In this document: positions 1-55,545 of the stretch, piece by piece | Layout of the letters: each line of letters begins with the position of its first letter | Numbering within the stretch: position 1 is the first letter of the stretch | From: Candidatus Adlerbacteria bacterium | GTDB lineage: Bacteria; Patescibacteriota; Minisyncoccia; Phycocordibacterales; SBAW01 | DNA length: 55,545 nucleotides | NCBI GenBank assembly: GCA_963796795.1 | Contig: CAWCNA010000006.1 | Location: forward strand, 1-55,545 | Direction of reading: 5' to 3' | Made by a program: the position numbers and the translations under genes | The notes under the pieces: model-generated | The model's input: the letters and a program-made list of their open reading frames with translations, nothing else | What the model was told of the DNA's origin: nothing | Database searches by the model: none

Positions 1-53
1 TCACACCGGCAACCCATCGCGTGACGCGGCCGCTGGTGCTGCTCCTCATGCGC

Positions 54-541
54 TCAATTCGTCCAAATGGTTACCCGAGCTCCGACGCTTCGATAGGAGG
101 GTTCGATGAACATACCGGTCACGAACGCCTTCTCATAGGCGTTGGTAAAGTACTTCTTATCGACGTAGGTGGGCTGGGCGCGATTCATGCCCTGCTCGAA
201 AAACGTGTCCCCGTTGTCGATGGAATAGTAAGTCAGGAAACCCACCCGAGGCGGTGTCGGTTTGCAGGCAGGGGCCATGGTCGATGGTGACCGTCACCGA
301 TTGGGCGTTCAGTTTGTACTTCCAATCCACTGGAATCACCGTTTCAACCGTGAAACTGCTGGGGGTCGGGGGACCGGCGTGAACGTCTGGGCTTGGAGGC
401 TGGCCAAACTGGCCAGAACAAGGCCGCCAGTGCGGCCAGTGTGCCCCGCCCAACCTGGCCGGCCAGCGCGGCAACAAGGGTGTTCAGGATAGGCACGGCT
501 TGGTGAGAACGAGGGGTTTTCATGGAACAGGGAGTTTTCAT
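54..541 (-). pseudogene. Frameshifted hypothetical (possibly secreted) protein in the GC-rich left-end segment
   Basis: Consecutive minus-strand ORF pieces (344-601, 157-477, 54-278) join into a hydrophobic N-terminus followed by TPSSFTVETVIP...TYYSIDNGDTFFEQG; no family recognised. Confidence 0.3.
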
Positions 542-1113
542 GTTTGAGGGTTGATAGGCTTGCCTCCGGATGGGGGGCAGGTTTCGGGCTGAATTATTCA
601 TTGATTGTTGTTTGAGTTGAACTTGGTGATTTGGTGGTGGAAAGGCGCGGGTCCGGGGGAGTCCTGGCCCTCATCAATTATGGTCCAAAACGGTGTGCCA
701 TCGTTTGGTCCGAATGACCCGAGCGTGAAAAAAGGCCGATGCAAGATTCTGTCGCTGCGGCAGAATGCCATGTTTCCAAATTTCATGCGAATAATTGTTC
801 GGTTAATCAATGGTGGCTGATGTTGTTAAATTTATCGACGAGCTTCGCAAAGCGCGATATCTTTTTATTGTACTTTTGTCGCATTTCAGGATGCAGGCAG
901 ACACGGCGAGGGAAGAATGGCGAACACCCGCTTGACTTCACCCGCTTTTTGCGGGGGCTCATGGTCGGGGGAGAAAATCTGGGTGGTGAGGAGCCCTCCT
1001 CGTTCCCAAGGAGCAGGTGAAAGGAATCGAATATGCGTTTGCAGGCATTGAAGACACGATCAAAACCCCTCAAAAATGCTCGCGCAAGTCTGCTTCTGTT
1101 TCGTTTCTTGTTT

Positions 1114-1623
1114 CTACAGGGTCGCGGCGTATAGCTTGATCTCCGGGGCCTGGCTAGGCACACGGACCATCCGCTCAAAACGAAAACCCAGTTTCTCCAG
1201 CAACCTACCCGAAGCTTCATTGTCCGGCGACATGATGGCGACGATTCGCCGGAGCCCCAATCGCTCCTTCCCATAGGACATGGTCGCTGAAGCCGCTTCA
1301 TAGGCAAAACCCTTTCGCCAGTGGGCCGCCCGGAAAGCAAAGCCCAGGTCCACATCTTCCAGCGAATCACGTTTGATCAAGCCACAGATTCCGATGGGGA
1401 TGCCGCCCTGCTTCAATTCCACAAGCCACAGCCCGAAACCCGTGCGCTCATACATTTTCACCGGACCTTCCAAAATATAATTCCGGGCAGTTTCCACGGT
1501 TCGGATGTCCCGGTCGCCGATGAAGCGCAGCCACGCCGGCTCGTTCATCATTTCGCGGATGAAGACCGCGTCATTCTCGCCCAACTGGCGGAGCGTCAAC
1601 CGCTCTGTCTCCAAAATATGCAT
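1114..1623 (-). CDS. GNAT acetyltransferase, RimJ/RimL family
   Basis: LETERLTLR start, IGICGL, HWRKGFAYEAA, N-x-AS-x-x-LLEKLGF motifs. Confidence 0.9.
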   Translation of the reverse strand: MHILETERLTLRQLGENDAVFIREMMNEPAWLRFIGDRDIRTVETARNYILEGPVKMYERTGFGLWLVELKQGGIPIGICGLIKRDSLEDVDLGFAFRAAHWRKGFAYEAASATMSYGKERLGLRRIVAIMSPDNEASGRLLEKLGFRFERMVRVPSQAPEIKLYAATL

Positions 1624-1812
1624 GCGAGTAAGATACCAATCCCCCAGAAAGTTTTACTCTTAAACATACCCACTAAAACTGCTCAAATGCATGCAAAGTC
1701 ACGGAATCTTATTTGTTCTTTTTCTTTTGTATATCTATGTTGGCTTGTTTCTGGTTTTTAATAATCATCGACTCCTTAGCAGCTGCTTTATGTTTATTTT
1801 CCATACTTTATA

Positions 1813-1971
1813 TTATCCTTTGAATGCAAAAGCCATCAACACGATGGTTAAGGCATTAAGAATCACTAAGGCTAATGCTGTTTGGAATTTTGATGCAAAG
1901 GGATGCTGCACAATATAAATTGTGTAGATTATTGCAACAATCGCCGCACCAAGAAAATTTCCTTTTATCAT
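1813..1971 (-). CDS. Small two-helix membrane protein (52 aa)
   Basis: Manual translation MIKGNFLGAAIVAIIYTIYIV...TALALVILNALTIVLMAFAFKG. Confidence 0.5.
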   Translation of the reverse strand: MIKGNFLGAAIVAIIYTIYIVQHPFASKFQTALALVILNALTIVLMAFAFKG

Positions 1972-2175
1972 ATTTTTTATAATTAGGTTAATACATGCTA
2001 GCTAGAACTAGAATAAGTGTTTATTCATAACAACATCATACCAACTTTGCCATACTAATTCTATGAAGAACTGGTATTAGTGAGGCACACCCACAGGTTT
2101 AGGTTTTTGGCTGATTTCCTACGGGCTCTTTCTATACTTTTACACTACGCAGGGTTCTGGCCTTGAAATCTTTTG

Positions 2176-2382
2176 TCAATTAGAAACACCAACAAGAATA
2201 GCAATAAGTATCAAAAACAAACCAGTAATTCGCATTGCCTTATATGTGCGTTTGCTTGGGATATATTGTGCACCCACAATTACACGTTGGCTCCATATTT
2301 GGAAACGGATCATGGTGTGAGTAAACAAAAGCATAAATCCCCCCACTATAAACAAAATAGCTGCGGCGATTATTTTTTCCAT
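2176..2382 (-). CDS. Small membrane protein
   Basis: Two hydrophobic segments; TATAAT 6 nt upstream of ATG. Confidence 0.65.
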   Translation of the reverse strand: MEKIIAAAILFIVGGFMLLFTHTMIRFQIWSQRVIVGAQYIPSKRTYKAMRITGLFLILIAILVGVSN

Positions 2383-2419
2383 GCGTTTATTATAACTTTT
2401 TTAACAGAATTGTAGATGC

Positions 2420-2755
2420 CTACATCGGGCGCGTCTCCATGATTTCAATCGTCGCACCGGGGATCCCAAGGTGCGGGTGGTCTTTGAAAAGGTCGGCCAC
2501 TGCTTCAAGAGACTTGCCCTGTGCGTAGGAAGACAGCATCATGTCGTTTTTTACATCGTGTACGCCAGATGTGCTCACGCGTTTCGTTTTGCCCAGAGCA
2601 ATGGTCTTCATCACAGTATCTGCGTGTGCTGCTGTCCATGCGTCCCAATCGGCCTTCATTTTGGTTTCTGCGTCTTTACGCTCCGCTTCCGGCTTCTTCA
2701 CCCATTCTTCTATAGATACTGCTGGCGCCATGTATATAACAGTAAAATTTTTCAT
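2420..2755 (-). CDS. Hypothetical protein, YciI/DGPF-like
   Basis: Pattern MKNFTVIY...W..W...LGKTKRV...HPHL..PGATIEIME. Confidence 0.65.
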   Translation of the reverse strand: MKNFTVIYMAPAVSIEEWVKKPEAERKDAETKMKADWDAWTAAHADTVMKTIALGKTKRVSTSGVHDVKNDMMLSSYAQGKSLEAVADLFKDHPHLGIPGATIEIMETRPM

Positions 2756-2802
2756 ATGCTCAAATTATACAGCATAGAGCTGTGCGGGGCATGAAGTTAG
2801 AA

Positions 2803-2976
2803 CTATTTTAACCTCCACAAAAGAAGGAAATTCACTATTAGTAAAAACATAAGGGCTAGCGGAACAATCCCTTGGATGCCTGTAATATCCCGAAAGCCGT
2901 CATCGATTGCATTGTATAAAATCCAGAGAATAAAAACAGCGTTGGCACCCAATACAAAAAGTTTTAATGGCTTCAT
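2803..2976 (-). CDS. Small membrane protein (57 aa)
   Basis: Manual translation MKPLKLFVLGANAVFILWILYNAIDDGF...FLLLWRLK; TAGAAT 6 nt upstream. Confidence 0.6.
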   Translation of the reverse strand: MKPLKLFVLGANAVFILWILYNAIDDGFRDITGIQGIVPLALMFLLIVNFLLLWRLK

Positions 2977-3036
2977 ATTTTCATTCTACCTTACCGAGCT
3001 GGGTGTGTGGTATGAAGTTGGAACCTTAAGCTTAGA

Positions 3037-3459
3037 TTAGGCAAATGCTGCAATAATTGCGCCCATCGCGATTATCACAATAAAACTACTTCCAAATTCA
3101 AAGAGCCAAAGCTTTAACGACCTGCCCATCCAAATGACCTCAATTGAAGTTGCGGTAGCCAAAAAGCCTGCCCACACCAACAAGCCGCACATAACCCCTG
3201 TCCAAATACCTGGTCCGTTTGAGTAGGAAGAACTAGAGGCAAACAAATATAAAACTGCGAGCGCATAGGCAGTTATAACATTCACAACAAGATTCCAAAA
3301 CATCTTGCCGTACATGTCGGATAGTTTTTCCTTTCCAGTCATATGAACGTTTGCTAAACGCATCCACAATTTTCCTGCAACTGGGCCATGCATCAAAAAT
3401 CCTATAATAAATGCCGCAAGCGCTGCCGCTAAAACGGCCACATAATTTATGGGTAACAT
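3037..3459 (-). CDS. DUF1761-family membrane protein
   Basis: INYVAVLAAALAAFIIGFL..GP..GKLWM pattern; start moved to ATG 3459 because the longer ORF overlaps the tRNA. Confidence 0.75.
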   Translation of the reverse strand: MLPINYVAVLAAALAAFIIGFLMHGPVAGKLWMRLANVHMTGKEKLSDMYGKMFWNLVVNVITAYALAVLYLFASSSSYSNGPGIWTGVMCGLLVWAGFLATATSIEVIWMGRSLKLWLFEFGSSFIVIIAMGAIIAAFA

Positions 3460-3484
3460 ATAGTGCAAGTTTACCATCCAAAAT

Positions 3485-3558
3485 TGGCTGGGGGATAGGG
3501 AATCGAACCCCAATTAAAGGCTTCAAAGGCCTCTGTCCTACCGTTAGACGATCCCCCA
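3485..3558 (-). tRNA. tRNA-Gln(UUG)
   Basis: TGGGGGA/TCCCCCA acceptor stem, anticodon loop CT-TTG-AA, GGTTCGATTCC T-arm, encoded CCA. Confidence 0.95.
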
Positions 3559-3581
3559 ATTTTTTCAAACAAACTCTTCTT

Positions 3582-3615
3582 TTAGACGACCTGCCTGCTG
3601 GCGGGCAGATCCCCA
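3582..3615 (-). repeat. Duplicated 5' fragment of tRNA-Gln interrupted by a 20-bp palindrome
   Basis: Minus strand TGGGGAT[CTGCCCGCCAGCAGGCAGGT]CGTCTAA versus tRNA 5' end TGGGGGATCGTCTAA. Confidence 0.75.
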
Positions 3616-3701
3616 ATATATTCCCAATTAACGATTACAGGATACCTAAAAAATGATGATTTTGCGAGTTCAAAATTCCAATTTGCTATACTAACCCCAT
3701 C

Positions 3702-4263
3702 ATGTCTTATATCTGGATAGTCACTGCCAGCTGGTTTGTGATGCTTATCTATTGGATCGTTGCTGCGAGGGGCGCAAAAAAGAACGTGAATACAAGCAGG
3801 GGCCGTTGGCTCGGTGTCCGTGTTGTGGTATGGATTGTTGTTTTTTTGTTAATACGTTTCGCGTTTTTGAATCACTACACGGGCTATTACCAACATGGTA
3901 CGATGCCCTCGTGGCTGCAGGCCGCAGGAACATTATTGTGTTTGTTTGGTATCGCACTGGCCATGTGGGCGCGCGCGTATCTTGGAAAAAATTGGGGCAT
4001 GCCGGTGTCGGTTAAAAAAGATCCAGAACTTGTTACCGAAGGGCCATACGCATATGTGCGCCACCCGATTTATTCGGGCATATTGCTCGCAGCGCTTGGT
4101 TCGAGCTTTGTTGACCCGGGGTGGGTTATTTTACTGCTCGTGTATGGCGTTTACTTTTTCTACAGTGCTGAAAAGGAAGAACACTTGATGCAAAAACAAT
4201 TTCCAGAAACGTATCCCGCCTACAAAAAGCGCACCAAAGATGCTTGTGCCGTTTGTTATCTAA
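3702..4263 (+). CDS. Isoprenylcysteine carboxyl methyltransferase (ICMT/PEMT) family membrane protein; frameshift near 4237
   Basis: LVTEGPYAYVRHPIYSG and EE..M...F...Y..YKKRT motifs; the expected C-terminus KMLVPFVI* lies in the shifted frame. Confidence 0.85.
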
Positions 4264-4286
4264 ATTCTCCTTGGTATACTGGGCGT

Positions 4287-4865
4287 ATGAACACATCCAA
4301 TTTTAAAAAGTGGCTCACGTGGCCGGTGGTTGTTGGGGTTATTATTGTGCTGGTTGTGTTGTACGGATGGGCAAAGTACAACTCGCTCGTTAAGGCAAAT
4401 ATTGCTGTCGACACGCAGTGGGCGCAGGTTGAGTCGCAGTACCAGCGTCGCTACGACCTTATCCCGAATTTGGTAAATTCTGTAAAGGGTGCGATGGCTC
4501 AGGAAACTGCAGTGTTTGGTGCAATCGACCAAGCGCGCACACAGTACGCGGGTGCAACTACCCCCGACCAGCAGGCTGCTGCAGCAACGCAAGTTGAAAG
4601 CTCTCTTTCGCGCTTGCTTGTCGTGATGGAAAACTATCCGCAGCTGAAATCTATCGACACAGTACAGAGTTTGATTGCTGAACTTTCGGGTACTGAAAAT
4701 CGTATTGCAGTAGAGCGTATGCGCTATAACGATATGGTTGCGGCGTACAATACGAGCGTACAAACATTTCCAAGCTCGCTTGTTGCAAAAATGTTTGGCT
4801 TTCATACGCGCACACTCTTCCAAGCCGACGATGCTGCCGCAACTCCTCCGACAGTAAGCTTCTAA
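4287..4865 (+). CDS. lemA: LemA family protein
   Basis: WAQVESQYQRRYDLIPNLV, ENYPQLK, ENRIAVERMRYN; own -10 box 6 nt upstream. Confidence 0.93.
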   Translation: MNTSNFKKWLTWPVVVGVIIVLVVLYGWAKYNSLVKANIAVDTQWAQVESQYQRRYDLIPNLVNSVKGAMAQETAVFGAIDQARTQYAGATTPDQQAAAATQVESSLSRLLVVMENYPQLKSIDTVQSLIAELSGTENRIAVERMRYNDMVAAYNTSVQTFPSSLVAKMFGFHTRTLFQADDAAATPPTVSF

Positions 4866-4868
4866 ACT

Positions 4869-5828
4869 ATGGTAAGAACCGGCACAGATGTTGAGGATGC
4901 CGGAGCGAAACTTCTCCGCGGTTCGTTAGAACCGATCGGAAAGTTTTGCGCAGGCTTTATCTTATTGTTTTGGGCTGTGCCTGCTTTTGCATCCATTGGG
5001 TATACATCTCCGGGGAATCCTGCAGGATATGTTACTGATTTTGCAAAAGTATTGAGTGCAAACGAAATACAAAGTATAGATGCAGAATTGCAACAGTTTG
5101 AAGCATCTACTTCAAACCAAATTGCAGTTGTGACCGTGCCGGACATGAATGGGGATTATATAGAAGACTACGCGCCGAAATTGTTTGCACAGTGGGGCAT
5201 TGGTCAAAAAAGCAAAGATAACGGGGTACTTTTACTGCTTTCGATTCAAGAACATTCTATTCGTATTGAAGTTGGCTATGGCTTGGAAGGCGCGCTGCCC
5301 GACAGCGTTGCGCAAAGTATCATCAATACTGATCTCACGCCAAATTTAAAAGCGGGGAACTATGACGCGGGTGTTACTGCTGCTGTCAGCGACATTATGC
5401 TCGCAACACAGAATGAATATACGGGAACAGGTTCGACTAGTTCCAATTCCGACAACAATCTAGGTTCTGTTATAGGTTACGGATTCTTTTTTGGATTTAT
5501 CGCGCTGCAGTGGTTGGCTGCCATTTTGGCGCGGAGCAAAAGTTGGTGGGCGGGCGGCATCGTTGGTGCGGTTATTGGGTTTGGTGTCTGGGGATTTTTT
5601 GGCTTCGTAATACTTTGGGGGGTTCTGGCAGTCGCGGGCCTCACCGGCCTCGGGCTTTTATTTGATTGGTATGTTTCAAAACATTACAACGCAGCAAAAG
5701 CGAACGGCACGCGCATGCCATGGTGGATAGGCGGAGGCGGTTTTGGTGGCCGAGGTGGTGGGGGCGGAGGTTTCGGCGGGTTTGGCGGCGGGATGTCGGG
5801 TGGAGGTGGCGCTTCCGGCGGCTGGTAG
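4869..5828 (+). CDS. TPM-domain protein (YgcG-like) with Gly-rich C-terminus
   Basis: YVTDFAKVL, WGIGQKSKDNGVLLL, RIEVGYGLEGALPD, GGGMSGGGGASGGW; usual partner of lemA. Confidence 0.9.
   Translation: MVRTGTDVEDAGAKLLRGSLEPIGKFCAGFILLFWAVPAFASIGYTSPGNPAGYVTDFAKVLSANEIQSIDAELQQFEASTSNQIAVVTVPDMNGDYIEDYAPKLFAQWGIGQKSKDNGVLLLLSIQEHSIRIEVGYGLEGALPDSVAQSIINTDLTPNLKAGNYDAGVTAAVSDIMLATQNEYTGTGSTSSNSDNNLGSVIGYGFFFGFIALQWLAAILARSKSWWAGGIVGAVIGFGVWGFFGFVILWGVLAVAGLTGLGLLFDWYVSKHYNAAKANGTRMPWWIGGGGFGGRGGGGGGFGGFGGGMSGGGGASGGW
4896..4958 (+). repeat. Intragenic palindromic element, copy A
   Basis: GATGCC GGA GCGAAACTT-(inner hairpin)-AAGTTTTGC GCA GGCTTT. Confidence 0.8.
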
Positions 5829-5853
5829 AAAAGAATTTGTTATACTGAAGTAT

Positions 5854-6528
5854 ATGTGGAAAATTATTCTAGGAGTTATCGTGGCAATTATTGTTGTAGG
5901 AGGAGGGTACTGGTTTTTAAAAGGCAGTAATGTTGAGCCTGCGCAGAGTTCTGCTTCCCTCGGCCAAAGCACGGCCACGGGCGAGGCGGCATCCTCAACT
6001 TTAGTAACATCTACGCCAAACACTACTAATTCAACTAATACAAATATGACAGCGACACTTAAAACAAACATGGGCAGCATTACTGTCGAGTTCTATCCCG
6101 ACCAAGCTCCAAAAACAGTGGCGAATTTTATCAAGCTGGCACAGTCTGGGTACTACGACGGCACAAAATTCCATCGCGTAATTCAGGGCTTTATGGACCA
6201 AGGCGGCGATCCGCTTACAAAGGACGACTCACAGAAAGCAGCATGGGGCACCGGCGGCCCGGGATACACTATCCCCGACGAATTTGGCACAACGTATACA
6301 AACGTCGCAGGTACTCTTGCAATGGCAAACACCGGCCAGCCGAATTCCGGCGGCAGCCAGTTTTTTATCAACGCGGTTGACAATCATTTCCTAGACGGTA
6401 AATACACAGTGTTCGGTAAAGTTACTTCTGGCATGAATGTTGTCACGGCAATCAACAATGTGCCTGTCGACTCGAGCGACCGCCCCCTCTCGCCAGTTGT
6501 CTTGATAAGTGTTACGGTGAGCCAGTAG
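5854..6528 (+). CDS. Cyclophilin-type peptidyl-prolyl isomerase with N-terminal membrane anchor
   Basis: APKTVANF, FHRVIQGFMDQGGDP, LAMANTG.PNSGGSQFFI, LDGKYTVFGKV. Confidence 0.93.
   Translation: MWKIILGVIVAIIVVGGGYWFLKGSNVEPAQSSASLGQSTATGEAASSTLVTSTPNTTNSTNTNMTATLKTNMGSITVEFYPDQAPKTVANFIKLAQSGYYDGTKFHRVIQGFMDQGGDPLTKDDSQKAAWGTGGPGYTIPDEFGTTYTNVAGTLAMANTGQPNSGGSQFFINAVDNHFLDGKYTVFGKVTSGMNVVTAINNVPVDSSDRPLSPVVLISVTVSQ
5936..5993 (-). repeat. Intragenic palindromic element, copy B, with nested 30-bp module
   Basis: Minus strand GATGCC[GCCTCGCCCGTGGCCGTGCTTTGGCCGAGG]GAA GCAG AACT CTGC GCA GGCT. Confidence 0.75.
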
Positions 6529-7265
6529 TGACTCAAACTAAAATCTATATCTATGGCAGGCACGCACTTCGCGCGGCCTTGCAAAACACCCCACGTGCTG
6601 TACGCCGCGTATATTTTTCGCGCGATATGCCAGACCAAAAACTCCGCCAGCTTGCCAAACAAAGCGGTGCATCGGTCGAGCTGCTCGATAGCCGCAAGGC
6701 AACGTCGTGGGTAGAAGGGAATGCGCCACACCAAGGCGCCATCGCCCTTATTTCTTTGAGTGACATTCTCGTACCATATGAGAAATTTGTTGAAACCCTT
6801 GTCGTTGATAAAAACACATCACTTGTGCTTCTAAACGAGGTACAGGATCCAAACAACGTTGGTGCGGTTATCCGCTCAGCAGCAGCGCTTGGAGCACGTG
6901 CGGTATTAATGCCAGGTGTGCGTCAAGCTCCGGTGACTTCGGCAGTTATTAAAGCGTCGGCTGGCATGGCGTTTACCTTGCCGCTTGTATCACTCGATAA
7001 TATCCAGCAAGTCGTATCTGATTTAAAAAAGCGCGGCTTCCGTGCATATGGGTTGTCTGGAGATGCACAATACTCACTCACAGCCGAGACGTTTGATGCA
7101 CCTTCTCTGTTTATATTAGGAAATGAAGCAAAAGGTTTGCCGCTTAAGACATCTCAAATTTGTGACCGCGTGCTTTCAATACCGATGGACCAAAAAGTTG
7201 AATCGCTCAACGTTGCAGCCTCGGCTGCAATTGCACTCTACGCATGGCGCACGAAGCATCTCTAA
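6528..7265 (+). CDS. rlmB: SpoU/TrmH-family RNA 2'-O-methyltransferase, RlmB-like
   Basis: IYGRHA, HQG, QDPNNVGAVIRSA, ILGNEAKG, ESLNVAASA. Confidence 0.8.
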   Translation: MTQTKIYIYGRHALRAALQNTPRAVRRVYFSRDMPDQKLRQLAKQSGASVELLDSRKATSWVEGNAPHQGAIALISLSDILVPYEKFVETLVVDKNTSLVLLNEVQDPNNVGAVIRSAAALGARAVLMPGVRQAPVTSAVIKASAGMAFTLPLVSLDNIQQVVSDLKKRGFRAYGLSGDAQYSLTAETFDAPSLFILGNEAKGLPLKTSQICDRVLSIPMDQKVESLNVAASAAIALYAWRTKHL

Positions 7266-7922
7266 AACTTCTCAAACGCGACAAGCGTTTTACTGCGCTT
7301 ATCAAAGCGCATGGCGCCCCGCAATTAAATCGTGGGATGAAACCGTTCCAGTCGCTGGTGCGCTCTATTATTTACCAACAAGTGTCGGGCAAAGCTGCGG
7401 CTACTATTCTGGGGCGGTTTGAAGCTCTATTTTCTGGTACTAAATTTCCAACTCCAGAAGATGTACTTGCAATGCCGCTACAAAAAATGCGCGAGGCGGG
7501 GCTTTCGTCTCAGAAAATCTTCGTATATAAAAGACTTGGCTGAGAAATTTGTAGATGGAACTGTAGGGCAGACAAAATTTAAGAAGATGAGTAACGAGGA
7601 AGTGATAGCTCACGTCACTGCTGTAAAGGGTATTGGAGTATGGACAGCACATATGTTTTTGATATTTACGCTCGAGCGTTTGGACGTACTTCCAACGGGC
7701 GATTTAGGAATTCAAAAAGGATTTCAAGTATTGTTTAATTTAAAAAAACTCCCCACTCCCGCACAGATGGAAAAATTAGCAGCACCGTGGCGCGAGCATG
7801 CCTCAGTCGCATCGTGGTATTTGTGGCGTGCAGCAGATGCGGCAAAATTAATTCCAAAGCCTCGCCCGTCGGACGGACACGGCCGAGGGAAAAAGCTTTC
7901 AAAAAAGGCAAAAATACGGTAG
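7244..7922 (+). CDS. alkA: DNA-3-methyladenine glycosylase II (AlkA/HhH-GPD); frameshift near 7515
   Basis: SIIYQQVSGKAA in the first ORF; KGIGVWTAHMFLIF, LPTGDLG and SWYLW in the second. Confidence 0.85.
7859..7888 (+). repeat. Free-standing 30-bp palindromic module in the alkA C-terminal tail
   Basis: GCCTCGCCCGT-CGGACGGACAC-GGCCGAGG has the same arms as the module nested in copy B. Confidence 0.7.
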
Positions 7923-7931
7923 GTTAGAACG

Positions 7932-9407
7932 ATGGCTAAGGGCGAAACTATAGTTCGGTTCGAGGACGTGTCATTTGATTTCGGTCCTAAAAAGAAAATC
8001 CTCGACGAGGTTTCTTTTAATGTACGCAAAGGTGCAAAGATCACGTTGATGGGCCAGAACGGTGCAGGGAAGACCACCCTTTTTAAATTACTCACAGGCG
8101 AACATGTGCCGGAGCAGGGAGTTATTAATGTTGATGAGGGCACAAGCGTTGCAACATCGCGCCAGGTAATCCCGCGTCCTGATTTAGAGTTGAATGTTCG
8201 TGATTTTTTCCAAAAATCGTTCTCTAAAAAGATGTACGATATCGACCCGCGCATTGACAAAGTGCTCGAAGCAGTAAACTTGGTTGCCGACCACGATAAA
8301 ATTGTAAAAACATTTTCAGGCGGCCAACAGGCGCGCCTCTTGCTTGCTTCGGCGCTTATACAAAATCCAGACATGCTCTTGCTGGACGAGCCGACAAACA
8401 ACTTAGATAAAGCTGGTATCGCACATCTGACCAAATTTTTGCAGGAATACACCAAGACGGTTGTTGTCATTTCCCACGACGCTGAATTTTTGAATTCATT
8501 TACGCAAGGCGTTCTCTACTTAGACGTGCATACTCACAAGGTTGAACAGTATGTCGGTAACTATTTTGACGTGGTGAAGGAAATTTCAGCACGTATTGAG
8601 AAGGAAAATCGCGCCAATGCCTTGCTCGCAAAGCAAATACAGGACAATAAAGACAAGGCAAACTTTTTTGCCAACAAGGGAGGCCAGATGCGTATGGTCG
8701 CAAAGCGCATGCGCGAAAAGGCAGAAGAGCTTGAAGAAGAAATTGTTGATGTCCGCAAAGAGGATAGGACTATCAGTGCTTTTACTATTCCTTCACAGCC
8801 TGACTTGATAGGAGATATTTTAACTATCACGTCGTTTTCCACTATAAAAAATCATAAGGAGACAAAACGGAAGGCTGATATAAAACTTAAAAAAAACCAG
8901 CACCTGTTGCTTGCTGGCCCCAACGGTATTGGTAAAAGCACACTGCTCGAATCTATCGTTAACAGTTCTACTTCGCCAGAGGCTTCGAAGAACAAGCACG
9001 GTATTTCAATATTGGAAGGTACTCGTGTTGGATATTACCGCCAAGACTTTTCAAACTTAGATTTCGATAAAACAGTGTTTGAAGAGTTGGGTGCTGTTAT
9101 GGAGCGCTTGATAGAAGAAGATTTGCGCAAAACAGCAGCACGTTTTTTGATAACGGGTGAATTAGTACATACAAAGATTGGTAATTTGTCAGAAGGACAG
9201 AAAGGGCTTGTCGCATTTGCGCGCTTGGTACTTTTGCGCCCAGGGCTTTTGATATTGGACGAGCCAACAAACCACATAAACTTCCGCCACTTGCCGGTCA
9301 TTGCAGAGGCTTTGAGCAAATACGAAGGTGCAATGATACTTGTGAGCCACGTGCCCGATTTTGTCTCGCAGATCCGCATCGACGAAAAACTCGATTTGGA
9401 GAAATAA
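7932..9407 (+). CDS. ABC-F family ATPase
   Basis: Two ABC domains (GQNGAGKT, GPNGIGKS; LLLDEPTNNLD, LILDEPTNH) and no TM segments. Confidence 0.93.
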   Translation: MAKGETIVRFEDVSFDFGPKKKILDEVSFNVRKGAKITLMGQNGAGKTTLFKLLTGEHVPEQGVINVDEGTSVATSRQVIPRPDLELNVRDFFQKSFSKKMYDIDPRIDKVLEAVNLVADHDKIVKTFSGGQQARLLLASALIQNPDMLLLDEPTNNLDKAGIAHLTKFLQEYTKTVVVISHDAEFLNSFTQGVLYLDVHTHKVEQYVGNYFDVVKEISARIEKENRANALLAKQIQDNKDKANFFANKGGQMRMVAKRMREKAEELEEEIVDVRKEDRTISAFTIPSQPDLIGDILTITSFSTIKNHKETKRKADIKLKKNQHLLLAGPNGIGKSTLLESIVNSSTSPEASKNKHGISILEGTRVGYYRQDFSNLDFDKTVFEELGAVMERLIEEDLRKTAARFLITGELVHTKIGNLSEGQKGLVAFARLVLLRPGLLILDEPTNHINFRHLPVIAEALSKYEGAMILVSHVPDFVSQIRIDEKLDLEK

Positions 9408-9408
9408 A

Positions 9409-10668
9409 TTATTTTTCTGCGGCGTGAGTGCCAGCCACGTGGCCGGTGGTCCAACAGAGTTGCAGGCTGTAGCCGCCTGAGGGCCTGTCTATATTTAAAA
9501 TATCGCCCACGAGGTAGAGGTTAGGGAAGAGGCGCGACTGCATTGTTTTAAAATCAACTTCTTTTAAATCAACTCCGCCTGAAGTAATAACCGCTTTTTC
9601 CATACCAAGCAATTTCTCAACGCGCATTGATGCGTGTTTAATAGCTTTAACAAGCATAATGCGTACTTCGCGGGTAACACTGTTGCATGGAGTTTCGCCA
9701 TCGATGCCAGCTGCTTCAAGAAGTACAGGAGCAACTGCCGAGGGAAGCAAGTCGCTCAAACTATTTTTGAGTTTCTTCTTATCGTTTGCTGTAAAAATTT
9801 CTTGGAGCTTGGTGTTGAGAGTGTCGTAGGCTAACGTGGGGCAAAAATCTATTTCAATATCTACATCGCCGTATTTGAGCAGCTCGCCAATGTCGCGGCT
9901 CATGTTTAAAATAGTTGGTCCACTCAGGCCAACGTGCGTAAAAAGTATCTTTCCTATTTTTGAATCTTGTTTTGTATCATTTTGAAATACGCTTATCTTT
10001 ACATCCGGCACTGTGACACCCGCAAGCTTCTTGACCCAATCGTGTTTTATTACCAAGGGAACTAACGCTGCGTTTGTACCAAGCACATTGTGGCCGATTT
10101 CTTTGAGCCATTCGTAGCCGTCGCCGGTTGAGCCGGTTTCGGGGCGCGACTTGCCACCGGTCGCCAAAATAAATTTCTTCGCGAAAACCTCCTTCTTATT
10201 TTTGAGTGTTATCGAAACAACCTCGCCATTTTCTGTATGGAGTGATGTGGCAGGGGAATTAGAAAGAATAGTAACGTTATTCTTTTTTAAATCTTTAACG
10301 AGCACATCCCACACCGACTGCGCAGTGTTGCTAGCAGGGAAGACACGCATAAGCGTTTCTTCTTTTGTGTCCATCCCACGTGTATGAAAAAACTCTAAAG
10401 TATCTTTTGTGCTCCACTGCGAGAATGCAGAGAATAAAAACTTGTCACTATCTTTAAATTTGGAAAGCAGTTTCCGAACGTCTTCTTCGGCATTGCAGAC
10501 GTTACAGCGCCCGCCGCCGGTTATAAGGAGTTTTTTGCCCAATGATTCTTTTTTTTCTATAAGTATGACATTTGAGCCTAATTCAGCTGCGCGAGCAGCC
10601 CCCATCATCCCGGCAGGGCCGCCGCCGATGACACACACGTCCCACACTGTATCTTCCGCGCCTTTCAT
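9409..10668 (-). CDS. HI0933/BaiN/YhiN-family flavoprotein
   Basis: IGGGPAG, GKKLLITGGGRCN, TGSTGDGY, LFTHVGLSGP, TSGGV, GGYSLQ. Confidence 0.92.
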   Translation of the reverse strand: MKGAEDTVWDVCVIGGGPAGMMGAARAAELGSNVILIEKKESLGKKLLITGGGRCNVCNAEEDVRKLLSKFKDSDKFLFSAFSQWSTKDTLEFFHTRGMDTKEETLMRVFPASNTAQSVWDVLVKDLKKNNVTILSNSPATSLHTENGEVVSITLKNKKEVFAKKFILATGGKSRPETGSTGDGYEWLKEIGHNVLGTNAALVPLVIKHDWVKKLAGVTVPDVKISVFQNDTKQDSKIGKILFTHVGLSGPTILNMSRDIGELLKYGDVDIEIDFCPTLAYDTLNTKLQEIFTANDKKKLKNSLSDLLPSAVAPVLLEAAGIDGETPCNSVTREVRIMLVKAIKHASMRVEKLLGMEKAVITSGGVDLKEVDFKTMQSRLFPNLYLVGDILNIDRPSGGYSLQLCWTTGHVAGTHAAEK

Positions 10669-10713
10669 CAGCGCATGCTAGCACGGCAGAAGGGAACTTT
10701 ATATACTGTTTCT

Positions 10714-11004
10714 ATGCATCTACAAATTCCACACAATATGTCACAAACGCAGGCCATAAATAAAGTTAAAGGAACTCTCGAGGCTGGGCGCTCACAAATG
10801 GCTGGGCAGGTGGATATTGAAAAAGAAGAGTGGGAGGGAAACAAACTTACGTTCGCATTTACTGCTCAAAAACAGCACATTGAAGGCACTCTCGTTGCAG
10901 ATGAAAAAGAATTTATAGTTGACGCCAAACTCCCGCTTATGCTCCGCATGTTCGAAGGCAAAATTGAGAAGATGTTGGGCGAGCAGGTTAAAACCCTCCT
11001 CTAA
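10714..11004 (+). CDS. Small protein similar to the polyhydroxyalkanoic acid system family
   Basis: IPH...A...W.GNKLTF...G....V.AKLP.ML..FEGKIE pattern. Confidence 0.65.
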   Translation: MHLQIPHNMSQTQAINKVKGTLEAGRSQMAGQVDIEKEEWEGNKLTFAFTAQKQHIEGTLVADEKEFIVDAKLPLMLRMFEGKIEKMLGEQVKTLL

Positions 11005-11028
11005 AAGCCCAAATGCTATACTAGAGGC

Positions 11029-11781
11029 ATGATATACCTGATTCTGGCGCTGGTCGTTATTTTTTTATTTTTGTCACTGCGCATTGTTAAAGAGTATGAT
11101 CGCGGAGTTATATTTTTCCTCGGCAAAGTAACGGGTGTTCGCGGCCCAGGGATGATCATTCTTATACCGCTGTTTGAGATGATGACCAAGGTTACACTTC
11201 GGACTATCACGATGAACATTCCGTCACAGAAGATAATCACGAAAGACAACGTCTCTATTGATATTGCGGCAGTTGCGTACTACCACATAACCGACCCGTT
11301 GAAATCTGTCATCAGTATTGAAAACGTATACAACGCAGTAAACCAAATTAGCCAGACTACCGTTCGAAATGTTGTCGGGCAGTTTACGCTCGACCAATTG
11401 CTTTCGCAGACTGCCGATATTAATACACAGATTAAAGAAGTTATTGATACTCATACCGAGCCGTGGGGCGCGCAAGTTACAGCTGTTGAAATAAAAGACA
11501 TCACATTGCCTGACAACATGCAGCGCGCCATGGCAAAAGAGGCCGAGGCAGAACGCGAGCGCCGTGCAAAAATTGTTGCGGCGGAAGGCGAGTTCCAAGC
11601 AGCAGTTAAATTGGGCGAAGCTGCTGACATCATCAGCAAGCATCCGGTTGCGCTGCAATTGCGTACGCTCCAAACTATGGCCGAAATCAGCGTTGAGAAA
11701 AACTCCACCATTATTTTCCCTGCGCAATTTATGACGACGGTGCAGGAAGCGATAAAGATGATCAAGGGCGACAACGCATAA
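11029..11781 (+). CDS. SPFH/band-7 (stomatin/slipin) protein
   Basis: [41 protein letters not shown]. Confidence 0.93.
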
Positions 11782-11785
11782 CGAT

Positions 11786-12553
11786 ATGTCCGACATTTTA
11801 GAAGTTTCTGATTTGAATATTCGCTATGGTGATATGACCGCTGTCGACGGCGTGAGCTTTAGCGTAAAGGAAGGCGAGATATTTGGTTTGCTTGGGCCAA
11901 ATGGTGCAGGTAAGACAAGTACGCTCAGTGCCGTGGAAGGTTTGCTTAAGCCCGACAGCGGGAAGGTTGAGATAGTTGGTTTTAATATTTTTACACATCC
12001 ACTGCATGCACGCGCAAACCTCGGGGTGCAATTGCAATCGACGAGCTTCCAGCAAGACTTACACATTGAAGAAATTCTCGAACTCTATGGGGGGTTATAC
12101 GGCGTGCCGTTGAATGTGCCGGAAGTCGATGTGCTATTGGACAGCATGCAGTTGCTCGACCACAAACATAAGCGCGCATCGCAGCTCTCAGGTGGCCAAC
12201 AACAGCGACTCTCGCTTGCAGTGGCAACATTGCACAACCCACCACTCGTACTATTAGATGAGCCGACAACTGGCCTCGACCCGCAGTCGCGCAGGCAACT
12301 GTGGGAGCGAATAGAGACAATGAAAGAGTCAGGCCGCAGCATTGTACTCACCACCCACTCCATGGAAGAAGCGCAAGCAATTTGTGATCGTGTCGCGATT
12401 ATTGACCACGGAAATATTATTGCGACGGGCAATCCGCTTGGACTCATCGAGCAATACAAGACTGACAAGGATGTTATTGCGGCATCGCGCCATGGACAGA
12501 TAACGCTCGAGGATGTGTTTATTGGCCTCACGGGTAAGAAGATCCGCTCGTAA
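11786..12553 (+). CDS. ABC-2 type exporter ATP-binding protein
   Basis: GPNGAGKT, LSGGQQQR, LDEPTTGLDP, TTHSMEEA. Confidence 0.92.
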   Translation: MSDILEVSDLNIRYGDMTAVDGVSFSVKEGEIFGLLGPNGAGKTSTLSAVEGLLKPDSGKVEIVGFNIFTHPLHARANLGVQLQSTSFQQDLHIEEILELYGGLYGVPLNVPEVDVLLDSMQLLDHKHKRASQLSGGQQQRLSLAVATLHNPPLVLLDEPTTGLDPQSRRQLWERIETMKESGRSIVLTTHSMEEAQAICDRVAIIDHGNIIATGNPLGLIEQYKTDKDVIAASRHGQITLEDVFIGLTGKKIRS

Positions 12554-12557
12554 ATAT

Positions 12558-13325
12558 ATGAATAAACAATTTATAAAACCAATCCCGTCAGTTTCTGAAG
12601 CGTTCGGGACGTTGCTGCGTGCCGATTTCCGCGTACAGTGGCGCCAGCGCCGTTCGCTCATCATGAGCCTTATTGTGCCGGTTATTTTTTTAGTCTCATG
12701 GAAGTCACTTATTCCAACAATTGGCGCCCCAGCAGTGCTTTCAATTTGTATGGCCGTGGGTTTGCCAGCTGTAGGACTTATGGGCTACTCGCTGACTATT
12801 GCGCGTGATAGGGAACGAGGTATCTTCCAGCGTTTGCGCGCGGCACCGGTGCCGACGTGGATCATTATGTCGAGCCGCCTCATCGTGCAGCTTGCCGTTA
12901 TTGCCCTGACAGCACTCGTTACTATCGCCGTTGCAGAAACTGTCGATAAAATTTCTATCGCCCCGCTCAATGTTGTTTTGCTTCTCATCGCATCACTCAT
13001 TGGCGGTATGTCGTTTTTAGCACTGGGGCAGTTTATCGTTGCGTTTATCCAAAGTTCTGAAGCGGTGAACTCCGCTGCACGCCTTATTTATTTTCCGATA
13101 GCGATCGTTGGTGCGCTCGGTTCAATTGGCTTGTTTGGAAAAACTGTAGAGAATATAGTCCAGTGGTCGCCGCTTGGCACGACAAAAGTACTGCTTGTTG
13201 CAGCAATGGAACCATCGACTATTTTTACCCATGAGGTGATGTTTGCTTTGGCAGTAACGCTCGGCTATGGGCTAGTTTTTGCCGGCATCGGCATTCGCTA
13301 TTTCAAGTGGACAGGGAAGAACTAA
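12558..13325 (+). CDS. ABC-2 type exporter permease
   Basis: About six TM segments, RERGIFQRLRAAP motif, directly after the ATPase. Confidence 0.88.
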   Translation: MNKQFIKPIPSVSEAFGTLLRADFRVQWRQRRSLIMSLIVPVIFLVSWKSLIPTIGAPAVLSICMAVGLPAVGLMGYSLTIARDRERGIFQRLRAAPVPTWIIMSSRLIVQLAVIALTALVTIAVAETVDKISIAPLNVVLLLIASLIGGMSFLALGQFIVAFIQSSEAVNSAARLIYFPIAIVGALGSIGLFGKTVENIVQWSPLGTTKVLLVAAMEPSTIFTHEVMFALAVTLGYGLVFAGIGIRYFKWTGKN

Positions 13326-13395
13326 GGTAATTGCAAAAAGCCATTTTTCTGGTATTCTATTGAATAAGTGCGGGAACAGCCCGCCTTTTTAAATT

Positions 13396-15201
13396 ATGGA
13401 GATACGCAACATCGCTATTATCGCGCACGTGGACCACGGGAAAACGACCCTGACGGATGCTTTGATGCGCCAAACAGGCGTTGCTGAAGAGGGCGTCACC
13501 ATGGACTCCAACGACCTTGAGCGCGAGCGCGGTATCACCATTTACTCCAAACCAGCCGCAATTTTTTACAAAGACGTCAAAATAAATATCGTCGACACTC
13601 CAGGCCACGCCGACTTCGGTTCTGAAGTTGAACGTGTGCTTCGCTCCATTGACTCGGTGCTCTTGGTTGTGGACGCACAGGAAGGCCCGATGCCGCAGAC
13701 CCGTTTCGTATTGAAGAAGTCTCTCGAACTTGGCCTCAAGCCGATTGTGGTCATAAATAAAATCGACAAACCAGCTGCCGACCCCGCACGCGCCGAAGAG
13801 CAGGTACTTGAACTCTTTTTGGAATTGGGTGCATCCGACGAGCAGTCGGATTTCCCGGTCATGTACGCAATCGGCCGTCAGGGCATCGCAAAAAAGAAAT
13901 TAACCGACGAATCGACCGACCTCACGCCGCTTTTGGATATGATTTTGGAAAAAGTTCCGGCCGCCGGTCTTGGCTTGGAAGATAAGCCTCTTCGCGCCCA
14001 GCCATTTAACCTCGGCTACGATAACTTCCTTGGCCGTTTGGCAGTCGCCCGCATCTACGAAGGCACAATTAAAACAGGCCAAACAGTAACTATAAAAAAA
14101 CCAACCGGCGAAGTCCGCAATGGAAAGGTTATAAAAATGTTTTCTTTCAAGGGTCTACAGAAAGTTGAAACAACCGAAGCTGGCGCGGGGGATATTGTCC
14201 TTATTGCAGGCCTGACAGACATCTTTATTGGCGAAACCATTTGCGACAACGCTGATGCCGAGCCGTTGCCTGCAATTGCAATTGACGAGCCAACCATCAC
14301 CTTGAACTTCTTGGTTAACAACTCTCCATTTGCTGGCCGCGAAGGTAAATTTGTTACGACACGCCAGATCCGCGAACGCCTTGTTCGCGAACTTGAGGTC
14401 AACGTCGGTTTGAAAGTCGAATTTGGCAACGAGGCAGGTGGTGCACAAGGCGGGGGCGATGTATTTAAAGTATCTGGCCGCGGCGAATTGCACATCGCAA
14501 TCTTGCTTGAAAACATGCGCCGCGAAGGATACGAAATGCAGGTGTCCCAGCCTCAAGTTATTTTCCGTGAAATTGATGGCGTAAAGAACGAACCATACGA
14601 AGAAGTTGTTATTGATACACCAAGCACGTACCAAGGCGCAATTATCGAGCGACTAGGTACACGTAAATTTATTTTGAAAGATATAAAGATGCACAGCGAC
14701 ACCGTGCGCCTTACATTTGAAGGGCCGACTCGCGGGCTTCTTGGCTACCGCAGCCAATTCGTACTCGACACAAAAGGCGAGGGTATTCTCTCATCGCGCT
14801 TCCTCGATTTCCGCCCGTACGCAGGAGAAATTATAAAACGTGTCGTTGGCTCAATGATCTCGATGGCATCTGGCAAAACACTCGGCTTCTCGCTCTGGAG
14901 CTTGCAAGACCGCGGGGTGCTCTACATTAAACCTGCAACGGAAGTGTACGAAGGCATGGTTATCGGCAATACCTCAAAGGGCGAAGAAATGACTGTTAAC
15001 CCAACCAAGGGCAAGCAACTCACTAACATGCGTGCCTCAGGTACCGATGAAGCAATGAACCTTGTGCCGCCATACGAACTTACAATTGAACGCGGCCTCG
15101 AAGTTATGGTTGAAGACGAATATCTTGAAATTACTCCGCTGTCTGTACGTCTACGCAAGCAGGGCCTTACAGAAATGGATCGCACCCGAGCCAAACGTTA
15201 A
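13396..15201 (+). CDS. typA: Translational GTPase TypA/BipA
   Basis: [49 protein letters not shown]. Confidence 0.97.
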
Positions 15202-15218
15202 TTTGGTATACTAAAAAT

Positions 15219-16688
15219 ATGAAGAAGTGGTCTCTACTAGCTGTGGTGAGCTTTTTGCTTTTTGGCATTGCCCACGCGGCCACTCGAACACTCGTTGTGG
15301 GTACATCAGGCAGCGATGTTGTTGCATTACAAACAGCGCTTATTGGAAAGGGATACATGGCAGCCGGACGCAATACCGGCTATTTCGGCACGGAAACATT
15401 GGCCGCTGTTAAAAAATTCCAATGTGATGCGGGGGTTGTATGTTCGGGCTCGAGTTTTGGCATTGTCGGGCCCCTCACACAAGCAGCTCTTGCAGGTTCG
15501 ACATCAAGCTCTGGCTCACCAGTTACCGTACCTGTTTCCTCGGCACCTGCTACTGGCCCACTAGAATTTGGTGGCTGGCTTCCGTATTGGCATGCGGCTT
15601 CAAGCACTGCGGACGTTGCGCCTCATCTTCAGCAGATGACTGAAGTGAGCCCATTTGAATACACGGTCAACAGCGAAGGAATTGTCACCGACGGTGGAGA
15701 TATTGATGCACAGCCATGGACCTCGTTTATAGCAACTGCAAAGGCCGATAAAGTTCGTATTATCCCAACGGTGATGTGGGGTGATGGAGTGTCCGAACAA
15801 AATATTCTTTCCAATACAACAACTCGTGTGGCGCTCGAGGATCAAATTGCAAACTTAGTAAAGGTTGAAGGCTTCGACGGCATTGACATCGACTTTGAAG
15901 CAAAAGAGGCGCAAACAAAAGATTATTTTTCAACCTTCTTAAAAGGTCTCTACCAGCGCATGGGCAACAAATGGGTGTATTGCTCTATTGAAGCACGCAT
16001 GCCCCTTACAGATCGTTATGGTATTGGTGTCACGCCGCCGGCTGATGCAACCGAATATGCGAACGACTATGTTGCAATAAATAATTATTGCGACCGTGTT
16101 GAAATCATGGCCTACGATCAAGGCCAAATTGATACTGTGTTAAATGCAGCTCGCGCAGCCCCGTACGTGCCAGTTGCAGACCCGGCGTGGGTATCAAATA
16201 TCGTTAATCTGGCAGCGCAGACAATTTCGAAAAAGAAAATCTTAATAGGCGTGCCGACATACGGATATGAATATCAGGTGACATCTTCCGGTTCAGGGTA
16301 CCAGTACAACTTGCTGTGGGCATTTAATCCGACGTATGCAACGCAGCTCGAAGCGCTTCTTGATGTGACACCTTCGCGCAATAGTGCCGGTGAACTTTCG
16401 TTCATCTATAAATCAACTCCGGCGACACAGGCACTCTCAAACCAGGCAAGTGTACTGGGCGCGGTGACAAATAATGGAGTGGAAAATACGACTGCACCGC
16501 CAACCGATGTGTATTCACAAACTGCCCTTGCAAGTTCGATACAGCCGCCGTTTAACATTGTATGGTGGAGCGATGCGCAGGCAATAAGCGACAAAGTGGC
16601 GCTTGCAAAACAACTTGGCGTACGCGGCATCGCGGTATTTCAATTGAACGGGGCTGAAGATCAAAATATCTGGAATGTCCTCAAATAA
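15219..16688 (+). CDS. Secreted GH18 glycoside hydrolase with N-terminal peptidoglycan-binding domain
   Basis: Signal peptide; GSDVVALQ..L...GY...GYFG.ET..AVKKFQ...GIVGPLT; FDGIDIDFE catalytic motif; IMAYD. Confidence 0.85.
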   Translation: MKKWSLLAVVSFLLFGIAHAATRTLVVGTSGSDVVALQTALIGKGYMAAGRNTGYFGTETLAAVKKFQCDAGVVCSGSSFGIVGPLTQAALAGSTSSSGSPVTVPVSSAPATGPLEFGGWLPYWHAASSTADVAPHLQQMTEVSPFEYTVNSEGIVTDGGDIDAQPWTSFIATAKADKVRIIPTVMWGDGVSEQNILSNTTTRVALEDQIANLVKVEGFDGIDIDFEAKEAQTKDYFSTFLKGLYQRMGNKWVYCSIEARMPLTDRYGIGVTPPADATEYANDYVAINNYCDRVEIMAYDQGQIDTVLNAARAAPYVPVADPAWVSNIVNLAAQTISKKKILIGVPTYGYEYQVTSSGSGYQYNLLWAFNPTYATQLEALLDVTPSRNSAGELSFIYKSTPATQALSNQASVLGAVTNNGVENTTAPPTDVYSQTALASSIQPPFNIVWWSDAQAISDKVALAKQLGVRGIAVFQLNGAEDQNIWNVLK

Positions 16689-16689
16689 T

Positions 16690-17379
16690 ATGCCACACGA
16701 AGGACATAAAAAACTACATCCAGCAGTACGCGATGTCATTATTGGCCTCTCCGATGGTTTGACTGTACCGTTTGCAATTGCTGCGGGGCTGGCCAGCGCT
16801 GCGGCAACAAACGGAACAATAATTATTGCCGCGGTACTTGCAGAAATTGCGGCAGGCTCGATTTCCATGGGGTTGGGTGGATATTTGGCAGCAAACACAG
16901 AAGCCAAGCATTACGAAACAGAACGTGCACGCGAAGAGCGCGAGGTGGAGGAAAAACCAGAAGCAGAAAAGCAGGAGGTCGCAGAGATTTTTGAGCAATT
17001 TGGCCTAAGTAAAGAAGAAAGTGTCTCGGTTGCTCAGTCGCTTTCAACACGGAAGAAAGCGTGGATAGATTTTATGATGAAGTTTGAGCTGGGTTTGGAA
17101 GAACCTGATTCCGCACGGGCGATTATAAGTGGTCTTACCGTAGGGGGTGCATATATTGTCGGAGGTCTTATTCCGCTGACACCGTATTTATTTTTACGCC
17201 ATAACGTTCCACTCGCATTTGAATATTCTATTGTGGCAACCCTCACCGCACTTGTTGTCTTTGGATATATCCGTGGCCGTCTTATTTCACAAAAACCGTT
17301 TGTCGGGATTATACAAACAGTCCTCCTCGGCACAATTGCGGCTGGCGCTGCATTCTTGCTCGGCCGCTTGGTCGCGTAA
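16690..17379 (+). CDS. VIT1/CCC1 iron/manganese transporter
   Basis: RDVIIGLSDGLTVPFA, AGSISMGLGGYLA, MMKFELGL. Confidence 0.92.
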   Translation: MPHEGHKKLHPAVRDVIIGLSDGLTVPFAIAAGLASAAATNGTIIIAAVLAEIAAGSISMGLGGYLAANTEAKHYETERAREEREVEEKPEAEKQEVAEIFEQFGLSKEESVSVAQSLSTRKKAWIDFMMKFELGLEEPDSARAIISGLTVGGAYIVGGLIPLTPYLFLRHNVPLAFEYSIVATLTALVVFGYIRGRLISQKPFVGIIQTVLLGTIAAGAAFLLGRLVA

Positions 17380-17382
17380 AAA

Positions 17383-18126
17383 CTACAGAGTTGAATCAAT
17401 TTCTGCAGTAACGGCATCTATTAAATCATAGGCTGGCTTTTCGCGCATATTGCGCGGTCGGGAGAGATCATTTTTGAATATTTTTTTTACGCGGCCCGGG
17501 TGCGACGAAAAAACAACGATGCGGTCGGCAAGTTCAACTGCGTCGGCTATTGTATGCACAACTATTAAAATTGCAAAACGACGTTTCTGCCAGATATCGA
17601 GCAGGTCGTGTTTAAGCCGATCGGACGTAATGCTATCGAGCGCTGAAAACGGTTCGTCCATCAACAAGAGTTCGGGCTCTACCGCAAGAGCGCGGGCAAT
17701 GCCAACACGTTGCCGCATGCCGCCTGAAAGTGATTTTGGAAATACTTTTTCGAATCCACCCAGTCCAATCTCGGTAATTGCCTCGCGTGCAATTTTTTCA
17801 CGCTTTTTTCCATCCATATTTTTCATCAACAAGCCAAACTCAATATTTTCCTCCACAGAAAGCCACGGGAAGAGTGCAAAATCTTGGAATATCATCGCGG
17901 CTTTGCCACCAAATGTTGTATGTATCGCGCCTTCGGTAGGTTGCAGAAGCCCTACACACAAACGCAGGAGTGTTGATTTGCCGGAACCCGACGGCCCTAC
18001 GAGTGCAACTATTTCTCCGCGACCCACCTCCAGTGAGATATCTGAAAGCGCGTGAATATGCTTCGTACCGTCAACGAAGGTATAATTTACATGTGCAACG
18101 CGTATGCCGCTATTCGCTGTATTCAT
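17383..18126 (-). CDS. NitT/TauT-type ABC transporter ATPase
   Basis: [35 protein letters not shown]. Confidence 0.9.
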   Translation of the reverse strand: MNTANSGIRVAHVNYTFVDGTKHIHALSDISLEVGRGEIVALVGPSGSGKSTLLRLCVGLLQPTEGAIHTTFGGKAAMIFQDFALFPWLSVEENIEFGLLMKNMDGKKREKIAREAITEIGLGGFEKVFPKSLSGGMRQRVGIARALAVEPELLLMDEPFSALDSITSDRLKHDLLDIWQKRRFAILIVVHTIADAVELADRIVVFSSHPGRVKKIFKNDLSRPRNMREKPAYDLIDAVTAEIDSTL

Positions 18127-18841
18127 AGGTGTGTTTTAAAAGTGGCGACCATACGAGGCGGTTGATTGTAAAAACAAGCAACAACAGTGCTGCAAGGCCT
18201 GCGAACAAAAGAGTTGTGTTGTGCGTTTGGCTTGCTGTATTGAGAAAGAGCCCAATACCTGAAAGCGAACCTATAATTTCAGCACCGATGACCGACTCCC
18301 ACCCCATCGCAACACCAACAATGGAGCCCGTAATTATCGCAGGATAGCAAAGTGGTAGCATATAGTATCGGATCCGTTTCAATCCTGACGCGCCAAAGAG
18401 CGTTGCCGCTTCGTTAAGTGACGGGTGTGCACCTCGGATACCGTTTAAGGTAGAAAAAATAATCGGCCAAATGATGGAGGTTGCCGCAAATACTATAACC
18501 ATTGTGCTGTTATATCCCATGGCCAATACAAACAGCGGTATAAGCGCAAACGAGGGGATATTTTGTGCGACATCAAAGACTGCAATCCAGCTCGCACCAG
18601 CATTTTTTGTATTGCCCACGAGTACGGCAATGGCAACGCCTAGCACAAGCGAAATAGCGTAGGCGATTGCCAAGCGGAAAAATGATTTTCCAAGAACGAT
18701 ACCAAGTGTTACAAGCGAGACATGGAGGTACAGAGCTACGAATGCAAGAAATACAGCTGGTAGGATTACCGCGAGGACGAGGCGTAACGTGTGCCTCTCG
18801 CGTTTCCAGCCACGTACAATATGATGGCCACTGTGTATCAT
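18110..18841 (-). CDS. NitT/TauT-type ABC transporter permease
   Basis: EAA loop (EAATLFGA), IGAEIIG..SGIG. Confidence 0.87.
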   Translation of the reverse strand: MIHSGHHIVRGWKRERHTLRLVLAVILPAVFLAFVALYLHVSLVTLGIVLGKSFFRLAIAYAISLVLGVAIAVLVGNTKNAGASWIAVFDVAQNIPSFALIPLFVLAMGYNSTMVIVFAATSIIWPIIFSTLNGIRGAHPSLNEAATLFGASGLKRIRYYMLPLCYPAIITGSIVGVAMGWESVIGAEIIGSLSGIGLFLNTASQTHNTTLLFAGLAALLLLVFTINRLVWSPLLKHTYEYSE

Positions 18842-18865
18842 TACGGCTATTGTATACTGAATTAT

Positions 18866-20533
18866 ATGTCCTTAGGCGGTGATCTAAAAAAACTCGTACA
18901 AGGCGAGGTGGAGGATGCGCCTGCCGTCTTGCAGACATATTCGCGCGATGCGAGCCTGTTTGCCGTAACGCCTCAAATCGTGTTCCATCCAAAAGATGCA
19001 ACCGATATTGGTGTCGTTGTCGAATATGCCGCAAAACAAAAAGAACAAAAGCCCGACAGCACAATTTCACTGACTGCACGCTCGGCTGGTACCGACATGT
19101 CGGGTGGCCCGCTTAATACATCCATTATTTTGGACATGACCAAGCATTTTAACCATCTGCTTGAGCTGGGTGCTGACTATGCGGTAGTTGAGCCGGGGAT
19201 GTACTTCCGCGATTTTGATAAAGAAACACAAAATAAAAATCTGGAATTACCTAGCTATACAGCCTCGCGTGAACTGAACACAGTTGGAGGCATGGCGGCA
19301 AATAATTCTGGAGGAGAGAAGAATTTAAAATATGGCAAAACTGCACGATATGTTCAAGAGCTGGAGGTCGTACTTTCGGATGGGCAGGTGTACGCCCTTA
19401 AAAACTTTGAAGGTGAAGCACTAAAACAAAAATTAACTCAACAAGATTTTGAAGGTGAAATTTACCGTAGCATCGCGCGTATTGTTTCGTTGCATAAAGA
19501 TGTCATTGAAAAAAATAAACCACATGTCGAAAAGAATTCTTCGGGCTATGCACTGTGGGATATTGGTGACGGCGTCAATTCGCTCAACCTGGCACGGCTT
19601 ATGGTCGGCGCACAGGGAACGCTTGGCATTATCACCAAGATTAAATTTAAACTGGTGCGACCGGTGCCATATTCGGCGATGACTATTGCGTTTTTAGACT
19701 CACTGAGTGAACTTGGCAAAATAGTACCGGAAGTATTGGAATCAAAGCCGGATAGTTTTGAGTCCTACGATGACAATACGTTTAAATTGGCGGTAAAATA
19801 TTTCCCTGAATTTGCAACGCAGATGAAAGCGGGAATAATTTCACTCGGTATTTCGTTTTTACCTGAGATATGGATGCTTATAACCGGAGGTATTCCAAAG
19901 CTTGTGTTGATGATTGAGTTCCGTGCGGATACTCAAGAAGAAGCGCTTAAAAAAGCTGAAGAGTTAGCAGTCGAAATCACAAAAAATAATCCAAAAGTCA
20001 GCACACGCGTGGCAAAAGACGAAAAAGCGTCGCGAAAATACTGGACCATTCGCCGCGAAAGTTTCAGCCTCCTTCGTAAAAAAATTCGCAACAAACGGAC
20101 AGCACCGTTTATAGACGACTTTGTTGTGCCACCAAACACATTGCCGGAGTTTTTACCCAAACTCGAAACCATTTTGCAGCCGTATGAAAAAACCATGATG
20201 TATACCATTGCAGGCCACGTGGGCGACGGTAACTTCCATATCATCCCGCTCGTAAATCCAAACGATCCAAATACTGCAAAAATAATCGATGAGCTTTCAC
20301 ATAAAGTCTATGACCTAGTAATTTCTTATCAGGGTTCTATAAGTGGGGAACATAACGATGGTCTTATCCGCACGCCCTATGTCGAAAAAATGTTCGGCTC
20401 TGAGATGTATGCGCTCTTCCTTCAAATTAAAAAAATATTCGACCCGCATAACATCTTCAACCCTGGTAAAAAAGTTGGTACCAACTTCAGCGAAGCCTTC
20501 ATCCACCTTGACCTCCCGAATAAAGAGAAATAA
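18866..20533 (+). CDS. FAD-linked oxidoreductase (GlcD/D-lactate dehydrogenase-like)
   Basis: YSRDAS, RSAGTDMSG, GHVGDGNFH, SGEHNDG, FDPHNIFNPGK. Confidence 0.88.
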   Translation: MSLGGDLKKLVQGEVEDAPAVLQTYSRDASLFAVTPQIVFHPKDATDIGVVVEYAAKQKEQKPDSTISLTARSAGTDMSGGPLNTSIILDMTKHFNHLLELGADYAVVEPGMYFRDFDKETQNKNLELPSYTASRELNTVGGMAANNSGGEKNLKYGKTARYVQELEVVLSDGQVYALKNFEGEALKQKLTQQDFEGEIYRSIARIVSLHKDVIEKNKPHVEKNSSGYALWDIGDGVNSLNLARLMVGAQGTLGIITKIKFKLVRPVPYSAMTIAFLDSLSELGKIVPEVLESKPDSFESYDDNTFKLAVKYFPEFATQMKAGIISLGISFLPEIWMLITGGIPKLVLMIEFRADTQEEALKKAEELAVEITKNNPKVSTRVAKDEKASRKYWTIRRESFSLLRKKIRNKRTAPFIDDFVVPPNTLPEFLPKLETILQPYEKTMMYTIAGHVGDGNFHIIPLVNPNDPNTAKIIDELSHKVYDLVISYQGSISGEHNDGLIRTPYVEKMFGSEMYALFLQIKKIFDPHNIFNPGKKVGTNFSEAFIHLDLPNKEK

Positions 20534-20640
20534 AGCCTATGACATTCAAACGGCTGCGCTATACTTAAGGGGACAAGTTCTTCCATGGGGGGCAGGACAA
20601 TGCACTTGAAAAAGTAAAGCACGGCGAAGTTGAGCTTATT

Positions 20641-20997
20641 ATGTGCAACACTAGAGGAGGCGACGCGGAAGGCGCCATTGCTCTTGCAGAAGAATTGCAA
20701 TCGCTGCAAAAGCCAATTCGTGTAGCAGTTCAATATAATAATTCCTGTATCTCCGCAGGTGCAATTATTTGGGGTTCCTCGGCATTCCGTACGGCTGCAG
20801 GTAAGGTAGTTTTGCACATTGTTGGCAATAAAAACACTGGTGAACCTAATGCGGAGTTAAATAAACGAGTTATAAAAATCCTCGCACATTCAGGCTTTTC
20901 CCAAAAACTCCAAAACGAGATCCGGAACGGCACATGGGACAAACAGTATCCGTTAACTGGCCCTGAGGTGTCTCAAAACTTTCGAAGCCCTGAATAA
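20641..20997 (+). CDS. Hypothetical protein with ClpP/crotonase-like motifs; 5' end uncertain
   Basis: NTRGGD..GAIALA, CISAGAII, VVLH resemble ClpP SPGG/Ser/His motifs; G-run at 20587-20592 may be a frameshift. Confidence 0.4.
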   Translation: MCNTRGGDAEGAIALAEELQSLQKPIRVAVQYNNSCISAGAIIWGSSAFRTAAGKVVLHIVGNKNTGEPNAELNKRVIKILAHSGFSQKLQNEIRNGTWDKQYPLTGPEVSQNFRSPE

Positions 20998-21011
20998 GGG
21001 CTTTTTCTTTT
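20984..21011 (+). terminator. Intrinsic terminator
   Basis: AAGCCCT-GAATA-AGGGCTT followed by a T-rich tract. Confidence 0.65.
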
Positions 21012-21042
21012 CTAAAACCTCAATTTGCTATACTAGAGGTAT

Positions 21043-21678
21043 ATGCAAATCACAAAACTCGGACACTGCTGTTTGATAATGGAAATCGGGGGTGTAAAGA
21101 TTGTTACGGACCCGGGGAATTTTACGACCGCCCAGAACGATGTAGAGGGCGTACATATAATTTTAATAACGCACGAGCATCAGGACCACTTCCACGTGGA
21201 GTCGGTCAAAGCAATGATGATAAAAAACCCTACCGCTGTAGTTGTGACAAACGCGGCAGTCGGGGCGTTGCTTGATAAGGAAGGCATTGCATCAACTCGT
21301 GTCGGCGATGGCGAGACGCAGGAGGTGAACGGGATAAAAATAGAAGGGTTTGGGAAAGACCACGCGCCTATTTATGGAGAGATGGGCCGTGTTGAAAACA
21401 CAGCGTATATGGTTGCCGATGCGTTTTATTTCCCAGGGGACAACTACCACGTCTGTGGCAAACCAGTAGATGTGTTGGCGCTTCCGGTTGCCGGCCCGTG
21501 GATGAAAATGTCGGATGCGATAGATTTTGCAAAAGCAGTAAAAGCCCGTACTGCGTTTGGTGTACATGACGGCATGATAGTGCCTGCCTTCCGTGGATTT
21601 ACAGGAATGCTACTTGAACGATTTGTTCCAGAAACAACATACATAGCACTCGCCGACGGAGAGTCGAAGGAATTTTAG
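21043..21678 (+). CDS. MBL-fold metallo-hydrolase
   Basis: THEHQDH, YFPGD, ALPVAGPW, VHDG. Confidence 0.9.
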   Translation: MQITKLGHCCLIMEIGGVKIVTDPGNFTTAQNDVEGVHIILITHEHQDHFHVESVKAMMIKNPTAVVVTNAAVGALLDKEGIASTRVGDGETQEVNGIKIEGFGKDHAPIYGEMGRVENTAYMVADAFYFPGDNYHVCGKPVDVLALPVAGPWMKMSDAIDFAKAVKARTAFGVHDGMIVPAFRGFTGMLLERFVPETTYIALADGESKEF

Positions 21679-21681
21679 CTT

Positions 21682-21706
21682 TGTCTGGAGGCCACGCCTC
21701 CAGACA
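21682..21706. repeat. Perfect 11-bp hairpin between convergent genes (terminator or palindromic element)
   Basis: TGTCTGGAGGC-CAC-GCCTCCAGACA. Confidence 0.7.
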
Positions 21707-23179
21707 TTAGGCAAACCCGGGGAAGAAATCGACTTTGATGTTGCGGCGAGAGACTCCGACCTCTTTCAATGTATCCTCAAAGGCCACAACCATTGAGCGT
21801 GGCCCTGAGATATAGAACATACGTTCTTTGTAATCAGGAACTTCGCGCATGAGTGTATCTTTGTCGAACATCTTACCATAGACAGTTTTGAGACCTATTT
21901 TTTGCTCCGCTACATCAAACACGTCCCTGTACGCAACTTCTTGTGCTGTTTTGGTTGAGTACAGAAGTATGGCATCGCGCCGTTCCTTTTTGTCTACCAA
22001 ATACTGCACCATCGAACGGAAGGGTGTGATGCCAATGCCGCCCGCTATAAATACCAGCTTCGTGGATAAGTCTTTTGGCATAGTAAATTCTCCTGCGAGT
22101 TGAGAGACTGAAATTATTTCCCCCACGCGCAACGCCCGCAGAGTTTGTTTGAATGTGCTTGAAGGTTCATACATTTTTACCCCAAGATACAACTCCTTTT
22201 CAGTTGGGGAAGAGGCAATAGTAAAGTAGCGGCGGTTGCCACGCGTATCAGGTTTTGTAAAAGGAAGTGTCCATTCCAGATATTGCCCTGGTTTAAAATG
22301 TAGAGGTTTGTCGAGTGTAAACGAAAAATTATGTACACCTTCAGCAATTTCTTTTGAATGGAGTAAGGTAAGCATGCGGCGGCTTCTTGGGCTTGCCGCA
22401 TATGCGTACAAATTTCCAATCACAAGTGCTATTTCCGGCGATGAGTAGAGCGAGAAAATTTGTACGCCAGGGATAAAGAACAACCCCACAATAGCGCCAT
22501 AAAGCACCCTATGGAGCCGTGTAGGAGGGCTTGTAAGCGGCTCGGTTAACATAATGGTGCCAAGGAAGATAAGCGGTGAGTCCAGCAGCGTATCCCATAG
22601 TGAAGTAAAAGAGTTTTGTGCAGCAAAATGGATGATAATACCAACTGCGGCAACTCCTGTAAAACTAAAGAAAAGATCAAATCGCTGGATCTTGCGCACT
22701 ACTAAAAAGCCGCCTATAAGTACAAACACGAGTAAAAATTTATTTCCCACCCACCAGCTTGCGTATGCGCTGAAGAATACCCCGGTAAACACTACCGCAA
22801 GCGCCGCGGGATTAAAGATATGTTTTTTCCCTATAACAAGGATATATTTTGATGCCATTGCGATAAGGCTTGCAATAAACAACATCAATGCCCCGTGGAA
22901 ATCTGTAATCGCGACCGGAGTCAAAATAAGGGCCAAAATAAAACCGGTTATGTATACTGATTCAATATTTGGGGTAACCTTCCATACCCTTGCAAAGCCT
23001 TCGTTGCTGCACCAGCAGGCGACTGTAATAACGGCGATAGAAAAGAATATGGAAATTGGGGAGTAGGAAAGTATACCAACAAATCCGAGCACCATGGCAA
23101 CTATCAAGAGTGCTGTGAGGTAGTACAGCACCAAGCGGTACATGGTGATGCGGTTTAGCAGGTTGTCGATATATTGCAT
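21707..23179 (-). CDS. NQR2/RnfD-like membrane domain fused to an FNR-type FAD/NAD-binding domain
   Basis: KHIFNPAA and MLTEPLTSP in the membrane part; FKPGQY, RYFTIASSP, AGGIGITPFRS, YISGP in the C-terminal part. Confidence 0.88.
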   Translation of the reverse strand: MQYIDNLLNRITMYRLVLYYLTALLIVAMVLGFVGILSYSPISIFFSIAVITVACWCSNEGFARVWKVTPNIESVYITGFILALILTPVAITDFHGALMLFIASLIAMASKYILVIGKKHIFNPAALAVVFTGVFFSAYASWWVGNKFLLVFVLIGGFLVVRKIQRFDLFFSFTGVAAVGIIIHFAAQNSFTSLWDTLLDSPLIFLGTIMLTEPLTSPPTRLHRVLYGAIVGLFFIPGVQIFSLYSSPEIALVIGNLYAYAASPRSRRMLTLLHSKEIAEGVHNFSFTLDKPLHFKPGQYLEWTLPFTKPDTRGNRRYFTIASSPTEKELYLGVKMYEPSSTFKQTLRALRVGEIISVSQLAGEFTMPKDLSTKLVFIAGGIGITPFRSMVQYLVDKKERRDAILLYSTKTAQEVAYRDVFDVAEQKIGLKTVYGKMFDKDTLMREVPDYKERMFYISGPRSMVVAFEDTLKEVGVSRRNIKVDFFPGFA

Positions 23180-23180
23180 A

Positions 23181-23966
23181 TTATTTTGTTAGCCCTAAAA
23201 ATCCGCTCGTCATCGTTGCGATGCCGTTCCTATCTATTGAGTATGCCTCAAAACCACTCAGGGATTCAATGAACTGTATGCCTCTCGTGCCCATGGCAAA
23301 CGCAGCAGTGGCAAAGCGATCGGCTTCTAATACGTCGGGCCCCACAACAGTGATACTTTTTACTTCATCCAATGCTTCTTCGGGTACAAGGGGATTGTAG
23401 ATGTGATTCCTGCGTTCATAACTCCCTGAGGTTGCAACACCTTTTCCACGGGGATAGATAACTTTTACAATTTCATCTAGTTTAAACGGGTTACGTATAC
23501 CAACACTCCATTCACCCCCCTCAGAATTTTTTCCAGATGTTTGTATATCACCACCCGCCTCTACATAGAAATTATGTGAGCCGCAGTGGACGAGAAGATC
23601 AGCGGCGTTTTTTATAGCCCAACCTTTTACTATTCCTGACGGGTCAATACTTCCGTCTGGTTTTTCAATATCAAAATAGCCACGTGTTTCTTGTTTTGTT
23701 TTTTCAGCAAGATCAAAAACTTCCCACATATCTCCGCTGATGCCGAAGCGAAGCTGGCCTAACGAGGCTTTAGCCGAGACAGAGGCTTCGCGCAGGCTTT
23801 CACTTCTGTTGATCTTCGATATTTCGCTCGTTTCTTTATACGTGCTGAACCGTTCATCAACTTTTGTGAAATAGGCAAAAACCCCATCAAGTATGTTTGA
23901 TGAGGTCTCCGTTTCGACAACCTCGACAGTGATGGGCATACCCATTATCAGCCGAGTGTCCTTCAT
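23181..23966 (-). CDS. apbE: FAD:protein FMN transferase ApbE
   Basis: FSTYKETSEISKIN, DPSGIVKGWA, EAGGD, VATSGSYER..HIYNP, ADRFATA. Confidence 0.9.
   Translation of the reverse strand: MKDTRLIMGMPITVEVVETETSSNILDGVFAYFTKVDERFSTYKETSEISKINRSESLREASVSAKASLGQLRFGISGDMWEVFDLAEKTKQETRGYFDIEKPDGSIDPSGIVKGWAIKNAADLLVHCGSHNFYVEAGGDIQTSGKNSEGGEWSVGIRNPFKLDEIVKVIYPRGKGVATSGSYERRNHIYNPLVPEEALDEVKSITVVGPDVLEADRFATAAFAMGTRGIQFIESLSGFEAYSIDRNGIATMTSGFLGLTK
23739..23800 (+). repeat. Intragenic palindromic element, copy C
   Basis: GATGCC GAA GCGAAGCT-(inner)-GGCTTCGC GCA GGCTTT, read as part of SESLREASVSAKASLGQLRFGIS in ApbE. Confidence 0.8.
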
Positions 23967-23973
23967 ACGTTTG

Positions 23974-24447
23974 TTAGTTTTGTGCTGCTGCAAGTGCTAC
24001 TCCAAGTGATTGCTGGAAGCCTTGACTATCCTGGGTTGCACCTGAAATAACGTTAACCTTTGCACTTTGTGTCGTAATAGCTTCCTGTATAAGAACAGGG
24101 AAAGCTGATGCGGCAATCTCATTAGTGTTTCCAGGACCTTGGGGTTTTTGCAGCATCTGTATTGATGCTATCTTGCCGCCAGAAACGGTAACGCCGACCT
24201 GTACTTGGCCATATGGAGCTGCATCCCCAACGCTACCTGTATAGGTGCCATCTTTATACGAACTACTCGTAGTAGTCGTTGTTGTCGTAGTAGTAGTCGT
24301 GGTTGTGCTGGCTGTATCTGTTGGTACACCCGTTTGGTCAGTTGTCACCGGTGTTGCTGGTGCTACTGTCTGCGACCTTGAGGCGCTCCACAATGCGTAC
24401 CCGCCCAATAAAACTACAACGATGCCGCTCACGATAAATTTCTTCAT
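23974..24447 (-). CDS. Membrane-anchored FMN-binding (flavinylated) protein
   Basis: N-terminal TM, poly-Thr linker, YKDGTYTG, ISGAT flavinylation motif. Confidence 0.88.
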   Translation of the reverse strand: MKKFIVSGIVVVLLGGYALWSASRSQTVAPATPVTTDQTGVPTDTASTTTTTTTTTTTTTSSSYKDGTYTGSVGDAAPYGQVQVGVTVSGGKIASIQMLQKPQGPGNTNEIAASAFPVLIQEAITTQSAKVNVISGATQDSQGFQQSLGVALAAAQN

Positions 24448-24466
24448 ATTCAGGTAGTTTACACTA

Positions 24467-24877
24467 TTACTGCCTTGCTGGCATTGCTGGGCGAATTTGT
24501 ACCGACTGCGCCGTGATGCTACCATCACTATTTGCCTGACCAACGACTATAACGTTTGTCCCAGGGGTCAAGTCTGCCGAACTACCCGCAACAGTTTTAG
24601 CGATAGTAGTTGAGTTGCCGAGCAAGACGAGTTGGGTTGAAGAGCTATTTGCGAGCTGTATCGTCATGCTTGTTGAATCAGAAGTAACAATTTGACCCGT
24701 TGCAGCACCTCCTCCCGCCGCACCTCCGCGTGCAAAGCCTGTGCGCCCTGCGCCAAATTGGCCTGCGGTTGGGCGAGCAGGAGTTTGTGATTTTGCATAC
24801 GTCATACCACCGTAAAATGAACCACCCATCAGTATCAATACAACAACCACTGCAATTATTTTTTTCTTCGAGTTCAT
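24467..24877 (-). CDS. Hypothetical exported beta-rich protein
   Basis: TM anchor, Gly-rich linker, G.NSDGSITAQSVQI. Confidence 0.7.
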   Translation of the reverse strand: MNSKKKIIAVVVVLILMGGSFYGGMTYAKSQTPARPTAGQFGAGRTGFARGGAAGGGAATGQIVTSDSTSMTIQLANSSSTQLVLLGNSTTIAKTVAGSSADLTPGTNVIVVGQANSDGSITAQSVQIRPAMPARQ

Positions 24878-24905
24878 ATTATTTTTCTAACTTATAATTA
24901 ATTAT

Positions 24906-26156
24906 CTACTCGTATCTCAACGCTTCTATCGGATTGAGCGATGCCGCGCGCCGTGCTGGATACCATCCAAAGACAATACCGATGACGGCTGACACACCAA
25001 ACGCCAATAGGATAGAAAGCATTGAAATACTCGTCGTGATAAGCCCCAAAGCGCTCACAGCCAGAGCAATTCCGACACCAAGTGCGATACCTATTGTTCC
25101 ACCAATAAGAGTCAATACAACCGCTTCGATAAGAAACTGACGGCTGATATCAGCCTTCTTTGCACCGATAGCTTTGCGCAAGCCGATTTCCCGAGTGCGC
25201 TCGGTAACTGTGGTAAGCATCATGTTCATAATGCCGATGCCGCCGACGACGAGCGAAATGCCAGCGATAGAGGCAAGAAGAAGTGTAAGTGTTTGTGAGA
25301 CGCTCGACACTGCCGAGAGCAGGTCATTTTGATTTAACACGCTGAAGTCGGCTTTTGTCGGATCGCTGATGTTGTGTCTCTGCAGAAGAAGAGCGGTTAT
25401 GTCATCCTGCACCTGCGTCATAGTGCTTGCATTTGTTGCCTGTATATCGATTGTTGTGACAGAATTATTGCCAGTCAAAAAACGTTGTGCGCTTTGTGCA
25501 GGTATATAAATATTATTGTCGGGGCTTGTAAATCCACTACCACCCTTGGCAACCGTGATACCAACGACAGTAAATTCCATGCCTTTAATGCGGATAGTTT
25601 GGCCTACTATCCCGGCAGGGAGCCCGTCTGCCTGTGTGTCATCAGTTCCAAACAAATCGCTTGCGGCTGTTGGTCCCAGCACGGCGACTTTTGAAAGGTT
25701 TGCATTTTGGTCGTCGGTAATAAAACTACCTTGGTCTATCGCAACGTTACGAATTGATGCATACGCGCTTGTGACACCAATCACCGACGTGTTGGTATTC
25801 GTGCCTTTTGCGGTAATTTGTTCGCGGGCAGAAACTTCGCTCGCGACGGCATTTACATTACTGACACTTGTCCCAATTGCATCGGCATCTGCTTGTATAA
25901 GTGTTGATGCAGAACCTCGGCCAGAGGACACTCCAAAGCCTCCGGCAGTACGAGCAGCGCCCGGAGTCACTTCAAGCAGGTTTGAACCCAAAGATTGGAT
26001 GCTTGACTGGATACCCGATGCGGCACCTTGGCCCACGGATACCATCGCGATAACAGAGCTAATACCAATGACAATTCCAAGCACGGTAAGTCCCGAGCGA
26101 ACTTTGTTTGCCGAGAGGGCAGTGTATGTTTCTTGTAATGTATCTTTGAGTGTCAT
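24906..26156 (-). CDS. MacB/FtsX-like ABC permease
   Basis: RSGLTVLGIVIG, VGGIGIMNMM, ERTREIGLRKAIGA, PIEALRYE. Confidence 0.93.
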   Translation of the reverse strand: MTLKDTLQETYTALSANKVRSGLTVLGIVIGISSVIAMVSVGQGAASGIQSSIQSLGSNLLEVTPGAARTAGGFGVSSGRGSASTLIQADADAIGTSVSNVNAVASEVSAREQITAKGTNTNTSVIGVTSAYASIRNVAIDQGSFITDDQNANLSKVAVLGPTAASDLFGTDDTQADGLPAGIVGQTIRIKGMEFTVVGITVAKGGSGFTSPDNNIYIPAQSAQRFLTGNNSVTTIDIQATNASTMTQVQDDITALLLQRHNISDPTKADFSVLNQNDLLSAVSSVSQTLTLLLASIAGISLVVGGIGIMNMMLTTVTERTREIGLRKAIGAKKADISRQFLIEAVVLTLIGGTIGIALGVGIALAVSALGLITTSISMLSILLAFGVSAVIGIVFGWYPARRAASLNPIEALRYE

Positions 26157-26158
26157 GA

Positions 26159-26872
26159 TTATTGTGCGTGGTGCTTTGCGTTTCTTCGTTTGTGCGCTTT
26201 CGAATCCGAAACAATCTTGCCGTCGCGTAGCATAATAATGCGCTCGGCATGTTCGGCAACATCGGGCTCGTGGGTAATGAGTATCACCGTGCGGCCGTGC
26301 TCTTCATTTAATTTTTGAAATGTACCAAGCACAATTTCGCCTGTTTTAGTATCGAGGTTTCCTGTTGGTTCGTCGGCCAAAATAAGTGATGGGTCGTTTA
26401 CAAGTGCGCGGGCAATTGCGACACGTTGTATCTGGCCGCCTGAAAGCTCGTTACTTTTGTGCATAAAGTGCGTCTCCGATAACCCTGATGAGACGAGTGC
26501 TTTTTTTGCACGCTTTTCGCGCTCTTCTTCGCCGACTCCTGCATAGACAAGTGGAAGCATCACATTGCGCAGCACTGTGGTGCGGGGGAGTAGGTTGAAT
26601 GCTTGGAACACGAAGCCGATTTTATCTTTCCGGATATCGGCCAGTTCCTCGTCATCCATTTTTGAAACATCTTTACTGTCTAAGCGGTAGGTGCCGGATG
26701 TTGGGGTGTCGAGGCAGCCGAGTATATGCATCATCGTTGATTTACCCGAGCCCGACGGCCCCATGATGGCAACAAATTCGCCATCCTCTATCGTAAAGGA
26801 AACACCATTGAGCGCTTGAAACGCTGTGTCTCCATTGCCATATGTTTTGGTAATGTCTTTAACCTCAATCAT
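26159..26872 (-). CDS. MacB/LolD-like ABC ATPase
   Basis: [35 protein letters not shown]. Confidence 0.93.
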
Positions 26873-26877
26873 TCTTT

Positions 26878-28683
26878 TTATCCGCCGATCCGTATTGCAC
26901 CGGCTCCGCCTCCAAACCCGCCTGCGGCACCTCCAGCCCTGCCTGTCGTGGCGGTAGCGGTAGCGGTAGCAGCAGGGGTTTTTGTTGCTGTAGCTGTACG
27001 GGTACTTGTTACGATTTGCTGTCCTTCAACTAACCCCGAAAGTATCTGCACATTCGTGTTGTCCGATGCACCCGTCGTGACAGGAATCATTTGAGGTGGA
27101 AGCGTCGACGTAACACCCGTGGTGCCGCCGGTTGCTGTAAGCGGGGGAACAAAAGCTTGTACAAAACTATTTCCACCCACTGTTTTTACTGCACTTGATG
27201 GAACTACAAGTGCGTCTTGCACCACATCAGTTTGAATGTCGGCATTGATAGTCATGCCTGGTTTTACACGGGTGTCCTGCGTGTCGAAGCTTATTTGGAT
27301 GCTGTACGAGACAACGCCTTGGCTCACGGTGCCGACAGTATTGATTTCAGCAACAGTACCGGTGAGTGTGAGGCCGTCGATTGCGTCGAAGGTGAGTATC
27401 GCTTTTTCACCGAGTTTTATTTTTGCAGCATCAACTTCGTTAACAGAAAGATCTGCGATTTGGGAATTTGTGATTATAGTTGCAGCTGCACTTCCTCCTG
27501 CTTGGTCACCAACAGCCACGTCGACAGCAGAAATTGTCCCGTCGAACGGCGCAGAAATAGTGTAGTCAGCAAGGTTGGCTTTTTGGTTTGCCAGGTCCTG
27601 TTCTTCTTTTGCGAGACTGTTTGCCGATACTTGCAAACTAATAGGGTTGCTGCCATCGGTCGAGTTTCCAACTTGGTCGAGAGTGATGGTTTGCTGGCCG
27701 CTCACAATTGCCTGTTTGTCGTTGTCGAGCGTCTTTTTATCATTTAATAGTTTAGTGAGGTCGGTGTTTGCAGTAGAAAGATTATTGCGCGCTGTACTTT
27801 GTACGCTTGAGAATGCCGACGGCAATGTTAGTTCATTTTTTTGTGCCAAGTCAGATGCTGCACCCAAAAAGTTAAGTTCACTCTGGAGTGCTTGCGCGAC
27901 TGCTGTCTGCATAGTTATCGACTGTGCGAGCATAGCGTCCATGGTTGTATTGCTCGATGTGCGGAGAAGTGTTTTGTACGCAGCAATAGCAGTTTCGTAA
28001 TCGGCATCGCCTGTTGCATAATCGCTCACAGCTTGCAGCTGGAATGATTGCACGCTGCTTACGTTTTCAGATTGTGAATTAAAGACGTTAAATAATACAT
28101 CCTTGTTCCACACGCCTTTTTTGGTGGTATCAAATTCGGAACCATACAACACATCTTGCGCGCCCGAAACTACCGCAGGCAAGTCGAGATACACGTTCGT
28201 TAGATCGTTGAACATGTTGTTGTAGTCGTCCTGCAAATTTGCCTGGTCGTTGGCGAGCGCTGTTTGGTCGTTTTGATAATCAATGGGTGCCTGTGCTGCC
28301 GATTTTTGAAAGGTAAGTTGGTCAGTTGCGAGCTGGCTTTCGGCATCCTGTATTGATTGGACCGCGGTCGTGTCATCTATAGAGGCGAGCGCTTGGCCTG
28401 CATGTACGGTATCGCCGGCTTTAACGCCAACCCACGTAATTTCACCCGTGACCTGCGGCTTGATGTCGACGCTATTTGTTGCAGATACTTGGCCGGATTC
28501 GGAAACTGCCGAAATGATGGTGCTTGAAGCAACCGTGCCGAGCACGTACCGCACCTGCCCCGTTGTTGAAGTTGTCGCGCTGTATGCCCACCATCCAAGA
28601 CCTATGATAACCACAAGTCCGATGCCGCTAAGGATTTTGTGGGCAACGACATATTTTTTTACCGACATCCAATATTTGCGCAT
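26878..28683 (-). CDS. Efflux membrane-fusion (adaptor) protein with long coiled coil
   Basis: VKAGDTV lipoyl half-motifs, ISAPFDG, VNEVD, VKPGMT, ILSGL.EG. Confidence 0.88.
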   Translation of the reverse strand: MRKYWMSVKKYVVAHKILSGIGLVVIIGLGWWAYSATTSTTGQVRYVLGTVASSTIISAVSESGQVSATNSVDIKPQVTGEITWVGVKAGDTVHAGQALASIDDTTAVQSIQDAESQLATDQLTFQKSAAQAPIDYQNDQTALANDQANLQDDYNNMFNDLTNVYLDLPAVVSGAQDVLYGSEFDTTKKGVWNKDVLFNVFNSQSENVSSVQSFQLQAVSDYATGDADYETAIAAYKTLLRTSSNTTMDAMLAQSITMQTAVAQALQSELNFLGAASDLAQKNELTLPSAFSSVQSTARNNLSTANTDLTKLLNDKKTLDNDKQAIVSGQQTITLDQVGNSTDGSNPISLQVSANSLAKEEQDLANQKANLADYTISAPFDGTISAVDVAVGDQAGGSAAATIITNSQIADLSVNEVDAAKIKLGEKAILTFDAIDGLTLTGTVAEINTVGTVSQGVVSYSIQISFDTQDTRVKPGMTINADIQTDVVQDALVVPSSAVKTVGGNSFVQAFVPPLTATGGTTGVTSTLPPQMIPVTTGASDNTNVQILSGLVEGQQIVTSTRTATATKTPAATATATATTGRAGGAAGGFGGGAGAIRIGG

Positions 28684-28714
28684 AGAAAATAGCTAGCTTC
28701 TAAATAAATAATGA

Positions 28715-29194
28715 TTAATGCGCAGGGGGCGGAGGGAGGACACGGATAAGCTCCGCGGTCATTCGTGTGCTGCTTGTTGCAGCGCTTGGGTTGCCTATTG
28801 CAACTATTTGGTCGCCTACGTGTAAGCCCGACTGCGGCAGTGAAGTTGTCGCGCTCTCTATAGTAGTAGACGCATTCATCACGATTTCCTCGCTGTCGCC
28901 GCTACGAGTTTTGATTGTCAGGATTGAAGGGCTGATTGACTGGATAGTTCCAACTGCGCCGTGGCCACCCGGTATAAAGCCATGCGGCATTGCAACACCA
29001 AAGCCGCCAAGCCCGAGCATCGGCGCATCATGCCCACGAGCAGGACCTCCGCGGAGTTCGAGTGCGCGGCGCGTGCCTATGGCGAGGCCTGCATCAAATA
29101 CAAGCAACAGCACAAGTGCGGCGCCAAGGCACAGCAACAGCCATGTGAGCCATTTGGAGCGTCTCGCACTATGTACGTCTTTTTCTGTATCCAT
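28715..29194 (-). CDS. Hypothetical membrane-anchored protein
   Basis: TM segment plus a small beta domain resembling 24467-24877. Confidence 0.65.
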   Translation of the reverse strand: MDTEKDVHSARRSKWLTWLLLCLGAALVLLLVFDAGLAIGTRRALELRGGPARGHDAPMLGLGGFGVAMPHGFIPGGHGAVGTIQSISPSILTIKTRSGDSEEIVMNASTTIESATTSLPQSGLHVGDQIVAIGNPSAATSSTRMTAELIRVLPPPPAH

Positions 29195-29209
29195 AAATAA
29201 AATAAAAAA

Positions 29210-29605
29210 TTAAAAAGAAAATGCTACTCGTGCGTTAAGGAATGCGCGGCGGAGTGACCATGCAAGTGCGACAGCTAGCGACAATACGAGTAGCAAAGCG
29301 ACAGACGGGAGTGACTCAATGAGCGACAAGCCCACTTCGCGCCATGCGGACATCACAAACCCGCCGTCGGAAAAGAAGAGCGACGAGTAGGCGTAAAAGC
29401 CGGATGTATATAGTTCTTGCCCCACATACTGAAATGCAGGCACAAGTGCGATGCCGAATACGATTGATGAGATACCAAGCCAGAGCGTCTTTATGCGCGC
29501 ATGTTGCTGGCGGGCAAGGGCAATACGGGCGAGTACAGCCGCATAGAGGCCGCGAGGAGCCTCAACTTCCGCGAACACAGAAAATAGTCCTCCTTGTTTA
29601 TTCAT
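29210..29605 (-). CDS. Membrane protein, candidate anti-sigma factor
   Basis: Directly downstream of the ECF sigma; short N-terminal domain plus TM helices (inference). Confidence 0.55.
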   Translation of the reverse strand: MNKQGGLFSVFAEVEAPRGLYAAVLARIALARQQHARIKTLWLGISSIVFGIALVPAFQYVGQELYTSGFYAYSSLFFSDGGFVMSAWREVGLSLIESLPSVALLLVLSLAVALAWSLRRAFLNARVAFSF

Positions 29606-29620
29606 ATAACTAGTATACGG

Positions 29621-30204
29621 CTATTCATCGCGTTTCGGTGCGTACAGAGAAAGGATTTTTCGGAGTGCGGCAAGGGCGCGATGATGCCGGCTTTTGACAG
29701 TGTTTTGGGGCTCCTTGAGCGTCTGTCCAATTTCTTCAAAGGTGAGGTGGTTCGTGTAGTGGAGCGTCAGAATTTCCCGGTGTGCAGGCGAGAGTTCCAT
29801 CACCGCCTTGGCGACTATCTCCAAGTCCTCGGCCTCTGCAAATGCTTCGTCCGCAGGCAGCGACTCGTCAGCCAAGGTGTCGGCAACACTGTTTCTTCCC
29901 TCAGTATCCTCAAACTCCGATAGGGCGGGGTATTTTCGTTTGCGCAGATAGTCAATGCTCGCGTTACGGGCAATACGAAGGACCCATGTTTTAAAACGGC
30001 TGGTGTCGGAGTTATATTTTTTTAAACTTTTCCATGCCTTCAAAAAAACCTCCTGTGTGATGTCTTCTCCGGCGAGCGTGTCACCGACAAGCCGGTACAC
30101 GAAAAGAGTAGACAGTTGAGAGATGTCGTTTTGTGAGCTCCTCAAAGGATTTTTCATCACCGCCCAGAGTACTGGGCGATGAGTTCTTCATCAGTCCTGT
30201 CCAT
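29621..30204 (-). CDS. ECF RNA polymerase sigma factor; frameshifts near 30105-30170
   Basis: MDRTDEELI start, EDITQEVFLKAW, FKTWVLRIARN, TFEEIG, TVKSRHHRA. Confidence 0.88.
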
Positions 30205-30216
30205 ATCGTAATTTTT

Positions 30217-30224
30217 AGTATACT
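30217..30224. promoter_or_regulatory. Palindromic -10 box serving divergent genes
   Basis: AGTATACT gives TATACT on both strands inside a 26-bp intergenic gap. Confidence 0.55.
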
Positions 30225-30230
30225 CCTAAC

Positions 30231-31373
30231 ATGACCTCCGAGCCTCTTGCATCAAAAATCCGCCCTAACGATTTAGAGAATTTTTTCGGCCAAGAACATC
30301 TTGTTTCAAAAGGAAAGCCCTTGTATGAAGCAATAGAAGGGAAGCATCTCTTTTCATTTATATTGTGGGGGCCGCCGGGCTCGGGTAAAACAACGCTGGC
30401 ACGAATCTACGCGAACGCGCTTGATGCAGAGTTTTTTGAACTCTCTGCTGTCGACTCCGGTAAGGATGATATCAAAAAAATACTCGGCAAAGGACATCTG
30501 CAATTTTCAGGAAAGCCGAAGGTGTTATTCATAGACGAAATTCATCGATTCAATAAAGCACAACAAGATTTTTTACTGCCGTATGTCGAGCGTGGCGAAT
30601 TGACACTTGTTGGTGCCACAACCGAGAACCCATCATTTGAAGTCATTTCCGCACTCCTCTCTCGATGTCGCGTGTTTGTACTGAAAGAGCTTAATGAAGC
30701 TGATATGGAAAAGATTATTAAGCGGGCGAAATTAAAAGTACCCAAGGATGCCCGCGACTGGTTGGTACAGATAGCACAGGGCGATGCGAGGCAGGCGCTT
30801 GGTGTGCTTGAAAACGCGCAGAGTTTGTATGGAAAAGTCACCATCGAAACGTTGAAAGAAACCGTGCAGTCAAAACATCTTCGGTACGATAAAAAAGGTG
30901 AAGAGCATCACAACACCATCTCGGCTTTCATAAAGTCGATGCGTTCAAGCCAGCCTGATGCGGCACTTTACTATTTGGCACGAATGGTTGATGCGGGCGA
31001 GGACCCTCTTTTTATAGCCCGCCGTATGGTTATTTTTGCAAGTGAAGATATCGGCCTTGCACAACCAACGGCGCTTGTCGTTGCAAACGCAGTATTTGAA
31101 GCGTGTCAAAAAATAGGCTACCCCGAAGCACAAATAAATTTGGCGCATGGCGTTGCATATTTAGCTGAAAGTAAAAAATCTCGCAAAAGTTATAATGCCT
31201 ATTTTGAGGCACTGGCTGATGTAAAAAATTTAGGCAACTTACCAATCCCTCTAAAAATTAGAAATGCCCCAACCAAGCTTATGAAAGACTTGGATTATCA
31301 TAAAGGCTATAAACTCTACGATAAAGAAACCTACTTGCCTGAAAAACTCAAAAACAAGAAGTATTTGAAGTAA
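30231..31373 (+). CDS. rarA: Replication-associated recombination protein A (RarA/MgsA)
   Basis: PLASKIRP, WGPPGSGKTT, DEIHRFNKAQQD, GATTENP, ISAFIKSMR, ASEDIGLA. Confidence 0.95.
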   Translation: MTSEPLASKIRPNDLENFFGQEHLVSKGKPLYEAIEGKHLFSFILWGPPGSGKTTLARIYANALDAEFFELSAVDSGKDDIKKILGKGHLQFSGKPKVLFIDEIHRFNKAQQDFLLPYVERGELTLVGATTENPSFEVISALLSRCRVFVLKELNEADMEKIIKRAKLKVPKDARDWLVQIAQGDARQALGVLENAQSLYGKVTIETLKETVQSKHLRYDKKGEEHHNTISAFIKSMRSSQPDAALYYLARMVDAGEDPLFIARRMVIFASEDIGLAQPTALVVANAVFEACQKIGYPEAQINLAHGVAYLAESKKSRKSYNAYFEALADVKNLGNLPIPLKIRNAPTKLMKDLDYHKGYKLYDKETYLPEKLKNKKYLK

Positions 31374-31402
31374 AAGAAAAGGCCGGCACCGAAGCGCCGA
31401 CC
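31374..31402 (-). terminator. Hairpin with U-tract on the minus strand (possibly bidirectional)
   Basis: Minus strand GGTCGGCGC-TTCG-GTGCCGGCC-TTTTCTTT. Confidence 0.6.
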
Positions 31403-31640
31403 GAACTGGAAGTTGATTTTTGAAGAGGTGGACCTCAAATCACTAGATGCGACGTGCGCTGTTAGTGAGTCTATGTCTTTTATAAGGGCATTGCGCGCCT
31501 CACCTTCATTCCAGGTTCTACTCTCAAGACTTGTCGTAAATGAACGACTCGTGTGCCCAGACTTTCACCTAAACACAAAGTAGACCCAAGCACAGAAAAC
31601 CAGCTTCCAGAAGACAAAATAATAAATTAAATGAGATATA

Positions 31641-32187
31641 ATGCAAGGTGTGGATAACCAAACAGAAACAATAGTATTTGGCGGCGGATGCTTTTGGTGT
31701 ACGGAAGCGGTCTTTTTAATGTTGAAGGGTGTGAAGTCGGTGGAACCCGGATATGCGGGTGGCCACGTGATGAACCCGACATACGAGCAAGTGTGCGGCG
31801 GGAAGACTGGCCATATTGAGGTGATTAAAATTGTATACAATCCGGACGAAATTGCGTTTGAAGAACTGCTCCGTGTCTTTTTTGCATCTCATGACCCAAC
31901 AACCCTAAACCAGCAGGGGAATGATATTGGCCCGCAATATGCATCAGCAATTTTTTACACGACACCGCGCCAAAAGGAAAAATTAGAAACACTACATAGG
32001 TGTGCTCAATAAGGGAGGCTACGTAAAGCCTATAGTTACGCAGGTGCGGCCTCTGGAAAATTATTTTCCCGCTGAGGACTACCACAAAAATTATTACGAG
32101 CGCAACAAGGGCGCAGGATACTGCCAACTTGTGATAGCTCCCAAAGTGGAAAAGGTGGGAGAAAAGTTTAAAGATTTGCTAAAGTAG
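31641..32187 (+). CDS. msrA: Peptide methionine sulfoxide reductase MsrA; frameshift near 31990
   Basis: GGGCFWCTE, GYAGG, HDPT..N.QGND.G.QY.S, AEDYHKNYY...GYC. Confidence 0.92.
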
Positions 32188-32192
32188 AACCT

Positions 32193-32651
32193 ATGCCCAT
32201 TCAACAAGCGCAGGGTAAACATCCAAAAGTACTACTCACGCCATTTTGGCTTATCGCCACAACATTCATAGGCATCGGCGATACGCTGTATCTTTCCTAC
32301 TACCACTTGCTCGGTATCATCCCCAAGTGTGCTATCGGCGGCTGCGAAATTGTATTAAGCAGCAAATATGCAGCTTTTCTTGGCGTCCCGCTCGCGTACT
32401 TTGGACTCGTCTTCTATGTGTATATGCTCGCACTTGCAGTGTTGCTTGCTATTGACCCAACTTCTCGCGGACTTCGGTTTGGAGCCATGGCCTATACAAC
32501 TATAGGGCTGCTATGCTCGATAGGATTCGAACTATTTCAATATTTTGTGATACACGCACTTTGCATGTTTTGCGCGATCTCGGCGCTAACAACATTGATT
32601 TTATTTTGCATCGCGCTGTGGCACATGCGCGCTACACAAAAACTCTCTTAG
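32193..32651 (+). CDS. Vitamin K epoxide reductase (VKOR) family protein
   Basis: CAIGGCEIVLSS loop cysteines, GVPLA, CMFC active site, four TM helices. Confidence 0.88.
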   Translation: MPIQQAQGKHPKVLLTPFWLIATTFIGIGDTLYLSYYHLLGIIPKCAIGGCEIVLSSKYAAFLGVPLAYFGLVFYVYMLALAVLLAIDPTSRGLRFGAMAYTTIGLLCSIGFELFQYFVIHALCMFCAISALTTLILFCIALWHMRATQKLS

Positions 32652-33436
32652 TATCTGCGGCGATAGCGGCGGAAGAGCCTCCACAATATATAGAAGAAGA
32701 GAATCGCAAGGATTGGGTAAAAGACTCCGGCGTTGCTGACGATGTATAAAAGTACGGTAAAGACATAGAGAGTTGCTGTGGCAAAAATAGTCCACGCAGT
32801 GCTCGCTGTTTTATTTTGTGTTGCGGCGTCGGGTGTATTAATAAAATTTGCGGTCGGTGATGTAACAGGTACTCCAACCTGGGCCTTTGACCAGTTCAGG
32901 CCTTTATTCAACTGGTTCGCAGCAAACATACGGCCTGAGTCTATAGCGCTTAATACTGGCGCTGAATATGTGGCTACTGTGGGCGAGGCGTTTGCTATCG
33001 ACTGCTGGATCTGTGCCGATGACTGTACACCATTCGCATCTTGCTTTGATGATGCGGTGGTCGGTACGACAGGGGGTGGCGGGGGAGCAATTGTAAAGGC
33101 TTGGGAATTTTCTTCGACGACTGTGCCACTTGCGTCGGTGAGGTCGGCGACCACAGTATGGGTACCGGCAGTTGGCTCCCATGTAATTGAAACGTCGCTC
33201 GCCCCTCCTGCGGCGAGGGTCACAGGAACACTACCTATCGTGCCCTCATCGTCATGGACCTTAAGAGTGCCTGTGAAGGTCGTGGATGCATCATTAGAAA
33301 CGGATGCGTGTATAAGCACAGCTTCTCCCTCAACGGGCGTGTTTGTAGAAAGGAAAATAGATTGTTTTGCAAACCCAGCAGCAAAAACCATCCCCGGTAG
33401 CGCAAACAATATAATCCCGACAAAAAACCTCTTCAT
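32648..33436 (-). CDS. Secreted Ig-like (CARDB-like) protein with C-terminal membrane anchor
   Basis: Signal peptide, TLAAGGASDVSITW...GTHTV beta pattern, Pro linker, TM plus basic tail. Confidence 0.65.
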   Translation of the reverse strand: MKRFFVGIILFALPGMVFAAGFAKQSIFLSTNTPVEGEAVLIHASVSNDASTTFTGTLKVHDDEGTIGSVPVTLAAGGASDVSITWEPTAGTHTVVADLTDASGTVVEENSQAFTIAPPPPPVVPTTASSKQDANGVQSSAQIQQSIANASPTVATYSAPVLSAIDSGRMFAANQLNKGLNWSKAQVGVPVTSPTANFINTPDAATQNKTASTAWTIFATATLYVFTVLLYIVSNAGVFYPILAILFFYILWRLFRRYRRRY

Positions 33437-33499
33437 TGATTTTAGTATATCGCAGGTTTTTCCCTCAAACCTCATATTTCTTCGTGTTAAAATATAGGA

Positions 33500-33934
33500 G
33501 TGAAAAATCTTTTCAAAAAGATTCATGTGCATTTTGTGTCATCACATGCAAATTCGTATCGTCCGCACATTTTACGGAAAGGCTGGCTGTTGTTTTTTAT
33601 CGCGATAATTTTTGTCAGCGAAGGGGTATTTGTTTCGGGTGTGTTCGTTCAACAATCTGGCTCGGTGGGAACATCACTTGCAGCTGTGGCTGTTGCGCCT
33701 GCCGCATCATCTGATCTAGGCTCATTTACAAATTCATTTGGGCGTAATTTGGCTCGTATTGCAGTCGACTCCGAACCTGCTGTGCCGTGGGCGCTCGGTA
33801 CAATCGTTGCCTTACTCATTATTGCGCTGCTTTTTACGTTTTTTACGCATATCCAAATCCAGCAGCCGGAGATGCTTTTTAGCGGTGCCTTGGTGGCGCT
33901 GTTTGCTTTGTCTCTTATTGTGACAAACGTTTAG
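33500..33934 (+). CDS. Hypothetical membrane protein
   Basis: HFV....NSYRPHILR N-terminus, three hydrophobic segments. Confidence 0.6.
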   Translation: MKNLFKKIHVHFVSSHANSYRPHILRKGWLLFFIAIIFVSEGVFVSGVFVQQSGSVGTSLAAVAVAPAASSDLGSFTNSFGRNLARIAVDSEPAVPWALGTIVALLIIALLFTFFTHIQIQQPEMLFSGALVALFALSLIVTNV

Positions 33935-33996
33935 ATTACAGGGATGATGTAGACAAGATGCTTGCACGGAGACACGGGGCCTAGTATCGTTTCCAT

Positions 33997-35717
<1,721 letters not shown>

Positions 35718-35740
35718 GCACATTTTGTTATAGTGTTTTG

Positions 35741-37817
35741 ATGGCTGGAGGTTTTACACTCAAATCCGAATACAAACCGGCAGGCGACCAGCCCAAGGCT
35801 ATAGAGAGTTTGATGAAAGGCTTGAAAGATAGCAAACGAGACCAGACACTGCTTGGTGTTACTGGCTCGGGTAAGACATTTACGATTGCGAACGTTATTG
35901 AAAAAGTGGGGAAGCCCACGCTTGTTATTGCGCACAACAAAACACTTGCGGCTCAGTTGGCGCAGGAGTATCGCGAATTTTTTCCTAACAACTCAGTGCA
36001 GTATTTTGTTTCTTATTACGACTACTACCAGCCCGAAGCATACATTCCACACTCGCGACACATATATAGAGAAAGAAGCACAAATAAACGAAGAAATCGA
36101 CAGGTTGCGCCACGCGTCTACTCAAGCGCTACTTTCGCGCAGTGATGTAATTATTGTGGCGTCGGTGTCCTGCATCTACGCGCTTGGCTCACCTGAGGAG
36201 TATCGCAAAGTACATTTGGAACTCGCACCGGGGTTGAAGAAGAATCGTTCGGAACTTGTGCGCGAACTTATTTCTATATATTTCGAACGCACAACGGCAG
36301 ACCTGACACCAGGTAAATTTCGTGCACTGGGAAATAGTGTTGAAATTATGCCAACAGGCGAGCGTGTGCTCTATCGTGTCGAATTTTCCGCCTCCGGCGG
36401 AGAGAGTGTCATTAGCAAAGTTCGTGTCATAGATGCAATATCGCGCGCTGAACGTGAATCATTAAAATCATTATTCTTATTTCCTGCCAAACACTACGTC
36501 ACGCCCGAGGACTGAACGTGGCCGCGCAATTGAAGATATTAAATTTGAATTAAAAGAGCGTTAAGTGCGTTGAACGCGCGGGCAAGATGCTTGAGGCAGA
36601 GCGTTTGAAGCGCCGCACCAACCACGACATGGCGACTGATCCGCGAGATAGGCGTATGCAAGGTATTGAAAATTATTCGCGCCATTTCGACGGCCGAAAA
36701 CCCGGCCAAGCCGCCATTTACCTTGCTCGACTATTTCCCGCATAAGGCCGACGGCACGCCAGACTTTCTTAACCGTAATAGATGAAAGCCATGTCACTGT
36801 TCCGCAAATTGGCGGCTATGTACGCCGGCGACAGGGCGCGCAAAGAAAATTTGGTTGATTTCGGCTTCCGACTGCCTTCAGCAGTAGACAACCGCCCCTT
36901 GCAGTTTGAGGAATTTGAAAAGCGAGTGGGACAGACCATTTACACTACTGCAACGCCGGGCCCATACGAAAAAGAGCATTCTGGCAAAGATGGTGGAGCA
37001 AATCATTCGCCCGACCGGCCTCGTCGACCCAGAAATTATAATGCGTCCCGTAACTGTGAACAGAAGGAACGCTTGGCCAAGTGCAGGATTTTTTGGACGA
37101 AGCCGAAAAAGTTATCAAACATGGAGGCCGTGTGATGGTAACAACGCTCACCAAAAAAATGGCCGAAGATCTTGTCCGAGTATTTAAAAGAGCGAAAATT
37201 TAAAGCCGCGTACTATCCACAGCGAAGTTCAAACATTCGATCGTATTACAATGCTGACCGACTTCCGCAAAGGTGTGTACGATGTGCTTGTGGGTGTTAA
37301 CCTTACTCCGCGAAGGCCTCGACTTGCCGGAGGTAGAGCTAGTGGCAATTCTGGACGCCGACAAAGAGGGTTTCTTGCGCTCTGAAACGTCACTTATACA
37401 AACAATTGGCCGCGCCGCACGTAACGTCGAGGGCCGCGTCATAATCTATGCCGACAATATGACAACTCTTTAGAAAAGGCGATAGGCGAGACCAACCGCC
37501 GCCGCGCAGTGCAGCTTGCGTACAATAAAAAACACGGCATTACGCCAATGAGCATCAAAAAAGCGATCACAGACATCACCGAGCAGCTCCGCAGCGAGCA
37601 TGGCAAAGCTATTGGCACCTGCTTGATATAGACAGAGAGCTTATACAAACAGAATCCGCGCCGCTTTATTGCCGAAAAAAAGAGGGAAATGGCCGAAGCA
37701 GTCAAAGAGCTTGATTTCGAAACTGCCGCAATCCTTCGCGACGAAATCTTGCCGCGCTTTCTAGGAGAAAGCAGCCGTAAGAAGAAAACACTTCACTATG
37801 TTTATGCAGGTACATAA
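35741..37817 (+). CDS. uvrB: Excinuclease ABC subunit B; multiple frameshifts, 3' end approximate
   Basis: [60 protein letters not shown] across several frames. Confidence 0.92.
36387..36401. repeat. 15-bp palindrome inside uvrB
   Basis: TCCGCC-TCC-GGCGGA (encodes SASGG); same arms as 43368-43382. Confidence 0.65.
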
Positions 37818-37871
37818 CTAAGCTCTGTCACCACCCCTTATGGGATTACCCTGGGGATGTTCAGCGTCTAT

Positions 37872-40456
37872 ATGGAAGATAAAATCACAATAAAAGGAGC
37901 AAAAACTCACAATCTCAAGAATATTTCGCTCAGTATTCCGCGCAATAAGATGGTTGTGTTTACTGGGCTTTCCGGAGCGGGAAGTCGTCTTTGGCATTCG
38001 ATACTATTTTTGCCGAAGGCCAGCGCCGCTATATTGAATCACTCTCCGCATACGCGCGCCAGTTTTTGCGCCAGATGCAAAAGCCCGATGTCGAAGAGAT
38101 CACCGGCCTTAGCCCGCAATTTCTATCGACCAAAAATCGCGCTCCAACAACCCGCGCTCAACCGTGGCAACGATTACTGAAATTTATGACTACATGCGCA
38201 TTTTGTTTGCGCGCGTAGGCAAGCCGCACTGCCTTGTCTGCGGCCGCGAAATTAAAAAACATTCCAACGAGGAGATAATCCACAGTATTGTTGAAGGCGT
38301 TACAAAAACTGCACCTAAAAAAACTCGCAAGGTGATGGGCGTCGATATCAACGAAGATACGGTCAAGATTTTTGCGCCGGTCGTTGTGGGCCGCAAAGGG
38401 GAGTACTACCAGCTGTTGTACGATATGCTCGGCAAGGGATATGAGCGTGCAAAAGTGGATGGCCAGTTAAAAAGCCTTCGCGAGCAGATTATTTTGGCAA
38501 AACACAAAAAGCACGATATCTCGATTTTGGTCGATGAAATTTTAGTGGCCGAATTTACCCGCTGCAAAAGCCGCAGCACTTGAGCGCCTTGTCGAAGCGG
38601 TTGGAGCGCGCACTTGAAGAAGCCGATGGGCTGGTTGAGATAGAGGATGCAAACGGCACGCGTCTCGTTTCGGCAAAGTTTATGTGCCCCTACGATGGCT
38701 TTTCATTCCCCGAGGTCGAACCTCGCCTTTTCTCGTTTAACTCGCCGTACGGTGCGTGCCCGGCCTGCAACGGCTTGGGCACAAAGCATTTTTTTAGCGA
38801 TGAGCCGTGCCCTGTCTGCCATGGCGCACGCCTGCGCCCCGAAGCCTTGAATGTATGGCTCGGAGAGAAAACAAATATTGTTGATCTCACCAAATCTTTC
38901 TATTTCAAGGCGCATACGATTTTTTTATCGAGCTTGAGTTAAGCAAAAAAGATCAGGAAATTTCCAAAACAGTCATTAAAGAAATTTCTGCGCGGCTTGA
39001 AGTTTATGCTCGATGTGGGCTTCGATTACCTGACGCTCGAGCGTCGCGCCAACACGCTTTCAGGCGGCGAGGCACAGCGTATCCGCCTGGCCTCGCAGCT
39101 TGGCTCGGGCCTCGTGGGTGCGCTATACGTACTCGATGAGCCGACCATTGGTCTGCATCAGCGCGACAACGAACGCCTTATTAAAACGCTTGTTGAACTT
39201 GCGTGATTTGGGCAACACGATAATTGTTGTTGAGCACGACGAAGACACTATTTATGCGGGTGACTATTTGGTGGACATCGGCCCGGGTGCTGGCGTCCAT
39301 GGCGGCAATATCGTTGTTGCGGATGAATTGGAAAAACTGCTTACTGCAAAAAAAAATGACAGCGGCTCAGTCACGCTTGCATACTTGCGTGGCGAAAAGG
39401 AAATTCCTGTGCCCGAAGAGCGCCGCGAAAAAGACAAGGGCAAGATAGAAATAAAAGGCGGCAAGGCATTTAACATCAAAAATCTTTCAGCTGAAATCCC
39501 GCTTGGGAAAATGGTTTCCATCACCGGCGTTTCGGGTTCGGGCAAATCAACATTCTTGTATGAAATTTTATACGAAAATTTGCGTGCACGTTTCGACAAG
39601 CGATATCGCACCAACAAACTATTTAACGTGCATCATTTGAAGGCACTGAACATTTGTCGCGTGCAATTTTAATCGACCAAAGCGCCGATCGGCCGCACGC
39701 CACGTTCGAACCCTGCAACGTACACAGGCTCATTTACCTTTATTCGTGATCTGTTTGCCGTCAACATCGAGAAGCTCGCGCACGCGGATGGAAGGCAACC
39801 GCTTTTCGTTTAACGTACAAACGGCAAAGGGCGGCGGGCGCTGCGAAGCGTGCGAAGGCAACGGCACTATAGCTGTGGAAATGCACTTCTTGCCGACGGT
39901 ATATGTGACATGTGATGTCTGCAATGGAAAGCGTTTTATGAAAGAAACGCTTGAGGTTAAATATAAAAAGAAGAGCATCTACGATGTGCTTGAAATGACG
40001 GTTGAAGAAGCACTCGATTTCTTTAACGATATACCTGCAATTTATGATCGCCTCAAAACTTTGGGCGAAGTGGGGCTCAACTATTTAAAGCTTGGCCAGA
40101 GCGCAACAACCCTTTCGGGTGGTGAAGCGCAGCGAGTAAAAATCTCTGCCGAGCTCTATCGTCCGCATCTGCAAAAAACTATGTACTTGCTGGATGAGCC
40201 AACTGTCGGGCTGCACTACGAAGACGTGCAGAAACTTATCGATATTTTGAACCGCTTGGTACAGGCAGGGAACTCAGTTGTCTTGATCGAGCACAATATG
40301 GATATTATTAAATCATCCGACTATCTTTTGGACTTCGGCCCCGAAGGCGGTGTTGGCGGTGGGAACTTGGTCGCAAAGGGCACGCCTGAAGATGTCGCTA
40401 ACAACAAAAACTCCCACACCGGCAAATACTTGAAGCGCGTGCTCAAAGGGCGATAA
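37872..40456 (+). CDS. uvrA: Excinuclease ABC subunit A; multiple frameshifts
   Basis: [52 protein letters not shown], second Zn finger, LDEPTVGLH. Confidence 0.93.
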
Positions 40457-40465
40457 GCTACGGAT

Positions 40466-41695
40466 ATGAACTTGGCGGATTTCCAAAAGAGGAAGAAGAA
40501 CATTCCCGATGGGCCAGGAGTGTATTTCTTTTTGGGAAAAAATAAAGAAGTTCTGTATATAGGGAAGGCGACGTCACTGCGTAGCCGTGTGCGAAGTTAT
40601 TTTTCTTCTGATTTGGGAAAAGCCCGCGGCCCAGTGATTACTGGGATGGTTGAAAAAGCTGTCTCGATTGATTGGTGCGAGACCGACTCAGTACTCGAAG
40701 CTTTGCTTTTGGAAGCGAATCTTATTAAGACCCATAAACCCAAACACAACACCGACCTCAAAGACGATAAAAGTTTTAATTACGTCTCAATCACCAAAGA
40801 AGATTTCCCCGCAGTACTTTTAATCCGCGGGAGAGAACTGGCGCAACGCGACCCAGGTGATTTTTTGCATGTGTTTGGGCCATTTCCGCACGGCCTCCAG
40901 CTCAAAGACGCAATGAAAATTATTCGCAAAATCTTCTCGTACCGCGACACATGTATTCCAAACTCTGGAAAACCTTGCTTCAATCGCCATATTGGTTTGT
41001 GTCCGGGTGTATGCACGGGCGAAATTTCAAAAACTGATTACAGAAAGATAGTTCGGCGCATCACGTTGCTTTTTCAAGGTAAAAAAACGGTGCTTCTAAA
41101 AAGTTTGGAGCGCGACATGAAAGCAGCTGCAAAAAAAGAAGAGTTTGAAGAAGCGGCGCGTTTGCGTGGGCAAGTGTTTGCCCTCAATCACATCCAGGAC
41201 GTTTCTCTTATTAAAGACGAATACCGCGGTCAGCCAAGCCAGGTTGGCAACACCCGCATTGAGGCATATGATATTGCCCACATGTCGGGTAAGGCGGTCG
41301 TCGGCGTAATGGTTGTTATTGAAGACGGCGCGCCGCATAAAGACCAGTATCGGAAATTTAAAATAAAAACAGCTAAGGGTGGGGATGACGCAGGGTCCTT
41401 GCGCGAAGTGCTCTCGCGTCGGTTGGGCCATGACGAGTGGCCGCTGCCTCGTGTCATTGCCGTGGACGGCAGCACGGCACAAATGAACGCTGCAAAAAAA
41501 GTATTGGAAGAGTTTTCAATAAATATTCCGGTGATAGGCGTCGTCAAAGATGAAAAACACCGCCCGCGCTCCATCCAAGGCGACAAGGTTGTCATCGCCG
41601 GTCGTGAACGTGATATTCTGCTCGCCAATGCCGAAGCCCATCGCTTTGCAATCACGTATCACAAAAAACTCCGTAACCCGTTGCGCGGTTTGTAG
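40466..41695 (+). CDS. uvrC: Excinuclease ABC subunit C (short form)
   Basis: PGVYFF..LYIGKA GIY-YIG domain, Cys cluster, UVR motif, RIEAYDIAH, DG..Q, EAHRFAI; no C-terminal HhH. Confidence 0.9.
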   Translation: MNLADFQKRKKNIPDGPGVYFFLGKNKEVLYIGKATSLRSRVRSYFSSDLGKARGPVITGMVEKAVSIDWCETDSVLEALLLEANLIKTHKPKHNTDLKDDKSFNYVSITKEDFPAVLLIRGRELAQRDPGDFLHVFGPFPHGLQLKDAMKIIRKIFSYRDTCIPNSGKPCFNRHIGLCPGVCTGEISKTDYRKIVRRITLLFQGKKTVLLKSLERDMKAAAKKEEFEEAARLRGQVFALNHIQDVSLIKDEYRGQPSQVGNTRIEAYDIAHMSGKAVVGVMVVIEDGAPHKDQYRKFKIKTAKGGDDAGSLREVLSRRLGHDEWPLPRVIAVDGSTAQMNAAKKVLEEFSINIPVIGVVKDEKHRPRSIQGDKVVIAGRERDILLANAEAHRFAITYHKKLRNPLRGL

Positions 41696-41709
41696 GTTAG
41701 AATATATAC

Positions 41710-42720
41710 ATGCGAACAGTTGTTGGAGTACTCCGTGGCGGGCCATCGAGCGAATACGAAGTGTCGCTCAAGAGCGGTGCCACGGTGCTTGAAGCATTTG
41801 ATAAAGAAAAATACGAGGCACGTGATATTTTTATCTCACGTGATGGCCAGTGGCACGTACACGGCACGCCTGTGTTGCCCGAGCGTGCACTGCGAGGCGT
41901 GGATGTCGCGTTTAATGTTATCCATGGCGAATATGGCGAAGACGGCCAACTGCAACGAATATTAGATGCTGTTGGTGTGCCATACACCGGCTCGGACGCA
42001 TTTGCTTCAGCACTCGCGTTTAACAAACAACGCACGAAAGATATTGTCTCAAAACTTGGGATACAAGTTGCGCACGGAATTGTCTTAGATAAAGAAAACG
42101 AATCAGGTGCCGATTTAGAGCAGACAGCACTTTCTATCTTTCGCAGCTTCCCACACCCGGCAATAGTGAAGCCTGCTATTGGCGGCTCATCTGTCGGTGC
42201 TTCTATTGTTCACAACTTCCACGCGCTTGAACCTGCGTTGCATAAGGCGTTTACTATTTCCCCAAAAATTCTTATTGAAGAATATATTAATGGTAAAGAA
42301 GCTACTGTTGGGGTGATAGATAACTTCCGTGGAGAAAAAACATATGCATTGATGCCCATAGAAATCATCCCACCTAAAAAGCACGGCTTCTTTTCGTACG
42401 ATGCAAAATACAGCGGCGAAACAATAGAACGCGTGCCGGGGAATTTTACCCCAGAAGAAAAGGAGGAGTTGATGATGCAGGCAAAAATCGTGCACGAAGG
42501 CATGGGGCTTTCGCACTACTCGCGTTCCGACTTTATTGTCAGCAAACGTGGTATTTATTTTTTGGAGGTAAATAACGCGGCGGGCGTAGGTATGACAAAA
42601 GAGTCATTGTTCCCCAAAGCAATTGAGGCTGTTGGCTCAAAACTTTCCGACTTTCTCGGGCACGTGGTTGAACTTGCGAGACAGGGTAGAAAAAGGTATT
42701 CTGCCGCAGAGCAATCATGA
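41710..42720 (+). CDS. ddl: D-alanine--D-alanine ligase
   Basis: GGPSSEYEVSLKSG, HGEYGEDG, PYTGS, GSSVG, SYDAKY, FLEVN. Confidence 0.92.
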   Translation: MRTVVGVLRGGPSSEYEVSLKSGATVLEAFDKEKYEARDIFISRDGQWHVHGTPVLPERALRGVDVAFNVIHGEYGEDGQLQRILDAVGVPYTGSDAFASALAFNKQRTKDIVSKLGIQVAHGIVLDKENESGADLEQTALSIFRSFPHPAIVKPAIGGSSVGASIVHNFHALEPALHKAFTISPKILIEEYINGKEATVGVIDNFRGEKTYALMPIEIIPPKKHGFFSYDAKYSGETIERVPGNFTPEEKEELMMQAKIVHEGMGLSHYSRSDFIVSKRGIYFLEVNNAAGVGMTKESLFPKAIEAVGSKLSDFLGHVVELARQGRKRYSAAEQS

Positions 42721-43049
42721 GTAAATTAAGCGAGAAAAAGTGTATCCCGTGCGAAGGGGATATCATGCCGATGAGCAAAAAAGAGGCCGAGACCATGATG
42801 CCAGAGATCAACGACTGGTCGCTCGTCGACGAAGGGCGCATGATTGCAAAAGGCTTTATGTTTCCAAACTTCAAGAAAACAATGGAGTTTGTAAACAAAG
42901 TTGCCGATATCGCCGAAGAGCAAGGACATCATCCGGACCTCACTGTTTCGTACGGCAATGTTGGGGTAGAATTGATGACGCACGCAATTGAAGGGTTGTC
43001 GGAAAACGATTTCATTCTTGCAGCCAAAATCGATGAGTTGAAACTTTAG
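42717..43049 (+). CDS. phhB: Pterin-4-alpha-carbinolamine dehydratase
   Basis: CIPCEG, AEEQGHHPD, THAIEGLSENDFILAAKID. Confidence 0.9.
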   Translation: MSKLSEKKCIPCEGDIMPMSKKEAETMMPEINDWSLVDEGRMIAKGFMFPNFKKTMEFVNKVADIAEEQGHHPDLTVSYGNVGVELMTHAIEGLSENDFILAAKIDELKL

Positions 43050-43084
43050 AATAAATTCATCTGTCTAAATGCTATACTTGAAGC

Positions 43085-43303
43085 ATGGAAAAGAAATACA
43101 GCGAAGGCGAATTTCAAGAACTGGTATTGGACCAATTTAAATCGGTACATACAGAGTTAAAGATAATAAAGACTGATATTGGTGAAATGAAGGACGTGCT
43201 TTATCCGCTTGCGAAGGCCTTTGATATAGACTCCGAAAAACTTATAGACCACAACAAACGGATAGTTCGTGTTGAAAAACACTTAGGGTTTAAAAGCGCA
43301 TAA
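43085..43303 (+). CDS. Small coiled-coil hypothetical protein
   Basis: 72 aa ORF with TG-N-TATACT 6 nt upstream; HNKRIVRVE tail. Confidence 0.65.
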   Translation: MEKKYSEGEFQELVLDQFKSVHTELKIIKTDIGEMKDVLYPLAKAFDIDSEKLIDHNKRIVRVEKHLGFKSA

Positions 43304-43344
43304 AGTCTAGCCTTTCTCTTTTAGATATCGTATTATGGTCTCGC

Positions 43345-43406
43345 GGGCCCTTTCAGCCAGAGGCTGATCCGCCTTTGGCGGAAGCTCATAAAATTTGGTA
43401 GAGCGC
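43345..43406 (+). repeat. Duplicated 5' fragment (nt 1-27) of tRNA-Ala interrupted by two tandem 15-bp palindromes
   Basis: GGGCCCTT[TCAGCCAGAGGCTGA TCCGCCTTTGGCGGA]AGCTCAT[AAAAT]TTGGTAGAGCGC versus tRNA GGGCCCTTAGCTCATTTGGTAGAGCGC. Confidence 0.85.
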
Positions 43407-43407
43407 G

Positions 43408-43659
43408 ATGCACTACGTATACGTACTCAAAAGCGAACGTAACGATAAAAGATACGTTGGCTACACAGGAAAGACCCCAGAGGTTCGTCTAATCGAACAC
43501 AACCGAGGTTCGAGTTCTTACACAAGCAGAAATATTCCTTTTAAACTTCTGTATAGTGAAAGTTTTGAAAACAAAACTGAAGCATTGCAAAAAGAGAAGT
43601 TTTTAAAGTCTGGTCAGGGAAGGAAGTTTCTTGATACAATCATAAACGAGGGCCCTTAG
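43408..43659 (+). CDS. Stand-alone GIY-YIG endonuclease (83 aa)
   Basis: YVYVL...YVGYT...RL.EHN.G...YT....P..L.Y.E......A..KE..LKSG.GR. Confidence 0.9.
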   Translation: MHYVYVLKSERNDKRYVGYTGKTPEVRLIEHNRGSSSYTSRNIPFKLLYSESFENKTEALQKEKFLKSGQGRKFLDTIINEGP

Positions 43660-43725
43660 CTCATTTGGTAGAGCGCCTCATTTGCAATGAGGAGGCGACC
43701 GGTTCGATCCCGGTAGGGTCCACCA
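43650..43725 (+). tRNA. tRNA-Ala(UGC)
   Basis: GGGCCCT/AGGGTCC acceptor with G3:U70, anticodon loop TT-TGC-AA, GGTTCGATCCC, CCA. Confidence 0.96.
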
Positions 43726-43734
43726 AGCGCAAAC

Positions 43735-43758
43735 AATCTCCCCGACGGGAGATTTTTG
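43735..43758 (+). terminator. Terminator after tRNA-Ala
   Basis: AATCTCCC-CGAC-GGGAGATT-TTT. Confidence 0.7.
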
Positions 43759-43779
43759 CTTTGGTGGAAGGCACAGCGA

Positions 43780-44227
43780 TGTTTTGCACTGGCAAATGCT
43801 GGCTGTAAAATCGTCGACCACGCCAACGATATTATCCATCGGGTGGTCTGTGCGTCGGCGCCGATGGAGATTGACCTTGCAGTTCGCTCGGTCGAGGATC
43901 TCTGCCTTTTTCGACGGTGCCGATTTCCAGACTATCTGTGCTCGCGCTCTCAAGCAGGGTTTGGAACTCTGTCCTGCAGAGGTGGGACCAGCCTTGCGTC
44001 TTGCTTACGACGGCCCTGGTGAAGGTGCACATGATTCTCCGTTAGTCATCGCCATGGCCGGACGTGGGACCCTTGCAGCTGCAAGTGACGAACGTTTTAT
44101 TTTTTCGTTGGCCCGCGACGATCAGTCCAAGTGGCTAAGTTGCGTTGATGGCAGCCCTCAACATTATTGGGAACCTCAAAATTGGGCTAACGTCCTTTGC
44201 TTTGTCTTCGTGAAGCCTCGGAAGTAA
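43780..44227 (+). pseudogene. 5'-truncated, frameshifted hypothetical protein (GLELCPAEVGP motif)
   Basis: FALANAGCKIVDHANDI...EIDLAVRSVEDL in one frame continues as GADFQTICARALKQGLELCPAEVGPALRLAY...FVFVKPRK in another; no clean start. Confidence 0.55.
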
Positions 44228-44250
44228 TACCCAGGCTTCACATCAATTTC

Positions 44251-44283
44251 GACCTCGCGTCCCAACGTGAGGTCTTTCTTTTT
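44251..44283 (+). terminator. Intrinsic terminator
   Basis: GACCTCGCG-TCCCAA-CGTGAGGTC followed by TTTCTTTTT. Confidence 0.65.
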
Positions 44284-44393
44284 CCAAAAGTTTAATACCC
44301 CTATGGTGTACCTTATGATTAGATATTTCTATACACCGCCAAGCGCTTTCCAATCTAGATACTATGCGTTTTTATAGATGATAGAATTACAGT

Positions 44394-44702
44394 ATGAATC
44401 TAGAAGAATCTAAAAGAGAAGCACCTAAACAAGCTTTTAATACCGAAGCATTTGAGGCAGAGGTAACTATATTAAAAAAAGAGATAGCAGAGAGATACGC
44501 AGCTATGGGTACATTAGATCAAATAGGAACTGATTTTGAAGATGGGTTTGCCACACTTAAAGAAGTCGAAACTCTGGTAGAAAAACTAGGAAAATTTATT
44601 GGAGATAAGGCCGCTGAAGAATATTTTAACCAAGAAGTTGTCGGGAGCCCTCTAAAAAATGGGCAAGAAATAATAGAAACTAAAGAAAAAGGCCTACAAT
44701 AA
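44394..44702 (+). CDS. Acidic hypothetical protein
   Basis: 102 aa AT-rich ORF with TG-N-TAGAAT 6 nt upstream. Confidence 0.6.
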   Translation: MNLEESKREAPKQAFNTEAFEAEVTILKKEIAERYAAMGTLDQIGTDFEDGFATLKEVETLVEKLGKFIGDKAAEEYFNQEVVGSPLKNGQEIIETKEKGLQ

Positions 44703-44747
44703 AAGAGTTCAAATTTTATGCTACCATTTCTGAATCGGAACCTTTTT

Positions 44748-44818
44748 CGGGGTGTTGTATAGTGGTATTACATACGCTTCGGGTGCGTAAAACCCGAGTT
44801 CGATTCTCGGCACCCCGA
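44748..44818 (+). tRNA. tRNA-Pro(CGG)
   Basis: CGGGGTG/CACCCCG acceptor, TACGC-TTCGGGT-GCGTA anticodon arm, CCGAG-TTCGATT-CTCGG T-arm; atypical D-arm, no encoded CCA. Confidence 0.88.
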
Positions 44819-44887
44819 CAAAGTTTCTGAAAGTAGCACAATTTTCATACTATACTTACCCCCAGATTTGTCCTTGGGGAGATGCAC

Positions 44888-45052
44888 ATGCGCCGGATTC
44901 TTCTCGCGCTACTTGTCTTTATAATTTTACTTTTACTTACAGGGTGCCCAGATTTCTATCGAGTACCTGGATGCCCTGTATATTTTCTTGGAATACACGT
45001 CGCTGATCGGGATTACTTGAACTGCACTCCCGGCCACAGACCTCCTCGCTGA
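44888..45052 (+). CDS. Small putative lipoprotein (54 aa), absent from the ORF track
   Basis: MRRILLALLVFIILLLLTGCPDFYRVPGCPVYFLG...; LTGC lipobox; GGGGAG SD upstream. Confidence 0.6.
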   Translation: MRRILLALLVFIILLLLTGCPDFYRVPGCPVYFLGIHVADRDYLNCTPGHRPPR

Positions 45053-45071
45053 TGTACGTCGAAGGAGGGCT

Positions 45072-45554
45072 TTATTTTTTAACTGTTGTAGAAATGCTTC
45101 CACTCAATGCTGAAAGGGAAGTAAGGGTTGCTTCAAGATGCGACGTAATAGCAGAGTCACTTGGAAGCGTTGCAACAACAGTTGCTATATGCGTTTCGAA
45201 ATTTTGTGTGACTTGAAGTGCATCTGCCGTGTCATCTTGTGCAACTAATGTTTGAATATTTTTAATCACAAGAGAGGTGTCTATATCAAACACGTTTATA
45301 AGCTGGACTTCCAGGGTTGATGTGAGCGTATTGTTTTGAAACAATGCTTGGAGTTCGCCCAAACGGTTCTCGGCTATATCTTCTGAAGATTCTGCTTTTT
45401 GGTTATTTGTAAACGCAAGCAATGTACCTATTTTTTCTGTTACATCTATTTTAAACAGATATAAAGCGTTACCTGGAAGTGCATTAAGCGAAGCGCTGGT
45501 AAGAATACCCGCCAGAGATGCAATAAGAAGGAGAGAGATAATGATTTTTGACAT
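45072..45554 (-). CDS. DUF5667-like exported helical protein
   Basis: Signal/TM followed by ALPGNALY.FKI...EK...K......AE.RL.E. Confidence 0.65.
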   Translation of the reverse strand: MSKIIISLLLIASLAGILTSASLNALPGNALYLFKIDVTEKIGTLLAFTNNQKAESSEDIAENRLGELQALFQNNTLTSTLEVQLINVFDIDTSLVIKNIQTLVAQDDTADALQVTQNFETHIATVVATLPSDSAITSHLEATLTSLSALSGSISTTVKK

Positions 45555-45608
45555 ACGAAAGTTACCTTTTCTCTAAACTACCCTTATGCTATCATGTAAA
45601 ATAACGGT

Positions 45609-46620
<1,012 letters not shown>

Positions 46621-46666
46621 TTCATAGATAGAAAGTTTACTCGAGCTAAATTGTAATAAATAAATA

Positions 46667-47110
46667 ATGGGACAAGTTTTTGCGGCATTCGGCGTTGATT
46701 GGAGGCTTCTCCTGATCAACTTAATTAACTTCGGCATTTTGTTGCTGGCGTTGTGGTATTTCCTCTACGCTCCGCTGATGAAGATGCTGGAAAGCCGTCG
46801 CGAAAAAATTGCCCAAGGCGTTGTTGATGCCGAAAACGCAAACGCACGCCTCAACGAAATTGAAGGCGCTCGCGCTGGAATGCTTTCGGATGCGGGCAAA
46901 GAGGCGGACAAGTTAGTAGCTGATGCGCGCAGTACTGCAAACACGAAGGGAAAAGAAATTGTTACTTCAGCCGAAACTGCCGCATCCAATGTGTTGAAGA
47001 GCGCAGAGGCCCAGGCAAATGAAATGAAGGCGCAGGCAATTGCCGAAAGCAAGCAGGAGGTCGCAAAGCTCATCGTGCTTGGTATGGACGCTCTAGCGAA
47101 GCAAAAATAA
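46667..47110 (+). CDS. atpF: F0F1 ATP synthase subunit b
   Basis: INFGILL..L..FLY.PL..ML..RR..I followed by a coiled coil. Confidence 0.92.
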   Translation: MGQVFAAFGVDWRLLLINLINFGILLLALWYFLYAPLMKMLESRREKIAQGVVDAENANARLNEIEGARAGMLSDAGKEADKLVADARSTANTKGKEIVTSAETAASNVLKSAEAQANEMKAQAIAESKQEVAKLIVLGMDALAKQK

Positions 47111-47111
47111 A

Positions 47112-47375
47112 ATGAACACCGCTTCCTATTACGCACGTGCACTATTTGCGCTTATAGAAGAGAGTCCCCGCAAGGCGGCGACCTATCTGCATAATTTAGA
47201 TGGAGTGCTCAAAACGAGAGGGCATCAAAAACTTCTTCCTAAAATCTTTAGCGAATATCAAAAGCTGCAGATCACAAAAGAACGAACAGAACGCCATAAG
47301 GAAATAACACCAGAGCAAGAGAGAACGCGGGTACTGCTGGAGCTCTACAGGAAACTAACTGCAAGCCGCGCCTAA
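47112..47375 (+). CDS. atpH: Short ATP synthase delta-like subunit
   Basis: YARALF motif and position between atpF and atpA; only 87 aa. Confidence 0.65.
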   Translation: MNTASYYARALFALIEESPRKAATYLHNLDGVLKTRGHQKLLPKIFSEYQKLQITKERTERHKEITPEQERTRVLLELYRKLTASRA

Positions 47376-47380
47376 ATTAT

Positions 47381-48944
47381 ATGAACAACTTCATCGAACA
47401 ATTTAAAAAAGAAATAGAAAACTTCCAGCCAACGGCACGCTCGGCAAATTCGGGCGTGGTTATCCGTGTCGGCGACGGCGTGGCGGAGGTGGAGGGGCTG
47501 CCGAACGCGGTGATGTCGGAAATGGTCCGTTTTAATACTGCTGGTAAAAAATCTCTCGAAAAGGCAATTGAGGCGCCTGAAGTGTACGGCCTCGTGCTTA
47601 ACCTCGAGGAAGAGTCGGTTCGCGTCATTATTTTAGGTGATGCCAACCTTATCTCTGAAGGAATGAGTGTCGAATCAACAGGTGCAGTACTTTCTATCCC
47701 TGTTGGCGATGAACTTCTCGGCCGTGTTGTCTCGCCGCTTGGCGAAGCTGTTGACGGATTAGGTGAAATAAAAACTGCGCAGCGCAACTCTATCGAGCGC
47801 GAGGCATATGGCGTGATGGACCGCCAGAGCGTTAACCAGCCATTACACACCGGTATCAAGGCCATCGACTCAATGATCCCGATAGGTCGCGGACAGCGCG
47901 AGCTTATCATCGGCGACCGCTACACCGGTAAAACAACTGTTGCTATCGATACAATTTTGAATCAGAAAGTCCGAGGCAAAAGAAACTCGCCCGATCTGTA
48001 TCTACGTTTCTATCGGCCAAAAAGAATCTAAGACCGCGCGCTTGGTACAGATGTTGCGCGAGCGCGGCGCACTCGAATACACCATTGTTGTTGACGCAGG
48101 TGCGTCGGCACCGGCAGCGCTCCAGTACTTGGCACCATTTGCGGGCGCTGCTATTGGCGAGTACTTCATGGACAAAGGTCAGGATGCACTGATTATCTAT
48201 GATGACCTTTCAAAACACGCCGTTGCATACCGTGAACTTTCACTCTTGCTCCGCCGCCCACCGGGCCGCGAGGCATATCCAGGCGACGTCTTCTACCTGC
48301 ACTCACGTTTGCTCGAGCGCGCAGCAAAACTCTCAAAAGAAAAAGGTGGCGGTTCATTGACCGCACTTCCAATTATCGAAACGCAGGAAGGCGACGTTTC
48401 TGGATACATCCCAACAAACGTTATTTCTATTACTGACGGCCAGATCTTCCTCGAAACTGAATTGTTCAACAAGGGTATGCGACCAGCTATCAACGCAGGC
48501 ATTTCCGTGTCGCGCGTCGGTTCATCCGCACAGACAAAGGCAATGAAGAAGGTGTCGGGCCGCATCAAGCTTGAGCTTGCACAGTTCCGCGAACTTGAGG
48601 CCTTTATGCAATTTTCGCAGGACTTGGATGCTGACACCAAGCGCCGCATCGATGCCGGCCAGCGCATGATGGCGATTTTGCGTCAGAAGAACAGCGCCCC
48701 GATACCGTTCGAGCGCCAGGCAGTTATCATCTATGTCGCGGTCAATGGTTATCTTGGTAAAACTCCGGTTGGCCGTGTACCAGAATTTGAAGAGAAATTT
48801 TTCTCATTCCTTGATTCGAATGCAAAGAACTTGCTTCCAAGCATCGAGAAGGCGCGTGAGATTACTGCAGAACACGAAGAACAATTGAAGACAGCTTTTT
48901 CGAAGTTTGAAGAATCGCACAAAGATCTCTTCACGGCTGAGTAG
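47381..48944 (+). CDS. atpA: ATP synthase subunit alpha; frameshift near 47970
   Basis: [44 protein letters not shown]. Confidence 0.95.
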
Positions 48945-48962
48945 GGAGAGTAAAAATCAAAA

Positions 48963-49920
48963 ATGGCAGGGCTTAAACAAATAAAATCACAAATCCGCTC
49001 GTACGAAAAAACCCAGACCGTCACCAAAGCGATGGAGGCGGTTTCGGCTGCGAAAATGCGCAAAGCTCAAGTCCAAGCACTGGGTGGCAGGCCGTATGCG
49101 CAAGCTGCAGTTTCTATCTTGGCGCGCGTTGCAGGAACAAGGGATGGCTCGATAATGCTAAAGCCTGCGCAAAGCCTCTCGACCGCGCTTTCGCACGGCG
49201 AGGCCGGCTCTGCTTCGGCATCACGAGCTTTATATGTAGTTATAACTAGCGACAAGGGCCTGGCGGGAGCTCTGAATAGTTCGGTTCTGCGTGCTGTAAT
49301 GGCGGATATTAAATTACAGAATCTTTCTGTAGAAGATGTTTCTATTATTGCGATAGGAAAGAAGGCGAACGATTTTTTCACCTCACGCGGATTTAAAGTA
49401 GAAGCATTCCATCAAAACAATGACAAGGTCTCGGCAGATATGATCGAAGAAATCGTTCGCGAAGCTGCAAACCGTTTTAGTATGGGAGAAGTTGGCGTAG
49501 TAAAAGTAGCGTTCCAGAACTTTATTTCAACGCTTGAACAAAAGCCGGCACTCTACACAATGTTTCCGCTATCTCTTGAAGAATTCTCAAAAGTTGTTGA
49601 TGGCATTACGCCGTCCCGTGGCACATTTGCAGCAAGAAAAAGAGCCTATTGTTTCTCCGGCAAGCTACAGCGTCGAACCATCTGACGGTGTGGTACTGCG
49701 GGCCTTAATGCCAAAGCTGGCAGCGATATTCGTATACCATGCGCTGCTCGAGTCACAAGCGTCGGAGCACTCGGCGCGCATGGTGTCGATGAAGTCGGCG
49801 TCGGACAAGGCAGGCGAGATGGAGCACGGGCTGACATTAAAGTTTAACAAAGCACGGCAGGCAGCGATTACACGCGAAGTGTCAGAAATTATTGGGGGCA
49901 TGGAAGCAATGACGAATTAA
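48963..49920 (+). CDS. atpG: ATP synthase subunit gamma; frameshift near 49630
   Basis: VTKAMEAVSAAK, TSDKGLAG, ASEHSARM, NKARQAAITRE. Confidence 0.93.
49160..49222 (-). repeat. Intragenic palindromic element, copy D
   Basis: Minus strand GATGCC GAA GCAGAGCC-(inner hairpin, GAAA loop)-GGCTTTGC GCA GGCTTT. Confidence 0.8.
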
Positions 49921-49936
49921 AATTAACTTTATTTAT

Positions 49937-51310
<1,374 letters not shown>

Positions 51311-51312
51311 AA

Positions 51313-51548
51313 ATGAAATTAGTTATAGCAAAAATAGATCAGAATCTCTTTGATGGAGATGCTATCTCAGTAACTGTCCCCGGTGCGGAAGGGGAGATGA
51401 CCGTGTTGGCCAACATGAGCCTCTTATCACAACCCTAAAAGCCGGCACTATCATCGTGCGCCAGCTTGTTGATGTAGAACCTCTCCAATTTCCAATCAAC
51501 GGTGGCATGCTTGAAGTCCGTCACGACGGCGCAACTATACTTTTATAA
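51313..51548 (+). CDS. atpC: ATP synthase epsilon, beta-sandwich domain only; frameshift near 51412
   Basis: Manual translation MKLVIAKIDQNLFDGDA.SVTVPGAEGEMTVLA / HEPLITTLKAG...INGGMLEV...ATILL*. Confidence 0.85.
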
Positions 51549-51587
51549 AAAGAAAACGCCCACTAGGAGATTCTAGAAGGACGTTTA

Positions 51588-52043
51588 TTACGGCGGTGAA
51601 AGAATTCTGGCATGCATAAACATGTACATGCCAATAGCAATAAAGGCGAGGCCACCGAACGCAGGAAGCTTTGCATACTTATCGCTGAGCACCAAAATGC
51701 CCAGCAAGCACGCAATTATTGGAGACATGCCGACGATGGGTGATACTTCGGTGATTTTTGCCAGCTTGAGTGCCATGTTCATGCTCAAATAGCCGCTGCT
51801 TGAGCATGCAGCACAGAGAATCATGCACAGAATCCCCAGCCAGTTTCCGAATTCCACTGGCACTTTCCCCACGATCGTTGTGTTTGAGACGACCATCGAG
51901 GTCATGAGGCCAGCAACAACATAGCTAAGCTGTAGCGCTGTAGCCGAGGTACCGTTAATGCTTGCAAGTTTGGAAAAGAACAAGCCGAACCCATAGATAG
52001 AGGCAGAAAAGATAGCCAGTTTCAGCCACGGAGCGAGAACCAT
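51588..52043 (-). CDS. EamA/DMT-like membrane protein
   Basis: About five TM helices, ALKLAKITEVSPIVGMSPIIA..LG..VL. Confidence 0.7.
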   Translation of the reverse strand: MVLAPWLKLAIFSASIYGFGLFFSKLASINGTSATALQLSYVVAGLMTSMVVSNTTIVGKVPVEFGNWLGILCMILCAACSSSGYLSMNMALKLAKITEVSPIVGMSPIIACLLGILVLSDKYAKLPAFGGLAFIAIGMYMFMHARILSPP

Positions 52044-52220
52044 TTGAAATCTCCCTAAAGCTAATCCGAAATTAAATTACAGTATTTAAATATTTTGTCA
52101 AGTAATGTGGAGATTTTAAGCTTTTTTAGTTATCCACTTTTTTGCATTCTCGATAATCTCTGCTATAACAAAAATAGCGTAGCGTTCTATCCGTGTAGTA
52201 AAAATAGAAGAAGGAGATTA

Positions 52221-52523
52221 GTGTGTTCTGACATACGTGCTTATCCGCGGCGATGTGCCCGCGAACTCTGTGAGAATCCAAGGGGACGCAACGAAGCCCT
52301 TGGCATAAAGAGGTACGAGTACAAGGATCAGCTTTTTTGTAGCCCTGCATGCCTTGCGGGATATAAAAAAGCTAATCCACCGTCCATCCCCGCGAGGATG
52401 TGGGGAGCATTCTCTTACTGGTTCGTCAACAACTGGCTTTCTCGAAAGGTGGCAAAGGCTACACGCCAACCCAAGAAATTTCCAAAGGCGAAACCCAAGT
52501 TTGAAGACTCTTTCGCCGATTGA
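52221..52523 (+). CDS. Hypothetical protein with a Cys motif (TRASH/zinc-finger-like)
   Basis: AAGGAG SD plus GTG start; CxxxxC...FCSPAC. Confidence 0.5.
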   Translation: MCSDIRAYPRRCARELCENPRGRNEALGIKRYEYKDQLFCSPACLAGYKKANPPSIPARMWGAFSYWFVNNWLSRKVAKATRQPKKFPKAKPKFEDSFAD

Positions 52524-52532
52524 GGCCCTAAC

Positions 52533-52569
52533 AGCGCTCGTGGTTTTATACTGCGGGCGCTTTTTCTTA
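52533..52569 (+). terminator. Intrinsic terminator
   Basis: AGCGCTCGTGG...CTGCGGGCGCT followed by TTTTCTT. Confidence 0.6.
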
Positions 52570-52584
52570 TGCTAGAATTTTTAC

Positions 52585-53541
52585 ATGATCTTTGCAGCGT
52601 CTCTTTCTATCATCAACTTGATTTTGTACTGCGTACAGCAACTGGGCGTCACGCTTGGTGTTGGTGCGGAAACAGTTTTACTTGTTGCATACCTGCAGTC
52701 GATGCGCGATGGCGTTGTGGACGACAAGGAAAAAGGCTTTGCGCGTGCGGTACGGCACGTAATGGACTTCGGGCTCTTTTTTATTATTATTTCGGGCATC
52801 GGTGTTGTTGCCAGCAGCTATCTTTCTGGCCAACAGGAACTTTTTTCGACCATCTTTCTCTTTAAGTGGAGTTTGATAGGAATTGTTCTATTTATGTCTC
52901 TAGCCAATCGCGGCAGTTCACTTACTGCTGGTTTATTGCAGGGGCTTTCCGCTGGTACATGGTACGCACTTTTTGTTGTGCATATTTTAGCGCCTCAAGC
53001 ATCGTGGCTCGAACTCGGGGCATTTTATGCAGTATGGCTTGGTGGATTCTCGTTATGTTGGACACTTATCGTATTTGCATTGCGAGGGAAGCCAGGAATA
53101 AGGGGATCTCTCACGCCACCTCCTGTTTCAAAAGCAGTATTACAACCTGCTGTTGTTATTACTGCAAATAAAGTTATGCCACCACCGCATGTGGTACCTC
53201 CGCCTCCTCCACCAGCGCAAAAAATGCCGCCGCCAATTCCTCCTGCACCCATAGTAGTAAAACCTATACCTGCAGTAGTTGCGGCTCCCGTGCCGTTTCC
53301 AGTTCCACCACCTCCTCCTGCAAAACCAATAATTCAACCTCCTCCACCCCCTCTGCCAAAAGTAATACTTCCTATGCCTCCAGTACCTGTTATTAAAATT
53401 CAGTCGCCCGATGTTCCAATACCCCCAGTACCACCATCGGCTCCGCCTCCGGCTGAAGTCAAAACAGGTCCTCTTATTGGCCTGCATGTGATGCCTCGTA
53501 CATTAGAAGAGGTTCAGCAACGCAGGGCAACTCTCGGATAG
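52585..53541 (+). CDS. Membrane protein with long proline-rich C-terminal tail
   Basis: About five TM helices followed by ~110 aa rich in Pro/Val/Ile. Confidence 0.7.
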   Translation: MIFAASLSIINLILYCVQQLGVTLGVGAETVLLVAYLQSMRDGVVDDKEKGFARAVRHVMDFGLFFIIISGIGVVASSYLSGQQELFSTIFLFKWSLIGIVLFMSLANRGSSLTAGLLQGLSAGTWYALFVVHILAPQASWLELGAFYAVWLGGFSLCWTLIVFALRGKPGIRGSLTPPPVSKAVLQPAVVITANKVMPPPHVVPPPPPPAQKMPPPIPPAPIVVKPIPAVVAAPVPFPVPPPPPAKPIIQPPPPPLPKVILPMPPVPVIKIQSPDVPIPPVPPSAPPPAEVKTGPLIGLHVMPRTLEEVQQRRATLG

Positions 53542-53549
53542 ATATAGAT

Positions 53550-54164
53550 ATGTATTTTTTTGCCGACCATACAAAAAAGAAAATAGTTATTTTACTTGGC
53601 CACCCCGACACGTCGAACACAATTTCGGGAGAACTCGCATTGCTGTACGAATCATCTGCAAAAAAAGCAGGCCATGAAGTGCGGCGATTTAATATTGGCG
53701 AAATGAACTTCGACCCTATTTTGCACAAAGGGTATAAAGTTATCCAGCCCCTCGAGCCAGACCTACAAATACTCCAAGATGCCATCAAATGGGCAAACCA
53801 CTTTGTTGTTATCTATCCAAACTGGTGGTGCACAATGCCAGCCTTACTTAAAGGCCTGTTCGACCGAATGTGGATGCCGGGGTTTTGTTTCCATATGAAA
53901 AAAACTCCGGAAGGGAAGCCTCGAATGGGTTGGAATAAATTACTAAAGGGCAGGACAGCACGTGTCATTGTTGTGTCGGGCACCCACCCGCTTCTCATCC
54001 GTTTATTTTTTGGCGACTATACCAACGAAATTGGCCGAGGAATTTTATGGTTTGCAGGATTTAAAACACGCATTACAAAACTGGGGCCGTCCGAACATGC
54101 ACCTGAGTGGAAATTAAATGAGTGGCGCAGGCACGTGCTCCGTTTAGGAAAACTTGGAGAATAA
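53550..54164 (+). CDS. Flavodoxin-fold NAD(P)H:quinone oxidoreductase
   Basis: LGHPD, FDPILH.GY, LEPDL, YPNWW..MPALLKG.FDR. Confidence 0.88.
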   Translation: MYFFADHTKKKIVILLGHPDTSNTISGELALLYESSAKKAGHEVRRFNIGEMNFDPILHKGYKVIQPLEPDLQILQDAIKWANHFVVIYPNWWCTMPALLKGLFDRMWMPGFCFHMKKTPEGKPRMGWNKLLKGRTARVIVVSGTHPLLIRLFFGDYTNEIGRGILWFAGFKTRITKLGPSEHAPEWKLNEWRRHVLRLGKLGE

Positions 54165-54298
54165 AAAATAAAAGAAATAAAATAGGTAGTAAAATAGCTT
54201 TCTTGCAAGCTGAATATTTCGTGGTATCGTAGTGACTGGATGAGGAGTTTCGTGTAGTTTTACGTATAATTTCCAGTTCTAACAAAGGGAGATGTGGG

Positions 54299-54823
54299 AT
54301 GCGTTTTAAAAGATTTGCTCGAATGGCTCTTCTCGGCTGTGGGCTTTGTTTGCCCTTGCAGGGGTGCGTCGAAGCACTGAGATTCGCTGGCGATCTTGTT
54401 CTTGCGGGGGCACTCGTCACGACTGCGGTGGTGATTGCAAACCAACAGCCCGTGGTTGTGGAAGCGTGTGATGCAGGAGGCTGCCCCTTCTTCGTCGCGG
54501 AGCAGCCCGACATCGTCTTCTACTACGCGCCTGGATGTTACCCAGGGGCATGTGCTCCTCTGCGTTACGAAAGGTGGCACGAGGGCATCGGGTTCCCGCA
54601 CAATGCACGATACTTCGCCGGAGGCCATCTGGTCGAACATTCTGTATGGCATCAAGCTGCGGGTGGTCGTGGGGCTTCTGGCTCTGCCCAAAGCCGTGCT
54701 GCAATCCAGCAACGGACTGCTCAGAGCACTGCACCGCAACAGCAGCAACATGCTCAGCCACAGCACACGCAACAGCAGGCGCCTCAGAAAGCCCCCTGTA
54801 GTGGGAAGAATTGCCCTCGGTAA
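54299..54823 (+). CDS. Putative Cys-rich lipoprotein with Gln-rich tail
   Basis: LQGC lipobox after a basic/hydrophobic signal, GGGAGA SD, own terminator. Confidence 0.6.
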   Translation: MRFKRFARMALLGCGLCLPLQGCVEALRFAGDLVLAGALVTTAVVIANQQPVVVEACDAGGCPFFVAEQPDIVFYYAPGCYPGACAPLRYERWHEGIGFPHNARYFAGGHLVEHSVWHQAAGGRGASGSAQSRAAIQQRTAQSTAPQQQQHAQPQHTQQQAPQKAPCSGKNCPR

Positions 54824-54840
54824 GAGAGCAGTAATCGACA

Positions 54841-54870
54841 GCGCGTTCCGAAAGGAGCGCGTTTTTCTTT
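54841..54870 (+). terminator. Intrinsic terminator
   Basis: GCGCGTTCC-GAAA-GGAGCGCGT followed by TTTTCTTT. Confidence 0.75.
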
Positions 54871-54954
54871 ACCAAAATAGCCCAATATGGTATAATACCA
54901 AGTGGGAGATACTCTATCTAAATCACTGTTCTTCAACCTCTAGAGGAGGATTCA

Positions 54955-55320
54955 ATGAAGTTACATCTTCTTGCTCTCGCGTTCGTGGGAGTGACAGTAG
55001 CCGGGTGTGCCGGACCGCTGGGATGCTTCCCATGCGTGGAGCGCAGGGAAGTGGTCCTGTCAGCTCCGGCGCCTATGCCTGTCCAGCAGGGCGTGGTCTA
55101 CGAAGAACCAGTCCCCATGGTTCCTGTTGCGGGAGAGTACTACTACCCCGTTGGCTGCGTCTATTTCGGATGCGCTTTCCCGGTGGTGCTCTACAACGGC
55201 TATCGGGGCTACTGGTCCGGCGGCGTCTTCATCCGCTACAGGGCCGGCGTCGGTTCCGTCCATTTCCATGAGCGGGGTCGGTGGGTCAGCCCACACGGAG
55301 GAGGGGGCCATCGTCGCTAA
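54955..55320 (+). CDS. Putative Cys/Tyr/Gly-rich lipoprotein
   Basis: VAGC lipobox, GGAGGA SD, own terminator. Confidence 0.65.
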   Translation: MKLHLLALAFVGVTVAGCAGPLGCFPCVERREVVLSAPAPMPVQQGVVYEEPVPMVPVAGEYYYPVGCVYFGCAFPVVLYNGYRGYWSGGVFIRYRAGVGSVHFHERGRWVSPHGGGGHRR

Positions 55321-55340
55321 ACGATGATGATCTAAACACA

Positions 55341-55380
55341 GCCGCATCTTTTCTTCAGGGAAGGATGCGGTTTTCTTTTT
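55341..55380 (+). terminator. Intrinsic terminator
   Basis: GCCGCATCTTTTC...GGAAGGATGCGGT followed by a T-tract. Confidence 0.7.
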
Positions 55381-55545
55381 CTATTTTTTTTACACTATCT
55401 ACAGGTGACGATAAAAAAGTTAACAAAAAATAAAAGAAGCCTGATATAATTTCAAGGAAATTTACATGTCGCAAAAGAAAAAAGAACGATCTGTTGGAGG
55501 TGAGATTCGCTCTCAAGTACCCGTGCGCGCTACACACAGCGGGAT

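Follow-up and report, generated by a model that had tools for sequence, protein, structure and literature searches.

Integron attC sites are recombination substrates that are recognised as folded single strands. A short conserved helix at the base is followed by an unpaired spacer in the centre and by a second helix that carries extrahelical bases, and the top is variable. The sites lie between cassettes rather than in frame in genes, and have a conserved AAC/GTT core.

The closest described class to the repeats analysed here is that of the CGTC/TGTC-tagged REPs, including Rickettsia RPE-4 and RPE-6. In the part of the description cited here (Di Nocera et al., 2013; PMC3733652), the CGTC-tagged REP superfamily includes RPE-4 and RPE-6 of Rickettsia conorii, and its members are palindromic, multi-copy repeats of 20–40 bp in total. 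One end carries an unpaired tag (CGTC, often changed to TGTC, with CCTC also allowed), and the repeats have a simple stem of 8–9 bp, whose first two positions are A/T, a 4–5 nt loop and a CCA tail. Repeats of the RPE-1 type are about 150 bp in length and each encode a conserved peptide, and MITEs are defined by IS-derived terminal inverted repeats and target-site duplications (both from the cited portion of a review; PMC10969869). In mitochondrial genes of Nematomorpha, the cited section of PMC6649704 describes long perfect inverted repeats of up to 284 bp that are translated, with both arms coding.

The DNA analysed here, referred to as the window, is a stretch of 55,545 nucleotides from Candidatus Adlerbacteria bacterium (contig CAWCNA010000006.1). 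An earlier note had proposed that it holds a strand-specific hairpin family placed in frame in unrelated proteins. This proposal is borne out by many more copies, by a fold that belongs to one strand and by empty orthologous sites. The carriers are few: a group of Adlerbacteria-like CPR bacteria, ultra-small in size, with dozens of copies in proteins that include essential ones.

Elements in the window and the fold of the family

All four elements lie where the earlier note had placed them, one sense and three antisense to their genes as it had also stated (Table 1). The motif GATGCC-GRA-[stem]...[stem']-GCA-GGCT that it had given for all four is present in the canonical copies A, C and D but not in copy B, which keeps both ends (GATGCCG ... 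CTGCGCAGGCT) but has GCC in place of GRA and a branched core instead of the canonical hairpin. The 13 nt GTTGAGGATGCCG are indeed common to A and B. Copy A runs from the 5' extension CAGATGTT-GAG through GGCT-TTA and encodes residues 10–30 of the TPM protein, before and into a signal-peptide-like hydrophobic stretch. Copies C and D are translated in different frames, as claimed: C encodes SLREASVSAKASLGQLRFGI in a minority reading frame and D encodes LKPAQSLSTALSHGEAGSASA in the main antisense frame. The atpG gene is present in this assembly as two overlapping frames (48963-49685 and 49534-49920).

Table 1. Positions in the window of the four hairpin elements and of the genes that contain them.
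Feature	Span	Core	Strand	Relation to gene or domain match
Copy A, alpha subtype	4885..4959	4896-4956	+	Sense to TPM gene; covariance-model E 2.2e-19
TPM-domain protein (host of A)	4869..5828		+	PF04536, E 1e-44, aa 55-177
Copy B, divergent/rearranged	5930..5999	5936-5993	-	Antisense to cyclophilin gene; both ends conserved
Membrane-anchored cyclophilin-type peptidyl-prolyl isomerase (host of B)	5854..6528		+	PF00160, E 9.7e-56, aa 68-222
Copy C	23736..23801	23739-23798	+	Antisense to apbE; covariance-model E 6.3e-15
ApbE-family protein (host of C)	23181..23993		-	PF02424, E 7.9e-40, matched in 2 stretches
Copy D, beta subtype	49159..49225	49162-49222	-	Antisense to atpG; covariance-model E 5.6e-17
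ATP synthase gamma subunit (host of D)	48963..49920		+	PF00231, E 1.7e-43

Copy B is at best a rearranged member of the family. It lies in the linker that joins the membrane anchor to the cyclophilin domain, its flanks form an outer helix (GTTGAG/CTCAAC) and its own strand folds at -31.8 kcal/mol (z -2.25). Covariance model R1 gave no match to it at E<=10 and model R2 gave only a partial match (5933-5970, E=0.28). It is the weak case because the G022 orthologue shows no detectable element in a linker of equal length; in G034 the linker is shorter by about 19 aa. For A, C and D, orthologues do lack the inserted segment.

The repeat is 61–75 nt in length, with a core of about 61 nt that reaches about 75 nt with the 5' extension. 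A basal GCC/GGC helix of 3 bp (P1) leads into a 3x3 internal loop, GNA/GNA, and then into a long interrupted stem of about 20 more pairs, arranged as three helices with bulges. The ends are inverted repeats, GCC-GNA-GCAGA and TCTGC-GNA-GGC, and are imperfect because the entire element is a hairpin. The consensus 3' of GGC is T, C/T, T/A (CTC or TTA). For 80 distinct copies, 92.8% of the stem cells were paired compared with 77.7 +/- 0.6% in shuffles (none of 500 shuffles reached the observed value), and both-sided changes were found at 16 of the 18 stem pairs; the copies were aligned to the structure of the covariance model, which biases both the pairing and the covariation counts towards pairing. 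Sliding the stem partners of the same 80 copies lowered the pairing to 28–50%. The stem covariation described from the window is a property of the wider family. So is the excess of G.T-type pairs on the GATGCC strand, where 78 cells are G.U and 8 are A.C; the fold therefore belongs to one strand. Its fold is more stable than that of the opposite strand in 76 of 81 copies, and the means are -31.1 and -27.3 kcal/mol, respectively.

The copies fall into several discrete subtypes, alpha to epsilon, and the alpha core is identical across three species. Using NGTY at positions -4 to -1 relative to the model start, a TGTC, TGTT or CGTC tag was found 5' of 20 of the 81 copies (12, 6 and 2, respectively) against a background of 2.8%. 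Most copies are single, and six of the seven pairs less than 200 nt apart are arranged head to head. No longer element sharing the family's ends was seen, and the flanks of 11 alpha copies are unrelated.

Distribution, residence in proteins and re-use of sites

The covariance model identified eight clear copies in this 610 kb genome (E 2e-19 to 1e-4) and 81 in loci fetched from eight genomes, so that further copies do exist far above background. The family is present in eight of the 80 genomes of the genus, which form one clade, and in none of 150 other genomes of the order. The element-bearing genomes are the set whose TopA matches that of G034 over its full length, with the exceptions of G000 (66% complete), which matches in three broken pieces, and G071, which gave no match. 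Copy number ranges from 4 to 27 per genome, with the most in G022 (97% complete). A scan of the window against Rfam at gathering thresholds returned three tRNAs and nothing else; in E-value mode copy D had no match at E<=10 and copy A had two matches at chance level (E 1.3 and 6.1), whose scores fell well short of the gathering scores. A literature search found no description of this hairpin motif, in agreement with the view that it is uncatalogued.

ORFs of at least 100 aa contain 72 of the 81 copies (60 internal and 12 near the ORF ends; 47 antisense and 25 sense); the other nine lie outside ORFs. The hosts include AtpG, TopA, ApbE, cyclophilin and TPM proteins, and a further host is presumably SecA, judging by a recognised motif. 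One antisense frame is used by 39 of 73 ORF-embedded copies, giving the peptide (E/K)PAQN..S..GS..SASAS, and one sense frame by 19 of 73. Each of the six frames is stop-free in 53–68 of the 81 copies, and this frame bias in spite of mostly open frames points to a protein-level filter on the copies. Overall, the DNA of the family is read in at least four combinations of frame and orientation, which yield unrelated peptides.

Empty orthologous sites were found in AtpG, ApbE and TPM, as anticipated, and also in TopA. At the position of copy D, 26 aa in AtpG of G000 correspond to 12 aa in P0002, the relative closest to it (87% identical), so that the net gain is 14 aa; the site is also empty in P0004–P0007, in G022 and G034 and in genomes outside the clade. 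Family 1 arrived in this loop at least three times, and family 2 in AtpG has arms that are wholly different between species yet perfectly paired. The apbE site of copy C is empty in G032, holds a long variant of about 95 nt in G022 and retains in G034 only a remnant of about 24 nt, in sense orientation, made up of both element ends. The TPM site of copy A carries an alpha copy in the opposite orientation in G071 and G080, directly after ATGGTGAG, and no detectable copy in G022 and G034. The TopA loop is empty (90 nt) in G070, G080, G074 and G022 and filled by three different subtypes in G034 (+33 nt, sense), G000 (+42 nt, antisense) and G091 (+54 nt, antisense). The net insert sizes are multiples of 3.

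The sister genomes G080 and G071 differ as filled and empty in both directions at different sites, and the empty allele of G071 retains GGGCCT..TCTGCT. Orthologous sites carry differing subtypes and opposite orientations across species, and a single site holds five subtypes in five genomes. Comparison of filled and empty alleles in TopA and between G080 and G071 gave no target duplication; instead, target bases are lost and part of the loop is replaced. No defined target motif was seen, and there was no polymorphism in the one run found. The restriction to one clade of eight species, the discrete subtypes, the re-use of sites with a change of subtype and orientation and the replacement of target without duplication go beyond the earlier note.

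Non-orthologous copies from different species are 93–100% identical (L004 and L005, 100%; copy A and L250, 95%; copy D and L026, a non-orthologous copy in G022, 95%), whereas the flanks of orthologous copies are only 65–88% identical, which argues for a shared source rather than local descent. Certain orthologous copies exceed their flanks in conservation (97% versus 69–87% and 90% versus 76–81%), and selection could act on the copy itself. Others are far more diverged than their flanks (34–57% versus 83–87%) and still fold. The differences observed in the stem of the E/L022 pair are transitions, with pairing preserved through G.U.

Possible explanations of the family

On balance we favour a trans-mobilised, non-autonomous selfish hairpin repeat, similar to REPs and Rickettsia RPEs, that survives in permissive loops; we regard this as probable rather than secure. 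One strand, as ssDNA or RNA, would fold, and it is this folded form that trans-acting machinery would recognise and propagate. The subtypes alpha to epsilon would evolve under structural constraint and seed copies, which would enter the chromosome without target duplication and displace a few target codons. Copies would survive where they keep the frame, sit in a disordered or surface loop or at an end of the protein, and are read in a frame whose peptide is hydrophilic and rich in Pro, Ala, Ser, Gly and Glu. Resident copies may later be swapped for other subtypes in either orientation, or may lose their interior by deletion until only short pieces of both ends are left. What we infer from sequence comparison is the movement itself, the kind of intermediate, an enzyme acting in trans and the recombination between element ends by which copies would be replaced.

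Sites are re-used often enough to put a strain on any explanation by random insertion plus selection, and the selfish-repeat account has to include targeting or replacement in place as well. A further reading is an undescribed replacement system acting on a folded single strand, with the hairpins as its cassettes and with a limited number of landing pads in permissive loops, marked by the short palindromic ends GCC-GNA-GGC, that would be reloaded time and again with different subtypes in either orientation. We put this forward tentatively, as a possible but clearly less probable account. Its recombination machinery may come from the host or from a phage. If true, the hairpins would form a new class of mobile elements that code for protein, and would keep supplying new peptide loops to essential CPR proteins.

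It is doubtful that the elements are of the REP type and are mobilised as ssDNA by a RAYT-like or IS200-IS605-like Y1 (HUH) transposase, which recognises a folded strand, makes no target duplication and excises precisely. The one-strand fold, the absence of target duplication, losses that look seamless or nearly so, and a TGTC-like 5' tag and head-to-head doublets as in REPs (in the part of PMC3733652 cited) would suit such an enzyme. Y1_Tnp (PF01797) is also widespread, occurring in 51 of the 80 genus genomes, and in G071 one such gene lies about 2 kb from a copy. However, it occurs in only three of the eight element-bearing genomes and was not found in G000, G022, G074, G080 or G091, of which G000 is only 66% complete, and G022 is 97% complete and has the most copies. 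None of the six Y1 loci fetched has a flanking family-1 hairpin, target bases are removed on insertion, and the element is one long irregular hairpin rather than a short REP stem or an IS200-type pair of end hairpins. Reverse transcriptase (RVT_1; PF00078) was detected in one of the five clade genomes searched (G022), and no element-like hairpin lies beside Y1 or RVT_1 genes. Neither enzyme tracks the family, and no parent IS was found.

Somewhat less probable again are host-useful structures selected in place, for example small antisense RNAs or sites to which a chromosome protein or an RNA-processing protein binds, that are forced into genes because the genomes consist of little else. This would account for a structure held on one strand regardless of gene orientation, for the orthologous copies conserved above their flanks, with the pairing-preserving transitions of E/L022, and for the alpha core shared by three species. 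It fits poorly with the variation in presence, subtype and orientation at each site between sister species, with the many empty sites and decayed remnants, with the 72 of 80 genus genomes that lack the family and with the wide range of copy number.

The reading without mobility, in which ancestral palindromes descend vertically and diverge in place while their arms are matched by template-switch (quasipalindrome) correction or compensatory substitution, is already disfavoured, and we consider it very improbable. Sites are often occupied in several species, the strongly diverged orthologous elements still fold and family 2 in AtpG has different but perfectly paired arms, all in its favour. Against this, arm-to-arm correction predicts equal numbers of G.T and A.C rather than the excess observed, AtpG is empty in outgroups and nearest relatives, the same site differs in orientation, and discrete subtypes recur at unrelated loci and in different species with 93–100% identity, where convergence is not plausible for blocks of 37–61 nt. 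A protein module, in which duplication would have spread a linker peptide under selection for its amino-acid sequence, is scarcely credible and is disfavoured by the frame data. The one frame that covers 39 of 73 copies speaks for it; the several other frames with unrelated peptides, nine copies outside ORFs and conservation that tracks base pairing and not codons speak against it.

Comparison with known repeat systems

The hairpin resembles attC in layout and is of similar size, and the AAC/GTT core of attC is absent here. Like the coding palindromes of Nematomorpha, it places inverted repeats in protein genes where they are translated; those repeats, as far as the cited section describes them, do not form a family of many dispersed copies whose ends are conserved (PMC6649704). 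It shares with bacterial MITEs such as Correia, ERIC and Nezha, in the cited portion of the review, a short, non-autonomous, hairpin-forming nature and some residence in frame in ORFs (PMC10969869). Unlike MITEs, it shows no target duplication; no parent IS was found. The bias of G.U over A.C on one strand would not be expected if the element were recognised by double-stranded ends.

The CGTC-tagged REPs, in the part of their description cited, are likewise mostly head-to-head dimers, as are six of the seven close pairs here, and likewise have several families per genome, units inside genes of known proteins and no dedicated transposase (PMC3733652). The tag is enriched here, though at only about a quarter of the copies (20 of 81). 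By the same partial account, the present family differs in its 55-nt interrupted hairpin, GCC/GGC closure, conserved GNA/GNA loop and discrete subtypes, in a 3' tail of CTC or TTA instead of CCA, in being mainly intragenic (72 of 81) where REPs are mainly intergenic, and in its CPR hosts, which are outside the phyla listed there (PMC3733652).

With respect to RPE-1 (about 150 bp), the length of 61–75 nt and the use of several frames and both orientations set the family apart from the RPEs as described in the cited portion of the review, and the features given there for RPEs do not include re-use of one site by other subtypes and in the other orientation (PMC10969869). The likeness is that in both cases palindromes lie repeatedly in frame in unrelated metabolic or essential genes of a reduced genome, and the peptides that they add appear to be compatible with fold and function (PMC10969869, in the same portion).

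Hairpin copies in the window, their fold and their ends

Reading of the sequence confirmed the positions at which the earlier note had placed four related stretches, as well as their orientations relative to the host genes, which encode a TPM-domain protein (copy A), a cyclophilin (B), ApbE (C) and ATP synthase gamma (D). Frame reading likewise bore out that C and D are translated in different frames. On the GATGCC strand (hereafter the own strand), A, C and D share one fold: a 3-bp helix GCC/GGC at the base (P1), a symmetric 3×3 internal loop with GAA or GGA opposite GCA, an 8–10 bp helix, a small asymmetric loop or bulge, a 3–4 bp helix, a 1–2-nt bulge, a 6-bp helix and a 3–4-nt loop. Copy B, which had been counted as a full member, was retained in part: it has both ends and shares with A the 13 nt GTTGAGGATGCCG, part of a conserved 5' extension, but it lacks GRA and its core consists of two small hairpins.

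Coordinates of the hairpin copies, short derivatives, disrupted host genes and other loci
Feature	Position	Strand	Remarks
Copy A, core	4896–4956	+	GATGCC-GRA-stem ... stem'-GCA-GGCT; sense to host gene
Copy B, core	5936–5993	-	both ends kept, core different; antisense to host gene
Copy C, core	23739–23798	+	GATGCC-GRA-stem ... stem'-GCA-GGCT; antisense to host gene
Copy D, core	49162–49222	-	GATGCC-GRA-stem ... stem'-GCA-GGCT; antisense to host gene
atpG in the G000 assembly	window 48963–49920		two overlapping frames
topA of G000	contig C11 5409–7819 (L002, L226)		broken into three pieces
Mini copy	G000 C13:44278–44314	+	37 nt; P1, both loops, 6-bp stem
Remnant in G034 apbE	L210 2053–2071	-	two-ended
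End-pattern match	L287 12833–12911	-	73 nt; IMG/VR phage-like contig
Second-family AtpG hairpins	L060, L064, L065, L067, L070, L079		genomes G002, G019, G064, G027, G026, G014; outside window

Two covariance models were built, R1 from five copies and the broader R2 from 81 matches. For pairing statistics, 80 distinct copies were aligned to the model. Standard pairs occupied 92.8% of cells, a value somewhat inflated by fitting the alignment to the model, versus 77.7 ± 0.6% in shuffles (0 of 500 reached the observed value); with slid partners, a control independent of this inflation, 28–50% were paired. Changes on both sides were found at 16 of 18 pairs, in 206 cells, and the basal helix covaries too (GUC/GAC in the TopA copy of genome G034, AUC/GAU in the apbE variant of G022). 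Pair cells comprised 1212 Watson–Crick, 78 G.U and 8 A.C pairs, and in 76 of 81 copies the complement gives a weaker fold than the own strand (on average −27.3 versus −31.1 kcal/mol). Because orientation was set by the asymmetric ends and not by wobble pairs, the G.U/A.C bias, itself independent of the model fitting, is real evidence that the fold is carried by one strand. The internal loop is GNA opposite GNA throughout, and we infer two sheared G.A pairs flanking a variable mismatch from its look. Sheared G.A motifs of this kind are stable whether the strand is RNA or DNA.

By motif, the copies sort into discrete subtypes, labelled alpha (29), beta (15), gamma (12), epsilon (6), delta (3) and other (16). 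The flanks of eleven alpha copies are unrelated outside the element. Many copies carry a conserved cAG(a/c)TGT(c/t) stretch upstream of GnnGATGCC, and NGTY lies directly 5' of the model start in 20 of 81 (TGTC 12, TGTT 6, CGTC 2), against a background of 2.8%. Six of seven pairs less than 200 nt apart are head-to-head; one pair has a common 9-nt spacer.

Range of the family and reading frames

A simple pattern search of G000, the genome of the window, yielded two further copies, on contigs C9 and C11. R1 detected eight copies at E <= 1.2e-4 in this 610-kb genome, copy B not being among them; R2 returned the same eight at E <= 2e-8 and two more at E <= 2.3e-4, with only a partial match to B (E 0.28). 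At E <= 1e-5 the family is carried by eight of the 80 genomes of the genus: G022 (22 copies), G070 (14), G034 (10), G074 (10), G000 (6), G091 (5), G080 (4) and G071 (3). Single-genome searches gave up to 27 copies in G022 and 15 each in G034 and G070. All of these counts are minima, because the models miss variants: the TopA copy of G091 escaped R1 and was recovered solely by R2 with filters off, and the long apbE variant of G022 was missed by both.

None of a further 150 genomes of the order, drawn from 131 genera, had a match at E <= 1e-6, and an earlier draw of 24 genomes of other families had none either; no Rfam entry matched. A loose pattern scan of genome contigs returned 120 stretches, as single matches in unrelated, mostly high-GC genomes, which by our own estimate is about the number expected by chance. 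TopA proteins matching that of G034 in one piece, at 83–95% identity, were found only in G091, G070, G080, G074 and G022; that of G000 matched in three broken pieces and G071 gave no match. The remaining genomes with a listed TopA match did so in separate pieces that omit residues of about 390–448. From these sequence comparisons we read the eight element-bearing genomes as one clade. Related AtpG proteins carry the source names Candidatus Adlerbacteria and Paceibacterota, which place the organism in the CPR. The family is a real, well-structured and clade-restricted set of coding hairpin repeats.

The ~59-aa TopA segment of the clade (residues ~390–448 of the G034 protein) is acidic and then reads SDFVTY.L.FG (L220–L226 versus L227–L249); the hairpin is located within it. 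TopA of G095, the sole outside genome read in sequence, is without the segment. The single match on a contig with terminase large subunit and portal genes (L287) lies inside a 198-aa ORF and does not fold more stably than shuffled sequence (z −0.52). It is no more than a lead, and might hint that phages of these bacteria carry the element.

Sixty of the 81 copies are internal to ORFs of at least 100 aa (40 antisense, 20 sense), eight lie within 25 aa of an ORF start, four within 25 aa of an ORF end and nine outside such ORFs. Each of the six frames is stop-free in 53–68 of the 81. One antisense frame is used by 39 of the 73 ORF-embedded copies, giving peptides like (E/K)PAQN.S.GS.EP..SASAS; in the sense orientation, 19 use one frame (MPKQ...AQA) and eight another (DAEAEPAS...). 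Frames giving Arg/Cys/Leu-rich peptides are rarely used. This bias fits a protein-level filter, and weaker folding of the complement in mRNA may contribute to the antisense excess.

Filled sites, empty sites and probable spread of the element

Of 26 aligned genomes of the genus, 15, including the clade members G022 and G034, have a short AtpG loop between the motifs ARVSG.. and ALYIVITSDKG. The closest relative that turned up in the protein collection, P0002, is 87% identical and shows 12 aa against the 26 of G000; the loop is likewise empty in P0004–P0007. It follows that D was inserted in the lineage of G000. The element codes for 21 aa but lengthens the protein by only 14, so it took the place of about 7 aa of the loop. 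Judged from their peptides, two other relatives look to have the same loop occupied, P0008 by a delta-like antisense element and P0003 by an alpha-like sense element.

The TopA loop SDFVTY.L.FG-(9 aa)-FFF.ANGSRV measures 90 nt in G070, G080, G074 and G022. It is filled in G034 (123 nt; gamma, sense), G000 (132 nt; copy F, contig C11; alpha, antisense) and G091 (144 nt; delta, antisense). The filled loops are longer by 33, 42 and 54 nt, multiples of three that all fall short of a full element; codons of the target were therefore lost, and no target duplication was seen in this comparison. The apbE site of copy C is empty in G032 and holds a ~95-nt variant of the same architecture in G022 (own strand −41.0, complement −28.9 kcal/mol). 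Exactly at this site, filled in G000 and G022, G034 has ~24 nt consisting of the 5' extension, GATGCC, GGA and GGCC-TTA, i.e. two ends joined; this remnant is sense, whereas C is antisense. An ApbE structure model from four sequences (mean pLDDT 63.6, too weak to map the loop properly) places the insert between helices 57–72 and 87–102, at a local dip in confidence. At the TPM site of copy A no copy was detectable in G022 and G034; in G071 and G080 the start ATGGTGAG is followed at once by an alpha copy, oriented opposite to A. In either orientation the element encodes the N-terminal residues that precede a hydrophobic stretch resembling a signal peptide. The sister genomes G080 and G071 each have one copy missing in the other, and one of the empty alleles keeps GGGCCT..TCTGCT and looks like a former, internally deleted copy.

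A second, unrelated family of near-perfect hairpins (~75–80 nt) occurs in frame in the same AtpG loop of other species of the genus. Its arms are wholly different between species yet paired, with a conserved top TTCYGCTGCAGGTC....GGGGACGCTGCAGAA. A model from six copies matched 19 of the 80 genomes, G000 not among them, with as many as 20 matches when both strands are counted; the phenomenon is thus general in the genus.

In G000, topA has one frame shift ~35 nt upstream of the element and more stops downstream. The breaks in atpG and topA do not coincide with the hairpin elements and, with a completeness of 66%, suggest assembly indel errors or real gene decay. Among public sequencing runs, no RNA run containing the window was listed; in one soil DNA run, 7% of words matched and a few short contigs were identical to the window, one of them across copy B (window 5922–6072); the organism or a very near strain was therefore present in that sample at low depth. 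These contigs showed no joints or indels at the elements, and the data are not informative on expression or polymorphism.

Comparison of flanks showed many orthologous sites filled in several species by differing subtypes or orientations. One site in a ~730-aa protein holds epsilon sense in G000, alpha sense in G074, beta antisense in G022, gamma antisense in G080 and delta antisense in G091. At switched sites the elements are 34–57% identical and the flanks 83–87%; other orthologous pairs have a common subtype, the element being better conserved than the flanks (97% versus 69–87%). Near-identity also occurs between non-orthologous copies: L004 (G034) equals L005 (G022) over 61 nt, and D and A are each 95% identical to a copy in G022 and G074, respectively, where orthologous DNA of these species is 65–88% identical. 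Gradual change in place cannot interconvert discrete subtypes, so copies were replaced or inserted anew, from subtype sources that are either shared between species or else strongly constrained.

None of the eight clear copies of G000 has a site to itself: each site is occupied in one or more other genomes or relatives too. Such re-use requires very few permissive sites, targeting, or replacement of residents. In replacement, a donor strand would pair with a resident copy or remnant in either orientation; the near-palindromic ends, GCC-GNA-GCAGA and TCTGC-GNA-GGC, make this plausible. Palindrome instability predicts loss through deletion of the hairpin interior, and the remnants fit such loss. 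Short derivatives exist (see table); a regular-expression scan of G000 for mini or solo remnants gave 16 matches against 11 in a reversed-genome control, i.e. no excess.

The data fit a trans-mobilised hairpin repeat with the folded single strand as the active form, the mobilised copies then presumably being selected for harmless in-frame positions. Neither of two candidate enzymes tracks the family: Y1_Tnp (PF01797) is present in 51 of the 80 genomes of the genus, yet in only three of the eight carriers (G034, G070 and G071), and was not found in G022, the genome richest in copies; reverse transcriptase was found in one of five carriers searched. No element-like hairpin lies near genes of either kind. 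Y1_Tnp genes (e.g. L280–L285) often number several per genome, up to nine, and many of the open frames, ~180–320 aa long, align only with the profile's C-terminal two thirds. Splicing as a mini-intron was rejected on three points: most copies are antisense to the mRNA, the 3×3 loop is not a bulge-helix-bulge and the net lengths are multiples of three. A diversity-generating retroelement target and a CRISPR repeat were rejected on anatomy alone.

Significance and comparison with known elements

The family extends the range of in-frame palindromic repeats beyond Rickettsia-like cases and points to selfish DNA being repeatedly tolerated in very small, gene-dense genomes, which thereby acquire new protein loops; among the proteins affected are ATP synthase gamma, topoisomerase I and a SecA-like protein. 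The clade offers tractable data on how transposase-less REP/RPE-like hairpins move: some 80 copies of discrete subtypes, remnants, empty sites, and sites where subtype and orientation change; the strand-specific fold is a concrete handle, and the GNA/GNA loop a target for finding a recognising protein. The inserts can split domain matches (ApbE), and in CPR genomes they can distort alignments and throw off gene calling or estimates of completeness from marker genes.

No paper linking CPR, Patescibacteria, Parcubacteria or Adlerbacteria with such elements was found in the literature searched, which comprised open articles without supplements. Of the MITE hallmarks, no target duplication was seen and no parent IS was found. 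RPEs in general, as far as the available account goes (PMC10969869), are alike in frequent in-frame insertion and a reduced genome, and differ in size and in having a single conserved peptide. The CGTC-tagged REPs, Rickettsia RPE-4 and RPE-6 among them, form the nearest described class; in the portion of the description available (PMC3733652), they share with the hairpin family head-to-head dimers, intragenic units and the lack of a dedicated transposase, but have simple 8–9-bp stems starting A/T, 4–5-nt loops and a CCA tail. Their one-end tag, often TGTC, has a counterpart in about a quarter of the hairpin copies. We rate the family as a variant of the REP/RPE kind, unusual in its GNA/GNA-loop architecture, its strict strand specificity, its discrete subtypes common across species and the way in which the same protein loops are filled time and again by differing subtypes in either orientation.

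What the first reader, a model, noticed from the sequence alone, without database searches (positions are those of the whole stretch)
43345..43725. Cassette of palindrome-disrupted tRNA 5' fragment, GIY-YIG nuclease and intact tRNA-Ala
Seen: tRNA-Ala nt 1-27 are duplicated at 43345-43406, with two tandem 15-bp palindromes (TCAGCC-AGA-GGCTGA, TCCGCC-TTT-GGCGGA) inserted at position 8/9. The 83-aa GIY-YIG ORF starts 1 nt after the fragment and takes its TAG stop from nt 8-10 of the intact tRNA. Its 3' end contains TG-A-TACAAT (43632-43640), 9 nt before the tRNA, which could be a replacement promoter. No integrase or transposase is present. Inference: a ~305-bp minimal selfish element that targets tRNA 5' ends, with a nuclease that may also generate or spread the palindromes found inside genes. 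Small GIY-YIG enzymes such as Slx1 cut branched DNA.
Basis: partly seen in the sequence, partly recalled or inferred. Interest (0 to 1): 0.8.

Follow-up and report, generated by a model that had tools for sequence, protein, structure and literature searches.

The report
Mini-nuclease cassette riding tRNA genes
A tiny nuclease gene, preceded by a copied tRNA start that is split by a 30-base double hairpin, sits in front of an intact tRNA gene, and the same design recurs at many tRNA genes in ultra-small bacteria, which points to an undescribed kind of selfish DNA.

Summary
An intact tRNA-Ala(TGC) lies at 43650-43725. An 83-aa GIY-YIG ORF (43408-43659) takes its TAG stop from tRNA nt 8-10. At 43345-43406 lies a copy of tRNA nt 1-27, split after nt 8 by two 15-nt hairpins.

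It is not a one-off. I found 75 related ORFs that abut the 5' end of a tRNA gene (33 of 97 in relatives, 42 of 80 in public MAGs). Of these, 55 carry a copy of that tRNA's 5' end just before the ATG, and in 50 a GC-rich hairpin insert follows it directly.

The 30-nt double hairpin element (DHE) matched 34 times in 120 kb of GIY-YIG loci and 0 times in 246 kb of control loci.

The seven closest relatives have the same tRNA-Ala without the cassette. An independent peat contig carries a 92%-identical copy whose likeness starts exactly at fragment nt 1.

Best reading: a mobile, free-standing, SLX1/UPF0213-like mini GIY-YIG cassette that invades tRNA genes and restores them with a replacement 5' part. 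The cleavage site, the hairpin's role and whether the nuclease spreads the hairpins are untested.

I rate it a new variant of a known kind. My literature searches found no description of it.

The parts
43331..43344 (+). Native tRNA-Ala promoter flank (TATTAT at 43331-43336, then 8 nt), now in front of the fragment
   Evidence: It aligns with the flank directly upstream of the intact, cassette-free tRNA-Ala of relatives. Its function as a promoter is inferred.
43345..43352 (+). Copy of tRNA-Ala nt 1-8 (GGGCCCTT), the left part of the displaced 5' fragment
   Evidence: The likeness of the independent peat contig starts exactly here.
43353..43382 (+). 30-nt double hairpin element (DHE): TCAGCC-AGA-GGCTGA followed by TCCGCC-TTT-GGCGGA
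   Evidence: folded as DNA, two 6-bp stems. The same module sits 35-70 nt before the ATG in 21 related loci. There are 0 differences in it in the 92% variant.
43383..43406 (+). Copy of tRNA-Ala nt 9-27 with a 5-nt insert (TAAAA, about 43389-43393); the spacer before the ORF
   Evidence: It is the most diverged segment in the peat variant: 6 differences in the 25 nt of 43383-43407.
43408..43659 (+). 83-aa GIY-YIG mini-nuclease ORF; its stop TAG is tRNA nt 8-10
   Evidence: Pfam E 1.3e-15. Y5, Y16, G18, R27, H31 and K67 are invariant and E63 nearly so in 27 cassette ORFs. AlphaFold2 model pLDDT 94. Best fold and sequence matches are UPF0213 and SLX1.
43632..43640 (+). TGATACAAT, a candidate internal extended -10 box 9 nt before the tRNA
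   Evidence: One search lists TGGTCA-18-TACAAT with TG. The scan found 2 sites where shuffles give 1.2 on average, so it is not significant. It is unchanged in the peat variant but is not a general feature of cassettes (5 of 55).
43650..43725 (+). Intact tRNA-Ala(TGC), the only tRNA-Ala in the assembly
   Evidence: ARAGORN. Rfam RF00005, 65.8 bits.
43735..43764 (+). Terminator-like hairpin plus T-run that closes the unit

Best explanation
The locus holds a mobile, free-standing mini GIY-YIG endonuclease cassette that has invaded the single tRNA-Ala(TGC) gene of a Candidatus Adlerbacteria-like genome (Patescibacteria/CPR).

In order, the locus reads: native tRNA promoter; old tRNA nt 1-8; 30-nt double hairpin; degenerate tRNA nt 9-27 as a spacer; 83-aa nuclease ORF; complete tRNA; terminator.

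The mobile unit is best described as [double hairpin - spacer - ORF - replacement tRNA nt 1-8] lying between nt 8 and 9 of the original gene. The tRNA is therefore rebuilt downstream, and the old 5' end is left behind as a split relic.

Shown:
- the anatomy;
- its recurrence at many tRNA species and in many genomes;
- empty orthologous sites;
- conserved catalytic residues and purifying selection on the ORF.

Inferred:
- ORF and tRNA are co-transcribed from the native promoter, and RNase P releases the tRNA.
- The nuclease cuts cassette-free tRNA genes in or next to loops of the D-arm or T-arm.
- The break is repaired by synthesis-dependent strand annealing on a cassette-bearing copy. Only tRNA sequence is shared between copies, so likeness ends at tRNA nt 1.
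- The hairpin sits at the cut site of the left-behind copy, where it breaks the target and the direct repeat.
For: Family-wide architecture:
- 33 of 97 GIY-YIG ORFs in 61 related genomes abut a same-strand tRNA that starts 44 nt before to 65 nt after the end of the ORF's stop codon. So do 42 of 80 in public MAGs.
- 55 of these 75 carry a copy of that tRNA's 5' end before the ATG. In 50 a folding insert of 12 nt or more follows it directly.
- A GC-rich stem of 6 bp or more lies in -100..-1 in 54 of 75 cassettes. It lies in 9 of 73 control stretches and in 3 of 75 ORF interiors.

Gain and loss:
- tRNA-Ala(TGC) follows the pterin-4a dehydratase gene in 25 of 30 loci of the genus. 21 of these lack any GIY-YIG ORF, and 3 carry an upstream cassette from two different ORF lineages.
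- All 7 closest relatives (Ddl 80-85% identical) have the tRNA-Ala with no GIY-YIG ORF in the fetched stretch.
- The flank of the fragment is orthologous to the flank of an empty tRNA-Ala.

Horizontal spread:
- The ORF is 57-66% identical to ORFs in other Patescibacteria classes but at most 49% identical within its own genus.
- L122 and L133 carry the same design after nt 8 of tRNA-Ala.
- A peat contig matches 43345-43679 at 92% identity, with unlike sequence before 43345.

Selection:
- Catalytic residues are invariant.
- 12 of 18 changed codons in the peat variant are synonymous.

Re-invasion or unequal exchange:
- A tandem cassette is seen in L125, and fragment-hairpin remnants lie between ORF and tRNA in L137, L142 and L185.

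Precedent:
- T4 SegB is a free-standing GIY-YIG homing endonuclease set between tRNA genes (PMC2988022, passages read).
Against: - No cleavage or homing has been observed.
- The protein is only a catalytic domain with no DNA-binding domain, so sequence-specific homing in the classical sense is doubtful.
- The rebuilt tRNA restores any target that lies wholly inside the tRNA. Self-immunity is therefore unexplained unless the native flank or a DNA structure is part of the target.
- The hairpin position differs among close relatives at the same tRNA: after nt 8 in L122 and L133 but after nt 17 in L126. This fits secondary or repeated hairpin insertion better than one fixed cut site.
- In most loci the fragment before the hairpin is identical to the resident tRNA. 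Repair from a foreign donor does not by itself predict this.
- 20 of 75 abutting cassettes showed no fragment under the strict test.
- No public run held most of this exact locus.
Confidence: 0.55

Rival explanations
1. Hairpin-centred system. The 30-nt double hairpin is the primary mobile element, and the mini GIY-YIG protein is its structure-specific nuclease, comparable to REP sequences and their RAYT transposase. The nuclease cuts at loops or junctions of hairpin-prone DNA (tRNA genes, rRNA helices, the hairpins themselves). Hairpins are pasted in at TT|purine sites. tRNA fragments are what remains where a hit on an essential tRNA was rescued by duplication. This overlaps with the best explanation but makes the hairpin, not the ORF, the unit of spread.
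For: - The DHE core pattern gives 34 hits in 120 kb of GIY-YIG loci (28 of 80 loci). 21 of them lie 35-70 nt before the ATG, including in loci without an abutting tRNA. There are 0 hits in 154 kb plus 92 kb of control loci.
- Solo DHEs lie in frame in the trigger factor, PheT and DnaG genes of this genome.
- The pattern occurs in 11 of 61 related genomes, up to 18 per genome. All 11 have a GIY-YIG hit, and the reversed-pattern control gives 0.
- Insertion points are mostly in the D-, T- or anticodon loops of the tRNA fragment and follow T.
- The hairpin position shifts among close relatives.
- The best structural relatives include SLX1, which cuts branched DNA.
Against: - Many genomes with 3-6 GIY-YIG genes have no DHE of this type, and G008 has 18 DHEs with only a truncated neighbouring ORF.
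- Other GIY-YIG contexts show no enrichment of hairpins (2 of 33).
- In DnaG the element replaces an equally long loop instead of adding length, which a simple paste-in does not predict.
- No transposition chemistry is known for GIY-YIG enzymes (my own knowledge).
Confidence: 0.22
2. The hairpin is only a regulatory RNA feature. Because the ORF is read from a strong tRNA promoter, a stable 5' stem-loop in the leader damps or times translation, or stabilises or marks the transcript for processing. This is as described for hairpin-regulated homing endonucleases of T4-like phages. On this reading the hairpin has no role at the DNA level.
For: - The T4 review states that RNA hairpins control I-TevI, I-TevII, I-TevIII, segB and mobE, and that a very stable hairpin lies just upstream of the RBS of seg43(25) (PMC2988022, passages).
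- Hairpins are enriched only in tRNA-abutting cassettes (54 of 75, against 2 of 33 in other contexts).
- The leader folds more stably than shuffles do (z -2.1).
- Stems covary between loci (TCAGCC/GGCTGA, TCCGCC/GGCGGA, CCAGCC/GGCTGG).
Against: - In the predicted fold the hairpins do not sequester the start codon.
- The same 30-nt module occurs as solo copies inside protein genes and in other organisms' contigs, so it moves as DNA.
- Several inserts are perfect palindromes to the centre with no loop (the 20-nt palindrome of L013, L065, L069, L086 and L090). An RNA hairpin does not need this.
Confidence: 0.15
3. A domesticated, host-beneficial operon. The small GIY-YIG protein serves the cell, for example in repair at heavily transcribed tRNA genes, and is inherited vertically. 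The fragment would then be an old duplication without meaning.
For: - A separate clade of about 30 weaker GIY-YIG homologues is a conserved neighbour of tRNA-Gln. It includes this genome's second copy (G000 C5:26095-26367) and looks vertically inherited.
- Catalytic residues are conserved.
Against: - The cassette clade is patchy, with 0 to 7 copies per genome.
- It sits at many different tRNAs, and orthologous sites of the closest relatives are empty.
- ORF relationships cut across host taxonomy.
Confidence: 0.05
4. An assembly artefact, a chance repeat, or the remnant of an integrase-type island at a tRNA gene.
For: - The MAG has apparent frameshifts in atpA and a uvrA-like gene, so it contains some errors.
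- No run held most of the exact stretch.
Against: - The same architecture occurs in dozens of independent assemblies and in an independent peat contig.
- The repeats are at most 19 nt long, too short to mislead an assembler.
- No integrase was found in the ORFs scanned between 39.1 and 48.9 kb.
- The duplicated part is the 5' end of the tRNA, not the 3' end.
Confidence: 0.02

Closest known systems
Free-standing GIY-YIG homing endonucleases of T4-like phages (Seg family, especially SegB in the tRNA gene cluster)
   Same: A GIY-YIG catalytic fold, no intron, placement between or next to tRNA genes, presumed spread by double-strand-break repair with co-conversion, and hairpins near the start of the gene (PMC2988022, passages; PMC13096335, start of abstract in a search listing only).
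   Different: - By my recollection, Seg proteins are some 200 aa or more and carry a DNA-binding domain. Here there are about 80 aa of catalytic domain only, closest to UPF0213 and SLX1.
- With Seg genes no piece of the target is duplicated and there is no double hairpin.
- Seg genes are in phages. This cassette is on a cellular chromosome, and the viral collection gave only 2 weak partial hits.
Mobile endonuclease ORFs of fungal mitochondria that bring a replacement piece of the host gene ('gene hybrids' in Glomus; Allomyces atp6)
   Same: An endonuclease ORF lands in an essential gene and carries a substitute part, so the gene stays whole and the displaced part decays beside it. Hairpin elements occur in the same genomes. 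PMC3787672 (passages) speaks of homing endonuclease genes giving rise to mitochondrial gene hybrids. The Allomyces case is recalled, not read.
   Different: There the 3' (C-terminal) part of a protein gene is replaced, in mitochondria, by larger enzymes. Here the 5' part of a bacterial tRNA gene is replaced, and the hairpin sits inside the displaced piece.
Double-hairpin elements and GC clusters of fungal mitochondria; Rickettsia palindromic elements; REP sequences with RAYT
   Same: Short GC-rich self-complementary repeats that appear to be mobile, are sometimes tandem hairpins, and sometimes lie in coding or RNA genes. For DHEs see PMC10085805 (passages) and PMC2800124 (passages). The Rickettsia and REP/RAYT cases are recalled.
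   Different: - The element here is only 30 nt and is itself a near-palindrome of two 15-nt hairpins.
- Its hosts are Patescibacteria and some other phyla (as the record titles name them).
- It is physically tied to a GIY-YIG gene.
- Sequence relatedness to the mitochondrial elements was not tested.
Integrase-type genomic islands and prophages at tRNA genes
   Same: A tRNA gene is the target, and the element rebuilds it from a partial copy that it carries.
   Different: Those use a tyrosine integrase, target the 3' end and are kilobases long (my own knowledge). Here no integrase was found, the 5' end is duplicated and the unit is about 305 nt.
GIY-YIG ORFs in insertion sequences of CPR rRNA genes (PMC11270868)
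   Same: The same protein family in the same bacterial group. I also saw two such ORFs inside the 5' region of 16S rRNA genes (L010, L028).
   Different: That paper has 0 occurrences of 'tRNA' or 'palindrom'. It judged its GIY-YIG ORFs to be sparse and outside spread by homing.
UPF0213 (BH0048, EF2693) and SLX1
   Same: The best sequence and fold matches: 1zg2 at E 2.4e-15, and SLX1 at rmsd 2.2-2.8 A over 72 residues.
   Different: The UPF0213 entries are titled 'hypothetical' or give only the protein's name, so no function is stated in the rows I saw. SLX1 chains are 304-324 aa; that the extra part is a zinc-finger/RING domain and that SLX1 needs SLX4 is my recollection. Neither a further domain nor a partner is seen here.

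Membership tests
GIY-YIG nuclease superfamily | Match to the family profile with the GIY and YIG tyrosines, the conserved Arg and the catalytic Glu | tested here: met
   Pfam PF01541 at E 1.3e-15, 57.9 bits against a cut-off of 22.6. Y5, Y16, G18, R27, H31 and K67 are invariant and E63 nearly so in 27 cassette ORFs. The assignment of these residues to catalytic roles is from my knowledge of the family.
GIY-YIG nuclease superfamily | The family's alpha/beta fold | tested here: met
   AlphaFold2 model with pLDDT 94.2, order of elements strand-strand-helix-helix-strand-helix-helix. Foldseek's top 10 chains are UPF0213, SLX1 and At-HIGLE; I-TevI is at rank 14. All E-values are weak (1e-3 or above) because the domain is short.
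Homing endonuclease gene (functional class) | Presence/absence polymorphism at a conserved target site | tested here: met
   21 empty, 3 upstream-filled and 1 downstream-filled among 25 tRNA-Ala(TGC) loci of the genus. The 7 closest relatives have the tRNA-Ala without the cassette.
Homing endonuclease gene (functional class) | Site-specific cleavage of the empty allele, and immunity of the occupied allele | not testable with these tools
   This needs enzyme assays. The hairpin breaks the left-behind copy, but the rebuilt tRNA restores any target that lies inside the tRNA.
Homing endonuclease gene (functional class) | A DNA-binding module that gives a long recognition site | tested here: not met
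   83 aa, of which Pfam covers residues 1-68. No further domain was found.
SLX1-type structure-specific nuclease | GIY-YIG domain plus a C-terminal zinc-finger/RING domain, with SLX4 as partner | tested here: not met
   Only the GIY-YIG part aligns (query 2-68 to SLX1 14-88). The protein ends at residue 83.
Integrase-type tRNA-targeting island | A tyrosine or serine recombinase gene, and duplication of the tRNA 3' end | tested here: not met
   No recombinase in the ORFs scanned between 39.1 and 48.9 kb. The duplicated part is nt 1-27.
Double-hairpin / palindromic mobile repeats | Two adjacent GC-rich stem-loops, repeated at several unrelated places, with presence/absence between genomes | tested here: met
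   Two 6-bp stems. 4 copies in this genome, and presence in 11 of 61 relatives with up to 18 copies. Homology to the mitochondrial elements was not tested.
Functional tRNA gene (downstream copy) | A complete cloverleaf that scores above the family threshold | tested here: met
   ARAGORN. Rfam RF00005 at 65.8 bits against a gathering score of 29. The fragment gives no Rfam match.

The most novel reading that the evidence does not exclude
The 80-aa GIY-YIG proteins are structure-specific nucleases that cut hairpin loops or junctions in DNA that can fold on itself (tRNA genes, rRNA helices). They thereby mobilise a 30-nt double hairpin element. Together the two form a nuclease-plus-miniature-repeat system of Patescibacteria and some other phyla. 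Such a system would write itself into tRNA genes, which are rescued by a carried 5' copy, and would write in-frame 10-residue patches into essential proteins such as DnaG, PheT and trigger factor. It would be a GIY-YIG counterpart of REP/RAYT, and the smallest autonomous mobile unit known in bacteria (about 305 nt).
Probability: 0.25. Interest if true: 0.88.

Novelty: new variant of a known kind. Interest (0 to 1): 0.75.

Why it matters
- It would be a very small (about 305 nt) self-contained mobile unit that lives inside single-copy essential tRNA genes without harming them, in bacteria with tiny genomes that are thought to carry few mobile elements.
- It gives a concrete candidate function for the widespread but uncharacterised UPF0213/'GIY-YIG nuclease family' mini-proteins.
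- It links them to a short palindromic repeat that also rewrites loops of essential proteins.
- It offers a bacterial parallel to the endonuclease-plus-hairpin elements of fungal mitochondria.
- In practice, such cassettes create tRNA pseudo-fragments and contig breaks that can mislead the annotation and binning of CPR genomes.
- The nuclease could be a compact structure-specific or tRNA-gene-specific enzyme.

Tried and rejected
- **Homodimer prediction**: no verdict (scores 0.00 and 0.00; controls not run). It says nothing either way.
I then used the single ORF.
- **NCBIfam**: no family for the ORF, for the second GIY-YIG copy or for the 72-aa upstream ORF.
- **Public runs**: no run held half or more of the sampled words of the stretch. 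Shares were 0.04-0.14, and the four runs I laid covered mainly the tRNA or the hairpin alone. Apart from one peat contig, the reads tell nothing about this locus, its expression or its habitat.
- **Viral contigs**: 2 weak partial hits, so no sign of a phage vector.
- **Fixed hairpin orientation**: I first argued that the double hairpin has a fixed orientation relative to the ORF. I withdrew this because the element is itself a near-palindrome and reads alike on both strands.
- **The TAAAA insert as an ORF promoter**: I considered that the insert creates a promoter (TAAAAT). I dropped this because two of those bases differ in the 92% variant.
- **Pre- versus post-hairpin identity**: 365 of 405 against 335 of 416 positions. 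The aligner misplaced many hairpins, so I use it only as a weak hint.
- **Two strict automatic hairpin detectors**: they found 35 and 37 of 75. The more tolerant test is the count I rely on.
- **Literature**: 7 searches. None listed a description of GIY-YIG ORFs with split tRNA 5' fragments. One search was spoiled by an ambiguous term.
Full report
**1. The observation**

The window is contig C6 of a 610-kb, 15-contig assembly that is 66% complete. Its closest named relatives by D-Ala-D-Ala ligase (80-85% identity) are Candidatus Adlerbacteria MAGs of the Patescibacteria.

ARAGORN and Rfam find an intact tRNA-Ala(TGC) at 43650-43725. It is the only tRNA-Ala in the assembly. The ORF 43408-43659 encodes 83 aa and matches Pfam GIY-YIG (E 1.3e-15). 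Its TAG stop is tRNA nt 8-10.

The stretch 43345-43406 reads as follows:
- tRNA nt 1-8;
- two 15-nt hairpins, TCAGCC-AGA-GGCTGA and TCCGCC-TTT-GGCGGA;

The match is beyond chance: z = 6.0, and 0 of 200 shuffles reach it. Only 2 of 31 tRNAs of the genome have any 8-nt 5' word repeated within 500 nt upstream. One is this locus and the other is a bare 8-mer.

A terminator-like hairpin follows the tRNA. The neighbours are housekeeping genes: a uvrC-like gene, ddl, pterin-4a dehydratase and the ATP synthase genes. No recombinase was found.

**2. It is a family-wide design**

A search of 61 related genomes found GIY-YIG relatives in 44, with 0-7 matches each. I fetched 93 loci covering all hits but one (G030:C31). 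A profile built from these ORFs located 97 of them.

- 33 of 97 have a same-strand tRNA that starts 44 nt before to 60 nt after the end of the ORF's stop codon.
- In a second, independent set, the 80 best public-MAG relatives of the window's ORF, 42 of 80 do (gaps -24 to +65).
- The tRNAs include Ala, Asn, Gln, Glu, Ile, Leu, Met, Phe, Pro, Ser, Thr, Tyr and Val.

Of the 75 abutting cassettes:
- 55 have a copy of the first bases of that same tRNA (at least 7 nt, at least 90% identical, starting at nt 1-3) within 170 nt before the ATG.
- In 50 of these, an insert of at least 12 nt that folds with -6 kcal/mol or better follows it directly.
- By eye, about ten more have diverged fragments with hairpins.
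- A perfect GC-rich stem of at least 6 bp lies in the 100 nt before the ATG in 54 of 75. It lies in 9 of 73 stretches 200 nt further up and in 3 of 75 ORF interiors.

Other GIY-YIG contexts are not enriched: 2 of 33, and 4 of 29 for a separate clade.

That separate clade of about 30 weaker homologues is a conserved neighbour of tRNA-Gln. It includes this genome's second copy (C5:26095-26367). I take it to be an ordinary vertically inherited gene.

**3. The double hairpin**

In the clade that holds the window's ORF, the insert is nearly always the same 30-nt module. Its two 15-nt hairpins have conserved, covarying stems (TCCGCC/GGCGGA, TCAGCC/GGCTGA, CCAGCC/GGCTGG) and free 3-nt loops. The two halves are near reverse complements, so the whole is a near-palindrome.

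A core pattern gives 34 hits in 120,332 bp of the 80 GIY-YIG loci (28 loci). 21 of them lie 35-70 nt before the ATG, including in nine loci without an abutting tRNA. There are 0 hits in 153,670 bp of ddl loci and 0 in 92,461 bp of pterin-dehydratase loci.

Among 61 related genomes the pattern occurs in 11 (own genome 4, G008 18). A reversed-pattern control gives 0 everywhere.

In this genome three solo copies lie in frame in the trigger factor, PheT and DnaG genes and read S/P-A-x-G-G-P/S-A-S-G-W/G-E. In DnaG the element takes the place of an equally long variable loop of the relatives.

Other cassette clades carry other palindromes. One is a 20-nt perfect palindrome shared by Leu-CAA, Leu-GAG and Ser-GCT cassettes whose ORFs are distant from each other. 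A near variant occurs as solo copies in this genome.

**4. Evidence for gain, loss and transfer**

- The pterin-4a dehydratase gene is followed by tRNA-Ala(TGC) in 25 of 30 loci of the genus. 21 have no GIY-YIG ORF. 3 have an upstream cassette (own, L045, L050). 1 has an ORF of another clade after the tRNA.
- The other two upstream cassettes belong to a different ORF lineage and have their hairpin after nt 21, not nt 8. The same tRNA was therefore invaded independently.
- Among 18 ddl loci, 12 hold tRNA-Ala(TGC) and none has an upstream cassette. These include all 7 closest relatives.
- The flank upstream of the fragment aligns with the flank upstream of the intact tRNA of an empty relative. 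This includes a homologous 72-aa ORF. The fragment therefore marks the original position of the gene.
- The window's ORF is 57-66% identical to ORFs titled as Moraniibacteriota, Jorgensenbacteria, Nomurabacteria and others, but at most 49% identical to any ORF in its own genus. Some record titles of third-party assemblies may be unreliable.
- L122 and L133 have the same double hairpin after nt 8 of tRNA-Ala.
- A contig of a peat DNA run matches 43345-43679 without gaps at 92% identity, and it is unlike the window before 43345.

The 27 differences of the peat contig fall as follows:

| Segment | Differences |
|---|---|
| nt 1-8 plus the hairpin (38 nt) | 0 |
| spacer 43383-43407 (25 nt) | 6 |
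| ORF before the tRNA start | 21 |
| tRNA (first 30 nt) | 0 |

12 of 18 changed codons are synonymous, and 6 of 83 residues differ.

Tandem cassettes (L125) and fragment-hairpin remnants between ORF and tRNA (L137, L142, L185) also occur. So do hairpin-split pseudo-tRNA pieces after intact tRNAs (L138, L131, L127).

**5. The protein**

In 27 cassette ORFs Y5, Y16, G18, R27, H31 and K67 are invariant, and E63 nearly so. The AlphaFold2 model has pLDDT 94.

Sequence and fold searches of the PDB rank UPF0213 proteins (1zg2, 1ywl) first. SLX1 follows (rmsd 2.2-2.8 A over 72 residues), and I-TevI ranks lower. There is no second domain.

**6. How it most likely works**

Shown: the anatomy, its recurrence, the empty sites and selection on the ORF.

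Inferred:
- The native promoter drives one transcript, leader-ORF-tRNA, from which RNase P frees the tRNA. A -10-like box precedes the fragment in 15 of 55 cassettes, the intact tRNA in only 5 of 55, and a control place in 1 of 55. The window's internal TGATACAAT is thus at best a local extra.
- I propose that the nuclease breaks cassette-free tRNA genes in the D- or T-arm region.
- The right-hand end then primes synthesis on a cassette-bearing copy through the tRNA, ORF, spacer and hairpin.
- The new strand anneals to the left end through the short tRNA nt 1..x. This would explain why likeness between copies ends at tRNA nt 1 and why the recipient keeps its own promoter.
- The hairpin would break the target, and the direct repeat, in the left-behind copy.

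Weak points:
- There is no DNA-binding domain.
- The rebuilt tRNA restores the target.
- The hairpin position varies (8, 12 or 17) among close relatives.

These weak points leave room for the hairpin-centred rival, in which the protein is a structure-specific nuclease that mobilises the hairpins. They also leave room for a purely regulatory role of the hairpin, for which T4 endonuclease genes are a precedent (PMC2988022, passages).

**7. Comparison with what is known, and novelty**

The closest known systems are:
- T4 SegB and other free-standing GIY-YIG homing genes;
- endonuclease ORFs of fungal mitochondria that carry a replacement gene piece (PMC3787672, passages);
- mitochondrial double-hairpin elements (PMC10085805 and PMC2800124, passages);
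- integrase-type islands at tRNA genes;
- GIY-YIG ORFs in CPR rRNA insertions (PMC11270868, passages; it never mentions tRNA).

None of them combines an 80-aa catalytic-domain-only nuclease, a duplicated tRNA 5' part and a conserved 30-nt double hairpin.

Seven full-text searches listed no description of this.

I file it as a new variant of a known kind, a homing-type endonuclease cassette. There is a one-in-four chance that it is a new nuclease-plus-miniature-repeat system.

Noticed in passing
L246:934-963 (G000 C14:25132-25161); L247:781-810 (C13:1420-1449); L248:25-54 (C2:22171-22200): 30-nt double hairpins lie in frame inside the DnaG, PheT and trigger factor genes of this genome, always reading S/P-A-x-G-G-P/S-A-S-G-W/G-E. 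In DnaG the element replaces an equally long variable loop seen in 11 relatives, instead of adding length.
   Followed up: partly
window 36387-36401: A single 15-nt hairpin of the same family (TCCGCC-TCC-GGCGGA) lies in frame in a 220-aa ORF and reads S-A-S-G-G.
   Followed up: no
L002:1495-1767 (G000 C5:26095-26367): A second GIY-YIG gene (90 aa) lies divergent from tRNA-Gln(CTG), 75 nt away. It belongs to a clade of about 30 weaker homologues that neighbour tRNA-Gln in several other genomes too (upstream or divergent tRNA-Gln in eight of them). It is probably an ordinary vertically inherited UPF0213-like gene, with no fragment or hairpin.
   Followed up: partly
L010:1371-1961 and L028 (16S rRNA 5' region): ORFs of the same family sit inside the 5' region of 16S rRNA genes, flanked by the two strands of an rRNA helix. 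This is the known CPR rRNA insertion type.
   Followed up: no
L005:56-446 and L016: ORFs of another clade lie directly upstream of protein gene starts (one murG-like). A 28-nt direct repeat flanks the ORF, and the upstream copy is followed by its own inverted copy, which makes an AT-rich palindrome.
   Followed up: no
L125:571-1302; L137, L142, L185; L138, L131, L127: Complex arrays: two complete cassettes in tandem before one tRNA-Val; fragment-hairpin remnants between ORF and tRNA, one with a hairpin nested in a hairpin; and hairpin-split pseudo-tRNA pieces just after intact tRNAs.
   Followed up: partly
window 48011-48045 and 39660-39750: The ATP synthase alpha gene and a uvrA-like ABC gene are each split into two ORFs by apparent single-base frameshifts, one beside an A-run. 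These may be assembly errors or real breaks. No palindrome is involved.
   Followed up: partly
G000 C2:32790-33688 (outside the window): Three copies of a 20-nt palindrome (CCCGCCTGCCGGCGGGCAGG) lie within 900 nt near a contig end. The same palindrome splits the tRNA-Leu fragments of L006 and L015.
   Followed up: no
G000 C8:26298-26381 (outside the window): ARAGORN calls an 84-nt tRNA with a four-base anticodon (caga). By eye it resembles a tRNA-Leu type with an odd anticodon loop.
   Followed up: no
window 43085-43303: A 72-aa ORF without any family match lies between the pterin dehydratase gene and the cassette. It is conserved in the empty relative G022 with a 21-nt length difference, so it belongs to the host, not to the cassette.
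   Followed up: partly
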